Shown: positions 1-64,000 of the stretch, one piece after another
Layout of the letters: each line of letters opens with the position of its first letter
Numbering within the stretch: the stretch's first letter is position 1
Source: Klebsormidium nitens
Lineage: Eukaryota; Plantae; Klebsormidiophyceae
Length of the DNA: 64,000 nt
Direction: 5' to 3'
Assembly: GCA_000708835.1 (NCBI GenBank)
Contig: DF237025.1
Coordinates: 1-64,000, forward strand
The notes under the pieces: model-generated
The model's database searches: none
Told to the model about the DNA's origin: nothing
What the model saw: only the letters and a program-made list of their open reading frames with translations
Translations under genes and position numbers: made by a program

Positions 1-779
1 AAGCTGGTGTCCAAGCTGATAGTTCACGCATATATGGATTCAATCAATCAGGATCGACGTTTTGCGAAATAGCCCTCACAAAAGATCCAGAGCTAGAGAT
101 GGAAGACGTTTTCATGACGCCGTACTAAGTTTGTTGGCCCTTCCCGGCTCCCTTGCGGCCAGATATACGAGTATGCAGACTCAGCGCCGTCTGAGTCAAG
201 ACCGTCACTGTTTGCTGCTTGATCATCGATAGGTGCGTGTACCTTGATCAGAGCAACGACGATGCCGCGAAATTCCTTCAATTGCTGCTTCTTGGCCATG
301 TCGCACATTAACCAACAACAGACTCGATGCAAGGCATTGAGCCAAGACTACACATATGACAGAGTCGCATAACCGGAGTAGAAGCATCTACTTCCAATGC
401 AACAAGAAGAGTGCACCACCATGTGCCTTCCGTTCTGGCCCTCTTTTTGAACGCCTCCGGGTTGGACGCCGTTTATGGCCTGGTGACGTTAAGTTGCACT
501 GCCGAGCAGCCCCAAAACAGAGAATACAGCATGCGCGGCGCCGGAGCACAAGCACCAAATGGTTTACTCTTTGTAAGCGTGAGCCCGCGCGTCAAGGGTC
601 GCTTGCCATGATGTGTCGGATGTTAATCCTTTCATGCGTGCCTCACGTAACATATGATTCTTGTGCAGCAAGCTGGAATTAATACAACGATTTCCTCTGT
701 GATGCAAAGTGATTCGCTTGTAGACCAAACCGCCGAAGTGCTGCACATACTGCAAAAAGACCCCGTACTTGATTTTAGG

Positions 780-1696
780 AAACTCGGAATATATGCCTAA
801 TGTCTGGAAGAGCTACCGTACCTAGTGGAGCTCTTCAAGAGCCCGGAAGGTTCCCAACATGGACTCGATTTGACAAAAACCCGGGTTTCTGGTTTGCTTT
901 CAGTTTTCAATCCGCTGGCGTTGTCAACATTTGTTTCAACCTTGGAAAGGGTTGCCTGAACCAATCAATTATAGTAGCTGTAAGAAACGCTCGAACCAGG
1001 GCCAAGCGCTGGATGGCTACACGGTTCCTTTCTGGCTTTCAATTCAATACCTCGTTCCTTTGCTGCTGCGAGCATGATGTGAACTCCAGGGTCTACGTCA
1101 TCATCCCGTTCGTGTTGAAGGCAATTCAAAAGTACGATACTGAAAAGCGCTTTAAGCCGTACCAAAGCTGTCCAAAACTTCCCTTTTTCCCTCTGAAACG
1201 ACTCTTCCCTCACAAGAATCTCAAAATTGTTTGATCCCGACATAATCTGCATCCAAGACAATTTCAACATCGGAGACTCGTCCCTGTGCTCTCATAAAAT
1301 GAGAAATAGTCTAGCTCCAGTTTTGCAAAGCCTTCGATCCTGGTAAAGCCTTGCTCGAAGGTCCTCTCTTCGGTCATGACCATCGAAAGGCACACAGAGT
1401 AGATTCTTCAAGGCCTTCAAATTTATTTTGAAGAATGCCTTCTCGTCGAAAGAGCAAGTCGGCTGGCTGCAAAGTAGATCAACCGCTTGATGTTGCATTT
1501 TTGCCGTTGTGAACTAATTTGAGCCAACTCCGAGAGCACCCGAGAGGACGTTGATCGACTTCGAGAGCCCAAACAAGCTCGTTTTGGTTACAGCATAGAT
1601 TGTTTCAGTTGATGCTTGGAGTGTGACTTCATGTGGCGCCTCCAAAAAGAAGTTGGGAAAGGTTTTTGCAAATCCGCGGAAGGAGACAGCAGGATT
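780..1696 (-). pseudogene. Possible decayed intronless ORF remnant, identity unknown
   Basis: ORFs 1292-1498 and 965-1270 and their flanks lie in one minus frame. I count about 4 stops over ~300 codons, fewer than random expectation. No recognisable motif. Confidence 0.3.
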
Positions 1697-1778
1697 TCAG
1701 AGTGGGTCAATTCCTCGGTCATGTTGTGGAAAGTTCCGTGGTGGACTCCTCGTCATGCTTCTATGCAGGGGGAGCTTT

Positions 1779-2066
1779 ACTGGCCGGGCCAGCAAATGAG
1801 CTCGACCAACGTGGTCCGCGACCCAGAGGTCCTTCGCACGTACGAGCAGAGCCTCGTCGAACACGAGAGCAACCACGGCCTTAAACACGCCCAGCTCGTC
1901 AAAAGCGCCCCCCCCCAAGAAGACCTAGATCCGCCCCGAGCTCGTATTGGCGGATCTTGAAGGCCGGGAGGACTCTAGACCTTGCGGGAGAGTGCAGCGG
2001 TGGCATGGGGACGAGAGCAGCGAGAGCGCGCGGCAGCGACAGCGAACCCGAGGACCGACAGCCTGC
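1779..2066 (+). other. Orphan exon-like segment (GELYWPGQQ...), frame broken at a C9 run
   Basis: ctatgcag acceptor-like site before ~1779, strong C/G third-position bias, and a gtaagt donor at 2067. The frame is open to the donor only if the C run near 1906-1914 carries an indel. Confidence 0.25.
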
Positions 2067-3714
2067 GTAAGTACTCCGCTACTTTTCAGTGCAGCTTAAT
2101 GCCACTTACGACTAGGTTCCGGATCGGCCTTTATTGTGGTGTATTACGTTAATTTAATCTTTGGGCTCCCCTTATTGGCCAGAGCGTGCCACCGGACCAC
2201 ACCAGTTGGGGACCGGTCGTCCACGTTTGAATGATTCACTTCGGCCCGCTTTGATTCGTTCTGATCCAGGCCTATTGCGAGCTTGGGTACGAAGTTCGGT
2301 GGAGCGTGCTGATCTAAGTTTGAATCATACGTCGACTTGGCCCAATCGACCCGGATCTGCAGACGTAAATTCTGGGTGTGGTCGCTAGAACCAATCCACA
2401 AAAGCGCGCAATTGATTGTTTCGTCTGTTTCAACACAAATCTGGGCGCGTATACGATCCCAAACCTGGTTTGATACTCAAAAATATTCCTTCTTTCGAAG
2501 CCTTTTCAGCGGCCAATAACCCAAACGGCGGAGTCTTTCGAGGCTCTTTCCTTTCCCTAATGAACGAGCTTGCCAAGTTCTGCTCTTGACCGGCAGGATG
2601 AGTGGTCAATCACTGACCCGCCAGTGCAAGCAGAGGGACTACTTCGGATGGCCTCCGGTTGAGTATTAGGGTCGGTTTACATTGCAAAGTTTGCACGCCA
2701 TGAGACCGGTTCTGCTTGAGGATGTTAAGTTCTGGATAGCTCGAGAAAGATTATGTTTCGGCTTGTGCAGCTTTGAGCAGTCCGGTTACCATCAGGTTTG
2801 AGTCCGGGCAGAGGCTACCGTTTGACAAACCTCTCATGTGCACATTTAGCACGCCAGCTTGGTTAGGCGACTGATACTTTGACACTCACATGGTACTTCG
2901 TTCTGACGACATGCATGCTGGACAACTCTCGCACAGCTTTCAAGGTAATTTGGATGAGCACAATCCTTGAAGCATATCACCGTATATTTATGCATCCGAT
3001 TGGCTGTGTGGGCATGAGTCGAACCGCATATATGCATATCGGTCCCAGCAAGCCAGAGAAGTTGGTGCATGGGTTCCGTAAAACTTCTGCATGGAATCCA
3101 TGGTTTCTAGACGTCTCGAATCTGTACGAAGGTCGAACGGATTCTGAATGCACAGAAATCAAGCCTTTTCTGCATGGATTCCATCTCAATTTTCGGCATG
3201 CAGTACAGAAGCGAGACGCCCTGATTTCGAATGGAAGCTGTACGAGAGTTTTGCCGGAATCCAATTGCTTGAGTTTCATTCGAACTGCGCATGGAAACGA
3301 GGGGGGGGCTGATTTGTGATGACACTGAGTCTTGATTGTCTTGCAAGATGCCATGGCGTGTCCGGTTGATTGGATCTAGCTGGACGCACATATTGTACTG
3401 ATCTACATCTGCATCACGACTAGCTTGTCACGTACCAAATTATCGCATGGTTACGCGGCCACTCGCGCTCACCAAGCTTTCAATACAAGACACGTACCAC
3501 AACTTGAAAAATCCTTATGTTGGCGCAAAGTGGCGCAAACTTTATTGACATGCGGCCTCCCATAAGGAGAGGTCGCCTGTCACCCCACACACCTATCTAC
3601 AATTAGCACGACTGCAACGATCGGACCGGACCCTACGGAATGCTCACACATCAGTTTCTTTCGGATTAGCAGGTCTGCATTGTTCCCGGCTTCAAACTTG
3701 CTTCACTGAGGACC

Positions 3715-3963
3715 CTAACAGAAACTGCGGCAGACTTTGCACCAGTTTGCGGTGCAGGTTCCACACTTGCACTGGTCGCCGATGCCGACGCAGCAAACAA
3801 GGATGTCGCATTTGGGGCTGAGGCAGCCAGCCCATTCTGGGCCATAGCCACATTCCGCCGGGTCACCATAGAGGCTCGTGTTTGTCGGCGGCGCAGGCGC
3901 TGGATACGAAGAAACGGATACAGCGCTCATTTGACAAGCATCGGGACCACAGCTTAATCCTAG
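3715..3963 (-). CDS. Terminal exon of a small cysteine-rich, probably secreted peptide; first exon not located
   Basis: Frame LSCGPDACQMSAVSVSSYPAPAPPTNTSLYGDPAECGYGPEWAGCLSPKCDILVCCVGIGDQCKCGTCTANWCKVCRSFC*: Pro-rich spacer then a dense Cys cluster. Candidate AG acceptors at 3965-3964 and 3961-3960. Confidence 0.45.
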   Translation of the reverse strand, partial: LGLSCGPDACQMSAVSVSSYPAPAPPTNTSLYGDPAECGYGPEWAGCLSPKCDILVCCVGIGDQCKCGTCTANWCKVCRSFC

Positions 3964-4082
3964 CTGATGCGGTTTAATTGAAGAGGGGCTGTGTGCCGGG
4001 GCTGTGTGCCATGTCTACATCAGATCGTGATGACCGTTTGATTAACGAGAACAGCAAAATGGGTCGCTTAACAACCAATCAA

Positions 4083-4114
4083 CAACCCCTGCAAGATGCA
4101 CTTTGCAGGGGTTG
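4083..4114. repeat. Perfect 12-bp inverted repeat with 8-nt loop
   Basis: caacccctgcaa-gatgcact-ttgcaggggttg. Confidence 0.9.
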
Positions 4115-4612
4115 AGCAGTTTGAATTTGCCAATGCACACGGATCAGTGATCCGATACAGCAGTAGTCGACTCGTGCTGCCGGTAATTAGTTGGACGAAC
4201 TTGCTACATTGAGACTTGCTGCTACAAAATCAAGGTGCAATCGCGAGCCGCTCGAGAGAATGCCCACAGTCCGATTTCTCTGCCGTTAAGCTGAAGTTTT
4301 AGAGGATCAGCTGTCCCTCAGCTGTCCCGAATCGGAAAAGAAGTGAGTGATCTTCTCACTGAATCTCGATTCGGCTATTGGGCATAGTTCGGTCGTAAGA
4401 TCAAGTTTCTAAGAATCCTCTGAAAGACTCGGAAAGCTGACAGTCAAAATCCATTCTGAATGGATAAATCAACGAATAACAACGTAAGGATCAGCAAACT
4501 CACACATTAACGAGAGTTTTAGGGGACAGGTACCCAGCTAAGACAGTCAACCATGCGGCCAAGCCCCTGAGATACTGAAGTCGCGGGGGCGAGCAGCTCA
4601 AGCGCTTCTGCC

Positions 4613-7600
4613 TTAAATAGAGGGGAAAGTGACCACCCAAGGTGAAAAGAATGGCAGGTCACCTGCTGCGCATTGTCCTTCTGTGGGAGGCGAGAGGTGG
4701 ATGTCCTCCGCGTCGTTGTACTGCAGAAACCCGGTAAGTGTGGAGAGCCCTTCCGAGATCCAGCTGGCCGTCACGAACAGGTTGCCGTCGGGTTCCCCAG
4801 AGACGGCACCGCCGCAACCGCTGCAGTTTGCCCCACAGCCCGTGCCCACGTAATGTGGGCTGCCGAGGTACTGGAATTCCGCCCCGCACTGAAGGAGAGC
4901 CAAAGTGAAAGAACCTTCACAGGCGCGGCTCTTCAGCCGGAGGCCGTTCTTGGAGTTCACGTATCGCAACCCGGGGGGCGATGCGGGTGATTCCGTGTTG
5001 ACGGGCGTCGGGATCTCGGATTCGGCTGGTGGTGGGGCCGCTGGAGGAATCGCTTCGCATCTGGACAAAATTAGGTGAGAAACGGCTGAGCGTGGTCGAT
5101 TGTGACCGCAGCCTTGCTAGCATTTACTAGAAGCGGCCTAGGCACGAAAAGCTCTTTCTTGGCCTCTTGTTCGTCTGCGTACTCGACGTGAAACCGGACG
5201 CAAATGCCTCTTGACCGCCTTTCCAACAATAGGGGGTTTGCGTGAAGGGCCTCTTTGAGAAGCAACACGGTCAGCTTGAAAATTCAGGCCATTAGATGCT
5301 GGCATCCCTAATGTTGTTCTTCGACTGAGCCCATATCGCTGATATCACCAAGCAATTTCTATCCATGACATTGGAGGCCTACACAGCCAGAGTCTCCAAT
5401 TATTCAAGTTATCAAAGCTCTTAGGAAGCTAGAGCCATGCCAGGTTGGCAGAAACATTTCAAGGTAAATTTGGCACTTCAAGTTCGCGGCCAGATTAAGA
5501 GTTCGCGGCCAGACTTACGGGTTTGGGCTCGGGTTTACCCCTCCATGACCACAGGATCGAGTGGCGTAATCGAGGGAGGCAGTTTGTGCGACATTGTATG
5601 CATCCAAGGATATTAGGTCACTCCTGTACAAAGAAAAAAGAGTCGGTTCAGCATGGGCCGACCAGTGGTTGAGAGGGCGGCTCGTTGGAGCAATTACGCG
5701 CAAGGAGCTAGAGAGCTAATTAGTACTCCTCAACGACCAAGTGCACTTCTTGACGGGGTGTAGACTGCAGATTATTGAGATTATGGCAAGATCATCTCCG
5801 CAGGTCCGTATCATGTTCATTGATGTTGATCTATTTTGATTTGGATGTTTGGTCGATGTGTCCCCCAAAGTCAAAACAGCTTAGCACGAAACTTAAGGAG
5901 GCAGGATAATTGTTCCCCGAGCCTAAAAAGATAGTTACAGGAGTCTCACAACAGTCACGCTAGTCTGAATCTCTTCATGTGCTGCAGTGACTACCCTGAG
6001 AGCGTTGGAAAAGATCTCGAAGTGTCGAAGCTGTGGGAACTCACTTGAAAAAGAGTCGCATCACACGGGCGGCATAGATGCAACGCTTCTGCAGGGTCTA
6101 AAGGGAGAGGTCAATGGACGCGAGGTCGTCAGGGAGCTCCAAGCAGGCGTTGAGTGAGCGGAAGTAGAGCTCGTCGTCGCAATCGCTTTTGGGGCGCCCT
6201 GGTGTGCCATAGCAGATGTCGTGCAGGTCGCACAAGGGCGAAAACAGGGTCGCGACCTCCTCGGACTTCCCAAGGATCTCAATTACTGCCGGCACCAGCG
6301 CCTCTGTAAAAGGGAGCATAACATGACGATCGTTACTGCAAGGATTTCATCCGATCAAACTGTCTTTTGTGCCGGCCTTGATTGCCACTCTTTATGCCAG
6401 CGGCAATCATATTAGTGGCCAAAGATCCAGCACAGGTACCACGAGTAACATACAACTTGAGGGCAACTTAGGTAAATTTTTGCACCTTCAAAACGATCAG
6501 ACGAGGCGCCAATCCTTCCATTGCGAGCCATATATACACGTCATCGTAAGATCAAGACGTGTTCTGCGAGATACATTGCCTGTCTCGAAGCTGCAGTCTT
6601 TCCGACCCTCGCAACATATAGAAGTGAGCTGCTAAGCTTACAACGGTAGATTCAAGAAGGTGATACACAATGTTCATTACATGAAAGCACTTACCGTTCG
6701 CTTTGTCTCCGCAGCCGTTAGGATCGTCTGGAAACGCCGGACATCTGGCAGAGTCAAAGTACCGGCAACAAAGACGACCACAGATCTCGTTTCCGTCCAC
6801 CGTGTATGGGCACCGCTTGGAACAGGGGTCGTCGTTCACTGCACCAAAATAGGCAGTCAGATATTGGCAAAAGTCGGTTCTGTCTTCTGAAAGACGAAGG
6901 CAACCCAAGATGAGAAGCTTTCACGACTCTCGTGCTCCCGGCGTTTCAGAGATCCGCAGAATCTGTCATAAAGGAAATTGATTCTTAATTAGAACCGCTC
7001 ACTCATTCTGCAGAGCTTTGACAAGAGCAGCTCCTCTGACCCATTCAAGCAGAAGTGAGATGCATGCAGCGGGGAAAGTACTGCCGAGCGCCCCCACAAG
7101 CTTGTCCACCTTTCTCGTGTGCAATTACTCCTTGCAGGACATCTGAGACAAGCAGCGGCTGTGTAGTGAAAGAGTCAGTCTGGTTAGGAAAAATGATGTA
7201 ATTAGAAACATAAAAGCCGGGCCGGGTGCCCAGGGGTTCGCATCGTACCTTCAGAAATGGGGAAGGGAAGAGGGGGAACCTCAGGGAGGCTGATTCCATC
7301 CCATACATAAAGCTTGAGTCCTGTTATAAGTACTGGCTTGATAAAATAGATGTCAAGATTCACTGCGAGATCGTCCAGGACCACCTCCTGGACGACGGTC
7401 AAGGCTTGAAGGGCGGCGCTGCCAAGCTTTTCGAAGAAGAGGTCGATCGACGCGATGATGCTGCCACTCCGGATACTCTCGAATGTGACCTAGCATACAA
7501 ACGGCAACGTTAAGGTCAATACACAAATGCTTGGAGAACGGCGCTGGCAAACGCGAAACGTTGCACCAGCGAAGACGATTCGAAAACTTGACGCTTTCGA

Positions 7601-8940
7601 CTGGTTCCAGTCGCTTATCTCGAAATACAAGCTGGCATTGCAAGAGTACAAGCGAGAATGAGGAAGTAGTATTCCTAAGGTCATCATTGGTGAGGACATC
7701 CCCGGGTATACCATGCTTCAATAATGAGGCCCAGAAAACACAAGCCTTTCCTATTAAGCCTGTCTCTCGAACTTACCGCTAATATGTCGGGCGAAGCACT
7801 TTTGAGGGTATCAATAAGTATCGCTTGCAGCGTGCTGTTGAAATCGGGTGATTCTATGCCTTCAAGAGTGATGACCAGGTTCACAGCAGCCAGATCTGCA
7901 ACAAAGCATTTGAGAACCTTTTGGAGCCTTATGCAGGTTGACCTGAAGGTCAGTGCGTCTGTTGACACTCGCGATGCGAGTATCGAGGAATACCTCGGCA
8001 TGAGGTGCAACAGCATACACAGGCGACTAGTAGTGCAAAATTCAGACTTAAGGATTGCTGGCGGCAACCGGAAAGTATCAACAAGGAGCCCACCTCCTCG
8101 TGGCTGGCCGTCAATGGATGGAGGCACAGGAGCACACGTCGGGTTGCCCTGGTCATTCCCTCCGCACTGCCCCGCACAGCACACGGAGCTGGTGCCAGAA
8201 GCGTCGTAGCACTGGTTTGGTGCGTAGCCATTTGGGTCGCAGTGGAGTGAAGTAGCCCGTGCTGGCTGGGAGGAAGTTGAAGTAGCGCAAAGAGGGACAG
8301 GGCCCGTGCTGGAGGGACAGCTCTCGGGCCCACAGCAAATGTATGCGCTGCCGTCCGCATTGTAGCACGCGTTCGGGTGGTCGCTGGATGGGTCACAGCC
8401 TGAAAGCACAATCGAAGCCAGAGTCACTGGCAGTGGTACTAATCGACTGACTCCGTAACTTCTTCAGGCAGGTTCTGGGTGCTTTCGGGCAGTGATGCCA
8501 GGATTCAATATAGCAATTCAAGTTGCATGCATGATTCTCGTTTGCTGGGGGCTGAAATAGAGAGGGAAGTTGGATCATTGCATTGGATTGAGAACAAAAG
8601 GTGATGTTGGGCAGACTCAACGTTTCTTACTAAATGCGGAAAGCTTTGCTCATTTTGCAGAACACTAGATCAAAGCTCTCTCTACAAGCTGCCTTCCTTA
8701 ATTCAATTATCCGCAGCTTGCAACCTATGCAGATGTCCACCTTATGTACCCCACTGCAACCTAAGCACTGAGTCAACTTAAAGGCAAATTTAGGCAGACC
8801 TATGGCAAGAAAGACACGCCTAAGACACGAACATACTGGAGTCACTCGGAGACGTCAACGAACTCACCTTGACCGAGGGCGAAAGCAATGCATGTCGCAA
8901 AACCAATGACGAGCAACAGGGACGTCGAGGCTGGTGCCAT
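4613..8940 (-). CDS. Secreted multidomain protein: signal peptide, 2 Cys-rich repeats, SEA-like module, group XII-like phospholipase A2 domain, Pro-rich linker, C-terminal Cys-containing domain. One in-frame TAG (possible pseudogene).
   Basis: Eight phase-consistent GT-AG exons: 8940-8868, 8399-8094, 7895-7777, 7489-7249, 6886-6695, 6303-6045, 5623-5519, 5060-4613 (1743 nt = 581 codons). N-terminus MAPASTSLLLVIGFATCIAFALGQ. PLA2 motifs DPNGCG, CDLHDICY, KSDCDDE, AYNVAQ. TAG at 6100-6098. Confidence 0.75.
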
Positions 8941-10800
8941 CGTGCGCTGGCCTCCCCACTGAAGCCCCTCGTTGCTGCAGCCTAGGGTGACTGGCTGATT
9001 GGCCAATCAGCTAGCACTAGTGGTATGCGGCAGGTCAGAGTGGTAGGAGTGAGGAGATGAATCGAAGAAATGAAGAGTGCAACGAGTTCGACAGTGGAAA
9101 GCTATAAGCTCTGGATTACGGACGACAAGCTTGAGATTCCTGAGGTTCGAGATTCGTGCAACACTTGACGCGGTTTGTGATCTGGCGTTTGCATTCCACA
9201 GCCTCTGTATAATGCTCGACTCAGACGTCGTCCACTGACCGCCCTCTGAACGTGGAGAGACTTGCGAACCAGATCAAATAATCGAAGTGCGTGCCCGTAC
9301 TTCTCGACGGGCCAGTTTGCAGTCATGGTGACGGTATATGGTATTGCTTCTGGTCAAGTCACGAAACAGAACGAAGCTCTGGTTTGCAGTCGGATAACGT
9401 GTGTACGGATTTATCGAGCGAGCCCCTTTTCACTGCCTTGCTGTTCTGCTGAGACAATATTACCTAGCAGAAATTTCACCACATGTCGACACGACTACGA
9501 CGGACACAATGAAGTCATACGTTCTGTGAAATCTGACAACCTTGAGAAACTCACAGAGATGATCAGTCACTGCTCAGTGCTCAGTAATAGCAACTTGAAG
9601 GTGCGGGGCAAAATGTAGTGCGGCCGTGCATCCGGCCTTTAGTGCAAGCACAGTGACGCACAGTGATCGGACGGGCTATAAGAGAAGTGTCCATCGGACG
9701 GTCTAGTGCAGGGCACAGACCACGTGCATGGCGACACAACTGGATACGACAAATACCGGTACTGCCTTCGGTGATCCGGATTCCGCATCCCAATCATGTC
9801 AGAGCTGCATCCCACCCAGTGTTAGTATGTTTGGGGGTCCAGCGTGTCCAGACTCCAGACTCCACCAACCAGCCCCTGCATGGTACATGGACGCCCGATC
9901 GCCGCCCCGGTCGAACCCCCGGGAGCTAGGAGGTCGCCATGGTGCCACGGTCCAGTCCGGACGGATGGCCCGCAAATTGCCCTCTAGTTTAAAACTATTG
10001 GACGGTCTGGCATGTGCAGTCGGAGACGCCGGCCGCATTAAACATCCATGGGACGGTTTTGATTGACAAAGTTTTGTGTGCGCTTTTTCGGTTGTCATAT
10101 ATGCAATGGCTTCCGCCAGGTTCCGACACTGACTCGATCGATAGCCTTTTCCTCTCGGCACCGTTACATCTCACATGCAAGGCCTCCTCTGGACTGTTAA
10201 TTTTGGGTGTGCTCAAGTTTCCAAAGCAGGAACTGGTTTCTGAAGTTCCGGTGGTTTGCGAAAGCCTAATTAAAAAGCAGCAAAAAGTGCACATCGTGGC
10301 TGGGTTAGCTGCAAATAGTGGGTTTAGCAAAAAGCAGGATATAAATATGGCATAAGACTTACCAGGCTTGATGGTGCGCTCAGCTATATCCTTATGAAAT
10401 TGCGCGTTAAGCAGCCACAACCCACTGGAATGACCAAACGCTAGCCGCCTCCGAGCAGAATTGAGGCTTGGAATTAAGAAAGCATAAGAAGATTTTGTGG
10501 ATACACCGCATCTTGTATCCAAGCTCATGCGCGCAGCCATAGCCGTATACAAGCCGCAATTATAAGAATTACAACCTTCTGTAACATAGCGTCACTAAAG
10601 TGCCAATGCCAATCGATGATGGAACTGACACCCGCCCTCCAGCGGCAGTATCTGCGGATTGACGCAGACCTTGTCAACCCTAAAGAGACCTAAAAAGTTT
10701 ATGAAAATGAACCCGCAGGTCGGCCGGCCAAAAGGAATATGCCTCGTGTTCAAGCAGGGCGTGGCATGCATAAGACCAACTATACGTTGCCTAGCTGCTT

Positions 10801-13800
10801 TTAGTACCCAGTCCGCTGCTTCTTCCCCGGGCCCTCCTCATCCTCCCCGTACCTCACAAACTCCCCTCCTTCCTCTCCCTTGCTCCGCGCGTCCTTCTTC
10901 GCACTGATCATCTTTTCTATCCTGTGCAGCTCGTTGTTCAACTTCTGCTCCTTGCTTTGCGTCTTTCTCGTCTTGCGCCCGTCGGCCGTTTTTACCCCGA
11001 ACTGGAACGCGGCCTTTGGCGTTGCTTCCCGCTCTAGATGGTACCGGTCGTATTCCTCCTGCGTTTCGAAGTCGTACCGCTGCAACCGCTTCTCGCCCTT
11101 GGCGCCCAAGTCCATCTTGGACTTGTCCTCCTCCTCGTCGCTGCCCTCCAGCACCTCGTGGTTGTACTCCTGCTTAATACGAGTGTCATAAGGTCAGTGA
11201 CATATGCACAGCGGTAGACATTCCCAGCAGCCAACCCTGAAAATCAGCGTAAAGAGGAGAAGACTCAATGCCGGTTATTGACCCATTTCACCCTGTTCAC
11301 AGCTGCCCTCCAGCACCTCGTGGTTGTACTCCTGCGAAAAGCAGAGTTTCAAACTCATTTGTCAGGTCTTTGAATTTAAAGAGACTCCGAATATCGAATC
11401 TTGCGAATGTGGTAGCAAAGAAGACTTGGCGCCACCAAGAATGAAACATATTCATCCGTAGCAGTCGTTTAGTACCTCAAGGTTGCATTTCCAAAAGTAG
11501 TAGAATCTGGATAATCTGGGATCGTGTCACATCTAAGGATCGAAGCTCCTCCGACGAAGACACTGCGAAGTTCTGGGGCGACTTGATCGACGAACAGGGA
11601 TTTGTCTAATCCTCGTGATTGTACTCCCGAGGAAAAGGAGATCGTGCAGAAAATTCGCAGCGCTTTGTGTCGGAGAAGCAGCATTCAGCGACTGAAACTC
11701 TTCGATTGGTGCTCAGCAAAAAGGGCTCTCCTTCTTGATGCTGCCCTTCCAGCGAATCGTTTGCGTTCGAGAACCCCGCAGAGCGAGCAGCTCCTACGCA
11801 GAAACAAGCTCCTTTTGACTGGAACATGAAAAGCAAACTTTCGCAAACCGCAAACAAGCAAAACCAATCGCTCACCCCGTAGCCTGGATAGCACTCCGCG
11901 TACGTGTCTGACACGAACCCGGGGTCCTTCTCCCGCTCATCGCGGTCCCGCTGACGCAGGCTGGCGTCATCTCTTCGGAAAACGGACGCCGCGCCCTTGT
12001 CTTTGTCCGCCTGAGTTAACGGTTGGGGGCCCAGATCTTCCACGGGAACGGGAGGTGCTTCTGGGTAGGCTTCGTAGCCATAGCCATCCCCCTGGGGCGG
12101 GTAAGCTGCGCCGGGGACCGGCCCGTATTGGTAATCTGCACGGAAAGAGAAGGGTAATGGGCAACTCGGAGTAAGCTAGAATGGAAAAAACGTGCGGGGT
12201 TGTCAGGCCCAAGCGGGTGGAAAAGAAGCGTCACGAAAACGTGAGCAATATAGACATGGACACTTGAGTGCTACAACCTTCAGACACTTGGTATCACTCA
12301 GATCTTGCAAGTGCTTACCAAAAACGAGTGACCTCTCAACGGAGTCTGATCTATAAGTTGCAAATACAATCTCTCCTTCAAGAGATGAGCGGATCTCAGA
12401 CGCCGTGCGCTTCATGGCTAGGTGCTCTGAGAAAGATAAGAAGGTGGCAAAAGCTGACGGTCTCGCAGAGTCCGTGTGAAAACTCACTTCCGCTCCCGTA
12501 ACACTGCCGTGATCATTTCAACCCAAAAGATTAACTTACGCCGCTGACGGGCTTTCGCCTCAAGACCGTGATACGCACCCAGGACGGGTTGAAGCAGGCA
12601 TACCAGCCAAAGAAACTAGATCGGAAGAAAGAAAGCAGTTGGGGGCCAATGAAAAGACAACGTGTCCCGCTCCGCTACGCACCTGCTGGCTGCGGATACA
12701 TCTCCGCAGGGGGGTACCCTTGGTAGTACCCTTGCCCCACTTCCGGGTAAGCCATCCCATCGTAACCCCCCGGAGGCGCCTGCGGGCCGTGATCCCCGTA
12801 CTGGGGGGGTACCGCGCCTGCGTCCGGAGGGGGGGGCGGCGGCGGCAGCAGCGCTTCCTCCGGCTGGGGGGCCGGCTTTCCCGGCTCCGCAAAGTACGAC
12901 CCGCGGTCCCCGTTTTCTTGCCCCTCCCCCCCTTTTGCGCTTCCGCCTTTCTCGGGAACTTCTAGGGTGTACTCCCGGCCGGCGTCCTCGAAGATGTCGT
13001 CATCGTCGGCGAGCGAGGGTTTGGGGGGTTTGGCGTGGTTGTTCGTGTCGGTGCGAGGAGACGGCTCCTCGGAATCGCGGGCGGAGGCGCGAAGCTCGGC
13101 CACGCCGGTGGCTGCGTCGGAGGACGTCAGCTTTGCATCAGCATCATTGAACAATTTCTCAACGGCAGCACCGATTTCTTAATCGTAAGGGAGGACAGAA
13201 CAAGCGCGCGATCGTGAATCTTGTAAGGCATGCTTTCAAGCATCCAGGCATCTGGTTGCTACGAGGTCCGGGGTTAGACACAAGGACTAGAGTAGTGAGT
13301 GTTTATTGGTCGGCAAACTTTGCTCGCAGTCGGAAGACGTAATATCGTGTTGAGTCAAGCGAAAGCTTTACCAGTAGCCCATGCGGCCTTTTGAGTTGGT
13401 ACTCTGCGATGACCCGAGTACCTTACTCTCTCAGGCTGGATTTTCGCCATACACGAATCGCTTAACGTTCTGCTGCGGGGCATGAGAGGGAGCACCGCGT
13501 GTTCTGAATAAGTCAAAGAAAAGGTACAAAGATATTCACATGAACGAAATCCTATTGACAAACCGCCTTGGCAGTCTTCAAAGCGCCACCACGCCATGAA
13601 GGCGAGATGTGCTCGAAACTCTTCCACTGCTTTAGCTGGAAAAACACCATCTGAAGAAGCAGCAGAGGTGCTTACGTCTGACGAGGTCCCTGTCCCGCTT
13701 CTTGAGCTTTTTCAGCCCCTTGGCGGACGACCCGAGCCGCAGGTACGACATGACGCGCGAAATGCGGTCCAGCAGCAGCGCGTCCACGCTCGCATCCAGT

Positions 13801-16706
13801 AGATCCTGCGAGGAGGGGAATTCCGGCGAGCCCCGTCAGCAGATTGAACCCCCTAAAATGCACGATTTAATTTGGAATCAAGCTCGACAGAATAAGTCGT
13901 TAGGTCACCTCGAGCCTGACGTGAGGTCAGGAACACAACCCGCGCTTTTTGGCTACTTGCTGATGAGTTAAGTCGGCCCCCAATCAAAAAGACAGATGAA
14001 TTGGCAATCCGGCAGGAAACCAGAAAGTGCTTCAAGACGACTATGCCGTGAATGTTGGCACTCTCGAAAGAACTCTGAGAGAACTCCTAAGTCCTATATG
14101 CCATAGCCACAGAAAGACAAACCAACAATCAGCAATGCATGGGGGGAAATCAGTAAGCCGCACCTGAGGAGCGGGGCAATCAGCCTTGCTGCGGTGAAGG
14201 GTTGTTGGGATGTCCGCCGCAAACTCGTCATCCTGCGAAAGAAAAAGAAACGGTCTTTGATGATGCAAGAAACGAACTGAACCAACTTTGCATAGAGTGC
14301 AAGGAATGAGACGCTCTTGAAGGGACACCTACAGGCTGAAAGCCCAAAATCCATCTGACAATGAAGTTGAACAGGCAGAGCCCCTAAGGAGAATCTGCAC
14401 CGGCCAGTTACTCGAAAGCGCAGCCTGAAGGATAAACGGTATGGAGCCATGGAAGAGCTTCGAAACGAAGTGCGAGGCTAAATAATCAATACGGCAGCGA
14501 TTGGAACCGCAGACATCATAACGTCGTAAAAGAGTCTGACAGGATGGAATGAACAGGGACAAGGGCTTTCCCTGGGGCCCTGAATTCCTAAATAGGAGAA
14601 CGATGTCTCACCAGCTCAAATAAGAACGACGTCCGCCCTGGGAGAAACATCTCGCTCGCCCTGAGATTGCTACGGGTCGGCTTGATAAGCCACTGATAGA
14701 CCGACTTAGCGACGCCCGTCCGGATGTTCATCGCCTTCTCTTCCGCTTCCTTTCGCCGGTGCTCCTTGGCGCGAGCCTTCGCATCGTCCTCGTCCTCTTC
14801 TTGCTCTTCCAGCGACTTTTTCAGCTCACTGCGCACCTGAGAGGTATTGCGCAGACTCAGTGTGTAAGGCTACGGAAAGTCTACCGACTCTTTTGCTGAA
14901 ATGGTTGTTAAACTGTCATAGTAAGGGAAGATGGTACAGCGTATGAGGTAAACGGGTCTGAAACTCTATCCAGGATCCCGCAATTGAAAAAACAATCCAG
15001 AAAGGGAAAATTCCTTGCAGGTTTGAATTGATTGTGGCTGTGGCTGTGCACCTGGGCAAAGGGAACTTTGTTTTCCGCTTTGACTGTCAAACCGAGCAAT
15101 CTGGGCAGAGTAGTATTCGAGCAGGTTCCACAGCGTTGCCTTTAAGCATGAGCAAGCCACCATCTCGCAAATCAAAAGACGTCATTGTACAATCGTTTCT
15201 TAAAAAAAGCATGTGCTGTGCGACTACAAAGTCAGCAGATTCGACGGCCTTCCCACCATCCCAAGAAAGGGAATCGGTGCCCTGTGAGAACAGTCCAAAC
15301 GCTCTGTGCTTCCTTCCCCCGATCGTGATTCCTCACCTTCTGCAGCAGCGCATAGTCGAGCCCCTTCACGAGATGCGTGTGCTCCACATCTCCTCCAAGG
15401 TACTTGGAGTTCTCAATTGAGATCTTGTGCGCGTCCGATGTGTGGATGTCTGAGAAGGTGCCGGGGGCTGGAACAGCGTGAAGGCCCCCCAGCTCAGCGG
15501 AAGCTCCGTCGTAGTCGGGGTTCTGATCCTCCCTACGCTCTTTAGCCCGGTCACGGTAGGCGGATCCTGTGCCGGCGCCAGTTTCTTCGCCCCTAGGGAT
15601 ACAGAGGGTGGTGTGGACAATCAGTAGATCGAACAAAGCCTTAAAGAAGGTTTCAGTTGACCAATCAATATCAGCAATTGAGTTATGCCGTTTGTTTGAG
15701 ACGCAAATTTGTTTGTCAGAAAGACGTTTTTGAAAGGTGTTAAAAAGCATGCCATATTAGACTATGATATTTGAAACTCAAACACAGCCTGGCAGAATGA
15801 GAGGGTGGTAGAACCCAAGCATCTAATTAAGCAAGTTGGAAGTCACTAGATATGCTCAACTCTTATGATCAGAGATGATACTCGGCACACAAGTGATGAT
15901 GCAATTGATGATGCAACTTTGGCTCCAACTAGGATTTACTAGAGCGTAAAGGCAATTTCTGCTGGTAGAGTAGAATCTGCACAGTTCCAATGGAATTCAG
16001 CCCCTTTTGATTGCGAGAGTGAAGGTGCTGAAACATCACGAAGTGGTACAGACACTGGTACCGACACTCGACTGCCCCTTCCGCTTCTGCTGGTGTCAAT
16101 CGTAAAACATAATAAAGAGGATTAAACCTTTTGCACGCTACTCACTCCTTCGGCTTTGGCTGCCACTTCTTCTTGGGTTTCTCTCCATCGCCGCTTGTTC
16201 TCCTTTGGCTGCAAGGTCCACAAACCACTCATCAGATGGAGCATCTTAATCCCCTTCTCGAGGTTGAAACCTGCCTCTCGCAGAAGCATCTTCGGACTTT
16301 CGTGATCTTCACCGACTCCAGAAGGGTCCAACTCCAGAAGGGGAAATTGGCTTAAATCATCAAGAAGCTGATGCTCTTGAAACAGAGAGTACCACAAGAT
16401 AGCTGACATTAGCGCAATGCTTTCACATATTAAAACTTGCGGTTGCTGGTTTCGTTTGCGATAGCAAGCGGAAATAACGTCAGTTTCTAGGCCAGGCAAA
16501 AACGGGCCCTACTTTTTGTGTTTGCCCGCCTTGTCTTCCCCCCTCCTAGGCGTCTCCGCCACCATCCGTCTGAAGTCGTCATTGGAGAGCGGCCTTTCCT
16601 CCTCCGCAGGCGGCTTGCTGTCGCCTGGCCGAGGAGGTGGAGGCAAGGGGTTGGAGATTGGGGCAAAGTCGCCCTCATCGTCCGCGGTCTCGTAGGCTGC
16701 TGGCAT
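10801..16706 (-). CDS. SMU2: Protein RED / IK / SMU2 spliceosomal B-complex factor, multi-exon
   Basis: RED_N motifs LSNDDFRRM, YRDRAKERR, SKYLGGDVEHTHLVKGLDYALLQKVR, DRISRVMSYLRLG. RED_C motifs DTYAECYPG and YDFETQEEYDRYHLEREATPKAAFQFGVKTADGRKTRK. GT-AG junctions are consistent for most exons; the exon 1/2 junction is uncertain. Confidence 0.93.
11140..11626 (-). repeat. Decayed tandem copies of the last-exon acceptor/start inside the last RED intron
   Basis: 34-nt exact duplicate (11140-11173 = 11302-11335), plus weaker copies at ~11463-11492 and 11611-11626. Confidence 0.85.
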
Positions 16707-17788
16707 TGTGGCTTGCTCTCAGAAGAATCTGTTGAATCCAGCCAATTCAAGAAAGACTCAAACTCAATCAATTTGACTTGAGTCTGACTACCCTCTGTCA
16801 CTGAGGTAAGCAAACCTTTTCTGCAAGCTTTGCCGCTGCGCTTGCGGCTTGCAAACTTTTTGCTTCAATCCGCTCTTCCCACCGTACCTACGTCTGGGAG
16901 TGAAGCCACTTCTGGCCGTCTAGCTACCCAGTGCCGCAAAAAGGTCAAAGAACGGAGTTGTAAAAGTGTTCACATGCTACTTCCACGCGCAAGGTGCGTC
17001 AGCATTTTTGAGCCAATTTGACACCCCGGGCACTCTGCTCTTCTCGGTGACGGTCTATAGTTTTCGGTTTAGGGGTATAGGCAGTCCGGTCGACAACCAG
17101 GTGATACTCCAGGGTCAGCTCAACCACGGGTTAAAGCTTCTGAGCTGATACGATATACCGTACGGAGCTTCGGGTCTGGTGTCTTCAACATGCTGTTGCT
17201 TGTTCAGACCCCGGTTTGGTAGTTAACTTGGTAAAAGGTTACTTGTCAGTCATGAAAGGTGGTTAGTATATGCCCGGTGTATGTGAAGGGAGTCGCATGG
17301 GGTCCCTTGGTGCTGAAATTGCCATGACGTGCTACCGCACACGAGACGACGGGATCATCGAAAATCGGCGGCCAACAGTGCCGGCCTGGGTAACACTCGG
17401 CCGGTAACACTTTTACAACTCCGTTCTATGTACTACTTGCGTGCCCCAGTGCCCACTGTACTTCTAGCTGGACTTCTGCCTCTTTTCCGAAAGCGAGCAG
17501 ATTTTCAAAGCTAGTGTCAATTCAGGACCGTGCCAGCTCACTTCGCTGAGACTCAACCCTAGCTTTCCCCAAAACAATCCTCCAGTCTTTACTTGACACT
17601 GATTGAACGTCTCCCTCCAAATGCCTGCTCAAAGCTGCACACAACACGATCGAGGCTCAGAGATTGCTTCACAGTGAGTTCACACAATCTTTGTCAATGG
17701 CTGATCAGTAGTGGCTGGGCCCTCCAGGTGGCGCTCCCAGTTTAGGTGTGCAGGTACCGCCTCTGGGCAATCAATTAGCCCTATAACT

Positions 17789-19004
17789 ATGCCCTCGCGT
17801 CCGCCACCACGGCAGACGCTGACCATCGCGGACGTCAGGGAGGTTCTGTCAGTTGGTTGTCAGGTTTTGGACGCTTGTCTGAGGGGTGGTGTGCGCTGTG
17901 GGGATATCACGGAGTTCGTGGGGGAGAGCACTGCTGGCAAGACACAGCTCTGTCTTCAGCTCTTGCTTACTCTACAATCTCAGTACAGTGGTGGGGCAAA
18001 TGCGTTGTACATACACACAGAAGGCCACTATCCTGGCAGGAGACTGCAAGAACTTGCGGTGGTCAGGAGGGATGCGCTGGCCGCAATAGGAGAACCAGGT
18101 GCGTAAGTGACTATCTTTAATCGAAAGGTCGTTCTCCATGAATCTTTTAGGGCAGTGCTTCAACATTTTTACAGCACATGTGCCAGATGGACTTTCACAT
18201 GAACACACGAATTTCCAGTTCGGTGTCTGCGGGCAAAAGCTGGGAGGCCTCAGCATTGCCTCTGCTTCATTGCTTTGTCTTCTTGCTTGAAAAGGCACGC
18301 CTCCAAGAATCAGTGTGTCCTCTCTCTTCTTACCGTTTGCTTAGAAGTGGTCAGAGTCCCAATGCATAGCTCTGTATCCGACAGGTTCTAACAACAGCTT
18401 TTCAATCGACCACATCTTTGTGGAGGCGATTCAGACCCCGGATGAGCTCCTAGACTTTCTGAAAGACCGGCTGCCCAGTCTGCTGCACACCTCAACCAAG
18501 CCCCTCAAGTTGCTCATCATCGACTCAATTGCTGCCCTGTTTCGGACCGAGTATGATAACACTACTGCTGAGCTAGGCCGAAGAACAAAAGTTCTCTTCC
18601 AAGTCGCGAGTCAGTTGAAGAAGTTTGCGGAGAGAGAAGGCGCTGCGGTGGTTATCATCAATCAGGTTGTTGATTTCTTTGAAGCGGCGGATAAGGATTT
18701 CCAAGGTCAGTCGCAGATTGGCAACCTTGAAAGCATGGAAACGTCTGGCCGGAGAGTGGCCCCGGCCCTTGGCTTGGCATGGTCGAATTGTATTTCAACG
18801 CGGATATTCCTATCACGAGTAGGTCAAGTAATGACTCTAGATACCAAGCGAGAAGGTGAAACGGCAGGCTCAAACAAGGTCGAGGAGCCGAAGTCTGTAG
18901 TTCGACGACGAATGCAGGTGGTCTTTTCGCCCTGCTTACCTCCCCAGTCTCGCAATTTCGTTGTAACAACACTTGGCCTGCAAGGCCTTAGACCAGCAAG
19001 CTGA
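17789..19004 (+). CDS. XRCC3: DNA repair protein XRCC3 homolog (RAD51 paralog), 2 exons (17789-18098, 18385-19004)
   Basis: Walker A GESTAGKTQLCLQLLL, Walker B LLIIDSIAALFR, and XRCC3-type PALGLAWSNCISTRIFLSR and RRMQVVFSPCLP. Phase-1 GT-AG intron. Confidence 0.9.
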
Positions 19005-19938
19005 CTCTTCAAAACATGCATGCTTTTAACTCTTTCCAATCTTTTAGACTGATAATGAAGAGCGTAAAAGTTTTCATAGATGCGGCACGAAGGGCCTAGG
19101 TTCCACGTTTTGATTTGCAGCACCAGTTTAGTCCATATACCGGGAGTTTGCATAGGGGCACTACCGGAAGTCAAGTGTTCATAGACGTACGTTGTCTCTG
19201 ATGACGCAGCACATCCATGATCCCAGAATCCTCAACTTAGCCTATGATATGAGGGCGCACATAATCGTTCAAAATGTGACTGGCACGGGCCTAAGTTACG
19301 TAAGCATTGAAACAGAGCATGATGCTAATCTCTCTGTCATGCAGTGCATGCCGCCCAGTATATAGCCCTCGGTGACTCAATGGTCTATAGTACGCGCACA
19401 TGTTGCTTGGTATATACACTAGCATCCTACTGCGAACCATGACCGAAAGTCCCATGGGCGGGGTGCACCGAATCTTCGGCCGGGGAGCCTATAAGTACGC
19501 GCATGTCGTAGGAAAGATTTTCGAACTATTGGACAGCTAGAGAGTCTTATGCGAATGCTTATATATTGCAGCGGGCACAAACCTTTCAAAAGTATAATGT
19601 CTTTGATGGTCCATTCCCATGAGTGCGCTCATTGCAATTCAATGCATGGACGCAAAGATCTTGATTGCACATCCGCAAGCTTGCATGATCAGCTTCCATG
19701 AGCTCCGTGTCGCGAAAGGCAATCTATGTCGTCAGTAACAAGCGATCCCCCTTTTCCCTGTACGGTTCGCACTTTAGAAGTGTTACGAGCTGCATCAACA
19801 TGTAACCTTCGATCTTTGGTGGCTTCAGAAGGCCTTCATTTGACAGTACACTCTGTATGTGCTGAGACTACTCCTTCAGGCTCCGTAATGACTCTCTGGA
19901 CATTGCTGGGACTCACACAAGAACTTGCACGACCTAAC

Positions 19939-21746
19939 TTACACACCAAGGGCAGAATTGAAGCTGTGCTGTAGGCCAGCAGCCATTACTTGTTGTGAGA
20001 AGCTCTGAATCTGCTTCTTTGCATCTGGAACAATGGAAGGACATCGTCAGAAACTGGACGACCTCTACTTGATTCCTACTCGAAGGAAGCAGTTAATTAC
20101 GAAAGCATACCTCCAGGATCTACTGGAAGCAAGCAACCACAGACAAAGCGAGCTGAGAAGCAAACGCACAGAGATTACAAAGTGAGACGTCTGGCTTGCA
20201 AGACATTCGTGCAACACTCACACCTTGATCTGCAAGTAATCAACTTCGTGGAATAAAGGGAATCAAACTCAATCGCAGGGGGTTGACCGACCTTTTCGAC
20301 ACTTTGTGAAGCCAATGATGTTCGACACCCCCAGGACCACAGCAACAGCGACGATGAGCAGATAGTCGAACTGGAATTTGATGAGGGCGATCGCTCCAAG
20401 TACGATCCAGAGGGCGGGCTGCAGAACAGATCAAAAAATAGATCACAGATCAATCGACTGTGAGCAATGTCGAAGACGAGGACCCTCCTCGATATTGCAA
20501 TTGGAGAGAAGGCTTCACAGATGCTAAAAACTCAAGCGGGACAGCAGAGGAGCCACCCTACAGGCTTCTAACTTAGCTTGTATACGCGGGATGCATTGCC
20601 TGTGGCAGAAGAATTACTGGCTTACCGTGATATACAAGGTCCACCAAAACAGCCAACCGTCCTTTTTACTTAGCTGCTCCATTGCCTGGGGGAGGAGGCA
20701 GAAGGAAAGTTCAATTCCCAACGCTTGTTCTGAAAGCCCGCCTGATCAGAGCAGGGCAAAGAAGGCGATTGCGGGACACATACTCACTTCTCTGACTCAA
20801 AAACTGCTTGTGAGAACACACAACCTAAACCCCGTCGTGGGTTGCGAATAGCTGGGTAGGAGATACATCGATGAAATTCTTATGAAAGCCGAATCAAGAA
20901 GTTGGGAAACCAGCTGCTGGTGCTTGGGGGTCCGCAGCAGATCTCATATACCAGTGGTAGTGAAGGTGTAAGATGCCCCCCTCACCTGCTGATCCAAGGA
21001 CTCAAAGCGCCACAAGGACTCCCCCTGCTCATCCGTCTCGTTCCACCACCGCATCCCCACCAACCGCCTCCCACTCACGTTCTTTATGGTCCAAAAGTCA
21101 AAGGCTATCAGGACGACACAGATGACGAAATGCAGGATGAAGCTGCTTGTGAAGAGGCTGCAGACGACGTACCACGTCAACGCGGCTCCCTGCACAAGAT
21201 GAAGGTAGCGGGTGGTCACATGATGGTCGTGGAGTCCACCAGAGGAGAGAAAGGGTGCGCAAGCAACTTCACAAGGTCAACAACCCAAGCAGCACAACAG
21301 TGACACCAAGCAATCGTTCCTGGCAGTTTTGTCAAATCTAGTTCGACAAGCAATTTTGGGCGACATCGTTGAAGATGCACATGATACCCTTGTCGTAAGC
21401 AGTGTCAGCAACTTCATCGAATCATCACCTGGCAGCATACCTTGAAAAATACGTGAAAGAAGACGGTCCAGGGATTCCCATAGCCTGTGAGGATCGATTC
21501 TTGAGGAGGCGCAGGAGCATCAGCCTGCAGGGATAACAAGAATCTTTGCCAGCTTTGAAAGCAACTCTGCTTGCCCGCCACCTTTCTGGCGATATACTCA
21601 AGCCAGACTGCATTGAACGCAGATTCAAACGGCACCGAGCAAGCATAGACTCTACGGCTGTGCTTACAGATCTCAGACCTGCGAGCGAGATAAGGTGGCA
21701 ACCTGCTCAACAGTTCTGCTACGAATCGAAGAACAGATCTCACCAT
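19939..21746 (-). CDS. ECH: Golgi membrane protein TVP23 / ECHIDNA; first coding exon is the ATG alone
   Basis: Spliced: M|ADAPAPP..YGNPWTVFFHVFFK|GAALTWYV..AFDFWTIKNVSGRRLVGMRWWNETDEQGESLWRFESLDQQ|AMEQLSKKDGWLFWWTLYIT|PALWIVLG..SNIIGFTKCRK|DAKKQIQSF..*. Confidence 0.92.
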
Positions 21747-22798
21747 GGTGTTCAGAAGCCCAAGTTAATGCACACGGGGTAGCTGAGCCAGCTGCATAAG
21801 AGATATTGACAAGAAGCACTATCCTTCCAACCGCCGTGTGGTTTGGGCCCTCATCAATCGAGCAAGAAGAAGGGTGACTCAAGTTGGCCAATCAATGAAT
21901 CTCTTGTGAAAGGGTCCTTTCTAATCAGCAATCAAATCGCCTTGATCCCGCCCACCACTTCAACTCTTAACCGCTGATCCACGATACGCTGGCAATCGGT
22001 GTGAATGAGTGGAGCCCCAGAAAGAGCTCAGAGTCAAGGTACTTGCACAAGCTCCAGAACTCGATCAAAGAGCCTGCTTGAGAGCCACGGTTACAAAAGA
22101 AGAGCGCCTCCCTGATTAGGGTTGCAACTTGCTTTCACTGTTCAGAACTGGAGTGCTCATCTGATCTGCGGCCAGCCTTAGGCTTGTGCTGGCATCTTCT
22201 ACCGCGGTATAAACGTTCACGCCCCCTCCTCCAGGCTGCATCCCACCTGGCTCTCAATGAAGGTCACGGCTGGCCGTTCGATGCGTCTGCCTATCCATAT
22301 TGGATGTCTCGATTTCAATGCGTCCTTGGCTTCGATTTTGCGTGGGGGCATGCGCTGCAGCCTGCTGCCACCCTCATGCAGCTTTGCTTCTCTGAAGACT
22401 GAGTCTGAGTCTCCGCATGAGGCATGCCATTGCTGTGCTTGAGCTTGGAGTTGAGTTGTGGCGCATAAAAGTTGGTTGTGGGGAGTTGTGCCGGTGAAAG
22501 AGTGCCTTTTCTAGTCACTTGAAGAGCTGGTTAAAGCAGGCAGTGGCGGATGCTGCTGGCGCCAGCCGCCTTATTACGGTTGCTGCGGATGCTCTCTCTG
22601 CCTTTTACTTGCTTTTTGGTCACACCAAGACCGCGTTCATTGGTTTGCCCTCTCTTACCCAGCTCCTCAAGTTCAAGTAAAGGGACTCTTGCGCAAACGA
22701 GGTGTCAGGTTGGCCAGTTTGCAGCAAAAGCTGCAGAGAAAACAAGTTAACTAGGCGCTGGAATCATATTCCATTAGGGCCCGCTTGAGTGGTTGGAC

Positions 22799-25700
22799 AT
22801 GGGGACCCCTTTGGTGCAGCTGGGGTCCCCATCTGCTGAGCGCAGGAGCGCCTCAAAAGCTGCACAGAAGGCGGAGGCATACAGCCAGCTAGCGGAGAAG
22901 AGCCTCCGTGGCTCTTACAATGAGAAAGTTGCTGACATTCTCCAGAGCCACTCATACAATTTTGTGTTGTCTGACCCAACCCTGCCAGACAATCCAATCG
23001 TGTATGCCAGCCAGGGTTTTCTTAGCATGACGGGATACTCGAGGGAGGAGATTATTGGCCGCAACTGCAGGTTTCTCCAAGGGCCGGACACCGATCGACG
23101 CACCGTGCTGATGATTCGGGAAGCCTGTCGAGAAGAGAGGGCTGTGCAGGTGAGTGGCGTCCTGAGCTGCTGATAGGTCTTGAACCACAAATGGACGTTG
23201 TTTTGACCAGAAGAAGCTACCCTGCATTAGCTTGTCATTTACTTGTAGCCTACTTTGCGTTGTTAGAGCATTTTTGGGCAGCCACTTGAGGAGGGCTACA
23301 ACAAGACCTTATATCCGCTGACTGGAGCCTGATGTCAGTGAAAGGAAAGCTGCAAACTGGCGCCTCATGTTGCTCATCGTATTGGATGATTTGAACTGCG
23401 GATAAGCTTTCTCTTGGTGGTTTCATCTGTTTACCAGCCTCTCGTTCGTTCACTACTTTCCTTGAAAGGTTGCGGTTCTTGCTTATGGGATGTTTGTTTT
23501 TAAAGCTGTGACACAGCTCTCTTCCTTTGCAGGTAAGGTGCCACTTTTTCAGCCGCCTTCAGAAAGCTTTGTGTGACGTTCTTCAACCCTAGTTTTTGAG
23601 GGGTCAGTGTAGTTGTTTCAGGACTGAATACCTCTTTTCTGCTGGCAGGTGCGCATCTTGAACTACACCAAAGACGGCAAGCCCTTCTGGAACCTCTTCC
23701 ACATGGCGCCTATCTTCTGCAGCGAGACGGGCAAGGTGGTGCACTACATAGGTGAGTCGGCATGATGGCAGCATGATGTCAGCAAGGTCAGGGAGTGTGG
23801 TGTCAGTAATCTCATTTGTACTTTGAGTGCGTATGGCCGGCTTGGTTCCATAAGCACGCTGAGGCACATGCCTGTCAGCATGCATTGCCAGATTGTGACG
23901 TATGTCCTCTGCCGAGCTGCATTTTGCATGGAAGCTGCCGCAGTGTTTCTTTGTATGCAGCAACCTTAAGGAGGAGACACTGGTTAATAAGTCAGAGCAG
24001 AAATACCAGGCCAGGTGTAATTCGCCATGTGATGCAGTGAAGGAGTATAAAAAGGTTGAACGCAGTTTTTCTGTCAGGCGGTTTGATCATTTTAAGGGGT
24101 GCGTCAAACGTTTCTGCCTTCTGCTGTCGTGTGAGCTCCCTTCATGCTCCAGATAAGCAGGCTGCTCAGTGCATGATGAGTATTGACGACACTGAACACC
24201 TGAACAGGCTCTGCAAGCGTCCCTTCATCAGCCTTCAAGATGCTCGGTCTCCGCCAGTCTGCGACATTGACGAAGGTTTTGTACTTCATCCCGGGCGAAG
24301 GATTCTGAGCTAGAAAATCAGATCAACCGGACGGAGTAATATCGTTCGTTTCTTCGAAGCGAAACAATGCAATTTGGATCCCCGTCTCACGGACTGCGTT
24401 CTTTTTATTTGACTGAATCGGATGGATCGTGATTGGACCGCAATGGCGGTGACAGACCCATGCGAAGTTCTAGGCATCTGTCGAGCTGGGCAAACAAAAA
24501 AGCGGGGCGCGTTGTCATGAAAGACAAAATAACTCCAGCAAGGGTCTGATTCCTTAGAAAACCCCAAATCCTCTCCAGTGGCCTGGTCCAAAGTGGTCCA
24601 AAGCTTCAATACGATTGTTGGCGAGGGAACTCAAAAGGGAGAGCCGCTCTGTTGAGAGATCAAGAGCCGTCAAGCAAGCGCATAAATCCAAAACCAGGGC
24701 GTCCAAGGAAGTCGTAGAAAGGCGTTGGGATGTCCCAAACCGTCGCTCGTCCTTGCCCAAGCATCTCCATACAAAATCTTCTTAGTTCCAACAGTTAACC
24801 TGTCTGTCTCCCTTGCAGGTGTCCAAACGCCCATCAGTCAGTCCCTCGCGAAGTCCCCCGCATTCACTTCCTCCGGCGCTCCTTCTCCTGTCGGCAAACC
24901 GCCCCTGCCACCATCCCCAAGACCCGCCAATGGCCCTCCCACACCCCCACCTAGTACTGCGTCGCCACGACTAGGAAGCCCCGAACCTGAAACTACCGTA
25001 GAAGATACAGTACAGATTGCCGTCCCAATGGAGCTAATAGGGGGCTCCGCAGAGCCTGATTTGTCCCCCCCAGAAGACAGGGTTAAGGCGCTAACCGCAG
25101 TAAAGGCGGTGGTTGGGGATCTCAAGACGTGTGGGGAGGGGAAGGTGGAATTTGAGAAGGTGTCGCGGGGGGAGCCGTTGGACCCCAAGGCGGCGCGCGT
25201 GGTGTGCTCGTCGCTCGTGCTGACGCTGACCAAGATTCAGCAGAGCTTTGTGTTGTGAGTGGCAGTTTCTTCTTTGTAAGCGCCTTGCGCTGTCAAGTAT
25301 GTGGTAAACTCCGCACCTGGAGCTTCGGTCTCAAATTGTCTTCTGAGGAAAGACCTTTTGAAGCTCTTTCTTTCATCGAGAACGGAAGGTGTAGGGTATG
25401 GGGGACCTCAGTTCAATGTCAAGATCTTGAAGTGCGTGCATGGGTGTGTTCGAAAAGCATGGCCGATTCCATCGTTTTCACCTCTCTTTCTCCTTCCTTT
25501 CAGCTATGTCCATCCTCTGAACTTAGTAGCAGATGGAACAGTCGTTACAGGATGCAGTCTGCTTTCTTTTGGTATCTCCAGAATCAATAAAGCCGTACCT
25601 GAGGCCTGTGCTGAACAGTTTGGTGCGTGCTGTCTGTTGCAGGGCCAACCCTAACCTGGAGGACTGTCCAATAGTCCATGCAAGCGACGTGTTCCTTGAG

Positions 25701-27594
25701 CTTACAGGTAGATGCACAAAGTCCGTTCGCTTTTGGTTCTTGCTGCTTGTTTGATTAGTTGAGGGTGCCAGTATACGGTCTTCCAACAGTCCATTCCTTC
25801 CAATCGCAAGTCCTGGTCTTGGCCTTCAGTGTCCGACGAATGGTCCCCTCAGATGCGTTTCTCAGAATGCCGTTAGCTTCGCTTTCCTTTGCCTCCGTTA
25901 GCTTCCCTGCTGGTGCCCTGCCGCTCCTTCTAATGTCTCGTTCTGTACCAACCCAGCGTATTTCCTATTTTGCCAGATGCTATAAGAGGTCGCTCTCGTT
26001 GCTTCACAGTGGCCCATGTTTACTCGTAGACATGACAAGTTCAACAGTGCACATCTGCATTGAAGATTCTGGGTCAGCAAACGGCTAGTCTGATCCTGAA
26101 CGCCACCCCCTTTTGAACTCTTACAGGTTACCCCCGCGAGGAGGTTGTCGGGCGTAACTGCCGCTTCCTCCAGGGCCCCGAAACCGAACCGGAGTCGGTG
26201 CGCGAGATTCGGGAGGCAATTGCTGCGGACAAGCCGTGCACGGTGCGGCTGCTCAACTATCGGAAAGACGGGACGCCGTTCTGGAACAACCTGCACGTCT
26301 CGCCCATTCGCAACGCTTGTGGCAAGGTGGGTCCTATCTTCCCTGGTTCAAACAAAACAAAAACGCAGGTCAGATTGGAGCGCATACTTAACAGCACGCC
26401 CGTCAGCCTCCACGTGTATTTTCTTCAGGTTTTGCATTGAGCAGGGGTGTTGGTTGTTCCCGTGAATTGTTCCCTTGAGTGCATAGCGAAGAGGCTTATG
26501 TGAGGTCTCTTTTAGCGGTGTGGAGGTCTGTGGGTCCAGGGATGTCAACTCGACTTTTCTGTGAATGGAGCAGTGGGACGTAGTTTTTTGGTTTCTGGAT
26601 CCCATTAGAGGGCGGCGCTGATGTACCTGTATTGCTGACTGCATCCACGCATCCACGTTTTTTTCAAAGGTTGATATTGTGAGTTTAGACGTAGTTTTGT
26701 GTCCACATCTCGATTTGTTGCTCCATACTGATTCAGCGTCCTGTCTGGACGCTAAGTTTGGCCATCACCTTCTCTCCACTTCTTTCCCCTACTGTCTGCG
26801 GATTCAGGCGCAGCCTTACCTTTTGACGGGAGCCTCTGTGCATTTACAGCGTGCTTTATTCTTGACTGTGTACGCTTTTTGACTCTGTACGCTGCTTTTA
26901 TCTTGATTGGTTTTTCTCTGGTCTTTCTGGCTTGAAAGGGCAAGGACGAGCGACGGCCGGGGAGATTCCCATGCCTGTTCCGTGATTCGGACGCCCTGGT
27001 TCCGGAGTCATGGGCTTGCTTAACGGCTCGGTTCGCCACCAGAGCGGCTTTCTGCATTGGAATTGCTCGCCAACAGTCCCACTGAAAGCGAGTTACTCTG
27101 CACCAGGCCACTGAAGTTGTCTATGGAGATTAGACCCTTGCTGGGAATGTTTTATCTTCCATGACAAGCCCCCCACCTTTGGTTGCCCAGCTCGCCAGGT
27201 GTCTGGACTCTCTCATGGGTCCATCACCGCCGATGCGTGCCAATCACGATCCCTCCGAATTAGCGGAAGTCGAAGAACGAACTCCCTGAGAAGAAATCAA
27301 GCAGCTCAACTGCTTTATTCCTCTATAAACGAACGAATGGATCGGATCTCTCCTGTTGGGCTGAACTTACCCATTTATGACATGATGAGAGACAATTGTA
27401 AGTTGAGTCTTTGAAATTCGTACCCGCAGGTTGTTTACTACTGCGGGGTACAACTGGACGTGACGGCCGCAGACGGCATCAGCCCCCTCGACCGGGGCAT
27501 GAGCTCCCGGTTGAAGCAACTAGGCGCCGTGGGCGCAGTAAGGGTCGCTGTTAGAGCGCTCGACGGATCCGGTCTTCGGCGGAACATGTCGTAG
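22799..27594 (+). CDS. LLP: LOV/LOV (PAS/LOV) blue-light receptor protein LLP/PLP, 6 exons
   Basis: Exons 22799-23149, 23649-23751, 24819-25254, 25643-25707, 26127-26326, 27430-27594. Two LOV domains, each with [10 protein letters not shown]-terminal [17 protein letters not shown] typical of LLP. No kinase, F-box or bZIP domain. Confidence 0.9.
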
Positions 27595-28377
27595 AAAGTA
27601 GAGCTTGACGAAGGACGTATACGCGTCCAATAGATTTAGGCTGTCGCAACAGTTTTCAGCGGCCTTGAAGCAGCGCTGCATGCTGACGTCAATCTATGTA
27701 CCATGGTAAAAGAGAGGGGGGGGGTAAGGAGAGCTGTGTTCATTAGAGTCTGATTTTATTCAGGCAGAAGTACTTTCTGAGCTAGTATCATTACATTCTT
27801 CTTGAAGCACTGGCACGCCGAGTTGTTTAGCTAACAGGTCTTTGCTAAGCAGAGGTTTACATCACCACGTGCAGGTTAGCCTAGTAGGATCCCTCTTCTT
27901 GTCAAAGACAGTCGGTAACCGACCTTGACCATCGTGTTGTAATCACACCCATGTACTCTGTGATGCTGTTTGTTCTTTTTGTGCCATTACGTCCTGGCCT
28001 TGGATGAGCGATGAGCTATTCCTGGTTGGCCACCACCTATTGCAAGCATGTCTTTAACTGGAAAGCTGAGACCACCTTCAGTAAGACTTCTATCTGTGCT
28101 GCACGTAAGGTTGGCACTCTCAACTTGAGCCGGTCATGCAGCGGTACCTGTAGTGACATTAGATGGTCGACAGAGTCCGACGTGCCAGACAGTGGATATG
28201 CACGTATACGTTAGCGAGCAAGATCCGGTGGCTGGAGTGACTCAATCTCAAGTGATTGGCTTGTTGGCATCATCGCACGTTGTGCCATTGCCGTGGATCC
28301 AACGGTGGCGAGCTATTCATGAATTAGGGGTCCACTGCAAGTTAACTCAATCGACAATATGTGCAATTCGCACATGA

Positions 28378-28543
28378 GGCTGCCATGCATGCGGGCGCGC
28401 CAGCCCGGGCATGACCTTAGGGCATGGCAGCCATGACGGGTCCCGTGTGCATGGGCCACGTGCACATATATATGTGCACGCGTCATGTGTGCATCACGTG
28501 GGGCTGGCATGCATGCCCCGGCGCACACTGTGTGAGTATATAA
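28378..28543. promoter_or_regulatory. Palindrome / G-box / RY-motif cluster between convergent genes
   Basis: 11-bp inverted repeat 28378-28388/28422-28432, 22-bp perfect palindrome 28459-28480, CACGTG at 28457 and 28495, ggcatgcatgcc 28506-28517, tatataa 28537. Function not shown. Confidence 0.35.
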
Positions 28544-28997
28544 TGGTGTAGAGCTGCCAACCATGCCACACCAGCTGCATGCACCTGTGCAGATTGCTAG
28601 CTTGCAATTTATTCGATTTATATTCAATATGGATATATGTCGAAGTGCAAATCTGTCAAGAATGCAAGTAATTTTCTTGCATCCTAAGTTCTAGCTGTAA
28701 GATCCGATCCGGTCGCATTCCAATGAATGTCAAACACGTGCTCACAAATCTTGCGAACTCTCCACCACAAGACCAATGCAGTGGGTGCCTTCAGATGCTA
28801 GCGCTAAACAAGCTGCGCCGCCAATCAAGTCGTGCTTTGTCCACGATAAACACGAAAAAGCGATTCGATAGTGTCAACTTTGTACATACTCGCAGCAGGA
28901 AGGGTCCTGCTGATGATAGCCCACCTGAATTGCAACCCACCTAAAAGCGGGTCTGCAACTCCCGATTTCTGGTATAGAAACGATCACAACCCCTCTC

Positions 28998-31900
28998 TTA
29001 CTTCTTCAACCCGTCAAGAAAACCCAGAACTTTCGTCGCCACTTCTTGCGGAAACTCCTCGTGCGGCAGCAACGCCCCTGGAACGTCACCGTATTCGGCG
29101 ACGCCCTTGACTCCCTTGAGGGCGTCCATTTCGGCCTTGGATCGCTTGGGGCTCTGGATCGACTTCAACACGAAGAGCGGCACCTTGCTGTCCAGGCTCG
29201 CAATGTCGCTAAGCAACTCGTCCCGCGTCAGATACTGCACGAGAATTGAGACGGACTTAGCTACTGGTGAGCGCTTTTCAGGGGTCAAATTTTGCACGGG
29301 GTTAAGCCAGGGTCGGACGGAACGAAAAATCATCGTGGTCAAAGCTGCACCGGATCACAAAGTGCTAAGCCAGATCATTTCAGACGAACCCCTTTGCAGT
29401 GGAACGCGAGAACTGAGTTCACATCCGACCAGATTGTCTGTAAGCCGATTGAGGCGATGGAAGCAGCAGAAGATGATGACATGTCAAACGTAAGCCAACC
29501 GGTGTTGATCGACGTGCAAGTGGGCATCCGACAACAACGGAGCAATCTGGGGTTAGGTTCTTTTGAGATCTTGATTTAACCATGAGATGATATGCTCAAT
29601 GATAGAGAATCAAAGACGTTAGTCGACAAATCCTGCATGCCGATTGAAAGGGAAGGCTTAAGCTTCACTGACCGGGTCGAGATCGCCCGTGACAAACGCC
29701 GCTGGCGCAAAGCGCGCCCCCTCACGCTGCGTGAGCTCCGTCCGAATGTTAATGAGGTCGTCCGTAATATTGTCCTTGCTGGAGTAGACGTGCGTCCGGT
29801 ACTGGTTGCGGATGTTCTTAGGGCTGGACAGTACGAACTTGTACAGGGCCCAGCCGAGACCGGGGGACCGCAACACCGTCCGCAAAATGTTGTACCTGTA
29901 GGAGGTGTCCAAAATGTCAACACCTTTCAAAAAGGCAGTTGTCTTGGGGCTGGGCAGCACGAAATCGGGCAAAGCCCAACCGAAACCGGGGGAGCGGAGG
30001 ACCGTCCGCAGAATGTTGTACCTACACGAAGTGTCCGAAACGTCAGAACGGAAGTGCTGAGTACAGAGTCTCTTGGGAGTGGCGAAGAAGAATCTGTACA
30101 AGGCCCGGGTTCGGACAGAAGGGAGCGGAAGACCGTCCGCAGTTAGCCTGTTAGTGTTGTCCGCATTGTCCGCGGTGTCGAGAACTTTCAGCGTGCTAGT
30201 GTTTTGAAAGCTGGACAAGACCACATTTTAAGGCCGCGAAGAGGCCAGGGGAGCGCAGCATCGTCCGCAGAATGTTGTGACTATATGAAACGATTGGGAA
30301 TAATCAATGTGTCGATGGGAGGCCATAAAATGCTTATGAAGGTCCTTCTTGCGGAAGAGGACAGAGCTTTACGCGCCCAGCCTGAACCATGAAAGCCGGA
30401 CCGTGCAAAGACTGTTGTAGCTGAAAGAACTGTACGCAATTCACAAAATGAGCGACATCCAAGGCAGGTATAAAATTGTATAGGACTCGGAAAAGCGCAG
30501 GACAGCCGATGACTCCGTCCCTTATAAAGATAAGGTCAGGACCCTTGATTGTCACTCCCTTAGCAATGTCAATCATTCTGCAGAATGGCGGGGTTTCCCG
30601 GAATCAAAATCATAAGTCACACGAGCGACGGTGTGCCGAGCACCACACGGGGTGGGTATATCTAGACCGAGGCACGGAGTTGCTCCAGAACAGGAAATTC
30701 AACCTCTAGATTCCGAATGAATTAGTCACGCGCGTACCAGACTGAAGGTACTGATCAGCACAAGTTGACGAACTCGATACGGCACTAAAAATAACAGCAA
30801 AGCTACCTTCAAAGTCCCGTTGCATAGGATCACGTGAGTCGGTTCAGAATTAGCGACCATTTTGCTAAGGGCCCATCAAAGATTGGCTTAATTTACCGTA
30901 GCGACATTCCATTCGCACTAAGTTCATTGATTTTAGGCCGTTGCGAAGAGATCAAAGTTAACCTTCAGCCTTGGTGCGGAATTGCGAAATCGAAATGAAT
31001 TCAGATTAAGCCTGTAAACATGCAAAAACAGGCTTAAAACAGCCAGAAATTGGATCTTGCGACCAAAAACAAAAGCACCCCATCAGTCGGTGCGAAATGG
31101 GAAAACGTTCGAAATCAATAATTCGCACCAAGGTGGTGCGAACGGCAATGTCGCTACGGGCACTGCACCGAAACTGGGAAACTCGCTTCAGAATCTTTCA
31201 AGGTTTTGCGACAAACTTTTGAACAAGTCCCTCAACCAACGTGGCAGTAGGGCTTGAAAAAAGAGCGCATCGACCTGTCACCCCAACCGAACAAACAGGA
31301 TCAAAAGTGGACCAGGCCCCTGGAGCTTTAATAGACTGATCACTCTTTTCAAAACCAATGAAGGTGACGGAGTCGCTTGAGGCCAATGCTCAAACGGGAT
31401 CCATGACCAAATCTTCCTCCTCGGGGCTCAGCTGTACAAGTGTATCTCGCAAAATACAATTTTATAATCAAAATGTGATCCTGGCTTAGGTTCTGACGCT
31501 CTCATCAGAAACTTGGATGCTCACCTGTTCTGAACCTTGGGCTCCCGACCAAACACAATGGGCAGTGGTCCCGCCCATGTAGGCGCCACTGCGATTAGCG
31601 CCTTGGCAGAGAGCAGGCCCTGCTTGATGGCCTTGACAACTAGGGAGGGGGAGTGCCCTGCTCCAACGATGCTCACGGTCTGGCTCTTAGCGAGGGGGCC
31701 GTTGGAAGCGGATACGAAGTCACCGATGAACTTAACCTGGAGGCAAAAGGTCGGAACCATGATAATGTGTCACAGGGCAACTGTTCAGTCCTTGAATTAA
31801 TTAAAAGTGATCCAGAGCATACAGTCGCTCCTATTGCTGGGCTGGGCCGAGTGCCACGAATGATGACCGGATGTTACAATGAATTCAGAACGTTAGGTGG

Positions 31901-33387
31901 ACTGTTGGAACTTACCAGCTCCCTGGGACAAGTCCTGAACGTTCGGGGCTTTGTCAAACAACAGTTGGAAAGTGTGTGGGAGATTAAATCTTTGCTAAAA
32001 CTCCAGCCGTCCTCGCACACAACCAGAGTCCAGCCGGTTGCAGCCCCTTAGCAAGGCGGAGTGCATAAAAACTTCTGCCCAACCTTTCCCCACTGAAAAC
32101 AACTTCTTCTTCAACACCCAAATGAGGGTCAGACTTCTCCTGACCGACTTCGATAGATCACTCATTGTCAAGCCCAGAAGGCGGAGGCAAACAAGATACA
32201 AAAACTCATGCTGCTCTCACCAACAAGTCTGATGAGTACTCCATCTGTGGCCGCCCGGACAGCCCAAATCCCGGCCAATCGAGCGCCACCGCTCGCCTGC
32301 CAGAGCCCGCCACCGCCTCCGCGACCTTCCGGAACTCATCAGTCGTGCTGACATCAGACAGGGCGGGCAGGAAAAGGACGGCTTCTTCTGAATCGCTCGG
32401 GCCCCACTCCTCAATGTAAATGTTGAAGGGCTGGTTCTTGAAGGTCCAACTCCAACTTGAAACGCGCTTCTGCAGAAGCAGAGAAAATTCCGAACTCTTT
32501 AGAAACTTGCGGGCGGTGGCTTCCAGTTTTAAAAAGCGTTGGATTTCTGTTTTTGAAATATCTCATGAAGCGGCTGTCAGTGCATGTACAAACACAAGCT
32601 TTTCGCGGACAAAAGCTGAAACTAGTTGAAAGCTTGATATTGGTTAGTTTCGACAGCGGGGTGTGAGCAAATATAGCAGAAACTTATGACCGCTGATGGG
32701 GCGAAGGTGAGCAAAAGTGGTCGTAGATACAGTTTCAATAAAATCGAACTTGGCTGCCTGCAAGAGAAAACAACAGGACCAAGAGAGAGGTCCTCAGATA
32801 ACCCCTTCATGTTGATTACAACACAGATCTTGCATGCCCTGGTACAAAGATCTAACAGATGTAGCAGAATCTCATGGACAACACATAACAGTGACAAGGT
32901 GAGCGGGCGGACTTGAAAGCCAACCCAAATCAACCATGCAATATGAAGAACTCAGAGCCCAACTGTTTGAGAAATCAGGGAGTTTTTCTATCTCACAAAC
33001 ACAGATCACCATTCCTCCAACACTCGATTGCAAGGTAAAGCTGACCTCCATAGCCCCTTGCTCTGACCCCGCTGCCGGGGCCGCCACACTCGTCGCCTGC
33101 GCCGCCGTCGCCACACTTCTCTTAACCCTTGTCTGGTTATGCAAACCCCCAGCCACATTTACCCCCCACTCACTCACAGGCGATCGATGGCCGTCAAACG
33201 CCGTGCTGAAAACTGAAGCTGAGGTGCTAGGCTCTTCAAATCGATGAGTGGGCATTTGGGCGGCTGCCCTTGGGTTTGCGGGAAAGGCGCATAGTGGGGG
33301 CCGGGCCGCTCGAAAAGAGCGGGAAGCAAGGATCGCTTGGCACTGCCCAGAGAGGGCAGCCGAGGAGCGCAGCGCCGCACTCTGCAT
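28998..33387 (-). CDS. Alpha/beta-hydrolase fold protein with putative plastid transit peptide (At1g74640-like, from recall)
   Basis: Ser/Ala/Arg-rich N-terminus. Motifs FLPALSDVST, VALDWPGFGLSGRP, AVAPTWAGPLPIVFGR, RYNILRTVLRSPG, APAAFVTGDLDP, GALLPHEEFPQEVA. Five exons with GT-AG junctions. Confidence 0.85.
29818..30530 (-). repeat. Array of 5 progressively decayed copies of an acceptor plus exon start (~110-140 bp period)
   Basis: Live exon start at 29895. Copies start at 30021, 30147, 30280, 30420 and ~30530, each preceded by AG. The first copy matches 62/78 nt ungapped. Confidence 0.9.
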
Positions 33388-33869
33388 TGTGTCTTAAGCT
33401 GGTGGTGGTGCGCAACACAAAGACGCTAATGGGGTCAACTGCTCCTTGAGATGCTAAAATCCTAGGTAAAAGCGAAACAGGAATGCAACTTGCAAGCCCT
33501 CCAAGAATGTCTGCGAGGTTGGAAACTGTGGCTGCTTCAACAGCTTCCTGAACTTGAAGAGCAAATTGCAATGTGCCCTGAGTGTGTCTGGCGTGGGAGG
33601 CTTCGAGCCGTCCGATATGCTCAAAAAATATCCACGGTCTACGATGCACTTTCTGAAGTTTCCTGCGCGCGGCCGGCTGGATTGAAACTCCGGTCGGAAC
33701 CTCCGTTGAACCCTGCGCATGGCGCCGGCCGGTCGCGGCCGCTTTCAATCGCCGCCGCGTACGTCTCGGCGACCTGGTCAGAGTAGTGAATTGCGCCGCC
33801 TCGATTCGTCTGGGGGGTAACCGAAGCAGCAAAGCAGGCCGCTGCTCTGTGACATCTAAAGCTCATCTG

Positions 33870-34624
33870 ATGGATCCCAATTTCGCCTTCGGCGCCGCTT
33901 ACGGCATCTTTCTTGCAATAGCGGTGAGCCTTGTCGCCTTGTTGAACAAACATCCTTTCGAAGTTGCTCGTGAGTTCTGGAACTTTGAACTAAGTGCTTC
34001 TGGTACACGAGTCTAGCTTTCAGCCTCTGTTTTAGGAAAAATGCCATTCTGACCGGAATGCAGGAATGCACGTGAAGGTCTGACTGCCAATAAATCATAG
34101 GCACCACTATTCCTTCCATGGTTGCACCCCAACTCCAATCTTAGCGGTCAGTGTTCTCTTGTTCTAGAAATGTCAAGTTTGCAGCTTTGCATGATTCTTT
34201 GACTTGCCAGAGTTACTGCTAACGATCAACTAGTGAGTCCTGGCCATCATCCTTTGAAAGGTTTAACGCCCACAATGTCTTGGCACTTTGACTTACTGGC
34301 TTTCGCTTTATAGTGCAAGAAGTCTTACCAGCATTTCAACCGAGTCTAAGCTCAGGTGCAATAATCCTCGTCTATCAAAAGAATCTGATCACCGTGCGAT
34401 GATTTTCTCCTGGACTGGTTCCTCCTTTCTACTTCCAGGTGATGTCCGTCGCGCGATTCTTGGACGAAAGGATCAGCGTGGAGCAAGCAGTGACGAAACG
34501 CCTGAAGACTACGCAGGAACAGATGGAGAGGCTCGAAAAGGCTATCATGGACACTAAGCTCAGTCTTGCTCGGGTCGAGGGAAAAGTGGACGGGAAGCTC
34601 TCTTTGCTGCCCGTACCCAGCTAA
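33870..34624 (+). CDS. Small 79-aa protein: N-terminal hydrophobic helix plus coiled coil, 2 exons (33870-33923, 34439-34624)
   Basis: gcg|gtgagc donor and polypyrimidine-rich ttctacttccag acceptor, both phase 0. Product MDPNFAFGAAYGIFLAIAVMSVARFLDERISVEQAVTKRLKTTQEQMERLEKAIMDTKLSLARVEGKVDGKLSLLPVPS*. Confidence 0.6.
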
Positions 34625-35873
34625 TGTTGCGAATAAGTGCAAGGGAAGCTTAGCAGTTTCAACAGATCCCCTTATTGGTTCATTCCCTGATTTGCATGCC
34701 GATCGATGTAGTAAACAGTAACAGCCAGTGAAGAGTAACGGATACGGGTAGGGTTGGTTAGGGGGTTGGGGTGGGGTGCGGAGCGGGTGATCTTTCGGGT
34801 TAGGGTTTTTAGTATACCCCAATTGCTTACTGCTCACTAGATCGGAGAATAATACCTGATTTGCGACCGCATCAATGGCGATTGGGGGCATGCTGGTTAG
34901 CTGCATGCATGTGCCACATCTTTTGTGGTAGCGTGGTGTTGAAAGAGGTCGCCGTCGAGAGGGCCAGTCAGAATGTAGGGGGGAAATGGCGAGCCGCTCT
35001 TTAAATTGCAGTGGGACCTCACTCTGTGCATCTTCGTGGTGAACTTGAGATATGTTCAACAAAGTATACTGCCTGACGAAATGTGCACGTTCGACGACTT
35101 GATAAACTTCCCTTCACATATGAGGGAAGTTCTCTCGATCGGATCCGCAGTGCATGAGCTGTTATCATGTCAACGTGTGAGACCCGACTTAGACGACTAC
35201 CATCCTTTTCAGGGCAATGAAAAACGCATGCCACCAGTGTTGAAGTTGCCAGCAAGCAAACTCGGTCTCTCTTGCATCCGGAGACGCAATTCGCGCGTTA
35301 ACTCAGGCATTAAGTGGAGATCGACTCCGGGATGAACTTTGCTTTACCTGCTGTACGTACAGGCCAGGCTTATATACCAGGCTCCTCTTACTCCGGTCCC
35401 GTCTCAGTCTTGGGCGATCAATCAATGACCACGGCCCACGTGGGAGGCCGCATATAAGCAGGCCAAACTCATACGAGATCGGATTCAACTCAAAATGCTA
35501 ACACTAAGTATCTTACCTTCACATGCACGAGGCACGTAGCTTATCAGAAGCATAGGTCTACATATCTATTTAAACACCCCGCCTTCATGCTACCGAAACT
35601 CGTACAATACGATCAGCTGGCACAGCATCTAAGGCATGTACGCAGCATATGGACCGCGCGGGCAATTGACCATTGGCATGACGCATCATATTTCATGCCA
35701 TCATCCTATGCAAAATCGCCTCACGTCCATGAAACTGTGCCCTTCCCGGCCATAATAAGCCTGCAGATGAACTCAACTCGGGCTTCTGTCAACCACTTTG
35801 CAAGGTAGAAATGCATCGTTCATCGGTCAATGCAACATAAGCCGATTGAATTCGTGACAACAGATCTGCGCGC

Positions 35874-38800
35874 CTACAACTCGTTCCTACTTCCGGAAAA
35901 GCTCTTCACTTTTGCGATCAACTCAGATGCTTGCTCCTTCAGCTCTACAAACACGGTGTACGCCTTCCGCGACAACACGCTCAAAAAGTCGTGGAGGCCG
36001 TCCGGCTCATACTTGTCGAACCGCCACTCTCGGTCAACAAGACGCCGCGGAACCGGCTCGTGCAACGACTCTGCAACACAGCCAAGTACACAGGTTTCAA
36101 CACCTCTTGGATAAATCTTGGTTCGCGAGTGATGTTACGTGACTGCTGTCACGTCCGGCAGAAGTGTCTCTCACGCGGGGAGGATGCTCGAGGCCGGAGA
36201 ATGCTTGATCTAAGAGTCTCAGTATGGACGAGCGGACTTTTCTACGTTTGACGAGGCCGACCAGCCGTTCCACTTCCTGATCTGCAAACGACCATCTTAC
36301 GAGAAGAAAATGCTGTCGATGTGAGCGAAAGCGTGTTGCGGCCAAGATGAGAACCCCAATCAAGAGATGCGAAACAGAACTGCGAAGAGGGCTGTGCTTA
36401 GGAGACCCCCCCGAGCTGTTCAAGATGCCTGCTTTTGGGCAGAAGAGACCAAAGTAATACCATATAATTACGCAGCGCTATCCAATTCGGTGGACTCCAA
36501 ATGACCAATCCAGCTGAAGAGCTCTCAAGGACTCTGCCTCAACATACGGCGCTTGTGACTAGAAATTTTCACCCCGAGCTCATCCCCCGGGGAAATGCTT
36601 AGGACCACTCACCCGCAAAGACGTTCCCGGTGGGCCCCACCGCCCGGCAGAATGGGTGCGTCTTGTTCCGCTCCACCGCCGCGCGCAGGTGCTCCCACGC
36701 GCGGCCGCGCTGCTCGTGGCTGATCCGGCCCGTCTGCGCGATCTGCACCGTCCGATGAAGAGGTCGTCAGTCGCTCGTAAAGACTGACGGTCACAAATGC
36801 CCGCGGTGTATGGAATTTTTACAAATTGCTGGGGCGTCAATCGAGGAAGGTAGCAGGTAAGCAGCTGAGTAACAAACCGTCCGGTTGCACGCTCTGTCGC
36901 ATTGAAGGAGGACGATGCACTTCTTGAGAAGATGGAGATATGCAAGCAAACCTCAAGCACAAAAATTCAAAAATTAGTCTTCAAAACCACCTTCGCATAT
37001 GCAGGCAATCAGCTGTCATATCTGGTCAACCGTAGATAAACCATGGATGTTGGTCAAGCGTCTGTGACTTCCCAAGAAAACAATCGCGTACCTTTCTGAA
37101 GAGGTCGTACGACGGCCGCGGCAGCCGCTTGAAGTCGTTGGCGCGGTCGACGCGGACCAACCCAAACTTCGGACAGTAGCCGTCGGACCACTCCCAGTTG
37201 TCCGAAAGCGTCCAGTGAAAGTAGCCGTCCACGGGGACGCCCTGAACGCGAGGAACTAGCATGAGTAGGAGGTCCGGGCAACGTTTTTCAAAGTTAAGTT
37301 TTGTGTTTTGGGCGAAGAATCGTCTCGTCTAGGAGGATGGGATTGCGAGAGGGTGATTTGGTGGTTTCCTTCAGAACGCTTTTGACAGAGCGGTGGGCGA
37401 CCTGTTTTGCCATGTGCGCCAAAAACGGGGTAGGAATCTGCACAAAAACTTGTCTCCAAGACTTCAAGATTTCATTGCAAAGGACGGGACGCGAGCTCAC
37501 AGAAGCATTTTGCTTCTAAGACTGCGTTACTAAAGTGAAGTCAGCTGAGAACCAGCAAAAAAGAACCAAAACAAAAAACAAAGCCGATTGCTCAAGCATG
37601 CCAGGTTGCTGGTCAGATGAGGAGTTAAGGAACTTCGCTCTTACCTCCGCTTTGGCCGCAAACACGGCCAGCAAATGCTCCACGAGATAAGCGGGCCGCA
37701 ACACGTCCTTATCATCGGCTATGCCGTTCTCCGTTATCACAAAACGGACGTTCGTCTTCTCGGGCGTGTTATACCGCTGGTGGAAGGACCATAGCGTATG
37801 GTACAGGCCGTCCGGGTATATTGCCCGGCCGGAGTCGCTAAACTCGATGCCTGGGGCGATGAACGGCCCGGTCCCTGACACAATCTCCTGGAGAAGAAAG
37901 CAGTCACGCACGTAAGGCATAGAATCTGGTTTTGTGAGTCGGCGTAAGTCTTTTGTTGCAAAAAAAAGAGCATGTAGGGCTGGAACTTGATTTTTGTTCT
38001 ATGATCTCAGTTTGGCAGCTGCCCCGAGGTGCTTCGTCAGTCCATCGCCGCCTCACGAGATAATTCCGGAGGGATTCTCAGGTCTATACATTCGACGAGC
38101 CTCTGACGTACGATTGTGCCCGGACGCCTGCGAATGTTCTACAAAGTTCGTTGCACATTTTAAGCAGGCTCTTGATGAGAAAACGTCGCAACTCCTCCTT
38201 CGATATCAAGGTCGGAGAATGGTCATCGACACTTGCAGAATCCTGATTCTCCGACTCTGTAAACAAATTCGGCTCGGGCGGTCAGGAAGAACGCCCGAAA
38301 ACAAGATTGTTTCGGTCGCTCAAGTTGGATCGTAATCAGACACCGCAACAAGTGCATCCGCTCGGACGCTCGGACGCCTGCGTAGAATTAAGCTCGGACG
38401 CCCACGCGAACAAAGTTCGGACGTCGGAGCAAACCTAATACATCAATCGGTCCCCTAGGATGAACCAAAGTTGGACGCCCAAGAAGAGCTTTCGGACGCC
38501 TAAATTGTTGTACTTGGGACGCCCGAGCAGAGTTTGAGTGCTCCCGTCGAACCAGAAATGGTCGCCCAAGCAAGATTTTGTTCGAAACGCTCCCGTCCAA
38601 CTTCAAATCGGACGCCCACCTGTCCGTAGTAGTTGAGGCCGATGAAGTCAAGCTTGCCGCGCAGGCGGTCCGGTATGTACCAGCGGTTCACGTACTGCCC
38701 CAGCTTGGCGAGCGGCGCGTCGAACAGGCCCCACGGCCGCATCACCGCCGTGAAGTGGGCGATGCCAATCACTGGCTTTTTCCTGCATTGTTGAGCATAT

Positions 38801-41800
38801 TTCTGAATTTTGTTTTGTGAAGAAAAGGGACTAGTTTAGGGGAAAGGTGGACCAAAGGGCCATGAAGATACCTGGCGTTTCCTGCTACACAACGAACTGT
38901 TGAACCTTGTTCCAGGAAAATGGAAGCCGAAATCAAAAGATTCAGCGAATCAATCATACAAACGGGGGACGCCCTTTTTCGAACCGTGTGGGCATACTGC
39001 CTCCAGCGCGAAAAAGAAATCGTGACCGAACGTTGAAAGCAGCCGCTCGGCTCTCAACGGCAAGGGGACATGGTGTCTTAGAGTTCGTCTCTAAGCGACA
39101 TTTGTGTAATCCTGCATGAGATCTCAACTCCCCATACCGCGCAGATCAAAGGAATTGCTGTTCCACGTTGTATGCCAAAGGGATCTCCATGTCCTTCGAG
39201 TTTACGAAGGATAGCGCACTCAGATACAAGTTACGAGTCACAGAATCCGGTTGACTTCCTTGACTGCTCAATCAGCAGTCTGCAGCTGTACACTCCATGA
39301 CCTCCGAGTTAGCTCGCCCTAACCCAGCGACTCTGGTTAAGTACCCACTCTACTACAAATCCCATGTTCTCCCAGAAACAACTAAAAACCCGCACAAGAC
39401 CAGTTGGTTAGAAGACTCACTCGCTCGACATCCCGTGCATCGCATCGTACGCCTCACGATGCGCCTGGATCATGTGATCGACGGCCCCGAACAGCCGGCC
39501 AAACTTAGGAACGCCGCACAAGACAGTCTGCAGGAGAGACGGCCGGAAAGTGGGGCTGCGCCCCGGGGGCCAGTTGCCGGTGCAGTACGAGAGCGTCGCA
39601 AAGATTTGGGCCTCGTTGAAGAGGACGTAGCGGTCTACGAGGTCGCCCAATTCGCGGTGAACCACCCTGCGCAGACGAAGGTACGGACCTATGCCTTTTG
39701 CCGTTCCTTTGGCTGCTCTCTCTTTCAACAGCAACTCTCTCTGGAAGGGAGTGGGACAAGTAAAATCTCTCACCCCAACGCTCAAATAGGACGGTATTCT
39801 TCTCGATTGCGGAAATGCTTTGGATGATGCCAGGAACCGCTGAGGATCCACAATCAACAGCTCAAGATTCAGTAATTTCTACAAGCCCTCATGTTGAGAT
39901 GAAACGAAGTGTGCCAAGCGCTTGACCATCTGCTTGTGAGTTATGTCTCCTTCAAACCCAACAAACAGTCGGTATGAGTCAGCTCGACGATGCCTGAAGT
40001 GGTGGCCACCGAGGAATGTTTGGTTTTCTCAGACAATAGCATATGAACCTCGCAAAAATGGAACCCTTGTGTGAACGGCTCGAGTTTGTGGGGAGATTCA
40101 GATGCGGCCGGGCAAACCCGTTTCTAAACAGCACTTTCCTCCTCAGCTTACTAAGCGGCACATGAGTCAACTTCTCCCCCCATCCCCCCTCCCACCACCA
40201 CCCCTCCATCATGTGTAGTGCACCAGCCAGCCCCGCAATGTGTAACTAGACACGAATTTGCAACTAGACAGGCGGCAGAAAGCTTACACGCTGAATTCCA
40301 CGAAGTACTTGATTGTCCTCTTGTCCGTCCAGCCACCGTATGGGATTGCCCACTTTGGCATCGAGTGGTGGAACAAGGTTAGCATAACCCGCATGCCATG
40401 CGCCCTAACCCGCTCCAGGATGCCCCGGTAGTGCTCCAGGGCTTGCCGGTCAAGCTGCACATGAACGGCGCAAGATACAATCATTGACAAAAGAACACTT
40501 TCGTCAGAGCGATAGTTGTAACACGTTGTGCCATTATGGAAGCTTGTAACCCGTCGAAAACGGCAGACTGTCTCAATTGTTCTCGAAGCTGTATGGATGG
40601 GTTGTGATGGTTCCTCAAGGGTGTCAGCAACTCATTGAACTCCTCCACCTATAGCCCTTGATTTGCTGAACGCAATTACGATTCAACACCACCCGCTTTG
40701 CATACATCAACCGAACCGAGGCAAAAAGACCTAACCATCTAAGCATGGTATTCTCTCCGCTCAAACAACAAGTTCCTGCACCATAGAGATTGTGCACTTA
40801 CCATATTCACTGTTCCTTCGATGGGTTCTGTCGGAACCAGCCTCCCCCAGTCCACCCCCAGACGGTACTCCTTAACCCCCGCCTCTGCCGCTAACCTGAT
40901 TTCTGTCTCAGCATCGCTCCAAAAGCGCACACGCTGCTCTGGGAAGGGCACGTTGTGCCAAGCGGGGACGTTGAGCGGGTTAGGCAGGTTGGTGTCGGGG
41001 TCAACCCCGGGTTTGGTCGCTTTGGCAAAGTCGAGCCAGCTGTCGTCCAGCTGGTCCTCCACATGGGCGGGCGCAGTGGCGAGGCCGAAAGCGAAGCAGT
41101 CTGCAGGAAATGAATTGGATATTTTGGGTTAAGACGAGGCTAGTGAGGGACTGAGAAAGCGAAACGACGTTTTAGCAATCTCTTCAAGACGGTTTGAACC
41201 CTGAAGGGCTGGGAACTGTGCATTTGAAGCACTGCAGGGGTACAAACTGGGGCATGTTCTTTGACCAAGTGATGAAAATGAGGCAATGAAGGTTGTCCGA
41301 TGCGGAAAGAGGGTGGTGGCAATGTGGGCAGTCTGTCGATTTAAGCCGTCGAGTGCTCCGCAGGTTTCGCTGAGCCATACGAGTGAGTATTTCGAAGGGG
41401 ACTGCCAAACCAGGCTCAGGTTGGTGTGTGCAATGCAAAGCGGGAGCACGTGAATTGCCAGTGGAAGAACACCCAAAATAGCAAATGATTGACCGACTGT
41501 TGGTGACATGGGGTCTGCTCAGAATATACGCATGGCATGGGCAGAGGCTTTCAGTAAAGAACACTTTGAATACTGTATCTTTCACTAAAAAGTGCGGTGA
41601 AGTGCCTGGGAATGATAGCAAATTTTGGGCTTTCCTTTTGAAACCTTACAGTGAACAGCGCTCCAACCAACAAGCCAAGGGAGGTTGGAGTGGAATGCTG
41701 TCTCAACGGAGGCCAGACATCGCCAACGGCCTCATACTCCAAGCTGCCTGCATCCGAATTGTACATATATGTCTCAAATATCTTACAGCCAATCATGAGG

Positions 41801-42092
41801 CCTGGCTTTCACCTTTCAATGCACGCCCTTCTTGATGAGCATTGATTGAAAAGAAAAGGATTTCCGATGAGGCCTCACCGTTTGCCGACTCACTGGACTT
41901 CAATGCTGGGCCCTTGCACAGCGGTCCGAAATCTGCCAAGTAATCTGCATTTTCATTGAGGTGATAGCTCGGCTTTGCAAGGTCGTCCCTGACTATCTGC
42001 TTGGTCAGGAAAATGCAAATGACGGCAGTCGTGTTGAAGAGCAGCAGGCCCAGCCTCAGGAGCTGCCGACCGCGCCGCCGAAGATTAGCCAT
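35874..42092 (-). CDS. SFR2: SENSITIVE TO FREEZING 2-like GH1 galactolipid:galactolipid galactosyltransferase, ~9 exons
   Basis: N-terminal hydrophobic segment then YLADF; FAFGLATAPAHVEDQLDDSW; RVRFWSDAETEI; LTLFHHSMPKW; acid/base LFNEA; LDFIGLNYYGQ; SDSGRAIYPDGLY; nucleophile ITENGIAD; WTLSDNWEWSDGYCPKFGLV; DREWRF. Confidence 0.93.
38120..38619 (-). repeat. Repeated fragments of the donor-side intron start (GGCGTCC/GCGTCC) in an SFR2 intron
   Basis: Live donor ggacag|gtgggcgtccga at 38619. On the + strand ggacgc(c) recurs at 38610, 38517, 38494, 38473, 38396, 38372, 38364 and 38122. Confidence 0.7.
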
Positions 42093-42678
42093 AATTGGGG
42101 GACCAAACGAAACAAAGTTCCTACAGGTGAAGCATGAGCATGCCACCCAGAGGAGAAGCACACGTGTTCGTTATTGACTCGACACCTTGTTGTTGGTCAC
42201 TTCGCAACGTCGTAGACAGACATCCTCCTCCTTCACACGTCTGCAATTGGAGCTCCGTGTTGCGGTTTGGTGCAGCAGCAATGCATCGAAGAGCTGATCG
42301 AGGAAACTTGAAAGTCTGAAGCCTAAGGGGAGCGCAGTGACGACCCAGCTCAGCGATGCGCGCCACGTGGAGAAACATGTACTATCCGGCGGCTGTCAGG
42401 ACGCCGCTTGTCGAAAGCACATGATTGTGACACATGGCATGTTGTGAGCCAATGACAAAGCCATGTGTTGCCTCCCTGGTTGTGGTGGTTGGATTGGGTT
42501 TGGATGTCATTGTGAGAGGCGAGCGCGCAGAGGGGTATAATGGTACTCGATTTCGCTGAATGGGTCGCCTTGATTAGCCATTGGTTGGATCTTCCTTTGG
42601 CATTGTCGAAAGGTGCTTTTTCCCGCTTTTCAAGCCTGTTTTGCACCCGACACTGTACAGCGATTTGTCCCTGAGAAA
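42093..42678. promoter_or_regulatory. Shared divergent intergenic/promoter region of SFR2 and PDAT
   Basis: Start codons at 42092 (-) and 42679 (+). CACGTG at 42161 and 42364 (gccacgtgg, ABRE-like), CACATG at 42431, tataa at 42536. Part of the interval is probably 5'UTR/UTR intron. Confidence 0.55.
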
Positions 42679-45600
42679 ATGGCGCCGACCACTGAGTTGC
42701 GCCAGAGGAAGCCCGGCAAAGGCGAGGGCGGCAAAGCAGACCACTCCGACACCCCACCGGAGAAGGAGAAGCCTAAAGACGACAAGAAGCATGCCCACAG
42801 GAAGTCGAAAAAGGCGGCCCGTCCCCACTGGGGATGTTACGACGCATTCTGTTGGATGATAGGCAACCTGACCGTGCTGTTTTGCATCCTGTTCATAGTG
42901 TCGAAGTTTGTTCCGAGCAAGAAGGCGACGGAGTTTGTGATTGAGAAGATCACGGGGCAGGCTCCGCCTCAGACACCGGGTGAGAAGCTGCGCGCAGAAG
43001 GTCTACGGGTAAGTGGTCTGGCAACAACGAAGAAGCAGTGAGTGTGCGTTTGAACATTGACGTTTTGATGGCCGATGTACTATGTGCCGGACTGGAGACC
43101 ACTGCAGACACGGAGTTTGCTAACGAGAGTAGTCTATGATGGTTCCTTTCTTCCACTGTCGGTCTGCAGTCGTCTGCAAAGGTTCTCCATAAACTTTTTG
43201 CTTTGATATTCCTGGAGAATCATTGTTGGCTGCATCCTTTGCGTGTGGACTGTACTTATACGGCGGTGCAAGCAATGGTCTTGCACTTCTCTCTCCCCGA
43301 CTGGCATCAAATTGCACGTTGTGCAACCACTGTCGCAGGTCTTTAACGTCGTTCAGCCTCTCAAACTAGCACCTTGTCAAGACTGTTAGATCCCTGTCAG
43401 CATTGGTTCTGGCAGAGAATGCTTCAATCCTGATGTTTAATCATGGCGTTCATTTGCGCTAGAGCTATCCTGCTGTCCATCCAGACGCTCTAAACCTCAT
43501 TAAAGCAGGCGTGCTAAACTTTCACCAGAATCGAGCGGGATCTCCTTGCTGCAGTTGAAGCATCCGCTTGTATTTATGCCGGGCGTTGTCACGGGCGGTT
43601 TGGAGCTGTGGGAGGGCCGCGAGTGCGCCGAAGATCTCTTCCGGCAGCGCGTATGGGGGGGCGACTTTGCTGACAAAGTCCTGTCCAAGTGAGCGATCCG
43701 AAGTATGCTTTTATCAGGACCTAAGTTCAGCTCAGATGCAGACCAGATTCTTACTGTGCTCGAAGGCCAACTTTGCTTCATTTCCCAGCCCCCTTTCCTG
43801 CCTTTCTGTTGGGGTCCGCTTCTCACCAGCGTATGGTGCATATCGCCAATCTTTCGACAGCGCTCACTGAATCCTGACCTGGCCGGTAGATGTCTTTCCA
43901 GATGAGGGATCCTGTTGGTTCTTTGGGTCCGCTTCTCTATACTTCTGTAGATGGTACATAGAGTGTCTCCAATCAGTTGCGTTGCAAGGTGCAAGCACTT
44001 GAGCTACTGAGTTGCGGTATCGATGGCTTCCCGTTCGAGTTCAACTCATGTATATCTGTTGATCTGACCCAAAAGGGGCAGCTTTCTGACAGTATACTTC
44101 AAGCGAAGGACGGAGTGAGATGCTCAAGATTGCGCATCTTCTTCTCAGGCCTTCATACTTGTGCTCGTTGCATTCAGATAGGGGATCATGGCGCAATCGA
44201 AGTTGTGAAAGCAACCCCTTGAGAGCATTTACGAGTCTTCCCTACCCGAGTCCCTTGAGCGCCAAGAATGCTGACGTCACAACTCCCTTTCCCCTCAGGC
44301 CGCACTGTTGGATGGACCACTTGATCCTGGACAACGAGACCGGCCTCGACCCCCCCAACGTGCGCGTGCGCTCCGTCCCGGGTCTAGTTGCGGCCGACTT
44401 CTTCATGCCCGGATACTTTGTGTGGGCCCCAATAATTGAGAACGCGGCCCGGCTGGGGTACGACCACAAGAGCATGTGGATGGCGGACTATGACTGGCGG
44501 CTCTCGTATGGCAAGGCCGAGGTGGGTTTTTGCGACCATCTGCGTGGGAGATCTGTTCACTTTGTGGCTCTGCTTTGATGTCCGTTTGTATTGGTAAGAA
44601 GAATCTGACAAGGCGGGGTAGGAGCTCAAGAGCATGTGGATGGCGGATTTTGGCTGGCGGCTCTTGTATGGCAAGGCAGAGGTGGGTCTTGGGACCATCT
44701 GCGTGGGAGGTCTAATCACTTTGTGTATGTCTTTTTGTTTTGGTAAGAAGAATCTGAGAAGGCGGGGTAGCAGCGGAAGAGCATTGCGGATTTTGGCTGG
44801 CGGCTCTTGTTCGCAAAAGGGCGAGGTGGTTTGTCCATCCCGTGTCCGTAAGATATTGATCTATATCAATGCTTGGTCTCGATTTGACAAAAAATGAGGA
44901 GGTCGTGCTGCGTTGATCCTGTACAGGTAAAAGCATGTGATAGCAAACCATGACTTGCGGCTTTCAATTTCGCGCAGCGTAGGTGGATTCTGAACCTCGT
45001 TTCTGTAAAAGTTCCATATATGACGCGAATGCTTCCTAGTCCGGCCGACCCGTGGGGCCACCAGAGCTTCTGGCCTGAGGCCGTCCTTAGCTGGAAGGCC
45101 ACGTGGAGTACTTTGATCGAAGAAAAGGATCTATAGCAGGTCGATGGAGCTTGTTGTAGCCTTCTGCCTCGCAAGTCCGTTCGCTGAAGCTGAGGGGGGA
45201 AAGTACAATTTACTTTGCTTGCGGGAGCACGACGGCCCGTGTCGTGCCCTAATATGGTAAAATGAGCTCACGGCTGATGTGTTTATGATATGGGGTGTCC
45301 TTGTGGACAACTGATTGCAGGCTCAGGGTTAAGCACGATTGAGCCCGTTTCCCTCGTGTGGCGGAATCTGGGTGGTGCATCGAAGAATCTCAAGATATTA
45401 CCACCAGCCCAAATAATGGCGATCGTTTCCGCAGCCAAAAGCCCGACTCAAATACCTCTCAACCTCACAAGAGACAAGACCATTGTCTAACGCTCGCGTT
45501 GAGCAGAAGTGTGATGGCACACGGACCCTGATTAAAATAAAATTCCCTCCGATGTTTCTTTCAAATGGTACAGTATAGGATCAGGATCTTTTTTAAGTCT

Positions 45601-48600
45601 TTAAAAGAATACATTGAAAAAAAAGGGCTAAAGATGGACATCAACGATCCCGTTTCTATCCAAAAGGAAAACCCGCCCACTCTTGCAACCTGGGGACAAC
45701 TTGCCATTGTGAATTGGCAGTACGAGTCACTCGAGTTTGGACGACTCCGGACCCCTGACAACGTCCGTTGCTCTTGCTTGCAGAAGCGCGACGGCACGCT
45801 GACGCGGCTCAAGATGGTGATTGAGACCACGAAAAAGATGAACGATGACGAGAAGGTGGTTCTGGTGCCGCACAGCATGGGCTGCATATTGACAATGTAC
45901 TTCCTCAAGTGGGTCGAGGCGCCCGCGCCCCACGGTGCGTTATATTCCTCCCGCGCCTAGTTCCTCGTATGTTCATTTTCCGTTCCCTTGATGATACGTT
46001 TGTTTAGAAGAGAAAGCGCAGCTCAAGGTATATCTCAGATAAAGCTCTTGTTCAAACAATGAACAATGAAAAGCGGAAATGCGAGTCCGCCGACTGAAAT
46101 TTCCGAGCCCTGCGAGGCTGGAGAAGAAGGTGGTGTGGATGAATCCAAGATAGCTGCGCTGAAAGTATTGGTATTGACGACGCTTCGTAAGGAGTCGCAT
46201 CTCCGCCGTTCACTGAGCAGTGCACACGTTCGTGACTCTGGTCTCTGTCTTCCTTCACCCTCTTCGCTATCACCCTTCTCTTCGAGCCCCCACGACTTGC
46301 GGTCAGCCATGGTAACTTGTGACTCATTCTGACGTCGCAACACCTCACGAATTTTCCTCATTTGGAGCAGGCGGCGGCGGCGGCCCCCACTGGGTGAATG
46401 ACCACATCCACGCAGTTGCAGGAATTGCGGGGCCGTGGCTCGGCGTGGCTAAGGGGGTCACCGGGCTGATTTCGGCTGAGGCGAAGGACGTGGCGGAACT
46501 CAGGTGAGCGGCGCGCATTGTGACATAAGCTTCAACCATATGTTGAGGTAGGCCTATGCTGAGTTCGACAACATCCCGGCTCAAACAAACTGAAATGCTA
46601 GTTCTAAACTTGACTTGCTCCGCACGCGCACCCACCTTAAACTCCCAAAGCAACCCCTGCTCGTCTCCATGGCATTGCCTAAGTCAACATAGCCGTAGCT
46701 CAACCTGGAATCAAGTGCACTGGTGCGACCGTCACGAATTGCTTCTTTGCAAAGTTGGTCGACTCTTTTCTCGAATCTTTTAAGGCTCCCCTACCCCTGC
46801 CTCGGCAAAGCCAGGCTGTTTCGTCGAAGTAAAGAGGCGCCTGACGTAGCGCTAGCTCAGGTCGCTGAGAGGACCGTTCTCCATCTCCCTTATAGTCTGC
46901 CTTCTCAACATCTCTTCCCTTCTATTTTGCAAGGCCATGGGACCCTTTATCGTCAACACTAGGGCTTGGGGCTGGCCGACGAGTGGAAAGAGGACCACTT
47001 TCCACCCGCCTGAAAAACCGCCATCGTAGAACGCTTTTTCTTTCATGATGCAGGGCGATGGATCCGTTCATCGACAGCGGTGCGTGGGGGCCCACTAATG
47101 ATCTAAAGTCGACCGCTTTGAAAGTGCGTCAGTTCAGCGCACCCCACAGCGCTTTTGCAGGCAGATGGCCCCATTCATCAGAAGCGGCACGTGGGGAACA
47201 CTAACGAATGAAAAAAGGGACCGCTTTCACACCCCCCCAAACCATTGTCTTTGTAGAGTGCCCATATTCTTGATGTCTCCAAAAGACCTAGTTTCTGAAA
47301 CGCCCGTTCTTTCCATTTCGGCAGTGCGATGGCCCCCTTCATCGACAGCGGCGCGTGGGGCACACTGATGATACAAAGACGTCCACTGGGAACACCATAA
47401 CTTCCGGACCACCCCTTTCTTCTGCAAATCTCAAGTTTCACCCCCCCTCTCCTTTTTTTCCAGGGCGATGGCCCCCTTCATCGACAGTGGCGCGTGGGGC
47501 ACGCGCGCGTTCCAGCACGTGCTGCGCGTCAGTCGCACGTGGGAATCTCTCACGAGCATGCTCCCGAAGGGGGGTAACGCAGTCTGGGGCGACGTGGACT
47601 GGTCCCCTGAGGAGGGCTACGAATGTTGCCCCCCGAAAAAAGAAGAGGACGGCGAATTTAAGGATAAGGACGTCGGGCCGTCCGGCAAGCCGGTGGCGCA
47701 CTACGGGCGGTTCCTGTCGTTTGGACGGGAGCTGGCGGAGCTGGAGAAGGGGAAGGTCGCGGAGCGGGTTGAGAAGGTGACTTAATGGCTGGGTTTGGGC
47801 GTGGGTTTAGATCCGATTTTGGGTTTGGATTTGATTTTGGCTTTGGCTTTGGCTCTGGTTCTGAGTTTAGGTTCCGGTTTTAAGCTGGGTCTGGGTTGGA
47901 TCTAGGTGTGGCTTCGGCTTTGGCTTTTGCTTTCTTCCGCCTTCGGCTTTGGTTCTGGGTTCAGCTTCGGGTATGGGTTTTGATTTAGGTTTGAGTTCAG
48001 GTTCCGCTTTGCGTCGGTGTTTGAATCTAGATTGCTCTGCCTCTGGTGACTGCTTGCGATGCTGAACCGGACCTTTGGCTTGGTGCGTGACCAGATTACC
48101 CGTTCCAATCTGGCTGCAAACCTGCCCGTCCGTGCAGTAGTCGCACCTGAAAATGCTACATTTGGTTTCTTCTGCACCTTCGTTACGCGGATGTATGATT
48201 AAGATCCATAAGGCTTCCCCAAAATGATAACTCCTAGAACCTGGCCTGAGGGTAAGCATGAGCTTCGACTTTCCAGAGTCAACGAACTCGATCCTGGCAT
48301 AAGTGAACGTATGCCCTGGACTATTGTGCATTTCACCCGGACCAGCCGCACCTTCAGATGGGAATCTTCATTTCTCATGCAACACATAGAACAGCACATC
48401 CGAATACTCGACGGTTGTGCAATCGAAGATAGAGGCGCTCTTATTTCTCGAGACAGAGTCTTTGTCAATTGAGGTATGATCAAATCCAACTTGCAAAAGG
48501 ACACAGCCCTGCATGTTACAACAGCTGTGTACTTGAGGACTGGAATCCGGTCCTTATGGATCAGAACGTTTGGCCAGATGTTGTCTGGCATCCAGATTTG

Positions 48601-51524
48601 GCAGGATTTAAATCAATTGAATGGTCCTGTGCAGATGATGAAGGAGCCGCTGCTGTTCGTGAACCAGACGTACTGCCAGAGTGACGTGTGGACCGAGTAC
48701 CAGCAGCTGAGCACCGACAAGATGCAGGCAAGCGCTTGAGCCCACTCAACTGAATCTTTGTGTTTCCTGAACCGAAGACACTGAAGTGAAAGGTACCTTC
48801 GTAATGGTCGACGGAAGGATTGTTGGTGGAAACTTGGTCCTTGCAGAACACCCCTCTGTTGCCAGGGGCCAGTCGACTTTGTCTTCCGTGATCGGTGGGT
48901 TGTAAGAAGGACGATTGGACAAGCGAGATCAAAGTAAGAACGAGGTAGCTCGTAGTCCAAGGCCGGGTTCTTCGTCGGTTGGTCAGTCCAGCATCGATGA
49001 AGATACTACCGTTTCGTCAAAGCTTTCTTTGCTTTGTGCCCCCCTAAAAGATTGCGTTGGACGACTTGGATGGACATTTGTAAAGCCTCTTCATGAAAAA
49101 CACGCATACAATCGTCGAACTCTTTTTCGCTATGCAAAGCCGGAAGGAGCTTGCGCGGTGCAGCGTGTTCGTCTATGTATGCACCTTGCTTGCGGCGACC
49201 AGGATCGATCATCCCAGACTTTAGATTGAGCAAGCACACGACACCATTGCCAGACTCTGCTTTGCGTGCCTACAGGATCTTGTGCGCTCGCAGTGTGTAC
49301 AACATTATGCATCTCGTGCTTCGGGCTACCGGTACCGGAAATTTGAAATAGCTCAATAATGAATAGGGATACGACCTCGCTAAAGCAAAGGTTTAGCGTT
49401 TAGAAAAGCAAGGTTTTCAGGCTTTTAACTTTTTGTTCTGCGACCCACAGGAGATTGGGCGCCAGGGCTGTGCAACGTTATGCTCGTGTCTGAGGCTATT
49501 GCGATTGACAACTCAGAAGCTCGACACTAATCGAGGATTCTGACTCCGTCGTCGGTTTTTTTGGGGGATTCCGGGGTTTTCAAGGCTTTAGAATTCTGAC
49601 TTTGCTCTGCGTGCCCACAGGAGATTGCACGCCGCGGCGTGTACAACATCGAGCAAGCGCTGGACATGCTGCGCGAGATCGCGCCCAGTTTGATGAAGCG
49701 TGCGGACGAGAACTGGGGCTTCGGCGTCGCGGACAACCCGTCGGCGCCCGAGTATGCGGACAACCCCAAGTACTGGAGCAACCCGCTGGAGACCACGTGA
49801 GAGGACGAATTTGTTGCACTCTTTGGCTAGCATTTTTTCTGGCTTCAATGTAGCGAAGCTTCGTTCAGAACAGGGTACATCGTGCTGCATTTGGGTAGCG
49901 AGTCGTGTTTGATTTGATAGACAGCAGAGCGAATTAGCAGCTTGACGAAAATGGGTCAGTCCTGTCTGGTCAGAGTTGCAACCGTTCAGCAGACTGCCAT
50001 GAAAAGGCCGTAGTACACCTTTTGACTTTTCTATTACCGCATTATTGCATTCCGTGGATCATACCGCAGACCAAAAAGTGAACGTCAAAGAGCACCGATT
50101 ACGGATCCGGAGCGTGCCTGCTTGCCCTTCGTAACTTCGCTCGCAATCTCATTTAAATGTCAACTTATGTGACTCGGCCCCCCGGTCGTCATTACCTACC
50201 CACCACTCAATGGTGTGAATACCCCCTGCAGGCTGCCGTTCGCCCCGGACATGACCCTGTACTGCCTCCAGGGGGTGGGCATTCACACCGAGCGGTCGTA
50301 CATTATGAAACTGTCGGACCTGAACGAGAGCTGCGCGCTGCCGTTCCGGATCGACGGCACCGTCTCCGGCAAAAACGAGGGCTGCCTCAAGAGCGGCGCA
50401 CAGGTCAGTGCGTGGAGGCTGACTGACTGCGAATAGATAGTGCCGAGTTTGCGGGTTGCAATTAACTAAGGGTTTGGGTGCCGGATTTAGGTCGTTTTGG
50501 GGCTCCGAAATTTGTCAGGTTTTAACTTGTGGGTTAAAGAGAGTTTGGCTGCCTGAAAATGGCGCGTAAGTCTGCCTGTGAAGGCTGTTTGCAAGGTTCG
50601 GAGTACTTCAGTGCACGCGGGTTGGATGGACTACGGGACTCGGGTACCGAATCAGGCGGGTCGGAGGGCTTTAACTTTTGGATATGGTCGAGATTTCGAA
50701 TGGCGCACAGCTCAGTGCGTGGAGGCTTCGCTGCATCCTTTGAAGTATTTACGTATGCAAAATGTGTTGGCTTGAGGGTTTGAAGTTCTGGGCTGCGGCG
50801 TTCTGGAAGCTTTTGAAAGTGCCCCAAACTTTTTGATTCAGTCATTTTTGGGTTGTCTCAAGCCGTGCGGAAATGAATTCATGCAAATGCATGAGAGATT
50901 TGGTGGTCTGACTGACAATTGCTGCGCTTCAAAGATTTCTGGATGCTAACGTGGGCTTTCAAGCGCAGGTCAGATCTGCGCTGTTATTGGAGCTGAATGC
51001 GTTGTGATCTGTTGCGTGGACTATGTGCCTGCGCGTGAACGCGGTGCGTAAAGAATAGAACAGCAGCCCTTAGGACCATCGGAAACGCAATGCTGATTGG
51101 AACTCTCCCCTCGATACAAACTCAAACAGAGATGCAGCCGCTGACGTCATTTTGCTTGTTCCAGTTTTCGGACGGTGACATCACGATCAACTTGGTGAGC
51201 GCGGGCTACATGGCGGCGAAGGGCTGGAAGGGGCGCACCAAGTACAATCCCGGGGGGGTCAAGGCAGTCATGCGTGAGTATAAGCACGTGGCCCCCGCAA
51301 ACTTTCTGGAGGGCCGGGGGACGCAGAGCGGGAACCACGTGGACGTCATGGGTAATTATGCAATGATTGAGGACATTTTGCGGATTGCCGCGGGCCAGAC
51401 GGCGGAGCAACTAGGAGGGGATCGGTATTACTCTAAGCTGCCGGAGTGGGCGGAGAGAGTGAAGATTGATGTCAAGTTGAAGCAGACGAGTTCATTTGCG
51501 CAGAAGCTGGGGATAAAGTCCTGA
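42679..51524 (+). CDS. PDAT1: Phospholipid:diacylglycerol acyltransferase (LCAT family), ~10 exons, one GC-AG intron
   Basis: MAPTTELRQRK, TM segment after WGCYDAFCWMIG, KHPLVFMPGVVTGGLELWEG, CWMDHLILDNETGLDPP, YDWRLS, catalytic VVLVPHSMG, LPFAPDMTLYCLQGVG, SDGDITI, GTQSGNHVDVMGN. Confidence 0.95.
44468..45108 (+). repeat. Tandem ~145-160 bp copies of exon end plus donor plus intron start in a PDAT intron
   Basis: Donor GT at 44522 (live), 44682, 44826 and 44983, plus a faint copy at ~45062-45108. Copy 2 matches 55/60 nt over the exon-end part. Confidence 0.92.
46934..47505 (+). repeat. Four upstream copies of an acceptor plus exon start (AMAPFIDSGAWG) in a PDAT intron
   Basis: Live start 47464; copies at 47325 (38/41 nt), 47161, 47054 and 46934. 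Confidence 0.92.
47787..48010 (+). repeat. Degenerate hexamer (ggyttt/ggctct-like) low-complexity tract in a PDAT intron
   Basis: gggtttgggcgtgggtttagatccgattttgggtttggatttgattttggctttggctttggctctggttctg...; 6-nt periodicity. Confidence 0.75.
49251..49660 (+). repeat. Two upstream copies (~170-175 bp period) of an acceptor plus exon start in a PDAT intron
   Basis: Live ctctgcgtgcccacag|gagattgcacgccgc at 49621. Copies ttctgcgacccacag|gagattgggcgcc at 49451 and tttgcgtgcctacag|gatcttgtgcgc at 49276. Confidence 0.85.
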
Positions 51525-52665
51525 CATTATTGCTAGGAAGGTTAGGATTGGGTTTTGTTTGCCAGCCGGTTGCTGAGATATGACAGTCACCTTAAACATT
51601 TGCCTAGGAGTCTAATAAATATTGATGGTCCTGATATGAGTGGTTGAATTTAAACTGGTGCGCTGCAGCGGCATGTATAGATTACTGCGACGCGATCTGC
51701 CTCAATCTGGAGCTAGGCGCAGCATGTTGCTAGCGGGCGCGATTGTGTGCATGAGCTGGCACATGCCCTATGTAGGAGAATTGAGGGTGGCACGGGAAAC
51801 AAAATCGGATATGCATGTCCCTCTAAGGCCCTCGCCGGGTGCAGTGATGTATAAATGCCATGGAGGCGATTGCTTGGTCTGATGAAGCGTACGTTCCGCA
51901 GTAGTGACCTTCCCGTGCCATGGCAGTTCCTTTAGGCTGGTAGTTTTATAGCGCCTCGATCGATCGAAAGACATTTACACATACGGGAACTTTGTCGATC
52001 GGCAAGGCGGCACGGTCGCAAGACCGCGGGTTCCCTAAGTAGAGCTCAGTGCATGCAGCCGTTCACAAGATTGATGCACCTAGAAACACGAGCTGCAGCT
52101 AGTGTACAGACATGTGCAAAATCATTCAGATTAACTTGGCGGCCGTCTTGACAACACATTCTCACCAATAAACCACGGTTACAATGTTCTCTAATGGAAA
52201 CTTAGCTTCCTCAACTAGTCAAAGCTCTCAATCGCGTCAAAATTGTTTGCCGGCGCACTATACTTGGGGACGTATGTACGGGCCTGTTTCCGACCAGCTC
52301 GTTTTACGTCCTCTACAATCATTGCACAGCCCTTGGTATCTACAACCTACATTTCAGTGCGGGGGCTAGTTGATCTTTGTGACGGTTATCCAGCAGGCCG
52401 TCTACCGTAGACTAGTAGTATGTACTATGATTTCGGAAACCTCTACTGTGCTTGAGTGATGGATGGCGTTTTATGTGTTCTCAACGTATAGCACTCCAAA
52501 GATATCGTACACTCACAGCATGCGGTGAAAGATGCAGAACAGGCTATATTCTGTCTAAAGTACGGCTTCGCATGCTGAGACGTCCCGCTTACTTATTCTA
52601 GAAACCTTGCTAGGGCGACCCAGACCCTTTTGTAAAAGCACTCAGCAAACAACAGATGGCTGTGA

Positions 52666-54177
52666 CTAAATTTGCGCCTCAGCGCATGCGACCAGGTCAA
52701 AGCTGTTGATCTCATCAAACTGGGCGTCAGGATCGTCCCCGAAGTGCGCCACGCCCCGAGCACCGTAATACCGCCCGATCCCACCCGTGATGATGTTCGG
52801 GTAGTTTATTTTCTGGTCATCGTAAACCGGACCTTGCGTGGCAATCATGCTCTTGTCATTGAAGACAAAGGTTTGGTAGCACTCAAATTCGGGTTTGTGG
52901 TCAGATCCGGCGCCCGCGAGAACTGTCCGGATGCAGTGGCCTTGGACGTATCCGACCACCGTCGTGCGGTCCTCGTAATCGTACAGATTGTTGTTGAAGA
53001 CCTGAGAGAGAAGAAGAGCCAGACGTTTTCAGATTCAAACCATGCGTCACCTCTGATTGTCGTTACATTTGATGGTTGTAAGGCAAGAGCTCTTACGGTC
53101 ACTCTGTTTGGCTCGCTCTGTCAAATGATCATGAGGTCACTGTAAAGCTCCTAAAGCTCGTCTAGCACGATCTCTGGCAGAAAATGTTTCACCAAAGAAC
53201 CAGGATCGTCTAGGCTTTGTTTGAAGTCAGATTGACAAAGCTTGTCGCAAGACCCTCATGATCCAATTGGCTGTGGCGCTGGCAAGTCAAGGAAACATCT
53301 CAGTTTACACAGAGCTGTCAAGCTGACTCATCTGAACCCACTCGTTAGAGCATGTCCAGAGTGCATCAAGATATGTGTAACTTTCTCCATCCCCTGACAA
53401 ACAGTGATTATATTGGCGGCCTTTCTATGCAGAAATAGTTCAAGAGCTGTTAATTGTTTTATAGGAACAGATTGGAGATTCACCGGAGTACTGATGGGGA
53501 CACAGACAATGGCTGACAATCTGAGACAAAGGGGCCCCTCTTACAGCCTTTCTCCACATTGAGGACATCGAACCAGGTGGCCTCTGGGCTGGCTTCAACA
53601 CCCTCTGAAGGAGCTTCAGAGCAGGACCAATCAAAGCAACAATCTTCAGCATTAGCGTAATTGGAGAAGAATCAACTCTCACAAATAACCATCGCCCAGC
53701 AAAGCTCTCACTGCCTCCAATCCTTGGGACATCAGAGCAAGCTTTCAGTGGGTTGGCGTCAGAGGTTCCAAAAAGGGGGAAGCTGAGTCCCGGCATTGTA
53801 CCCCTTTTCTTGCTTCCTTTTCTTTTCTTGTCTCCAAATGCAACCGGGAATCCGAGCTTGAGCTGTACCAGACCATCAATATCAACCACCAACTCAGAGT
53901 CATTGTTGACAATCAACATCTCAGACGCAAACAAGACGCAATCCCGTAGAGAAGAGTGACGTGCCAGCTCATCTCCGACAGCTTCCTCCCCCGACGGCAT
54001 CACGTGGATCCCCGGGTCAGGGAAGGCGCTGTGACGGGGCCCCGGGCCGGGCTTGGAGAAGTTGGTCCACACATGGAAGGAGTGCGACTCGCACACCCAC
54101 GGAAGCTTGTTGGCGGCCGCTGACGTCAGCAGCAGCAGCAATGAGCTGACTAGGACTGCAAGGAGAATGCGGGCCAT
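52666..54177 (-). CDS. Secreted dirigent / allene-oxide-cyclase-barrel-like protein; 2 exons (54177-53965, 53001-52666) joined by a putative GC-AG intron; 3' end uncertain
   Basis: Signal peptide MARILLAVLVSSLLLLLTSAAA. Splicing ctg|gcacgt to ctctcag|gtc gives GDEL|VFNNNLYD...VGYVQGHCIRT...ECYQTFVF...IATQGP...IITGGIGRYYGARG, the dirigent/AOC-like pattern. Confidence 0.65.
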
Positions 54178-54515
54178 GATGATGACTGGGCCGCTATGCT
54201 TCAGATGCTTGGCCCCTGAGAAAGACTCTCAAAAGGTAATTGCTTTGGGCTTTGCTAGTGAGAAGCTTCAAGAACTCAGTGGTGCATAGCGGAAACTCAC
54301 CGCCAGCTGGACGAGAGGGAAAATGCGGCTCTGGATTGAAAAGCAATTCAACGCTAGACCTGCATGCAGAGCTACAGCTACAAAGCACAATTGGCGCCCT
54401 TTTACTACCTAGCTTTCAATTGCATGGGGACCTGCAGCGCATCTGATCCCCGTGTGAGTAGTACTAGAAGCCCCCCATCAAGAATCTGCTCTCGTGTGCT
54501 GGCAACAGGTCATCT

Positions 54516-54535
54516 CCTACCTACCTACCTACCTA
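54516..54535 (+). repeat. (CCTA)5 microsatellite
   Basis: cctacctacctacctaccta. Confidence 0.85.
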
Positions 54536-55465
54536 TGCGTGACCCTCTCCTGCTAGCAAGCTTGGGCTGCGATAGATACCGTACACCGTGTCGCCCGGTC
54601 GCCGGGCCGGCAAATAAAACGCATAAGCTATGAGCAGGACGGGGATCCCCCGGCAGCGTCGGACCAACAGGTTACGAGACAGGGGGTTCAAGACAGGGAT
54701 GCGGTAGCCCCCCAAATGTTTTTCAACGAAAACGTAAACATGTGTGACCGTGATTGGAGTAAATACGCAATGATCGAGCCGAGAACCTGATTCCTAAATC
54801 CGAACACTGCAAGCCTGGGAAAGAATGGGACCAGAGGCTCTGTGATTATTATTAGGGTATCCTGCCGTAACCCAATTTAAGGTTCACGCAGAACGTACCG
54901 CTACGTATACTATACGTGCCAGACGGTTGCGATCTGAGATTAAGCGATGTCCTTATTAGTTCTGTTGCTAGGCATGCATAGCTGACGTCGATATATGTGG
55001 GCTACGATTGCTGCATAGCTAATGTCAATATGTGTGAACTAGCTAAATTCGATGAGTCCAATACTGGATCTCAGAGGTTGGATCTTCTGATTGTATGATA
55101 ATGCCGTAGCAAAGTTCGTCTTCTTTAAAGCGCCTGCATGAGAACCGGGCATGACATGCTCGAACACCCAGAGAGTATAATGTAGCGCAAATCGTCAAAG
55201 CTGGCATGAGAACCGTGACATGCTTAAACACCCGTTCATCTCTGCATGCTGTTCACTTCGATTCACGAGCCTTGACTACACGTGTCAGGTTGCTCTTTTA
55301 GTCCAAACAGTTCCGGTAAGCTCGTAAGTGAATCAAAGCAGAAACAAACCGTGCCTGTCTCTCATGACGATGTTATAGTGCGCAGTTAGGCTATCACTAC
55401 TGCAAGCCTTGCAACTTCACATCGCCCAATAAATTACGGATTCTCCTATACTTATGACTCCTGAG

Positions 55466-58400
55466 CTATTTCGATTCTGCAATGCCAGCAAAGTGCAAAC
55501 AAAGCCTTTGATCTCGTCGGTCTCCCCAGCCCCCATAGCCTGTGTAATTGCACGGTGTAAAATCCTGCTGTCTAATCTCAATGCCCCAATCTGGGGACGG
55601 TGGTGGGCGGTCCATCTGCTCTAAAGCGAACGTAATCTTCTCGCTTTCTAAGGCACAGGCTTCGGAGTCCACATTAAGGCCCCGGTTCTCGTGCAGCCCG
55701 CACCTGCCCGCATGGATTACACTCGCGCCTGCACAAGCATCGGCCGTTTTCAGCTCAAATGGTGTTCAGGAATGAAAAGCTAAGGCGACAAGACGGGTTG
55801 AGGTTCCTGAAGTGACGAGGGGGGTGCGGGCACAACCGCAATAAATGTCGAGACCAGACTAGCGGTAACTAGTTGCGGTCTTAGGGAGCACGCAGAGATT
55901 GTCACTCGCAATCTGGCAGTATCGAGAGCGCAGGTATTCGCCACGACTTCCCCTAAGATCAGCTTGGCACGAAGTCTAGCGACTCCGTCCCTTAACCCCC
56001 AGCTGAAACGGTACGAGTGATCAACGTGAACGAAAAAGGTGTTCATACAAGAGGAGGACAAGTTCGATGCAGCAGGGCTACGGCTTACATATTCACTCCA
56101 CTGGAAAGAAGCCTCTCCCTACAGGCTTCCCCCTCTCACCTGCCGCGTGCAGGCTCAGCGTCCCCGGCGCCCAACTCGCCATCACCGCACATTCAAGCGT
56201 CCAGTCCCACCCATAGTCATCAAACCCACAGAACTTGCGGGCTTGCGCCTTTATCCTCCGCCAAACCGTGCGGTTAAATGCGTAACCCATATTCGACATC
56301 CGGTCAGCGACGAAGTGCTCTCCGCCTAGCACGCCCGGCGAATGGGCCCGGTGGCCGGTGCTCAGGCTGACTGCGACGCAGTCCGGGCAGCGCGCGTTCT
56401 TCACGGCAATCAGGACCTGATCGGAACGGAACCAGAACGGAATCAGCACCAGGACAGAACGGAAATGTGGACGGATGCAGATGAAAACAGCGAGCGTGAT
56501 CTCCAAGGCGACGAGGAGGTGGGGGGTTCAGAATTTAACCGTGTGAGGGGAAGAAGTACTGAGACACTGAGCGGACGGAACCGTAAGGGACATGAAGGGA
56601 GCGGGAAAAATGGAAAATGAATGATGCGATTAGAGAAATGGAAGCCAGGAACCGAGCGGGAGCGAGCGGGCAGAAAGTCTGGGCAATGATTACGCTTCAA
56701 GTCGATAAAAACCACAATCAGAAGATTGAAATCGTTTGGAGGGAGGGGGGCCTATAGGGGCGGACACCAGGGTTGGAACTTCGAAACGGAGCTGGACCAG
56801 AACAAAGTCACTTAGAATCTTAGAAAGGGGGAGAAAAGTAACTGGAGGCATATAGGCAACAAGACCAGTGCTTCTCTCGCTGGAAAGGAATTCAAAATTC
56901 ACCAGAATGCAGCCGCAACAAAGCTGAATGAACTGAACGGACGACTTTGATGAACGGGTCGAGTGACAGGAATGAACGGAACAATGAGATGAATGGGAGA
57001 CTTGGGCACGAAACAACGGAACGAAATAGTCTGAGCTCACAAGCCCGGAGCTTTGCAACGGTAATCAGATGTGGAAGTCAAGATCAAAATGCAGAAAAGT
57101 TGCGGGACCAAGCGGAAAGTAAGGACGAATACGGAATGAAGAGTCCGTGATTGACAATCATCAACAAGTGATTCGTTGATGAATCAGGAACCGTGGATGA
57201 AACGAAAAGGCGAAGGGAAGAAAAGCGGATGGCAGCAGAGGAAAGGAGCGGAAGGTCTAGGAGGGAATGCGGTCCGAGCACAGTCGGACCTGAGCGGAAG
57301 AACGGAATCAAGGCGGAATGCCGGACGAGTGCGTACACGTGCAGGAGAGCGGCCCCTTACCTGGAGTGTACGATAAGCGTTGGGAACCACTAAGTGGTCC
57401 TCTTCAAGGAAACATATGTGGCCGTCAAAGTTTTGGAACTCCTCCATCTCGTCCCACACTTGGTTCATCAACCAGAACCAGTGGTGCTGCGGAATAGGAA
57501 TGAAAGCTTTCAGTAAGCGAAGGAAAGAATAGCAGAGTCCGAATTTGCTCTAATATATCAGGTCAGACGACCTGACGCGATCCCGAATGCTTGTAAGCGA
57601 CTTCGGGATTCGCCACGAAAGAACGACAGAGTGTTCCTGGTGCATCTTAGGGTGTGCATCGAAAGAGAGACGGCTTTTCGAAGCTGGTAACTGGAGAGAT
57701 TCGGTCTCACTTCGACTACTTGTAGGCAGATGCTCTATCCTCAACAACATTCACAATTCAACAGTTTACCTCTTACGACACACAATTTCAATGACCAGTT
57801 TTTCAGAGTCACTTTCAAGGCGAGCTAGCCCTCCCTGCCTAGTACGCATCCAAAAGACGCATCCAAAGATAAGTATCAGCCGACGTGGCAGATCCTGATT
57901 AGGCCAGTCAATTCTCACTGAACGACACGATTAATGCAGATCTTGATTGGGTCAGTCAATGCGCGCTGAACAACAGAATCAACGCTTTGCTCTACTGTAA
58001 GAGGCATCAACGACCGAAGAGGGTTTATGCCTCACTTTCAGGCCCACGAAGAAGGGGTTTCGAAAGTTGTCGTACTGGTCTGAATCCCCCGTGCAACCAT
58101 CTGGCGCTGGTGTTATTGGAGATGGGGTTCCGGGGCAATCATCGGGGGAGCGGCTGGGAAAGCTGTTTTTTGAAGTTGTGCGGTGAGAACGGAGCAAAGA
58201 TCTGGGGAAGAACGGGCGTTTGCTGAAGTAAAGATCGCAAACTTATGAGCCATGTCAAGCATTGAGCAACAGATTATAGTTTGAGGATAGAGCGAATCAA
58301 GGTCTGTTGCTAAGACTCTTGATACATCTGCTGATATGCTTACACAGCACCCACATTGGTCAATTGGTCCCACAACAGTTGTTGCTAAGGCGTTCAAAGA

Positions 58401-59409
58401 ACGTTGCAGCATGAGCTGTCCACAGTAAGTCAGCCTCTGACATAGAATCATGGCAACCCAGGCTGTGAGATTGACTCAAGTGGTGGCAAACCAACGAAGC
58501 GTTCCAGTGGATCACTGATCAGACTGTCCAGCGTACACTGGGGCAACAATTCAGCTGAAAAAGTAAGGCGAATCCCGCGGTTGAAGCTCTTGCTCCAACG
58601 AGGAAACGAAGGATCTGGACCTCTTCCTTTTCAGTTGGTAGATTCCTGACAGAACTACTTTTATCATCATTAACAGCAAGCCAGTTGATGCTTCTGAACC
58701 TACTCCAGGAAAGAAGCAGTAAAACTTACCTGCTTAATCCTCATGAAGGTGAACTCACGAACCACCGCCACCACTTCTGGAAAGTATCCGTCATGGCTCA
58801 CAATCAGAAGACTCTCCGCGATTCCGTCAACTCGCGACAGCCTGGTTAGCACTTCCCTTAAGTACGCCGGCCGGTTATGGACATAAACGACGATAGGTAC
58901 AGTTGTTGGCGTGATGCTTGCTCTGACAGTAGCGTTGCTGTTGCGCCAAAGGCCTCTTCTGTTGAAGTCCAACATCTGGCGTGAGAGTTTGTTGGAGGGA
59001 GGCCATCCTTGGCCTGGTGACGGGGGCGAGAAATCATCTGGATTGGGGGGGGGAGTCGTGTCACTACTGGGGTAATCTGGATCATCTAGAGAGACGTTCT
59101 GAAATTCAGAGTGAGAATACACACTGGTGAGAAGTGCTTCTGTACTACTTGCATCATCTGGAAGGGCGCCTTTGAAACTTACTTCTTTAAGAGTGCTAAT
59201 TCCTAGTAACTCATCAGATCTGGGCTTGACACAGGAGCCCCCCAACTTGACTGGAACCATCCTATGCCAGGACTAGCTGGCCCTTGGACCGCGCCAAGGT
59301 TTGCCAGAATCATGAGGGTGGCGACAGCAATTGCTGGAAGCACCCAGCGCTTCTGGCCCCACTTCCTTGAAGCATTGGCGTCGATTTGCTCCTGGTTTTC
59401 CACATCCAT
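55466..59409 (-). CDS. MGAT2: Alpha-1,6-mannosyl-glycoprotein 2-beta-N-acetylglucosaminyltransferase (GnTII/MGAT2, GT16); two apparent frameshifts at homopolymers
   Basis: Type II TM anchor WVLPAIAVATLMILANLG; IVVYVHNRPAYL; LLIVSHDGYF; IFAPFSPH..SFP..DDC; LK|HHWFWLMNQVWD; CFLEEDH; FDDYGWDWT; GYGGWGDRRDQRLC. Frame breaks at 59238-59243 and 58166-58171. Confidence 0.85.
56413..57310 (-). repeat. GnTII intron filled with degenerate copies of its acceptor region (ttccgttccg...cag|gtcctg)
   Basis: Live gattccgttctggttccgttccgatcag|gtcctgatt at 56416. Clear copy gattccgttcttccgctcag|gtccgact at ~57286-57310; weaker ones near 56645, 57105 and 57185. Confidence 0.7.
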
Positions 59410-60645
59410 GCTGGCTCGCCGGCATGATCACTTTGGTGCAACAGGGCTGATCCGTGCCGTGCTTCAGAGACTCAAAGGCTGTGATCCGCTATGTGGAACA
59501 TCGTCTTCTCTTACTGTTCATGGAACTAAAGAGGAGCTTTCATTGATGCAGACTTGTTTCTAACATAAACCTGTCAGCGCCTTGATTGTGGTATCACTCC
59601 AGCTCTTGCCCTGGACGCTCATCTGAGAAATGCTACAATCTGGTTGTCTTGCTCCAAGGCTGCATTTGCAAATGCGAAGGCATACTTGTCTGTTGCAGTA
59701 AGGTGATGCAATTCAGACCGCCTCACACAACCTGTGATGTGAGCACCAAACGTACACGTTTTCAATGACAGGCAAATCCTTCCGCCAGCTCAAATGCCAC
59801 AAACTCAGTGCGCACAATCCTCCTTTGCAGATCAACATTGGCAAGCCTGCAAACTTCAATGCTGCACAGCTGTTGGCTCAGCAAGACCAGCCATTGCTGC
59901 AACAGCAGCAGAATGTTCATCATCACGTTCTGCTTGCAAACAACGTGCTCTAGAGCTGGAATATTATCCACTTGGATTCAGAACATGCTCAGAAAATTAC
60001 GTAAGTTGAACAGTGATTTCGGAATCAAAGCGGCACCGGGAGGTTTAGGGTTTTGTTTTAGGGTTCCATTGCATGTGAGAGCTGGGCTAGCTGAGCCAAG
60101 TACTAAAACCCCCCTAGCCTGGGCAGGGAGTCGGAGCTGTTGCACAAGGGAGCGGTCTGTTGGAGCTGTTGCTATTGCCTGGAATTGAACGCTTGATCGT
60201 TACAAAATGCTGTAGGTGAGGATCCGTAGATAAATCCGTCCATCACATGTACACTTTTTCTTTGCCCTCTGGGCTATACCGAAAGAAACCATCTACCGAA
60301 AGAAACCATTTGCTAGACGATCAATTTTCTGGACAGGGTCCAGCTAGCATACCAAGCAAGCCGGCTGATCAGTGCTCCTGTAGGCACTGCGTCTCTTGAC
60401 AGGTAGACCACCTTTTGCAGGGACTTCACACAAGGGGGGGCAACATCTCTGTTTGAAAATTTGTGACCTGCCGCAGTCATTTGTTCAGTGCTCGCATGTT
60501 CGTTTCTGTAGCAGACTACATGAGACGGTGAGCGGAGGTTGGTTAGAGCAACGTAGTCAGACTCAGGGGTAAGGACAATCTTCAGGAGCTTTGCAACATC
60601 TTTGTTGCATGCCGAAGGCCCACTTCGCCCAGCTTGCTCTGACAG

Positions 60646-63600
60646 ATGGCAAACCCGGCTGAATCTGAGGTTCCGGAAACCAGTCACAGCGCTCCAGGTG
60701 GCGCCGCAGCGGCCATGGAGCTGATCGCTGAGCTGGAGGAGCGGCTGGAGAAGGCGCAGGCAGAAAAGGAGCGTCTGCAGAGGGACGTTGATGAGCTGTG
60801 CAAGCAGCAGGTGGGGCAGGGGCTTCTGGGGGTGGCCTTTGGGTCTTCGGAGGCCGTCGCAAGGTATGCGAATGCTTGTAATCTGTTTGTTGAAAATGGC
60901 ATTCTGTCGCCCCGCTGCTCTTTGTGGAAAGCGGGGGGTGACGTTTCGCAGTGCTGAACATGTGAATTGGTGCCAGACGCATGATTTGACAGCATAATAT
61001 ACTGCCTGTGTCTCTCTCCTGAAATACGGGTGGGCTGGCGCCCCTGCGAAACCCCCCCCACTCTCTGGTTGCAGCCCGTGTGTCAGTACTTGAGGCAGAG
61101 AGGTTGTTGCGAATTTCGCTGCCGTATGATTTTTTGAAGAAGGAGGTTTTTCTACCTTCAACCTTTCCAGTCGAATGGCTTGACCAAAGCGAAGGAACCT
61201 CTTACATACTTAGAATAATTGGGCAGGTCACCCAGATTGTTTTAAGATTCCAAATCTCTAACAGTCCGCCCACTTGTCCTGGGGCCTTGGGAGATATTTC
61301 ACCCGTTCCAAATGGTGGGCGAGTAAGAAAGCTGTCACTTAGTTTGAATGCTAAATGGTTCCTCGACATTCAGCCGGACAATTGTTCAAGCCCAGTGCTT
61401 CAGCATCTCGGCCTTTCAAACTACAATTCACTGCCAATATGACTCTTCACAAAGTGCCCCTTCCTGAGTTGCAACATTTTCGCTCGCCCCTTCGGCAAGA
61501 ATTTTTATGTTCTTCCCTCATGCTCAACTTTCCTTCTTCTTACTCACTTCAGTCTACCGTTTTCGTGTAGGATACACGCCCGGAGGGTGAGTGGCTTGGA
61601 GGATCAGATACGCGGTTGGAAGGCCCAGAACCAGGAATTGACCAAGCAAGCCGCTGAGATGCAAGTGAGGGGTTTGATTGTCGCTGACCCGGTTACACAT
61701 CTTACTTGTGAGAGAAATAAAATGGTTCGTGTTGAAGGTAGAGTGAGCGGTATGTTCCTGGACCTAACCTAGCAATGGATGGGGAATGTGGTTTGTCGCT
61801 GAGAGGTACAAAGGAGGGGATTAGGCTTTGTTGGGTACTTGTCCGTGGTCCAAAGTCCTCAAAAAGAGTATGGAGACTTCAACCCAACCTATGCAGTGCT
61901 CGCAACTCATGTGTTGACAACGTGCAACAAATTCTTATGGATTGCAGCACGGTCCAAGCCGGTCGTTCGTTGACGCCAATGAACTAGGACAATCGCCAAC
62001 CCTCCGACCAACTTGAGAATCCGAAACTCATGCAACTGCTTCTCATCCAGGCTGAGATTCGGGAGCTGCACCGCACAAAGACCATCGCCCAGCAGGCGCT
62101 GCGCGACGCCGACGAGCGCGCACGGCTGGCGCGCGCCGACGTCGCCCACTTTCAGAACCAGGTCGCGGCGGCGCTGGGGCAGCGGGACGAGGCGCTGCTC
62201 GAAGCCGACCAGGCCAAGGAGCGGTGTGAAAAGGCGCTAAGCGAGTGTGAAGCGGCTCAAGAGCGGTGTGAAAAAGCAATCCAGGAGAGGGATCGGTTAG
62301 GAACAGAGCTGGCGGAGTTGAAGGCGGAGGTGGGCCGGTTTCTGCACGAGGGGGGTGAAAGTGGGGCCCTAAGGAGCCCCCCGGAAGCGATTGGGCAGGA
62401 CGCGGCGGAGGGGATGTGCCAGGAATGTGGGAGAGGATCGTCCAGGCGGGAAGAGGAAGGAGGGGCGGAAGAGTCCGATGTAAACGACGAGGCGGTTAGC
62501 GAGGAAGAGCAAGACACGGCTAGTGAAGGATCCTTCGACGAAGAGTCGGTTAATGCAGGACGATTGGGAGAAGACGCTTCTGAACCAGGAGAAGCAAGTG
62601 ACGGATGTTTGAACGTCCAGAAAGGGACGCCAGGGGAGGGCTTCGCTAGTGAAGCTTATGAAGCGGAGAGGCGGGCGATGCATGAGAGAGTGGAAAGCTT
62701 GGAGGAGCAATTGCGGCTGGTGACGGAAGAAAGGGAGTTGCTCAGGAATGAGCTAGAGGCCTCAAAACGGGAAGAAAAAGATGGGGGTAATTTGAGAGCT
62801 GCTGTTGGGACGGTGGCTGAGACGCAATTCGTTGGAGGAGTTGTTAAGAGGAAGGGTGTAGAGACGCAGATAGGAACGGCCGCAGATGCATCGGCATCAG
62901 AAGAAACGGAGGCCGAGTTGCGGGAATCGACCACAACAGCGCTCGGCAAAGAAACTCATACAGAAGCAGAGTCGGAAGTAGAGCGAGAGAAACGAGAGCC
63001 GGTACGCGCAGAGTCACTGCCACGTGTCAACGTTTTCGACGTCGATGCGCTCGGCGCAGGGCTTGTGAGTGCCAGCTCGGCTTTGCAAGCGCAGCTGTCG
63101 CAGCTTCTGAACGAGCCGGGAGTTGCGTCTGTGCTCGAAGAAACTGCAGAACGGGCGATAGCCAGTCAAGAACTCCCGGAAAGTGCCACGTCATCGGCCG
63201 AAAATAGGTCTCTGGATCTGTCCCTTTCCTCTACCCACCCCTGGAAACTTCCTCGGCCGAACAGGGTCAGCGAGCTCGACGAGTCTGCTAACCTTGGCGC
63301 AACCTCTTCAGTCAACTCACACAAAGCGAGCGAAAGCCCCTCGGATCAACCTTCAGCTCCCAGCAATAGTAGCTCCGATAAGCCCCCAGACTCCGGCAAT
63401 AGTCGACTAGGAGGTCTATCCAACTCCGACGGCTTATCGGCGATTCCTGGCGAAGAGTTCGATGTGCGGCGCGCCCTCGCACAGGCAGCACAGGAAAAGG
63501 TCGCGGCCCTAGTTCTGCTGAGTCAGCAAGAGGAGCGGCACGAGATGGAGGCGCGCCAAACCCTAAACCTCCACGCGCGACTCGGGGAGGCGCAGGAGCG

Positions 63601-63694
63601 GCTCGCGGACGTGGTCCAGGAGAAGGTCGCGGCGCTGCTCGAAGTAGCGCAGTTGAGGGAAGAGGTTAAGAATCTGAAGGACTCGGAGAGGTGA
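60646..63694 (+). CDS. Plant coiled-coil 'myosin heavy chain-related' protein (MEE13-like, from recall); may continue past 63690
   Basis: Exons ~60646-60863, 61571-~61663, 62051-~63690. Motifs RLQRDVDELCKQQ, RRVSGLEDQI, VAHFQNQVAAALGQRDEALLEADQA, ALAQAAQEKVAALVLLSQQEERH. A possible donor ag|gtgagg overlaps the apparent stop. Confidence 0.7.
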
Positions 63695-64000
63695 GGGGTA
63701 ACAGTTGGGGCTCTTCAGGTGCATTGGTCATTCTTGCAGGGGTCTATTCCCGCAAGCAGAAGAGCCATCAATTTCAATAAAACATAAAAACTGAAAGGAA
63801 AAAGTCTTTTTTTTTGAATAAAATTGAGAAATGATTGAAAAAGCATGCGTTTTTTTAAAGATACGCGTGGGAGACCTCTAGAGTCGTTGGTTGGGTGCTA
63901 TGGATACGGCTTCCAGATGTGCTTAACGATTTAAGGACGAACGTGGTCTCAACCTTGAAGAACTCTGAGAGCGGGTGATGTGCACTAATTGGATTGCCCA

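Follow-up and report, generated by a model that had tools for sequence, protein, structure and literature searches.

One of the closest described systems is a minisatellite in intron 7 of the human F7 gene, in which the first 37-bp element spans the exon 7/intron 7 boundary (Borensztajn et al., 2006, PMC1557585). It is known from this one human locus, its 37-bp units are short and highly similar, and it lies on the donor side only. Introners of algae and fungi (e.g., PMC4457414) are lineage-specific, 100–200 nt long and shape introns on a genome scale, as dispersed families that insert as new introns. A third type is intron gain by tandem duplication, where splice signals are included in a local duplication and splicing removes the additional copy; these are isolated two-copy cases that yield a new intron, and in the potato case the duplication likewise crosses an existing intron-exon boundary. 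Paired nicks produce small tandem duplications in plants. The gain of intron length and the choice among equivalent splice sites are old questions, and work on them has so far relied on single cases such as F7 intron 7.

The window analyzed here was a stretch of 64,000 nt from the alga Klebsormidium nitens (contig DF237025.1 of assembly GCA_000708835.1, positions 1–64,000 of the forward strand). It contained seven junction-anchored arrays, each of two to five copies spaced 107–175 nt apart, in the genes for RED, an alpha/beta-hydrolase and PDAT (four introns, five junctions; Table 1). The degraded intronic copies of a live exon–intron junction, arranged head-to-tail with others, were termed echoes. 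Live PDAT sites were defined by joints in RNA contigs assembled from three runs (X5, X6, and X7), which covered introns A–F only.

Table 1. Junction-anchored arrays and RNA-supported PDAT introns in the window. A slash marks the splice junction; distances in nt from the live site are given in brackets.
Feature	Position	Strand	Live site	Echoes	Exon-derived portion	Basis
RED/IK last-intron acceptor array	11140..11641	-	..AAGCAG/GAGTAC, first exon base 11169	11302-11351 (AG kept); 11611-11640 (AG to GG)		self-alignment; exon via RED_C Pfam family
Alpha/beta-hydrolase acceptor array	29799..30440	-	CCTACAG/GTACAAC, first exon base 29895	29942-30045 (126); 30054-30170 (252); 30200-30288 (385); 30331-30440 (525); AG kept in 4/4	~80-95 nt	self-alignment; homologue P0005
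PDAT intron A	44522-45783	+				RNA contig joints, three runs
PDAT intron B	45935-46370	+				RNA contig joints, three runs
PDAT intron C	46504-47463	+				RNA contig joints, three runs
PDAT intron D	47777-48634	+				RNA contig joints, three runs
PDAT intron E	48728-49620	+				RNA contig joints, three runs
PDAT intron F	49797-50231	+				RNA contig joints, three runs
PDAT intron A donor array	44455..44989	+	exon end 44521/GT	44615-44709 (+160); 44772-44832 (+304); 44929-44989 (+461); GT kept in all	~52-67 nt	RNA joint 44521/45784 in X5, X6, X7; alignments
PDAT intron A acceptor array	45215..45830	+	first exon base 45784	45503-45538 (-277, AG kept); 45215-45272 (-559, AG to GG)		RNA joint; own-intron z = 11.5
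PDAT intron C acceptor array	46925..47502	+	first exon base 47464	47322-47363 (-139); 47153-47199 (-303); 47051-47089 (-410); 46925-46972 (-531)	~39 nt	RNA joint 46503/47464; alignments
PDAT intron E acceptor array	49126..49650	+	first exon base 49621	49432-49476 (-170); 49253-49305 (-345); 49126-49168 (-474, weaker); AG kept in all		RNA contigs; own-intron z = 17.8
PDAT intron G donor array	50395..50727	+	exon end 50403/GT	(+166, weak); 50702-50727 (+307, GT to CT)		donor placed by ORF and GT only

Tiled self-blastn of the window gave 24 local direct HSPs vs. one in the distant-tile control, and in a seedless local self-alignment, 91 probes reached a score of 18 or more, vs. none in its distant controls. 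Twelve RNA-verified PDAT junction sides were compared with their own introns and with non-cognate introns. Four of the 12 showed an own-intron excess (z = 11.5–33), and none of the 60 non-cognate comparisons had a score above 13.5. An earlier note on this DNA had claimed that introns hold copies of the junction they adjoin and that each family is private to its own junction. Both claims were borne out, the first at seven junctions and far above the controls, the second because whole-window self-blast returned only local, junction-private pairs, with no dispersed or cross-family matches, and because junction matches were cognate-only. The note had named five unrelated genes; RED, the hydrolase and PDAT stood, but the SFR2 and GnTII matches in the window were at noise level in three scans and on inspection by eye. 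The GnTII region contained two short non-junction duplications. Tandem Repeats Finder missed every array in the window, since the copies are too diverged and bear indels.

The arrays were not an assembly artefact, because intron contigs of low depth, built from independent RNA studies, reproduced them with 0 differences; in PDAT intron C, those of X5 and X6 spanned 46475–47490. In addition, 98% of the sampled window words were present in DNA runs. A further run labelled as DNA of another organism (X10) was RNA-like with two haplotypes, and it held no intron sequence from the divergent haplotype.

In PDAT introns A, C, and E, the terminal unit spanned the live junction, the further units were intronic, and the site in use lay at the exon-side end of the array in the RNA contigs of all three runs. 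Echo-site splicing was not found among introns A–F in these contigs, although low-level use is possible because rare isoforms are lost from assembled contigs. Across all echoes, 22 of 28 had an intact GT or AG. The expectation that the innermost site is used thus held for every PDAT array covered by RNA contigs, and exon definition is a plausible candidate for the rule that would keep the copies silent. Measured from each live junction out to the farthest detected echo, the arrays together took up 2071 of the 4844 intron nt (43%) in introns A–F (44522..50231). The donor of intron E, at 48728, was of the GC-AG type. The array in F7 intron 7 begins on a live donor junction, and its authentic site, the one selected next to the exon, is followed by identical or nearly identical pseudo-sites that remain silent; the algal arrays share this layout. 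Unlike the F7 units, the algal units are 96–175 nt long, are 65–95% alike and lie next to donors as well as acceptors, and the arrays are found at many junctions, in unrelated genes and in several related algae.

The RED exon was identified through the RED_C Pfam family on ORF P0020 of a relative, and conservation with the relative L003 began at 11172. Echo 1 of this array was identical to the live site at 34 of 34 positions across the junction, and its pyrimidine tract was better than that of the live acceptor. Splicing at this echo acceptor would bring an early stop. In the hydrolase, the homologue P0005 gave one alignment only, to the downstream (live) copy, and the segment was single-copy there. 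The hydrolase unit of 126 nt corresponds to 42 codons; echo 1 leaves the frame open, and its first 18 codons showed nine synonymous differences vs. one non-synonymous difference. A close relative of the hydrolase locus was not found among the sequences searched.

Contigs of three relatives, including L001, L002, and L003, contained the same type of array at partly different junctions. The arrays at the PDAT intron A acceptor, the PDAT intron E acceptor and the last intron of RED were present in the window only; those at the PDAT intron B acceptor, at both ends of intron D and at one SFR2 acceptor were present in L001 only; and a different RED acceptor array was present in L003 only. In these cases, direct tandem copies with splice signals were specific to the window, L001 or L003 and missing from a sister lineage. 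Lengths of orthologous introns differed accordingly: intron B of PDAT measured 436 nt in the window vs. 946 nt in L001, and intron E 893 nt vs. 529 nt. The same PDAT introns were shared by the window, L001, and L002, and only their lengths differed. Compared with intron gains by tandem duplication, the number of introns stayed constant and an existing intron became longer, with up to five copies and at many junctions. On an evolutionary scale, the array process is still under way.

The echoes of PDAT intron C had a common breakpoint, GGGGCAC/ACTRAYGA, after ~39 exon nt. It was identical in the window and L001, where copy numbers differed, which indicated that the founder of this array was older than the split between the two. 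The three echoes of exon e in L001 likewise had a common exon end followed by a common intron sequence (..CTGC/GAATGAGGATGAT), and they carried a common T that was absent from every live exon. This derived T showed copying from echo to echo. The common exon and intron breakpoints, together with derived states shared by echoes, indicated that arrays grow mainly by amplification of one founder unit. Recurrent local duplication had been proposed as the way in which introns lengthen in this lineage. The lengthening, with the junction included, was confirmed, but repeated fresh duplications were not, since breakpoints were common within arrays. A lariat or cDNA origin was dropped; the branch-point motif ACTRAY stood at unit starts in PDAT intron C and was inconsistent elsewhere.

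Spacings over all arrays ranged from 96 to 175 nt (median ~141) and were specific to each array, e.g., ~99, 104, 131, 133, 154, and 172 nt. The suggested nucleosome- or Okazaki-like unit size was consequently not supported, as the spacings were broad, differed from array to array and had no sharp mode. Similarity was said to fall with distance from the live site. This was a tendency only: the nearest echo was more similar than the farthest in seven of 10 arrays, but the pooled Spearman coefficient was −0.16 (p = 0.40). Differences between echoes and live exons at codon positions 1, 2, and 3 numbered 82, 66, and 134, a spectrum close to the one expected if echoes decay neutrally and the live exon drifts at synonymous sites. 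Stops or frameshifts were present in some echoes. The spectrum and these lesions indicated that echoes decay neutrally. The same spectrum led us to reject coding constraint for the echoes as a whole, although hydrolase echo 1 was suggestive. Preferential loss of GT and AG, which the note had proposed to look for, was also rejected; the data leaned slightly in the opposite direction, with 50 of 56 such positions kept (89%) vs. 79% at the flanks (Fisher p = 0.08). The exon-derived part of echoes was ~11–95 nt long and comprised a single exon edge and its splice site. No whole exon with both splice sites was copied, which sets the echoes apart from mutually exclusive exons. Near-perfect patches of 26–42 nt occurred within diverged units in three nearest echoes (RED, 34/34; PDAT C, 40/42; PDAT G, 25/26, with the loss of GT as the sole change), and they exceed what pure neutral decay explains.

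We consider it probable that local tandem duplication, anchored on splice junctions, left the arrays behind as relics without a function. A segment of ~100–175 nt across an exon–intron border would be duplicated as a founder. Splicing would continue at the copy next to the exon, so that the gene survives and the extra copy is absorbed into the intron. Through unequal exchange or slippage during replication, the two-copy repeat might then grow or shrink as an array, and the conserved live exon may patch it by short-tract gene conversion. The intronic copies would decay neutrally, and the net result would be a longer intron with a row of mostly intact, unused decoy sites. The small tandem duplications that arise from staggered breaks (PMC8355091) or paired nicks offer a plausible route for the founder; those described are mostly shorter and have no known tie to splice junctions.

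Junctions are favoured more strongly than random duplication and tolerance would predict, and this counts against the relic explanation as it stands. A census of only ~97 kb gave 15 junction arrays and one ambiguous case; no array of similar period lay clearly away from a junction. It is possible, though we hold it only tentatively, that the mutation itself is targeted, i.e., that breaks or nicks linked to transcription, splicing or chromatin at the borders seed the founder duplications. Polymerase pausing, R-loops, non-B DNA at pyrimidine tracts and positioned nucleosomes would be candidate causes. This proposal concerns the cause of the bias only, in mutation rather than in tolerance or retention, and does not conflict with the remainder of the relic explanation. 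It is consistent with the junction anchoring of nearly all arrays of period 96–217 nt, with the shortness of all clear non-junction local duplications (48 nt, 70 nt and a 12-nt unit), with the excess of acceptor arrays, which adjoin pyrimidine tracts, over donor arrays, and with small tandem duplications being a well-established product of staggered-break repair (PMC8355091). However, neither a breakpoint motif nor a fixed length of the exon part was seen, and unit length was array-specific. Retention bias could also give part of the excess, since the conserved live copy supplies homology for conversion and unequal exchange. It is a similarly tentative proposition that intron growth in this lineage is driven chiefly by junction-targeted duplication coupled to transcription, splicing or chromatin, instead of by mere tolerance of random duplication, with the conserved live exon edge as a master copy that would keep re-seeding or converting the array.

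A function of the arrays is improbable. They might supply decoy or alternative sites whose regulated use makes splicing unproductive, carry splicing enhancers or silencers, or bind U1 and so protect long introns. The intact GT/AG of most echoes, the 34-nt identity and better pyrimidine tract of the RED echo acceptor, the early stop that its use would cause and the open frame of hydrolase echo 1, in a unit of 42 codons, could be read in this way, and the RED echo at 11336 and the hydrolase echo at 30021 would be the best candidates for regulated use. Against this, echo sites were unused in the PDAT contigs, position and copy number were not conserved between close relatives, the hydrolase homologue has a single copy of the segment, and the codon spectrum, stops and frameshifts point to neutral decay. 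A dispersed introner-like mobile element or an assembly artefact is very hard to credit: the periods fall within the introner size range and no other support was found, whereas every unit holds exon sequence of its own gene, no dispersed family occurs in the window, the RNA-study contigs and DNA runs reproduce the copies, and the same architecture is present in relatives assembled from other samples.

A description of junction-copy arrays was not found in the literature searched, the coverage of which was incomplete and which offered single-gene analogues only. The growth of junction-anchored arrays is real, and it is apparently a previously undescribed route of intron lengthening. One small genome here provides many natural arrays of intact decoy donors and acceptors, at known distances and on both sides of exons, with copy numbers that differ among sister species. 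Rules of splice-site choice, such as exon definition, scanning and the requirement for a branch point, thereby become testable, and the rate and mechanism of intron expansion become directly so. The echoes also store older exon states, as in L001, where echoes retain G at a position at which the live exon now has A.

Local direct repeats with spacings of 107–307 nt were found at 11.1, 29.8, 44.5, 47.0, 49.4, and 50.4 kb of the window by seed-and-extend and blastn self-comparison. They formed head-to-tail arrays of echoes, that is, intronic copies of an exon-intron border. Tandem Repeats Finder detected none of the arrays claimed in the window. In tiled self-blastn, 24 local HSPs in direct orientation were obtained versus one in the control, in which tiles were 20 kb apart. 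In a seedless scan of the window, in which 70-nt probes were compared with the following 75–800 nt, 91 probes reached a score of at least 18 versus none in the controls. No dispersed matches of the repeat units appeared in the whole-window self-comparison; each repeat family was therefore private to its own locus, which agreed with the earlier note that the families belong to their own junctions and not to one dispersed mobile element. The comparison of junctions with their own and non-cognate introns that the note had proposed was run on PDAT at small scale, with probes that combined 45 nt of exon and 25 nt of intron: four of 12 junction sides in the window matched their own intron (z = 11.5–33), and 0/60 non-cognate comparisons scored above 13.5. 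Among the five genes said to carry echoes, arrays were confirmed in RED, the alpha/beta-hydrolase, and PDAT, and not in SFR2 and GnTII, whose junctions in the window gave nothing above noise. The GnTII region contained two short tandem duplications without a junction copy (periods 48 and 70 nt; 57888–57971 and 55122–55233), which were ~80–83% identical and located in non-coding parts.

The PDAT introns were fixed by contigs of three RNA runs over window positions 44350–50349. In these contigs, the used donor at 44521 was the first copy of its array, and the used acceptors at 45784, 47464, and 49621 were the last copies of theirs. Use of echo splice sites in PDAT was not seen among these contigs, which drop rare forms. 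The donor of the following intron, at 50403, carried a fifth PDAT array. At 46475–47490 and 48699–49586, the sequence was matched with 0 differences by low-depth intron contigs that came from studies outside the genome project, and 98% of the sampled words were present in DNA runs; an assembly artefact was therefore ruled out. The GC-AG donor of intron E (CAG/GCAAGC) was kept in three species (window 48728, L001 11225, and L002 1467; L001 and L002 are contigs of relatives). Run X10, labelled as DNA of another organism, showed spliced joints and two exon haplotypes 3–6% apart over 44350–50349, as RNA would if it came from a mixture or hybrid.

PDAT introns in the window and lengths of the orthologous introns in L001
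Intron	Position	Strand	Evidence	Length in window (nt)	Length in L001 (nt)
A	44522–45783	+	RNA contigs	1262	595
B	45935–46370	+	RNA contigs	436	946
C	46504–47463	+	RNA contigs	960	1674
D	47777–48634	+	RNA contigs	858	822
E (GC-AG)	48728–49620	+	RNA contigs	893	529
F	49797–50231	+	RNA contigs		

RED was located on the minus strand, and the RED_C family was recognised on the ORF of a relative. Two echoes lay upstream of the acceptor of its last intron (first exon base 11169), one at 162 nt with a stretch of 34 identical nt and an older one at 457 nt. The pyrimidine tract of the nearer echo acceptor (11302–11351, minus strand) was better than that of the live acceptor, the one in use; if used, the echo acceptor is predicted to end the protein after 18 codons, ahead of the RED_C domain. 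In the alpha/beta-hydrolase gene (minus strand), four acceptor echoes lay at 126, 252, 385, and 525 nt. A homologue aligned once, with the downstream copy, which is therefore live. Echo 1 (29942–30045, minus strand) preceded the live acceptor by exactly 42 codons and had an open frame, and its first 18 codons differed from the live exon mostly synonymously. Use of its acceptor would be predicted to add 42 residues in frame.

Protein searches with ORF-sized queries recovered contigs of relatives, which were fragments from other assemblies: L001 (12.2 kb, collinear with the window across SFR2 and PDAT, exons 84–95% identical), L002 (2.9 kb, exons ~80% identical), and L003 (18.3 kb, containing the RED gene, exons 77–86% identical). 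All three had the same array architecture, partly at other junctions than the window. In L001, PDAT echoes were found at the intron A donor, the B and C acceptors, and the donor and acceptor of D (z = 8.5–32), and one SFR2 acceptor had an echo that the window lacked. L002 had a donor echo after exon d. The RED gene of L003 had a clear acceptor array at a junction where the window had none; this contig also had a 126-nt repeat of ambiguous status and a minisatellite with a 12-nt unit. The lengths of orthologous introns in the window and L001 corresponded to the arrays. Immediately 3′ of the PDAT exon d donor, where L001 and L002 had a donor echo, the window had a degenerate TTTGGN tract with 6/12/18-nt periods (47786–48055). 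Downstream of RED, L003 11206–17811 contained retroelement ORFs encoding reverse-transcriptase, endonuclease-like, and capsid-like domains; nothing equivalent to these ORFs was present where the window aligned.

All echoes of one array shared an exon stop position, followed by common intron sequence. The PDAT C breakpoint (GGGGCAC/ACTRAYGA) occurred in four window echoes and two L001 echoes, and the L001 exon e breakpoint (..CTGC followed by GAATGAGGATGAT) in three echoes, which had in common a T absent from all live exons. These common breakpoints and the common T indicated one founder duplication per array, with later copies derived from echoes. In the proposed mechanism, a founder duplication would start the array and echoes would template the further copies. 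The founder of the PDAT C array is older than the separation of the window and L001 species. The exon-derived part was constant inside an array and varied from ~11 to 95 nt among arrays. Spacings of adjacent echoes were 96–175 nt (median ~141); in four larger ones (266–295 nt), a decayed copy was probably skipped. The period was specific to each array, which argues against the single nucleosome-sized unit suggested earlier.

In ~97 kb, 15 arrays were at junctions, one was ambiguous, and none of similar period was clearly non-junctional; if arrays were placed at random, no more than roughly an estimated third would fall at junctions. Three nearest echoes had a near-perfect 26–42 nt patch across the junction within a far more diverged unit (RED, 34/34; PDAT C, 40/42; PDAT G, 25/26, the sole change being GT to CT). 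The patches resemble the outcome of short-tract gene conversion or of templated patch repair, with the live copy as the source, and a conserved live copy that refreshes neighbouring echoes could account for some of the bias towards junctions.

In the literature, the nearest parallels are confined to single loci, namely the human F7 intron 7 minisatellite, whose first unit spans the donor boundary and whose pseudo-sites are silent (PMC1557585), introns created by tandem duplications in Drosophila (PMC2891723), and a potato RdRp duplication that runs across an intron-exon boundary (PMC4974935), whereas the alga had arrays at many junctions. The literature search found no account of a process that pervasively forms arrays at the two sides of exons in an alga.

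Differences between echoes and live exons at codon positions 1/2/3 were 43/45/88 in the PDAT arrays and 82/66/134 when the hydrolase and RED were included. This third-position share (47–50%) is about what is expected if the echo decays neutrally and the live exon drifts synonymously. Several echoes had stops or frameshifts. GT/AG was intact in 22 of 28 echoes, and these dinucleotides were not lost more often than their neighbours, a test that the note had proposed: they were kept at 50/56 positions versus 387/491 flanking positions (Fisher p = 0.08). The claimed fall of similarity with distance was retained in part: the nearest echo was more similar than the farthest in 7/10 arrays, and the gradient was weak (pooled Spearman −0.16).

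Two other repeats were observed in the window. Weak internal repeats at 62056–63640 (periods 126, 320, and 1440 nt) lay in a coiled-coil-like gene, inside a long open frame, and are coding repeats, not junction echoes. An inverted pair of ~375 nt with 72% identity (24385–24758 and 26938–27291) enclosed ~2.2 kb without a clear coding ORF and could be either an old element of the foldback or terminal-inverted-repeat type or an inverted duplication.
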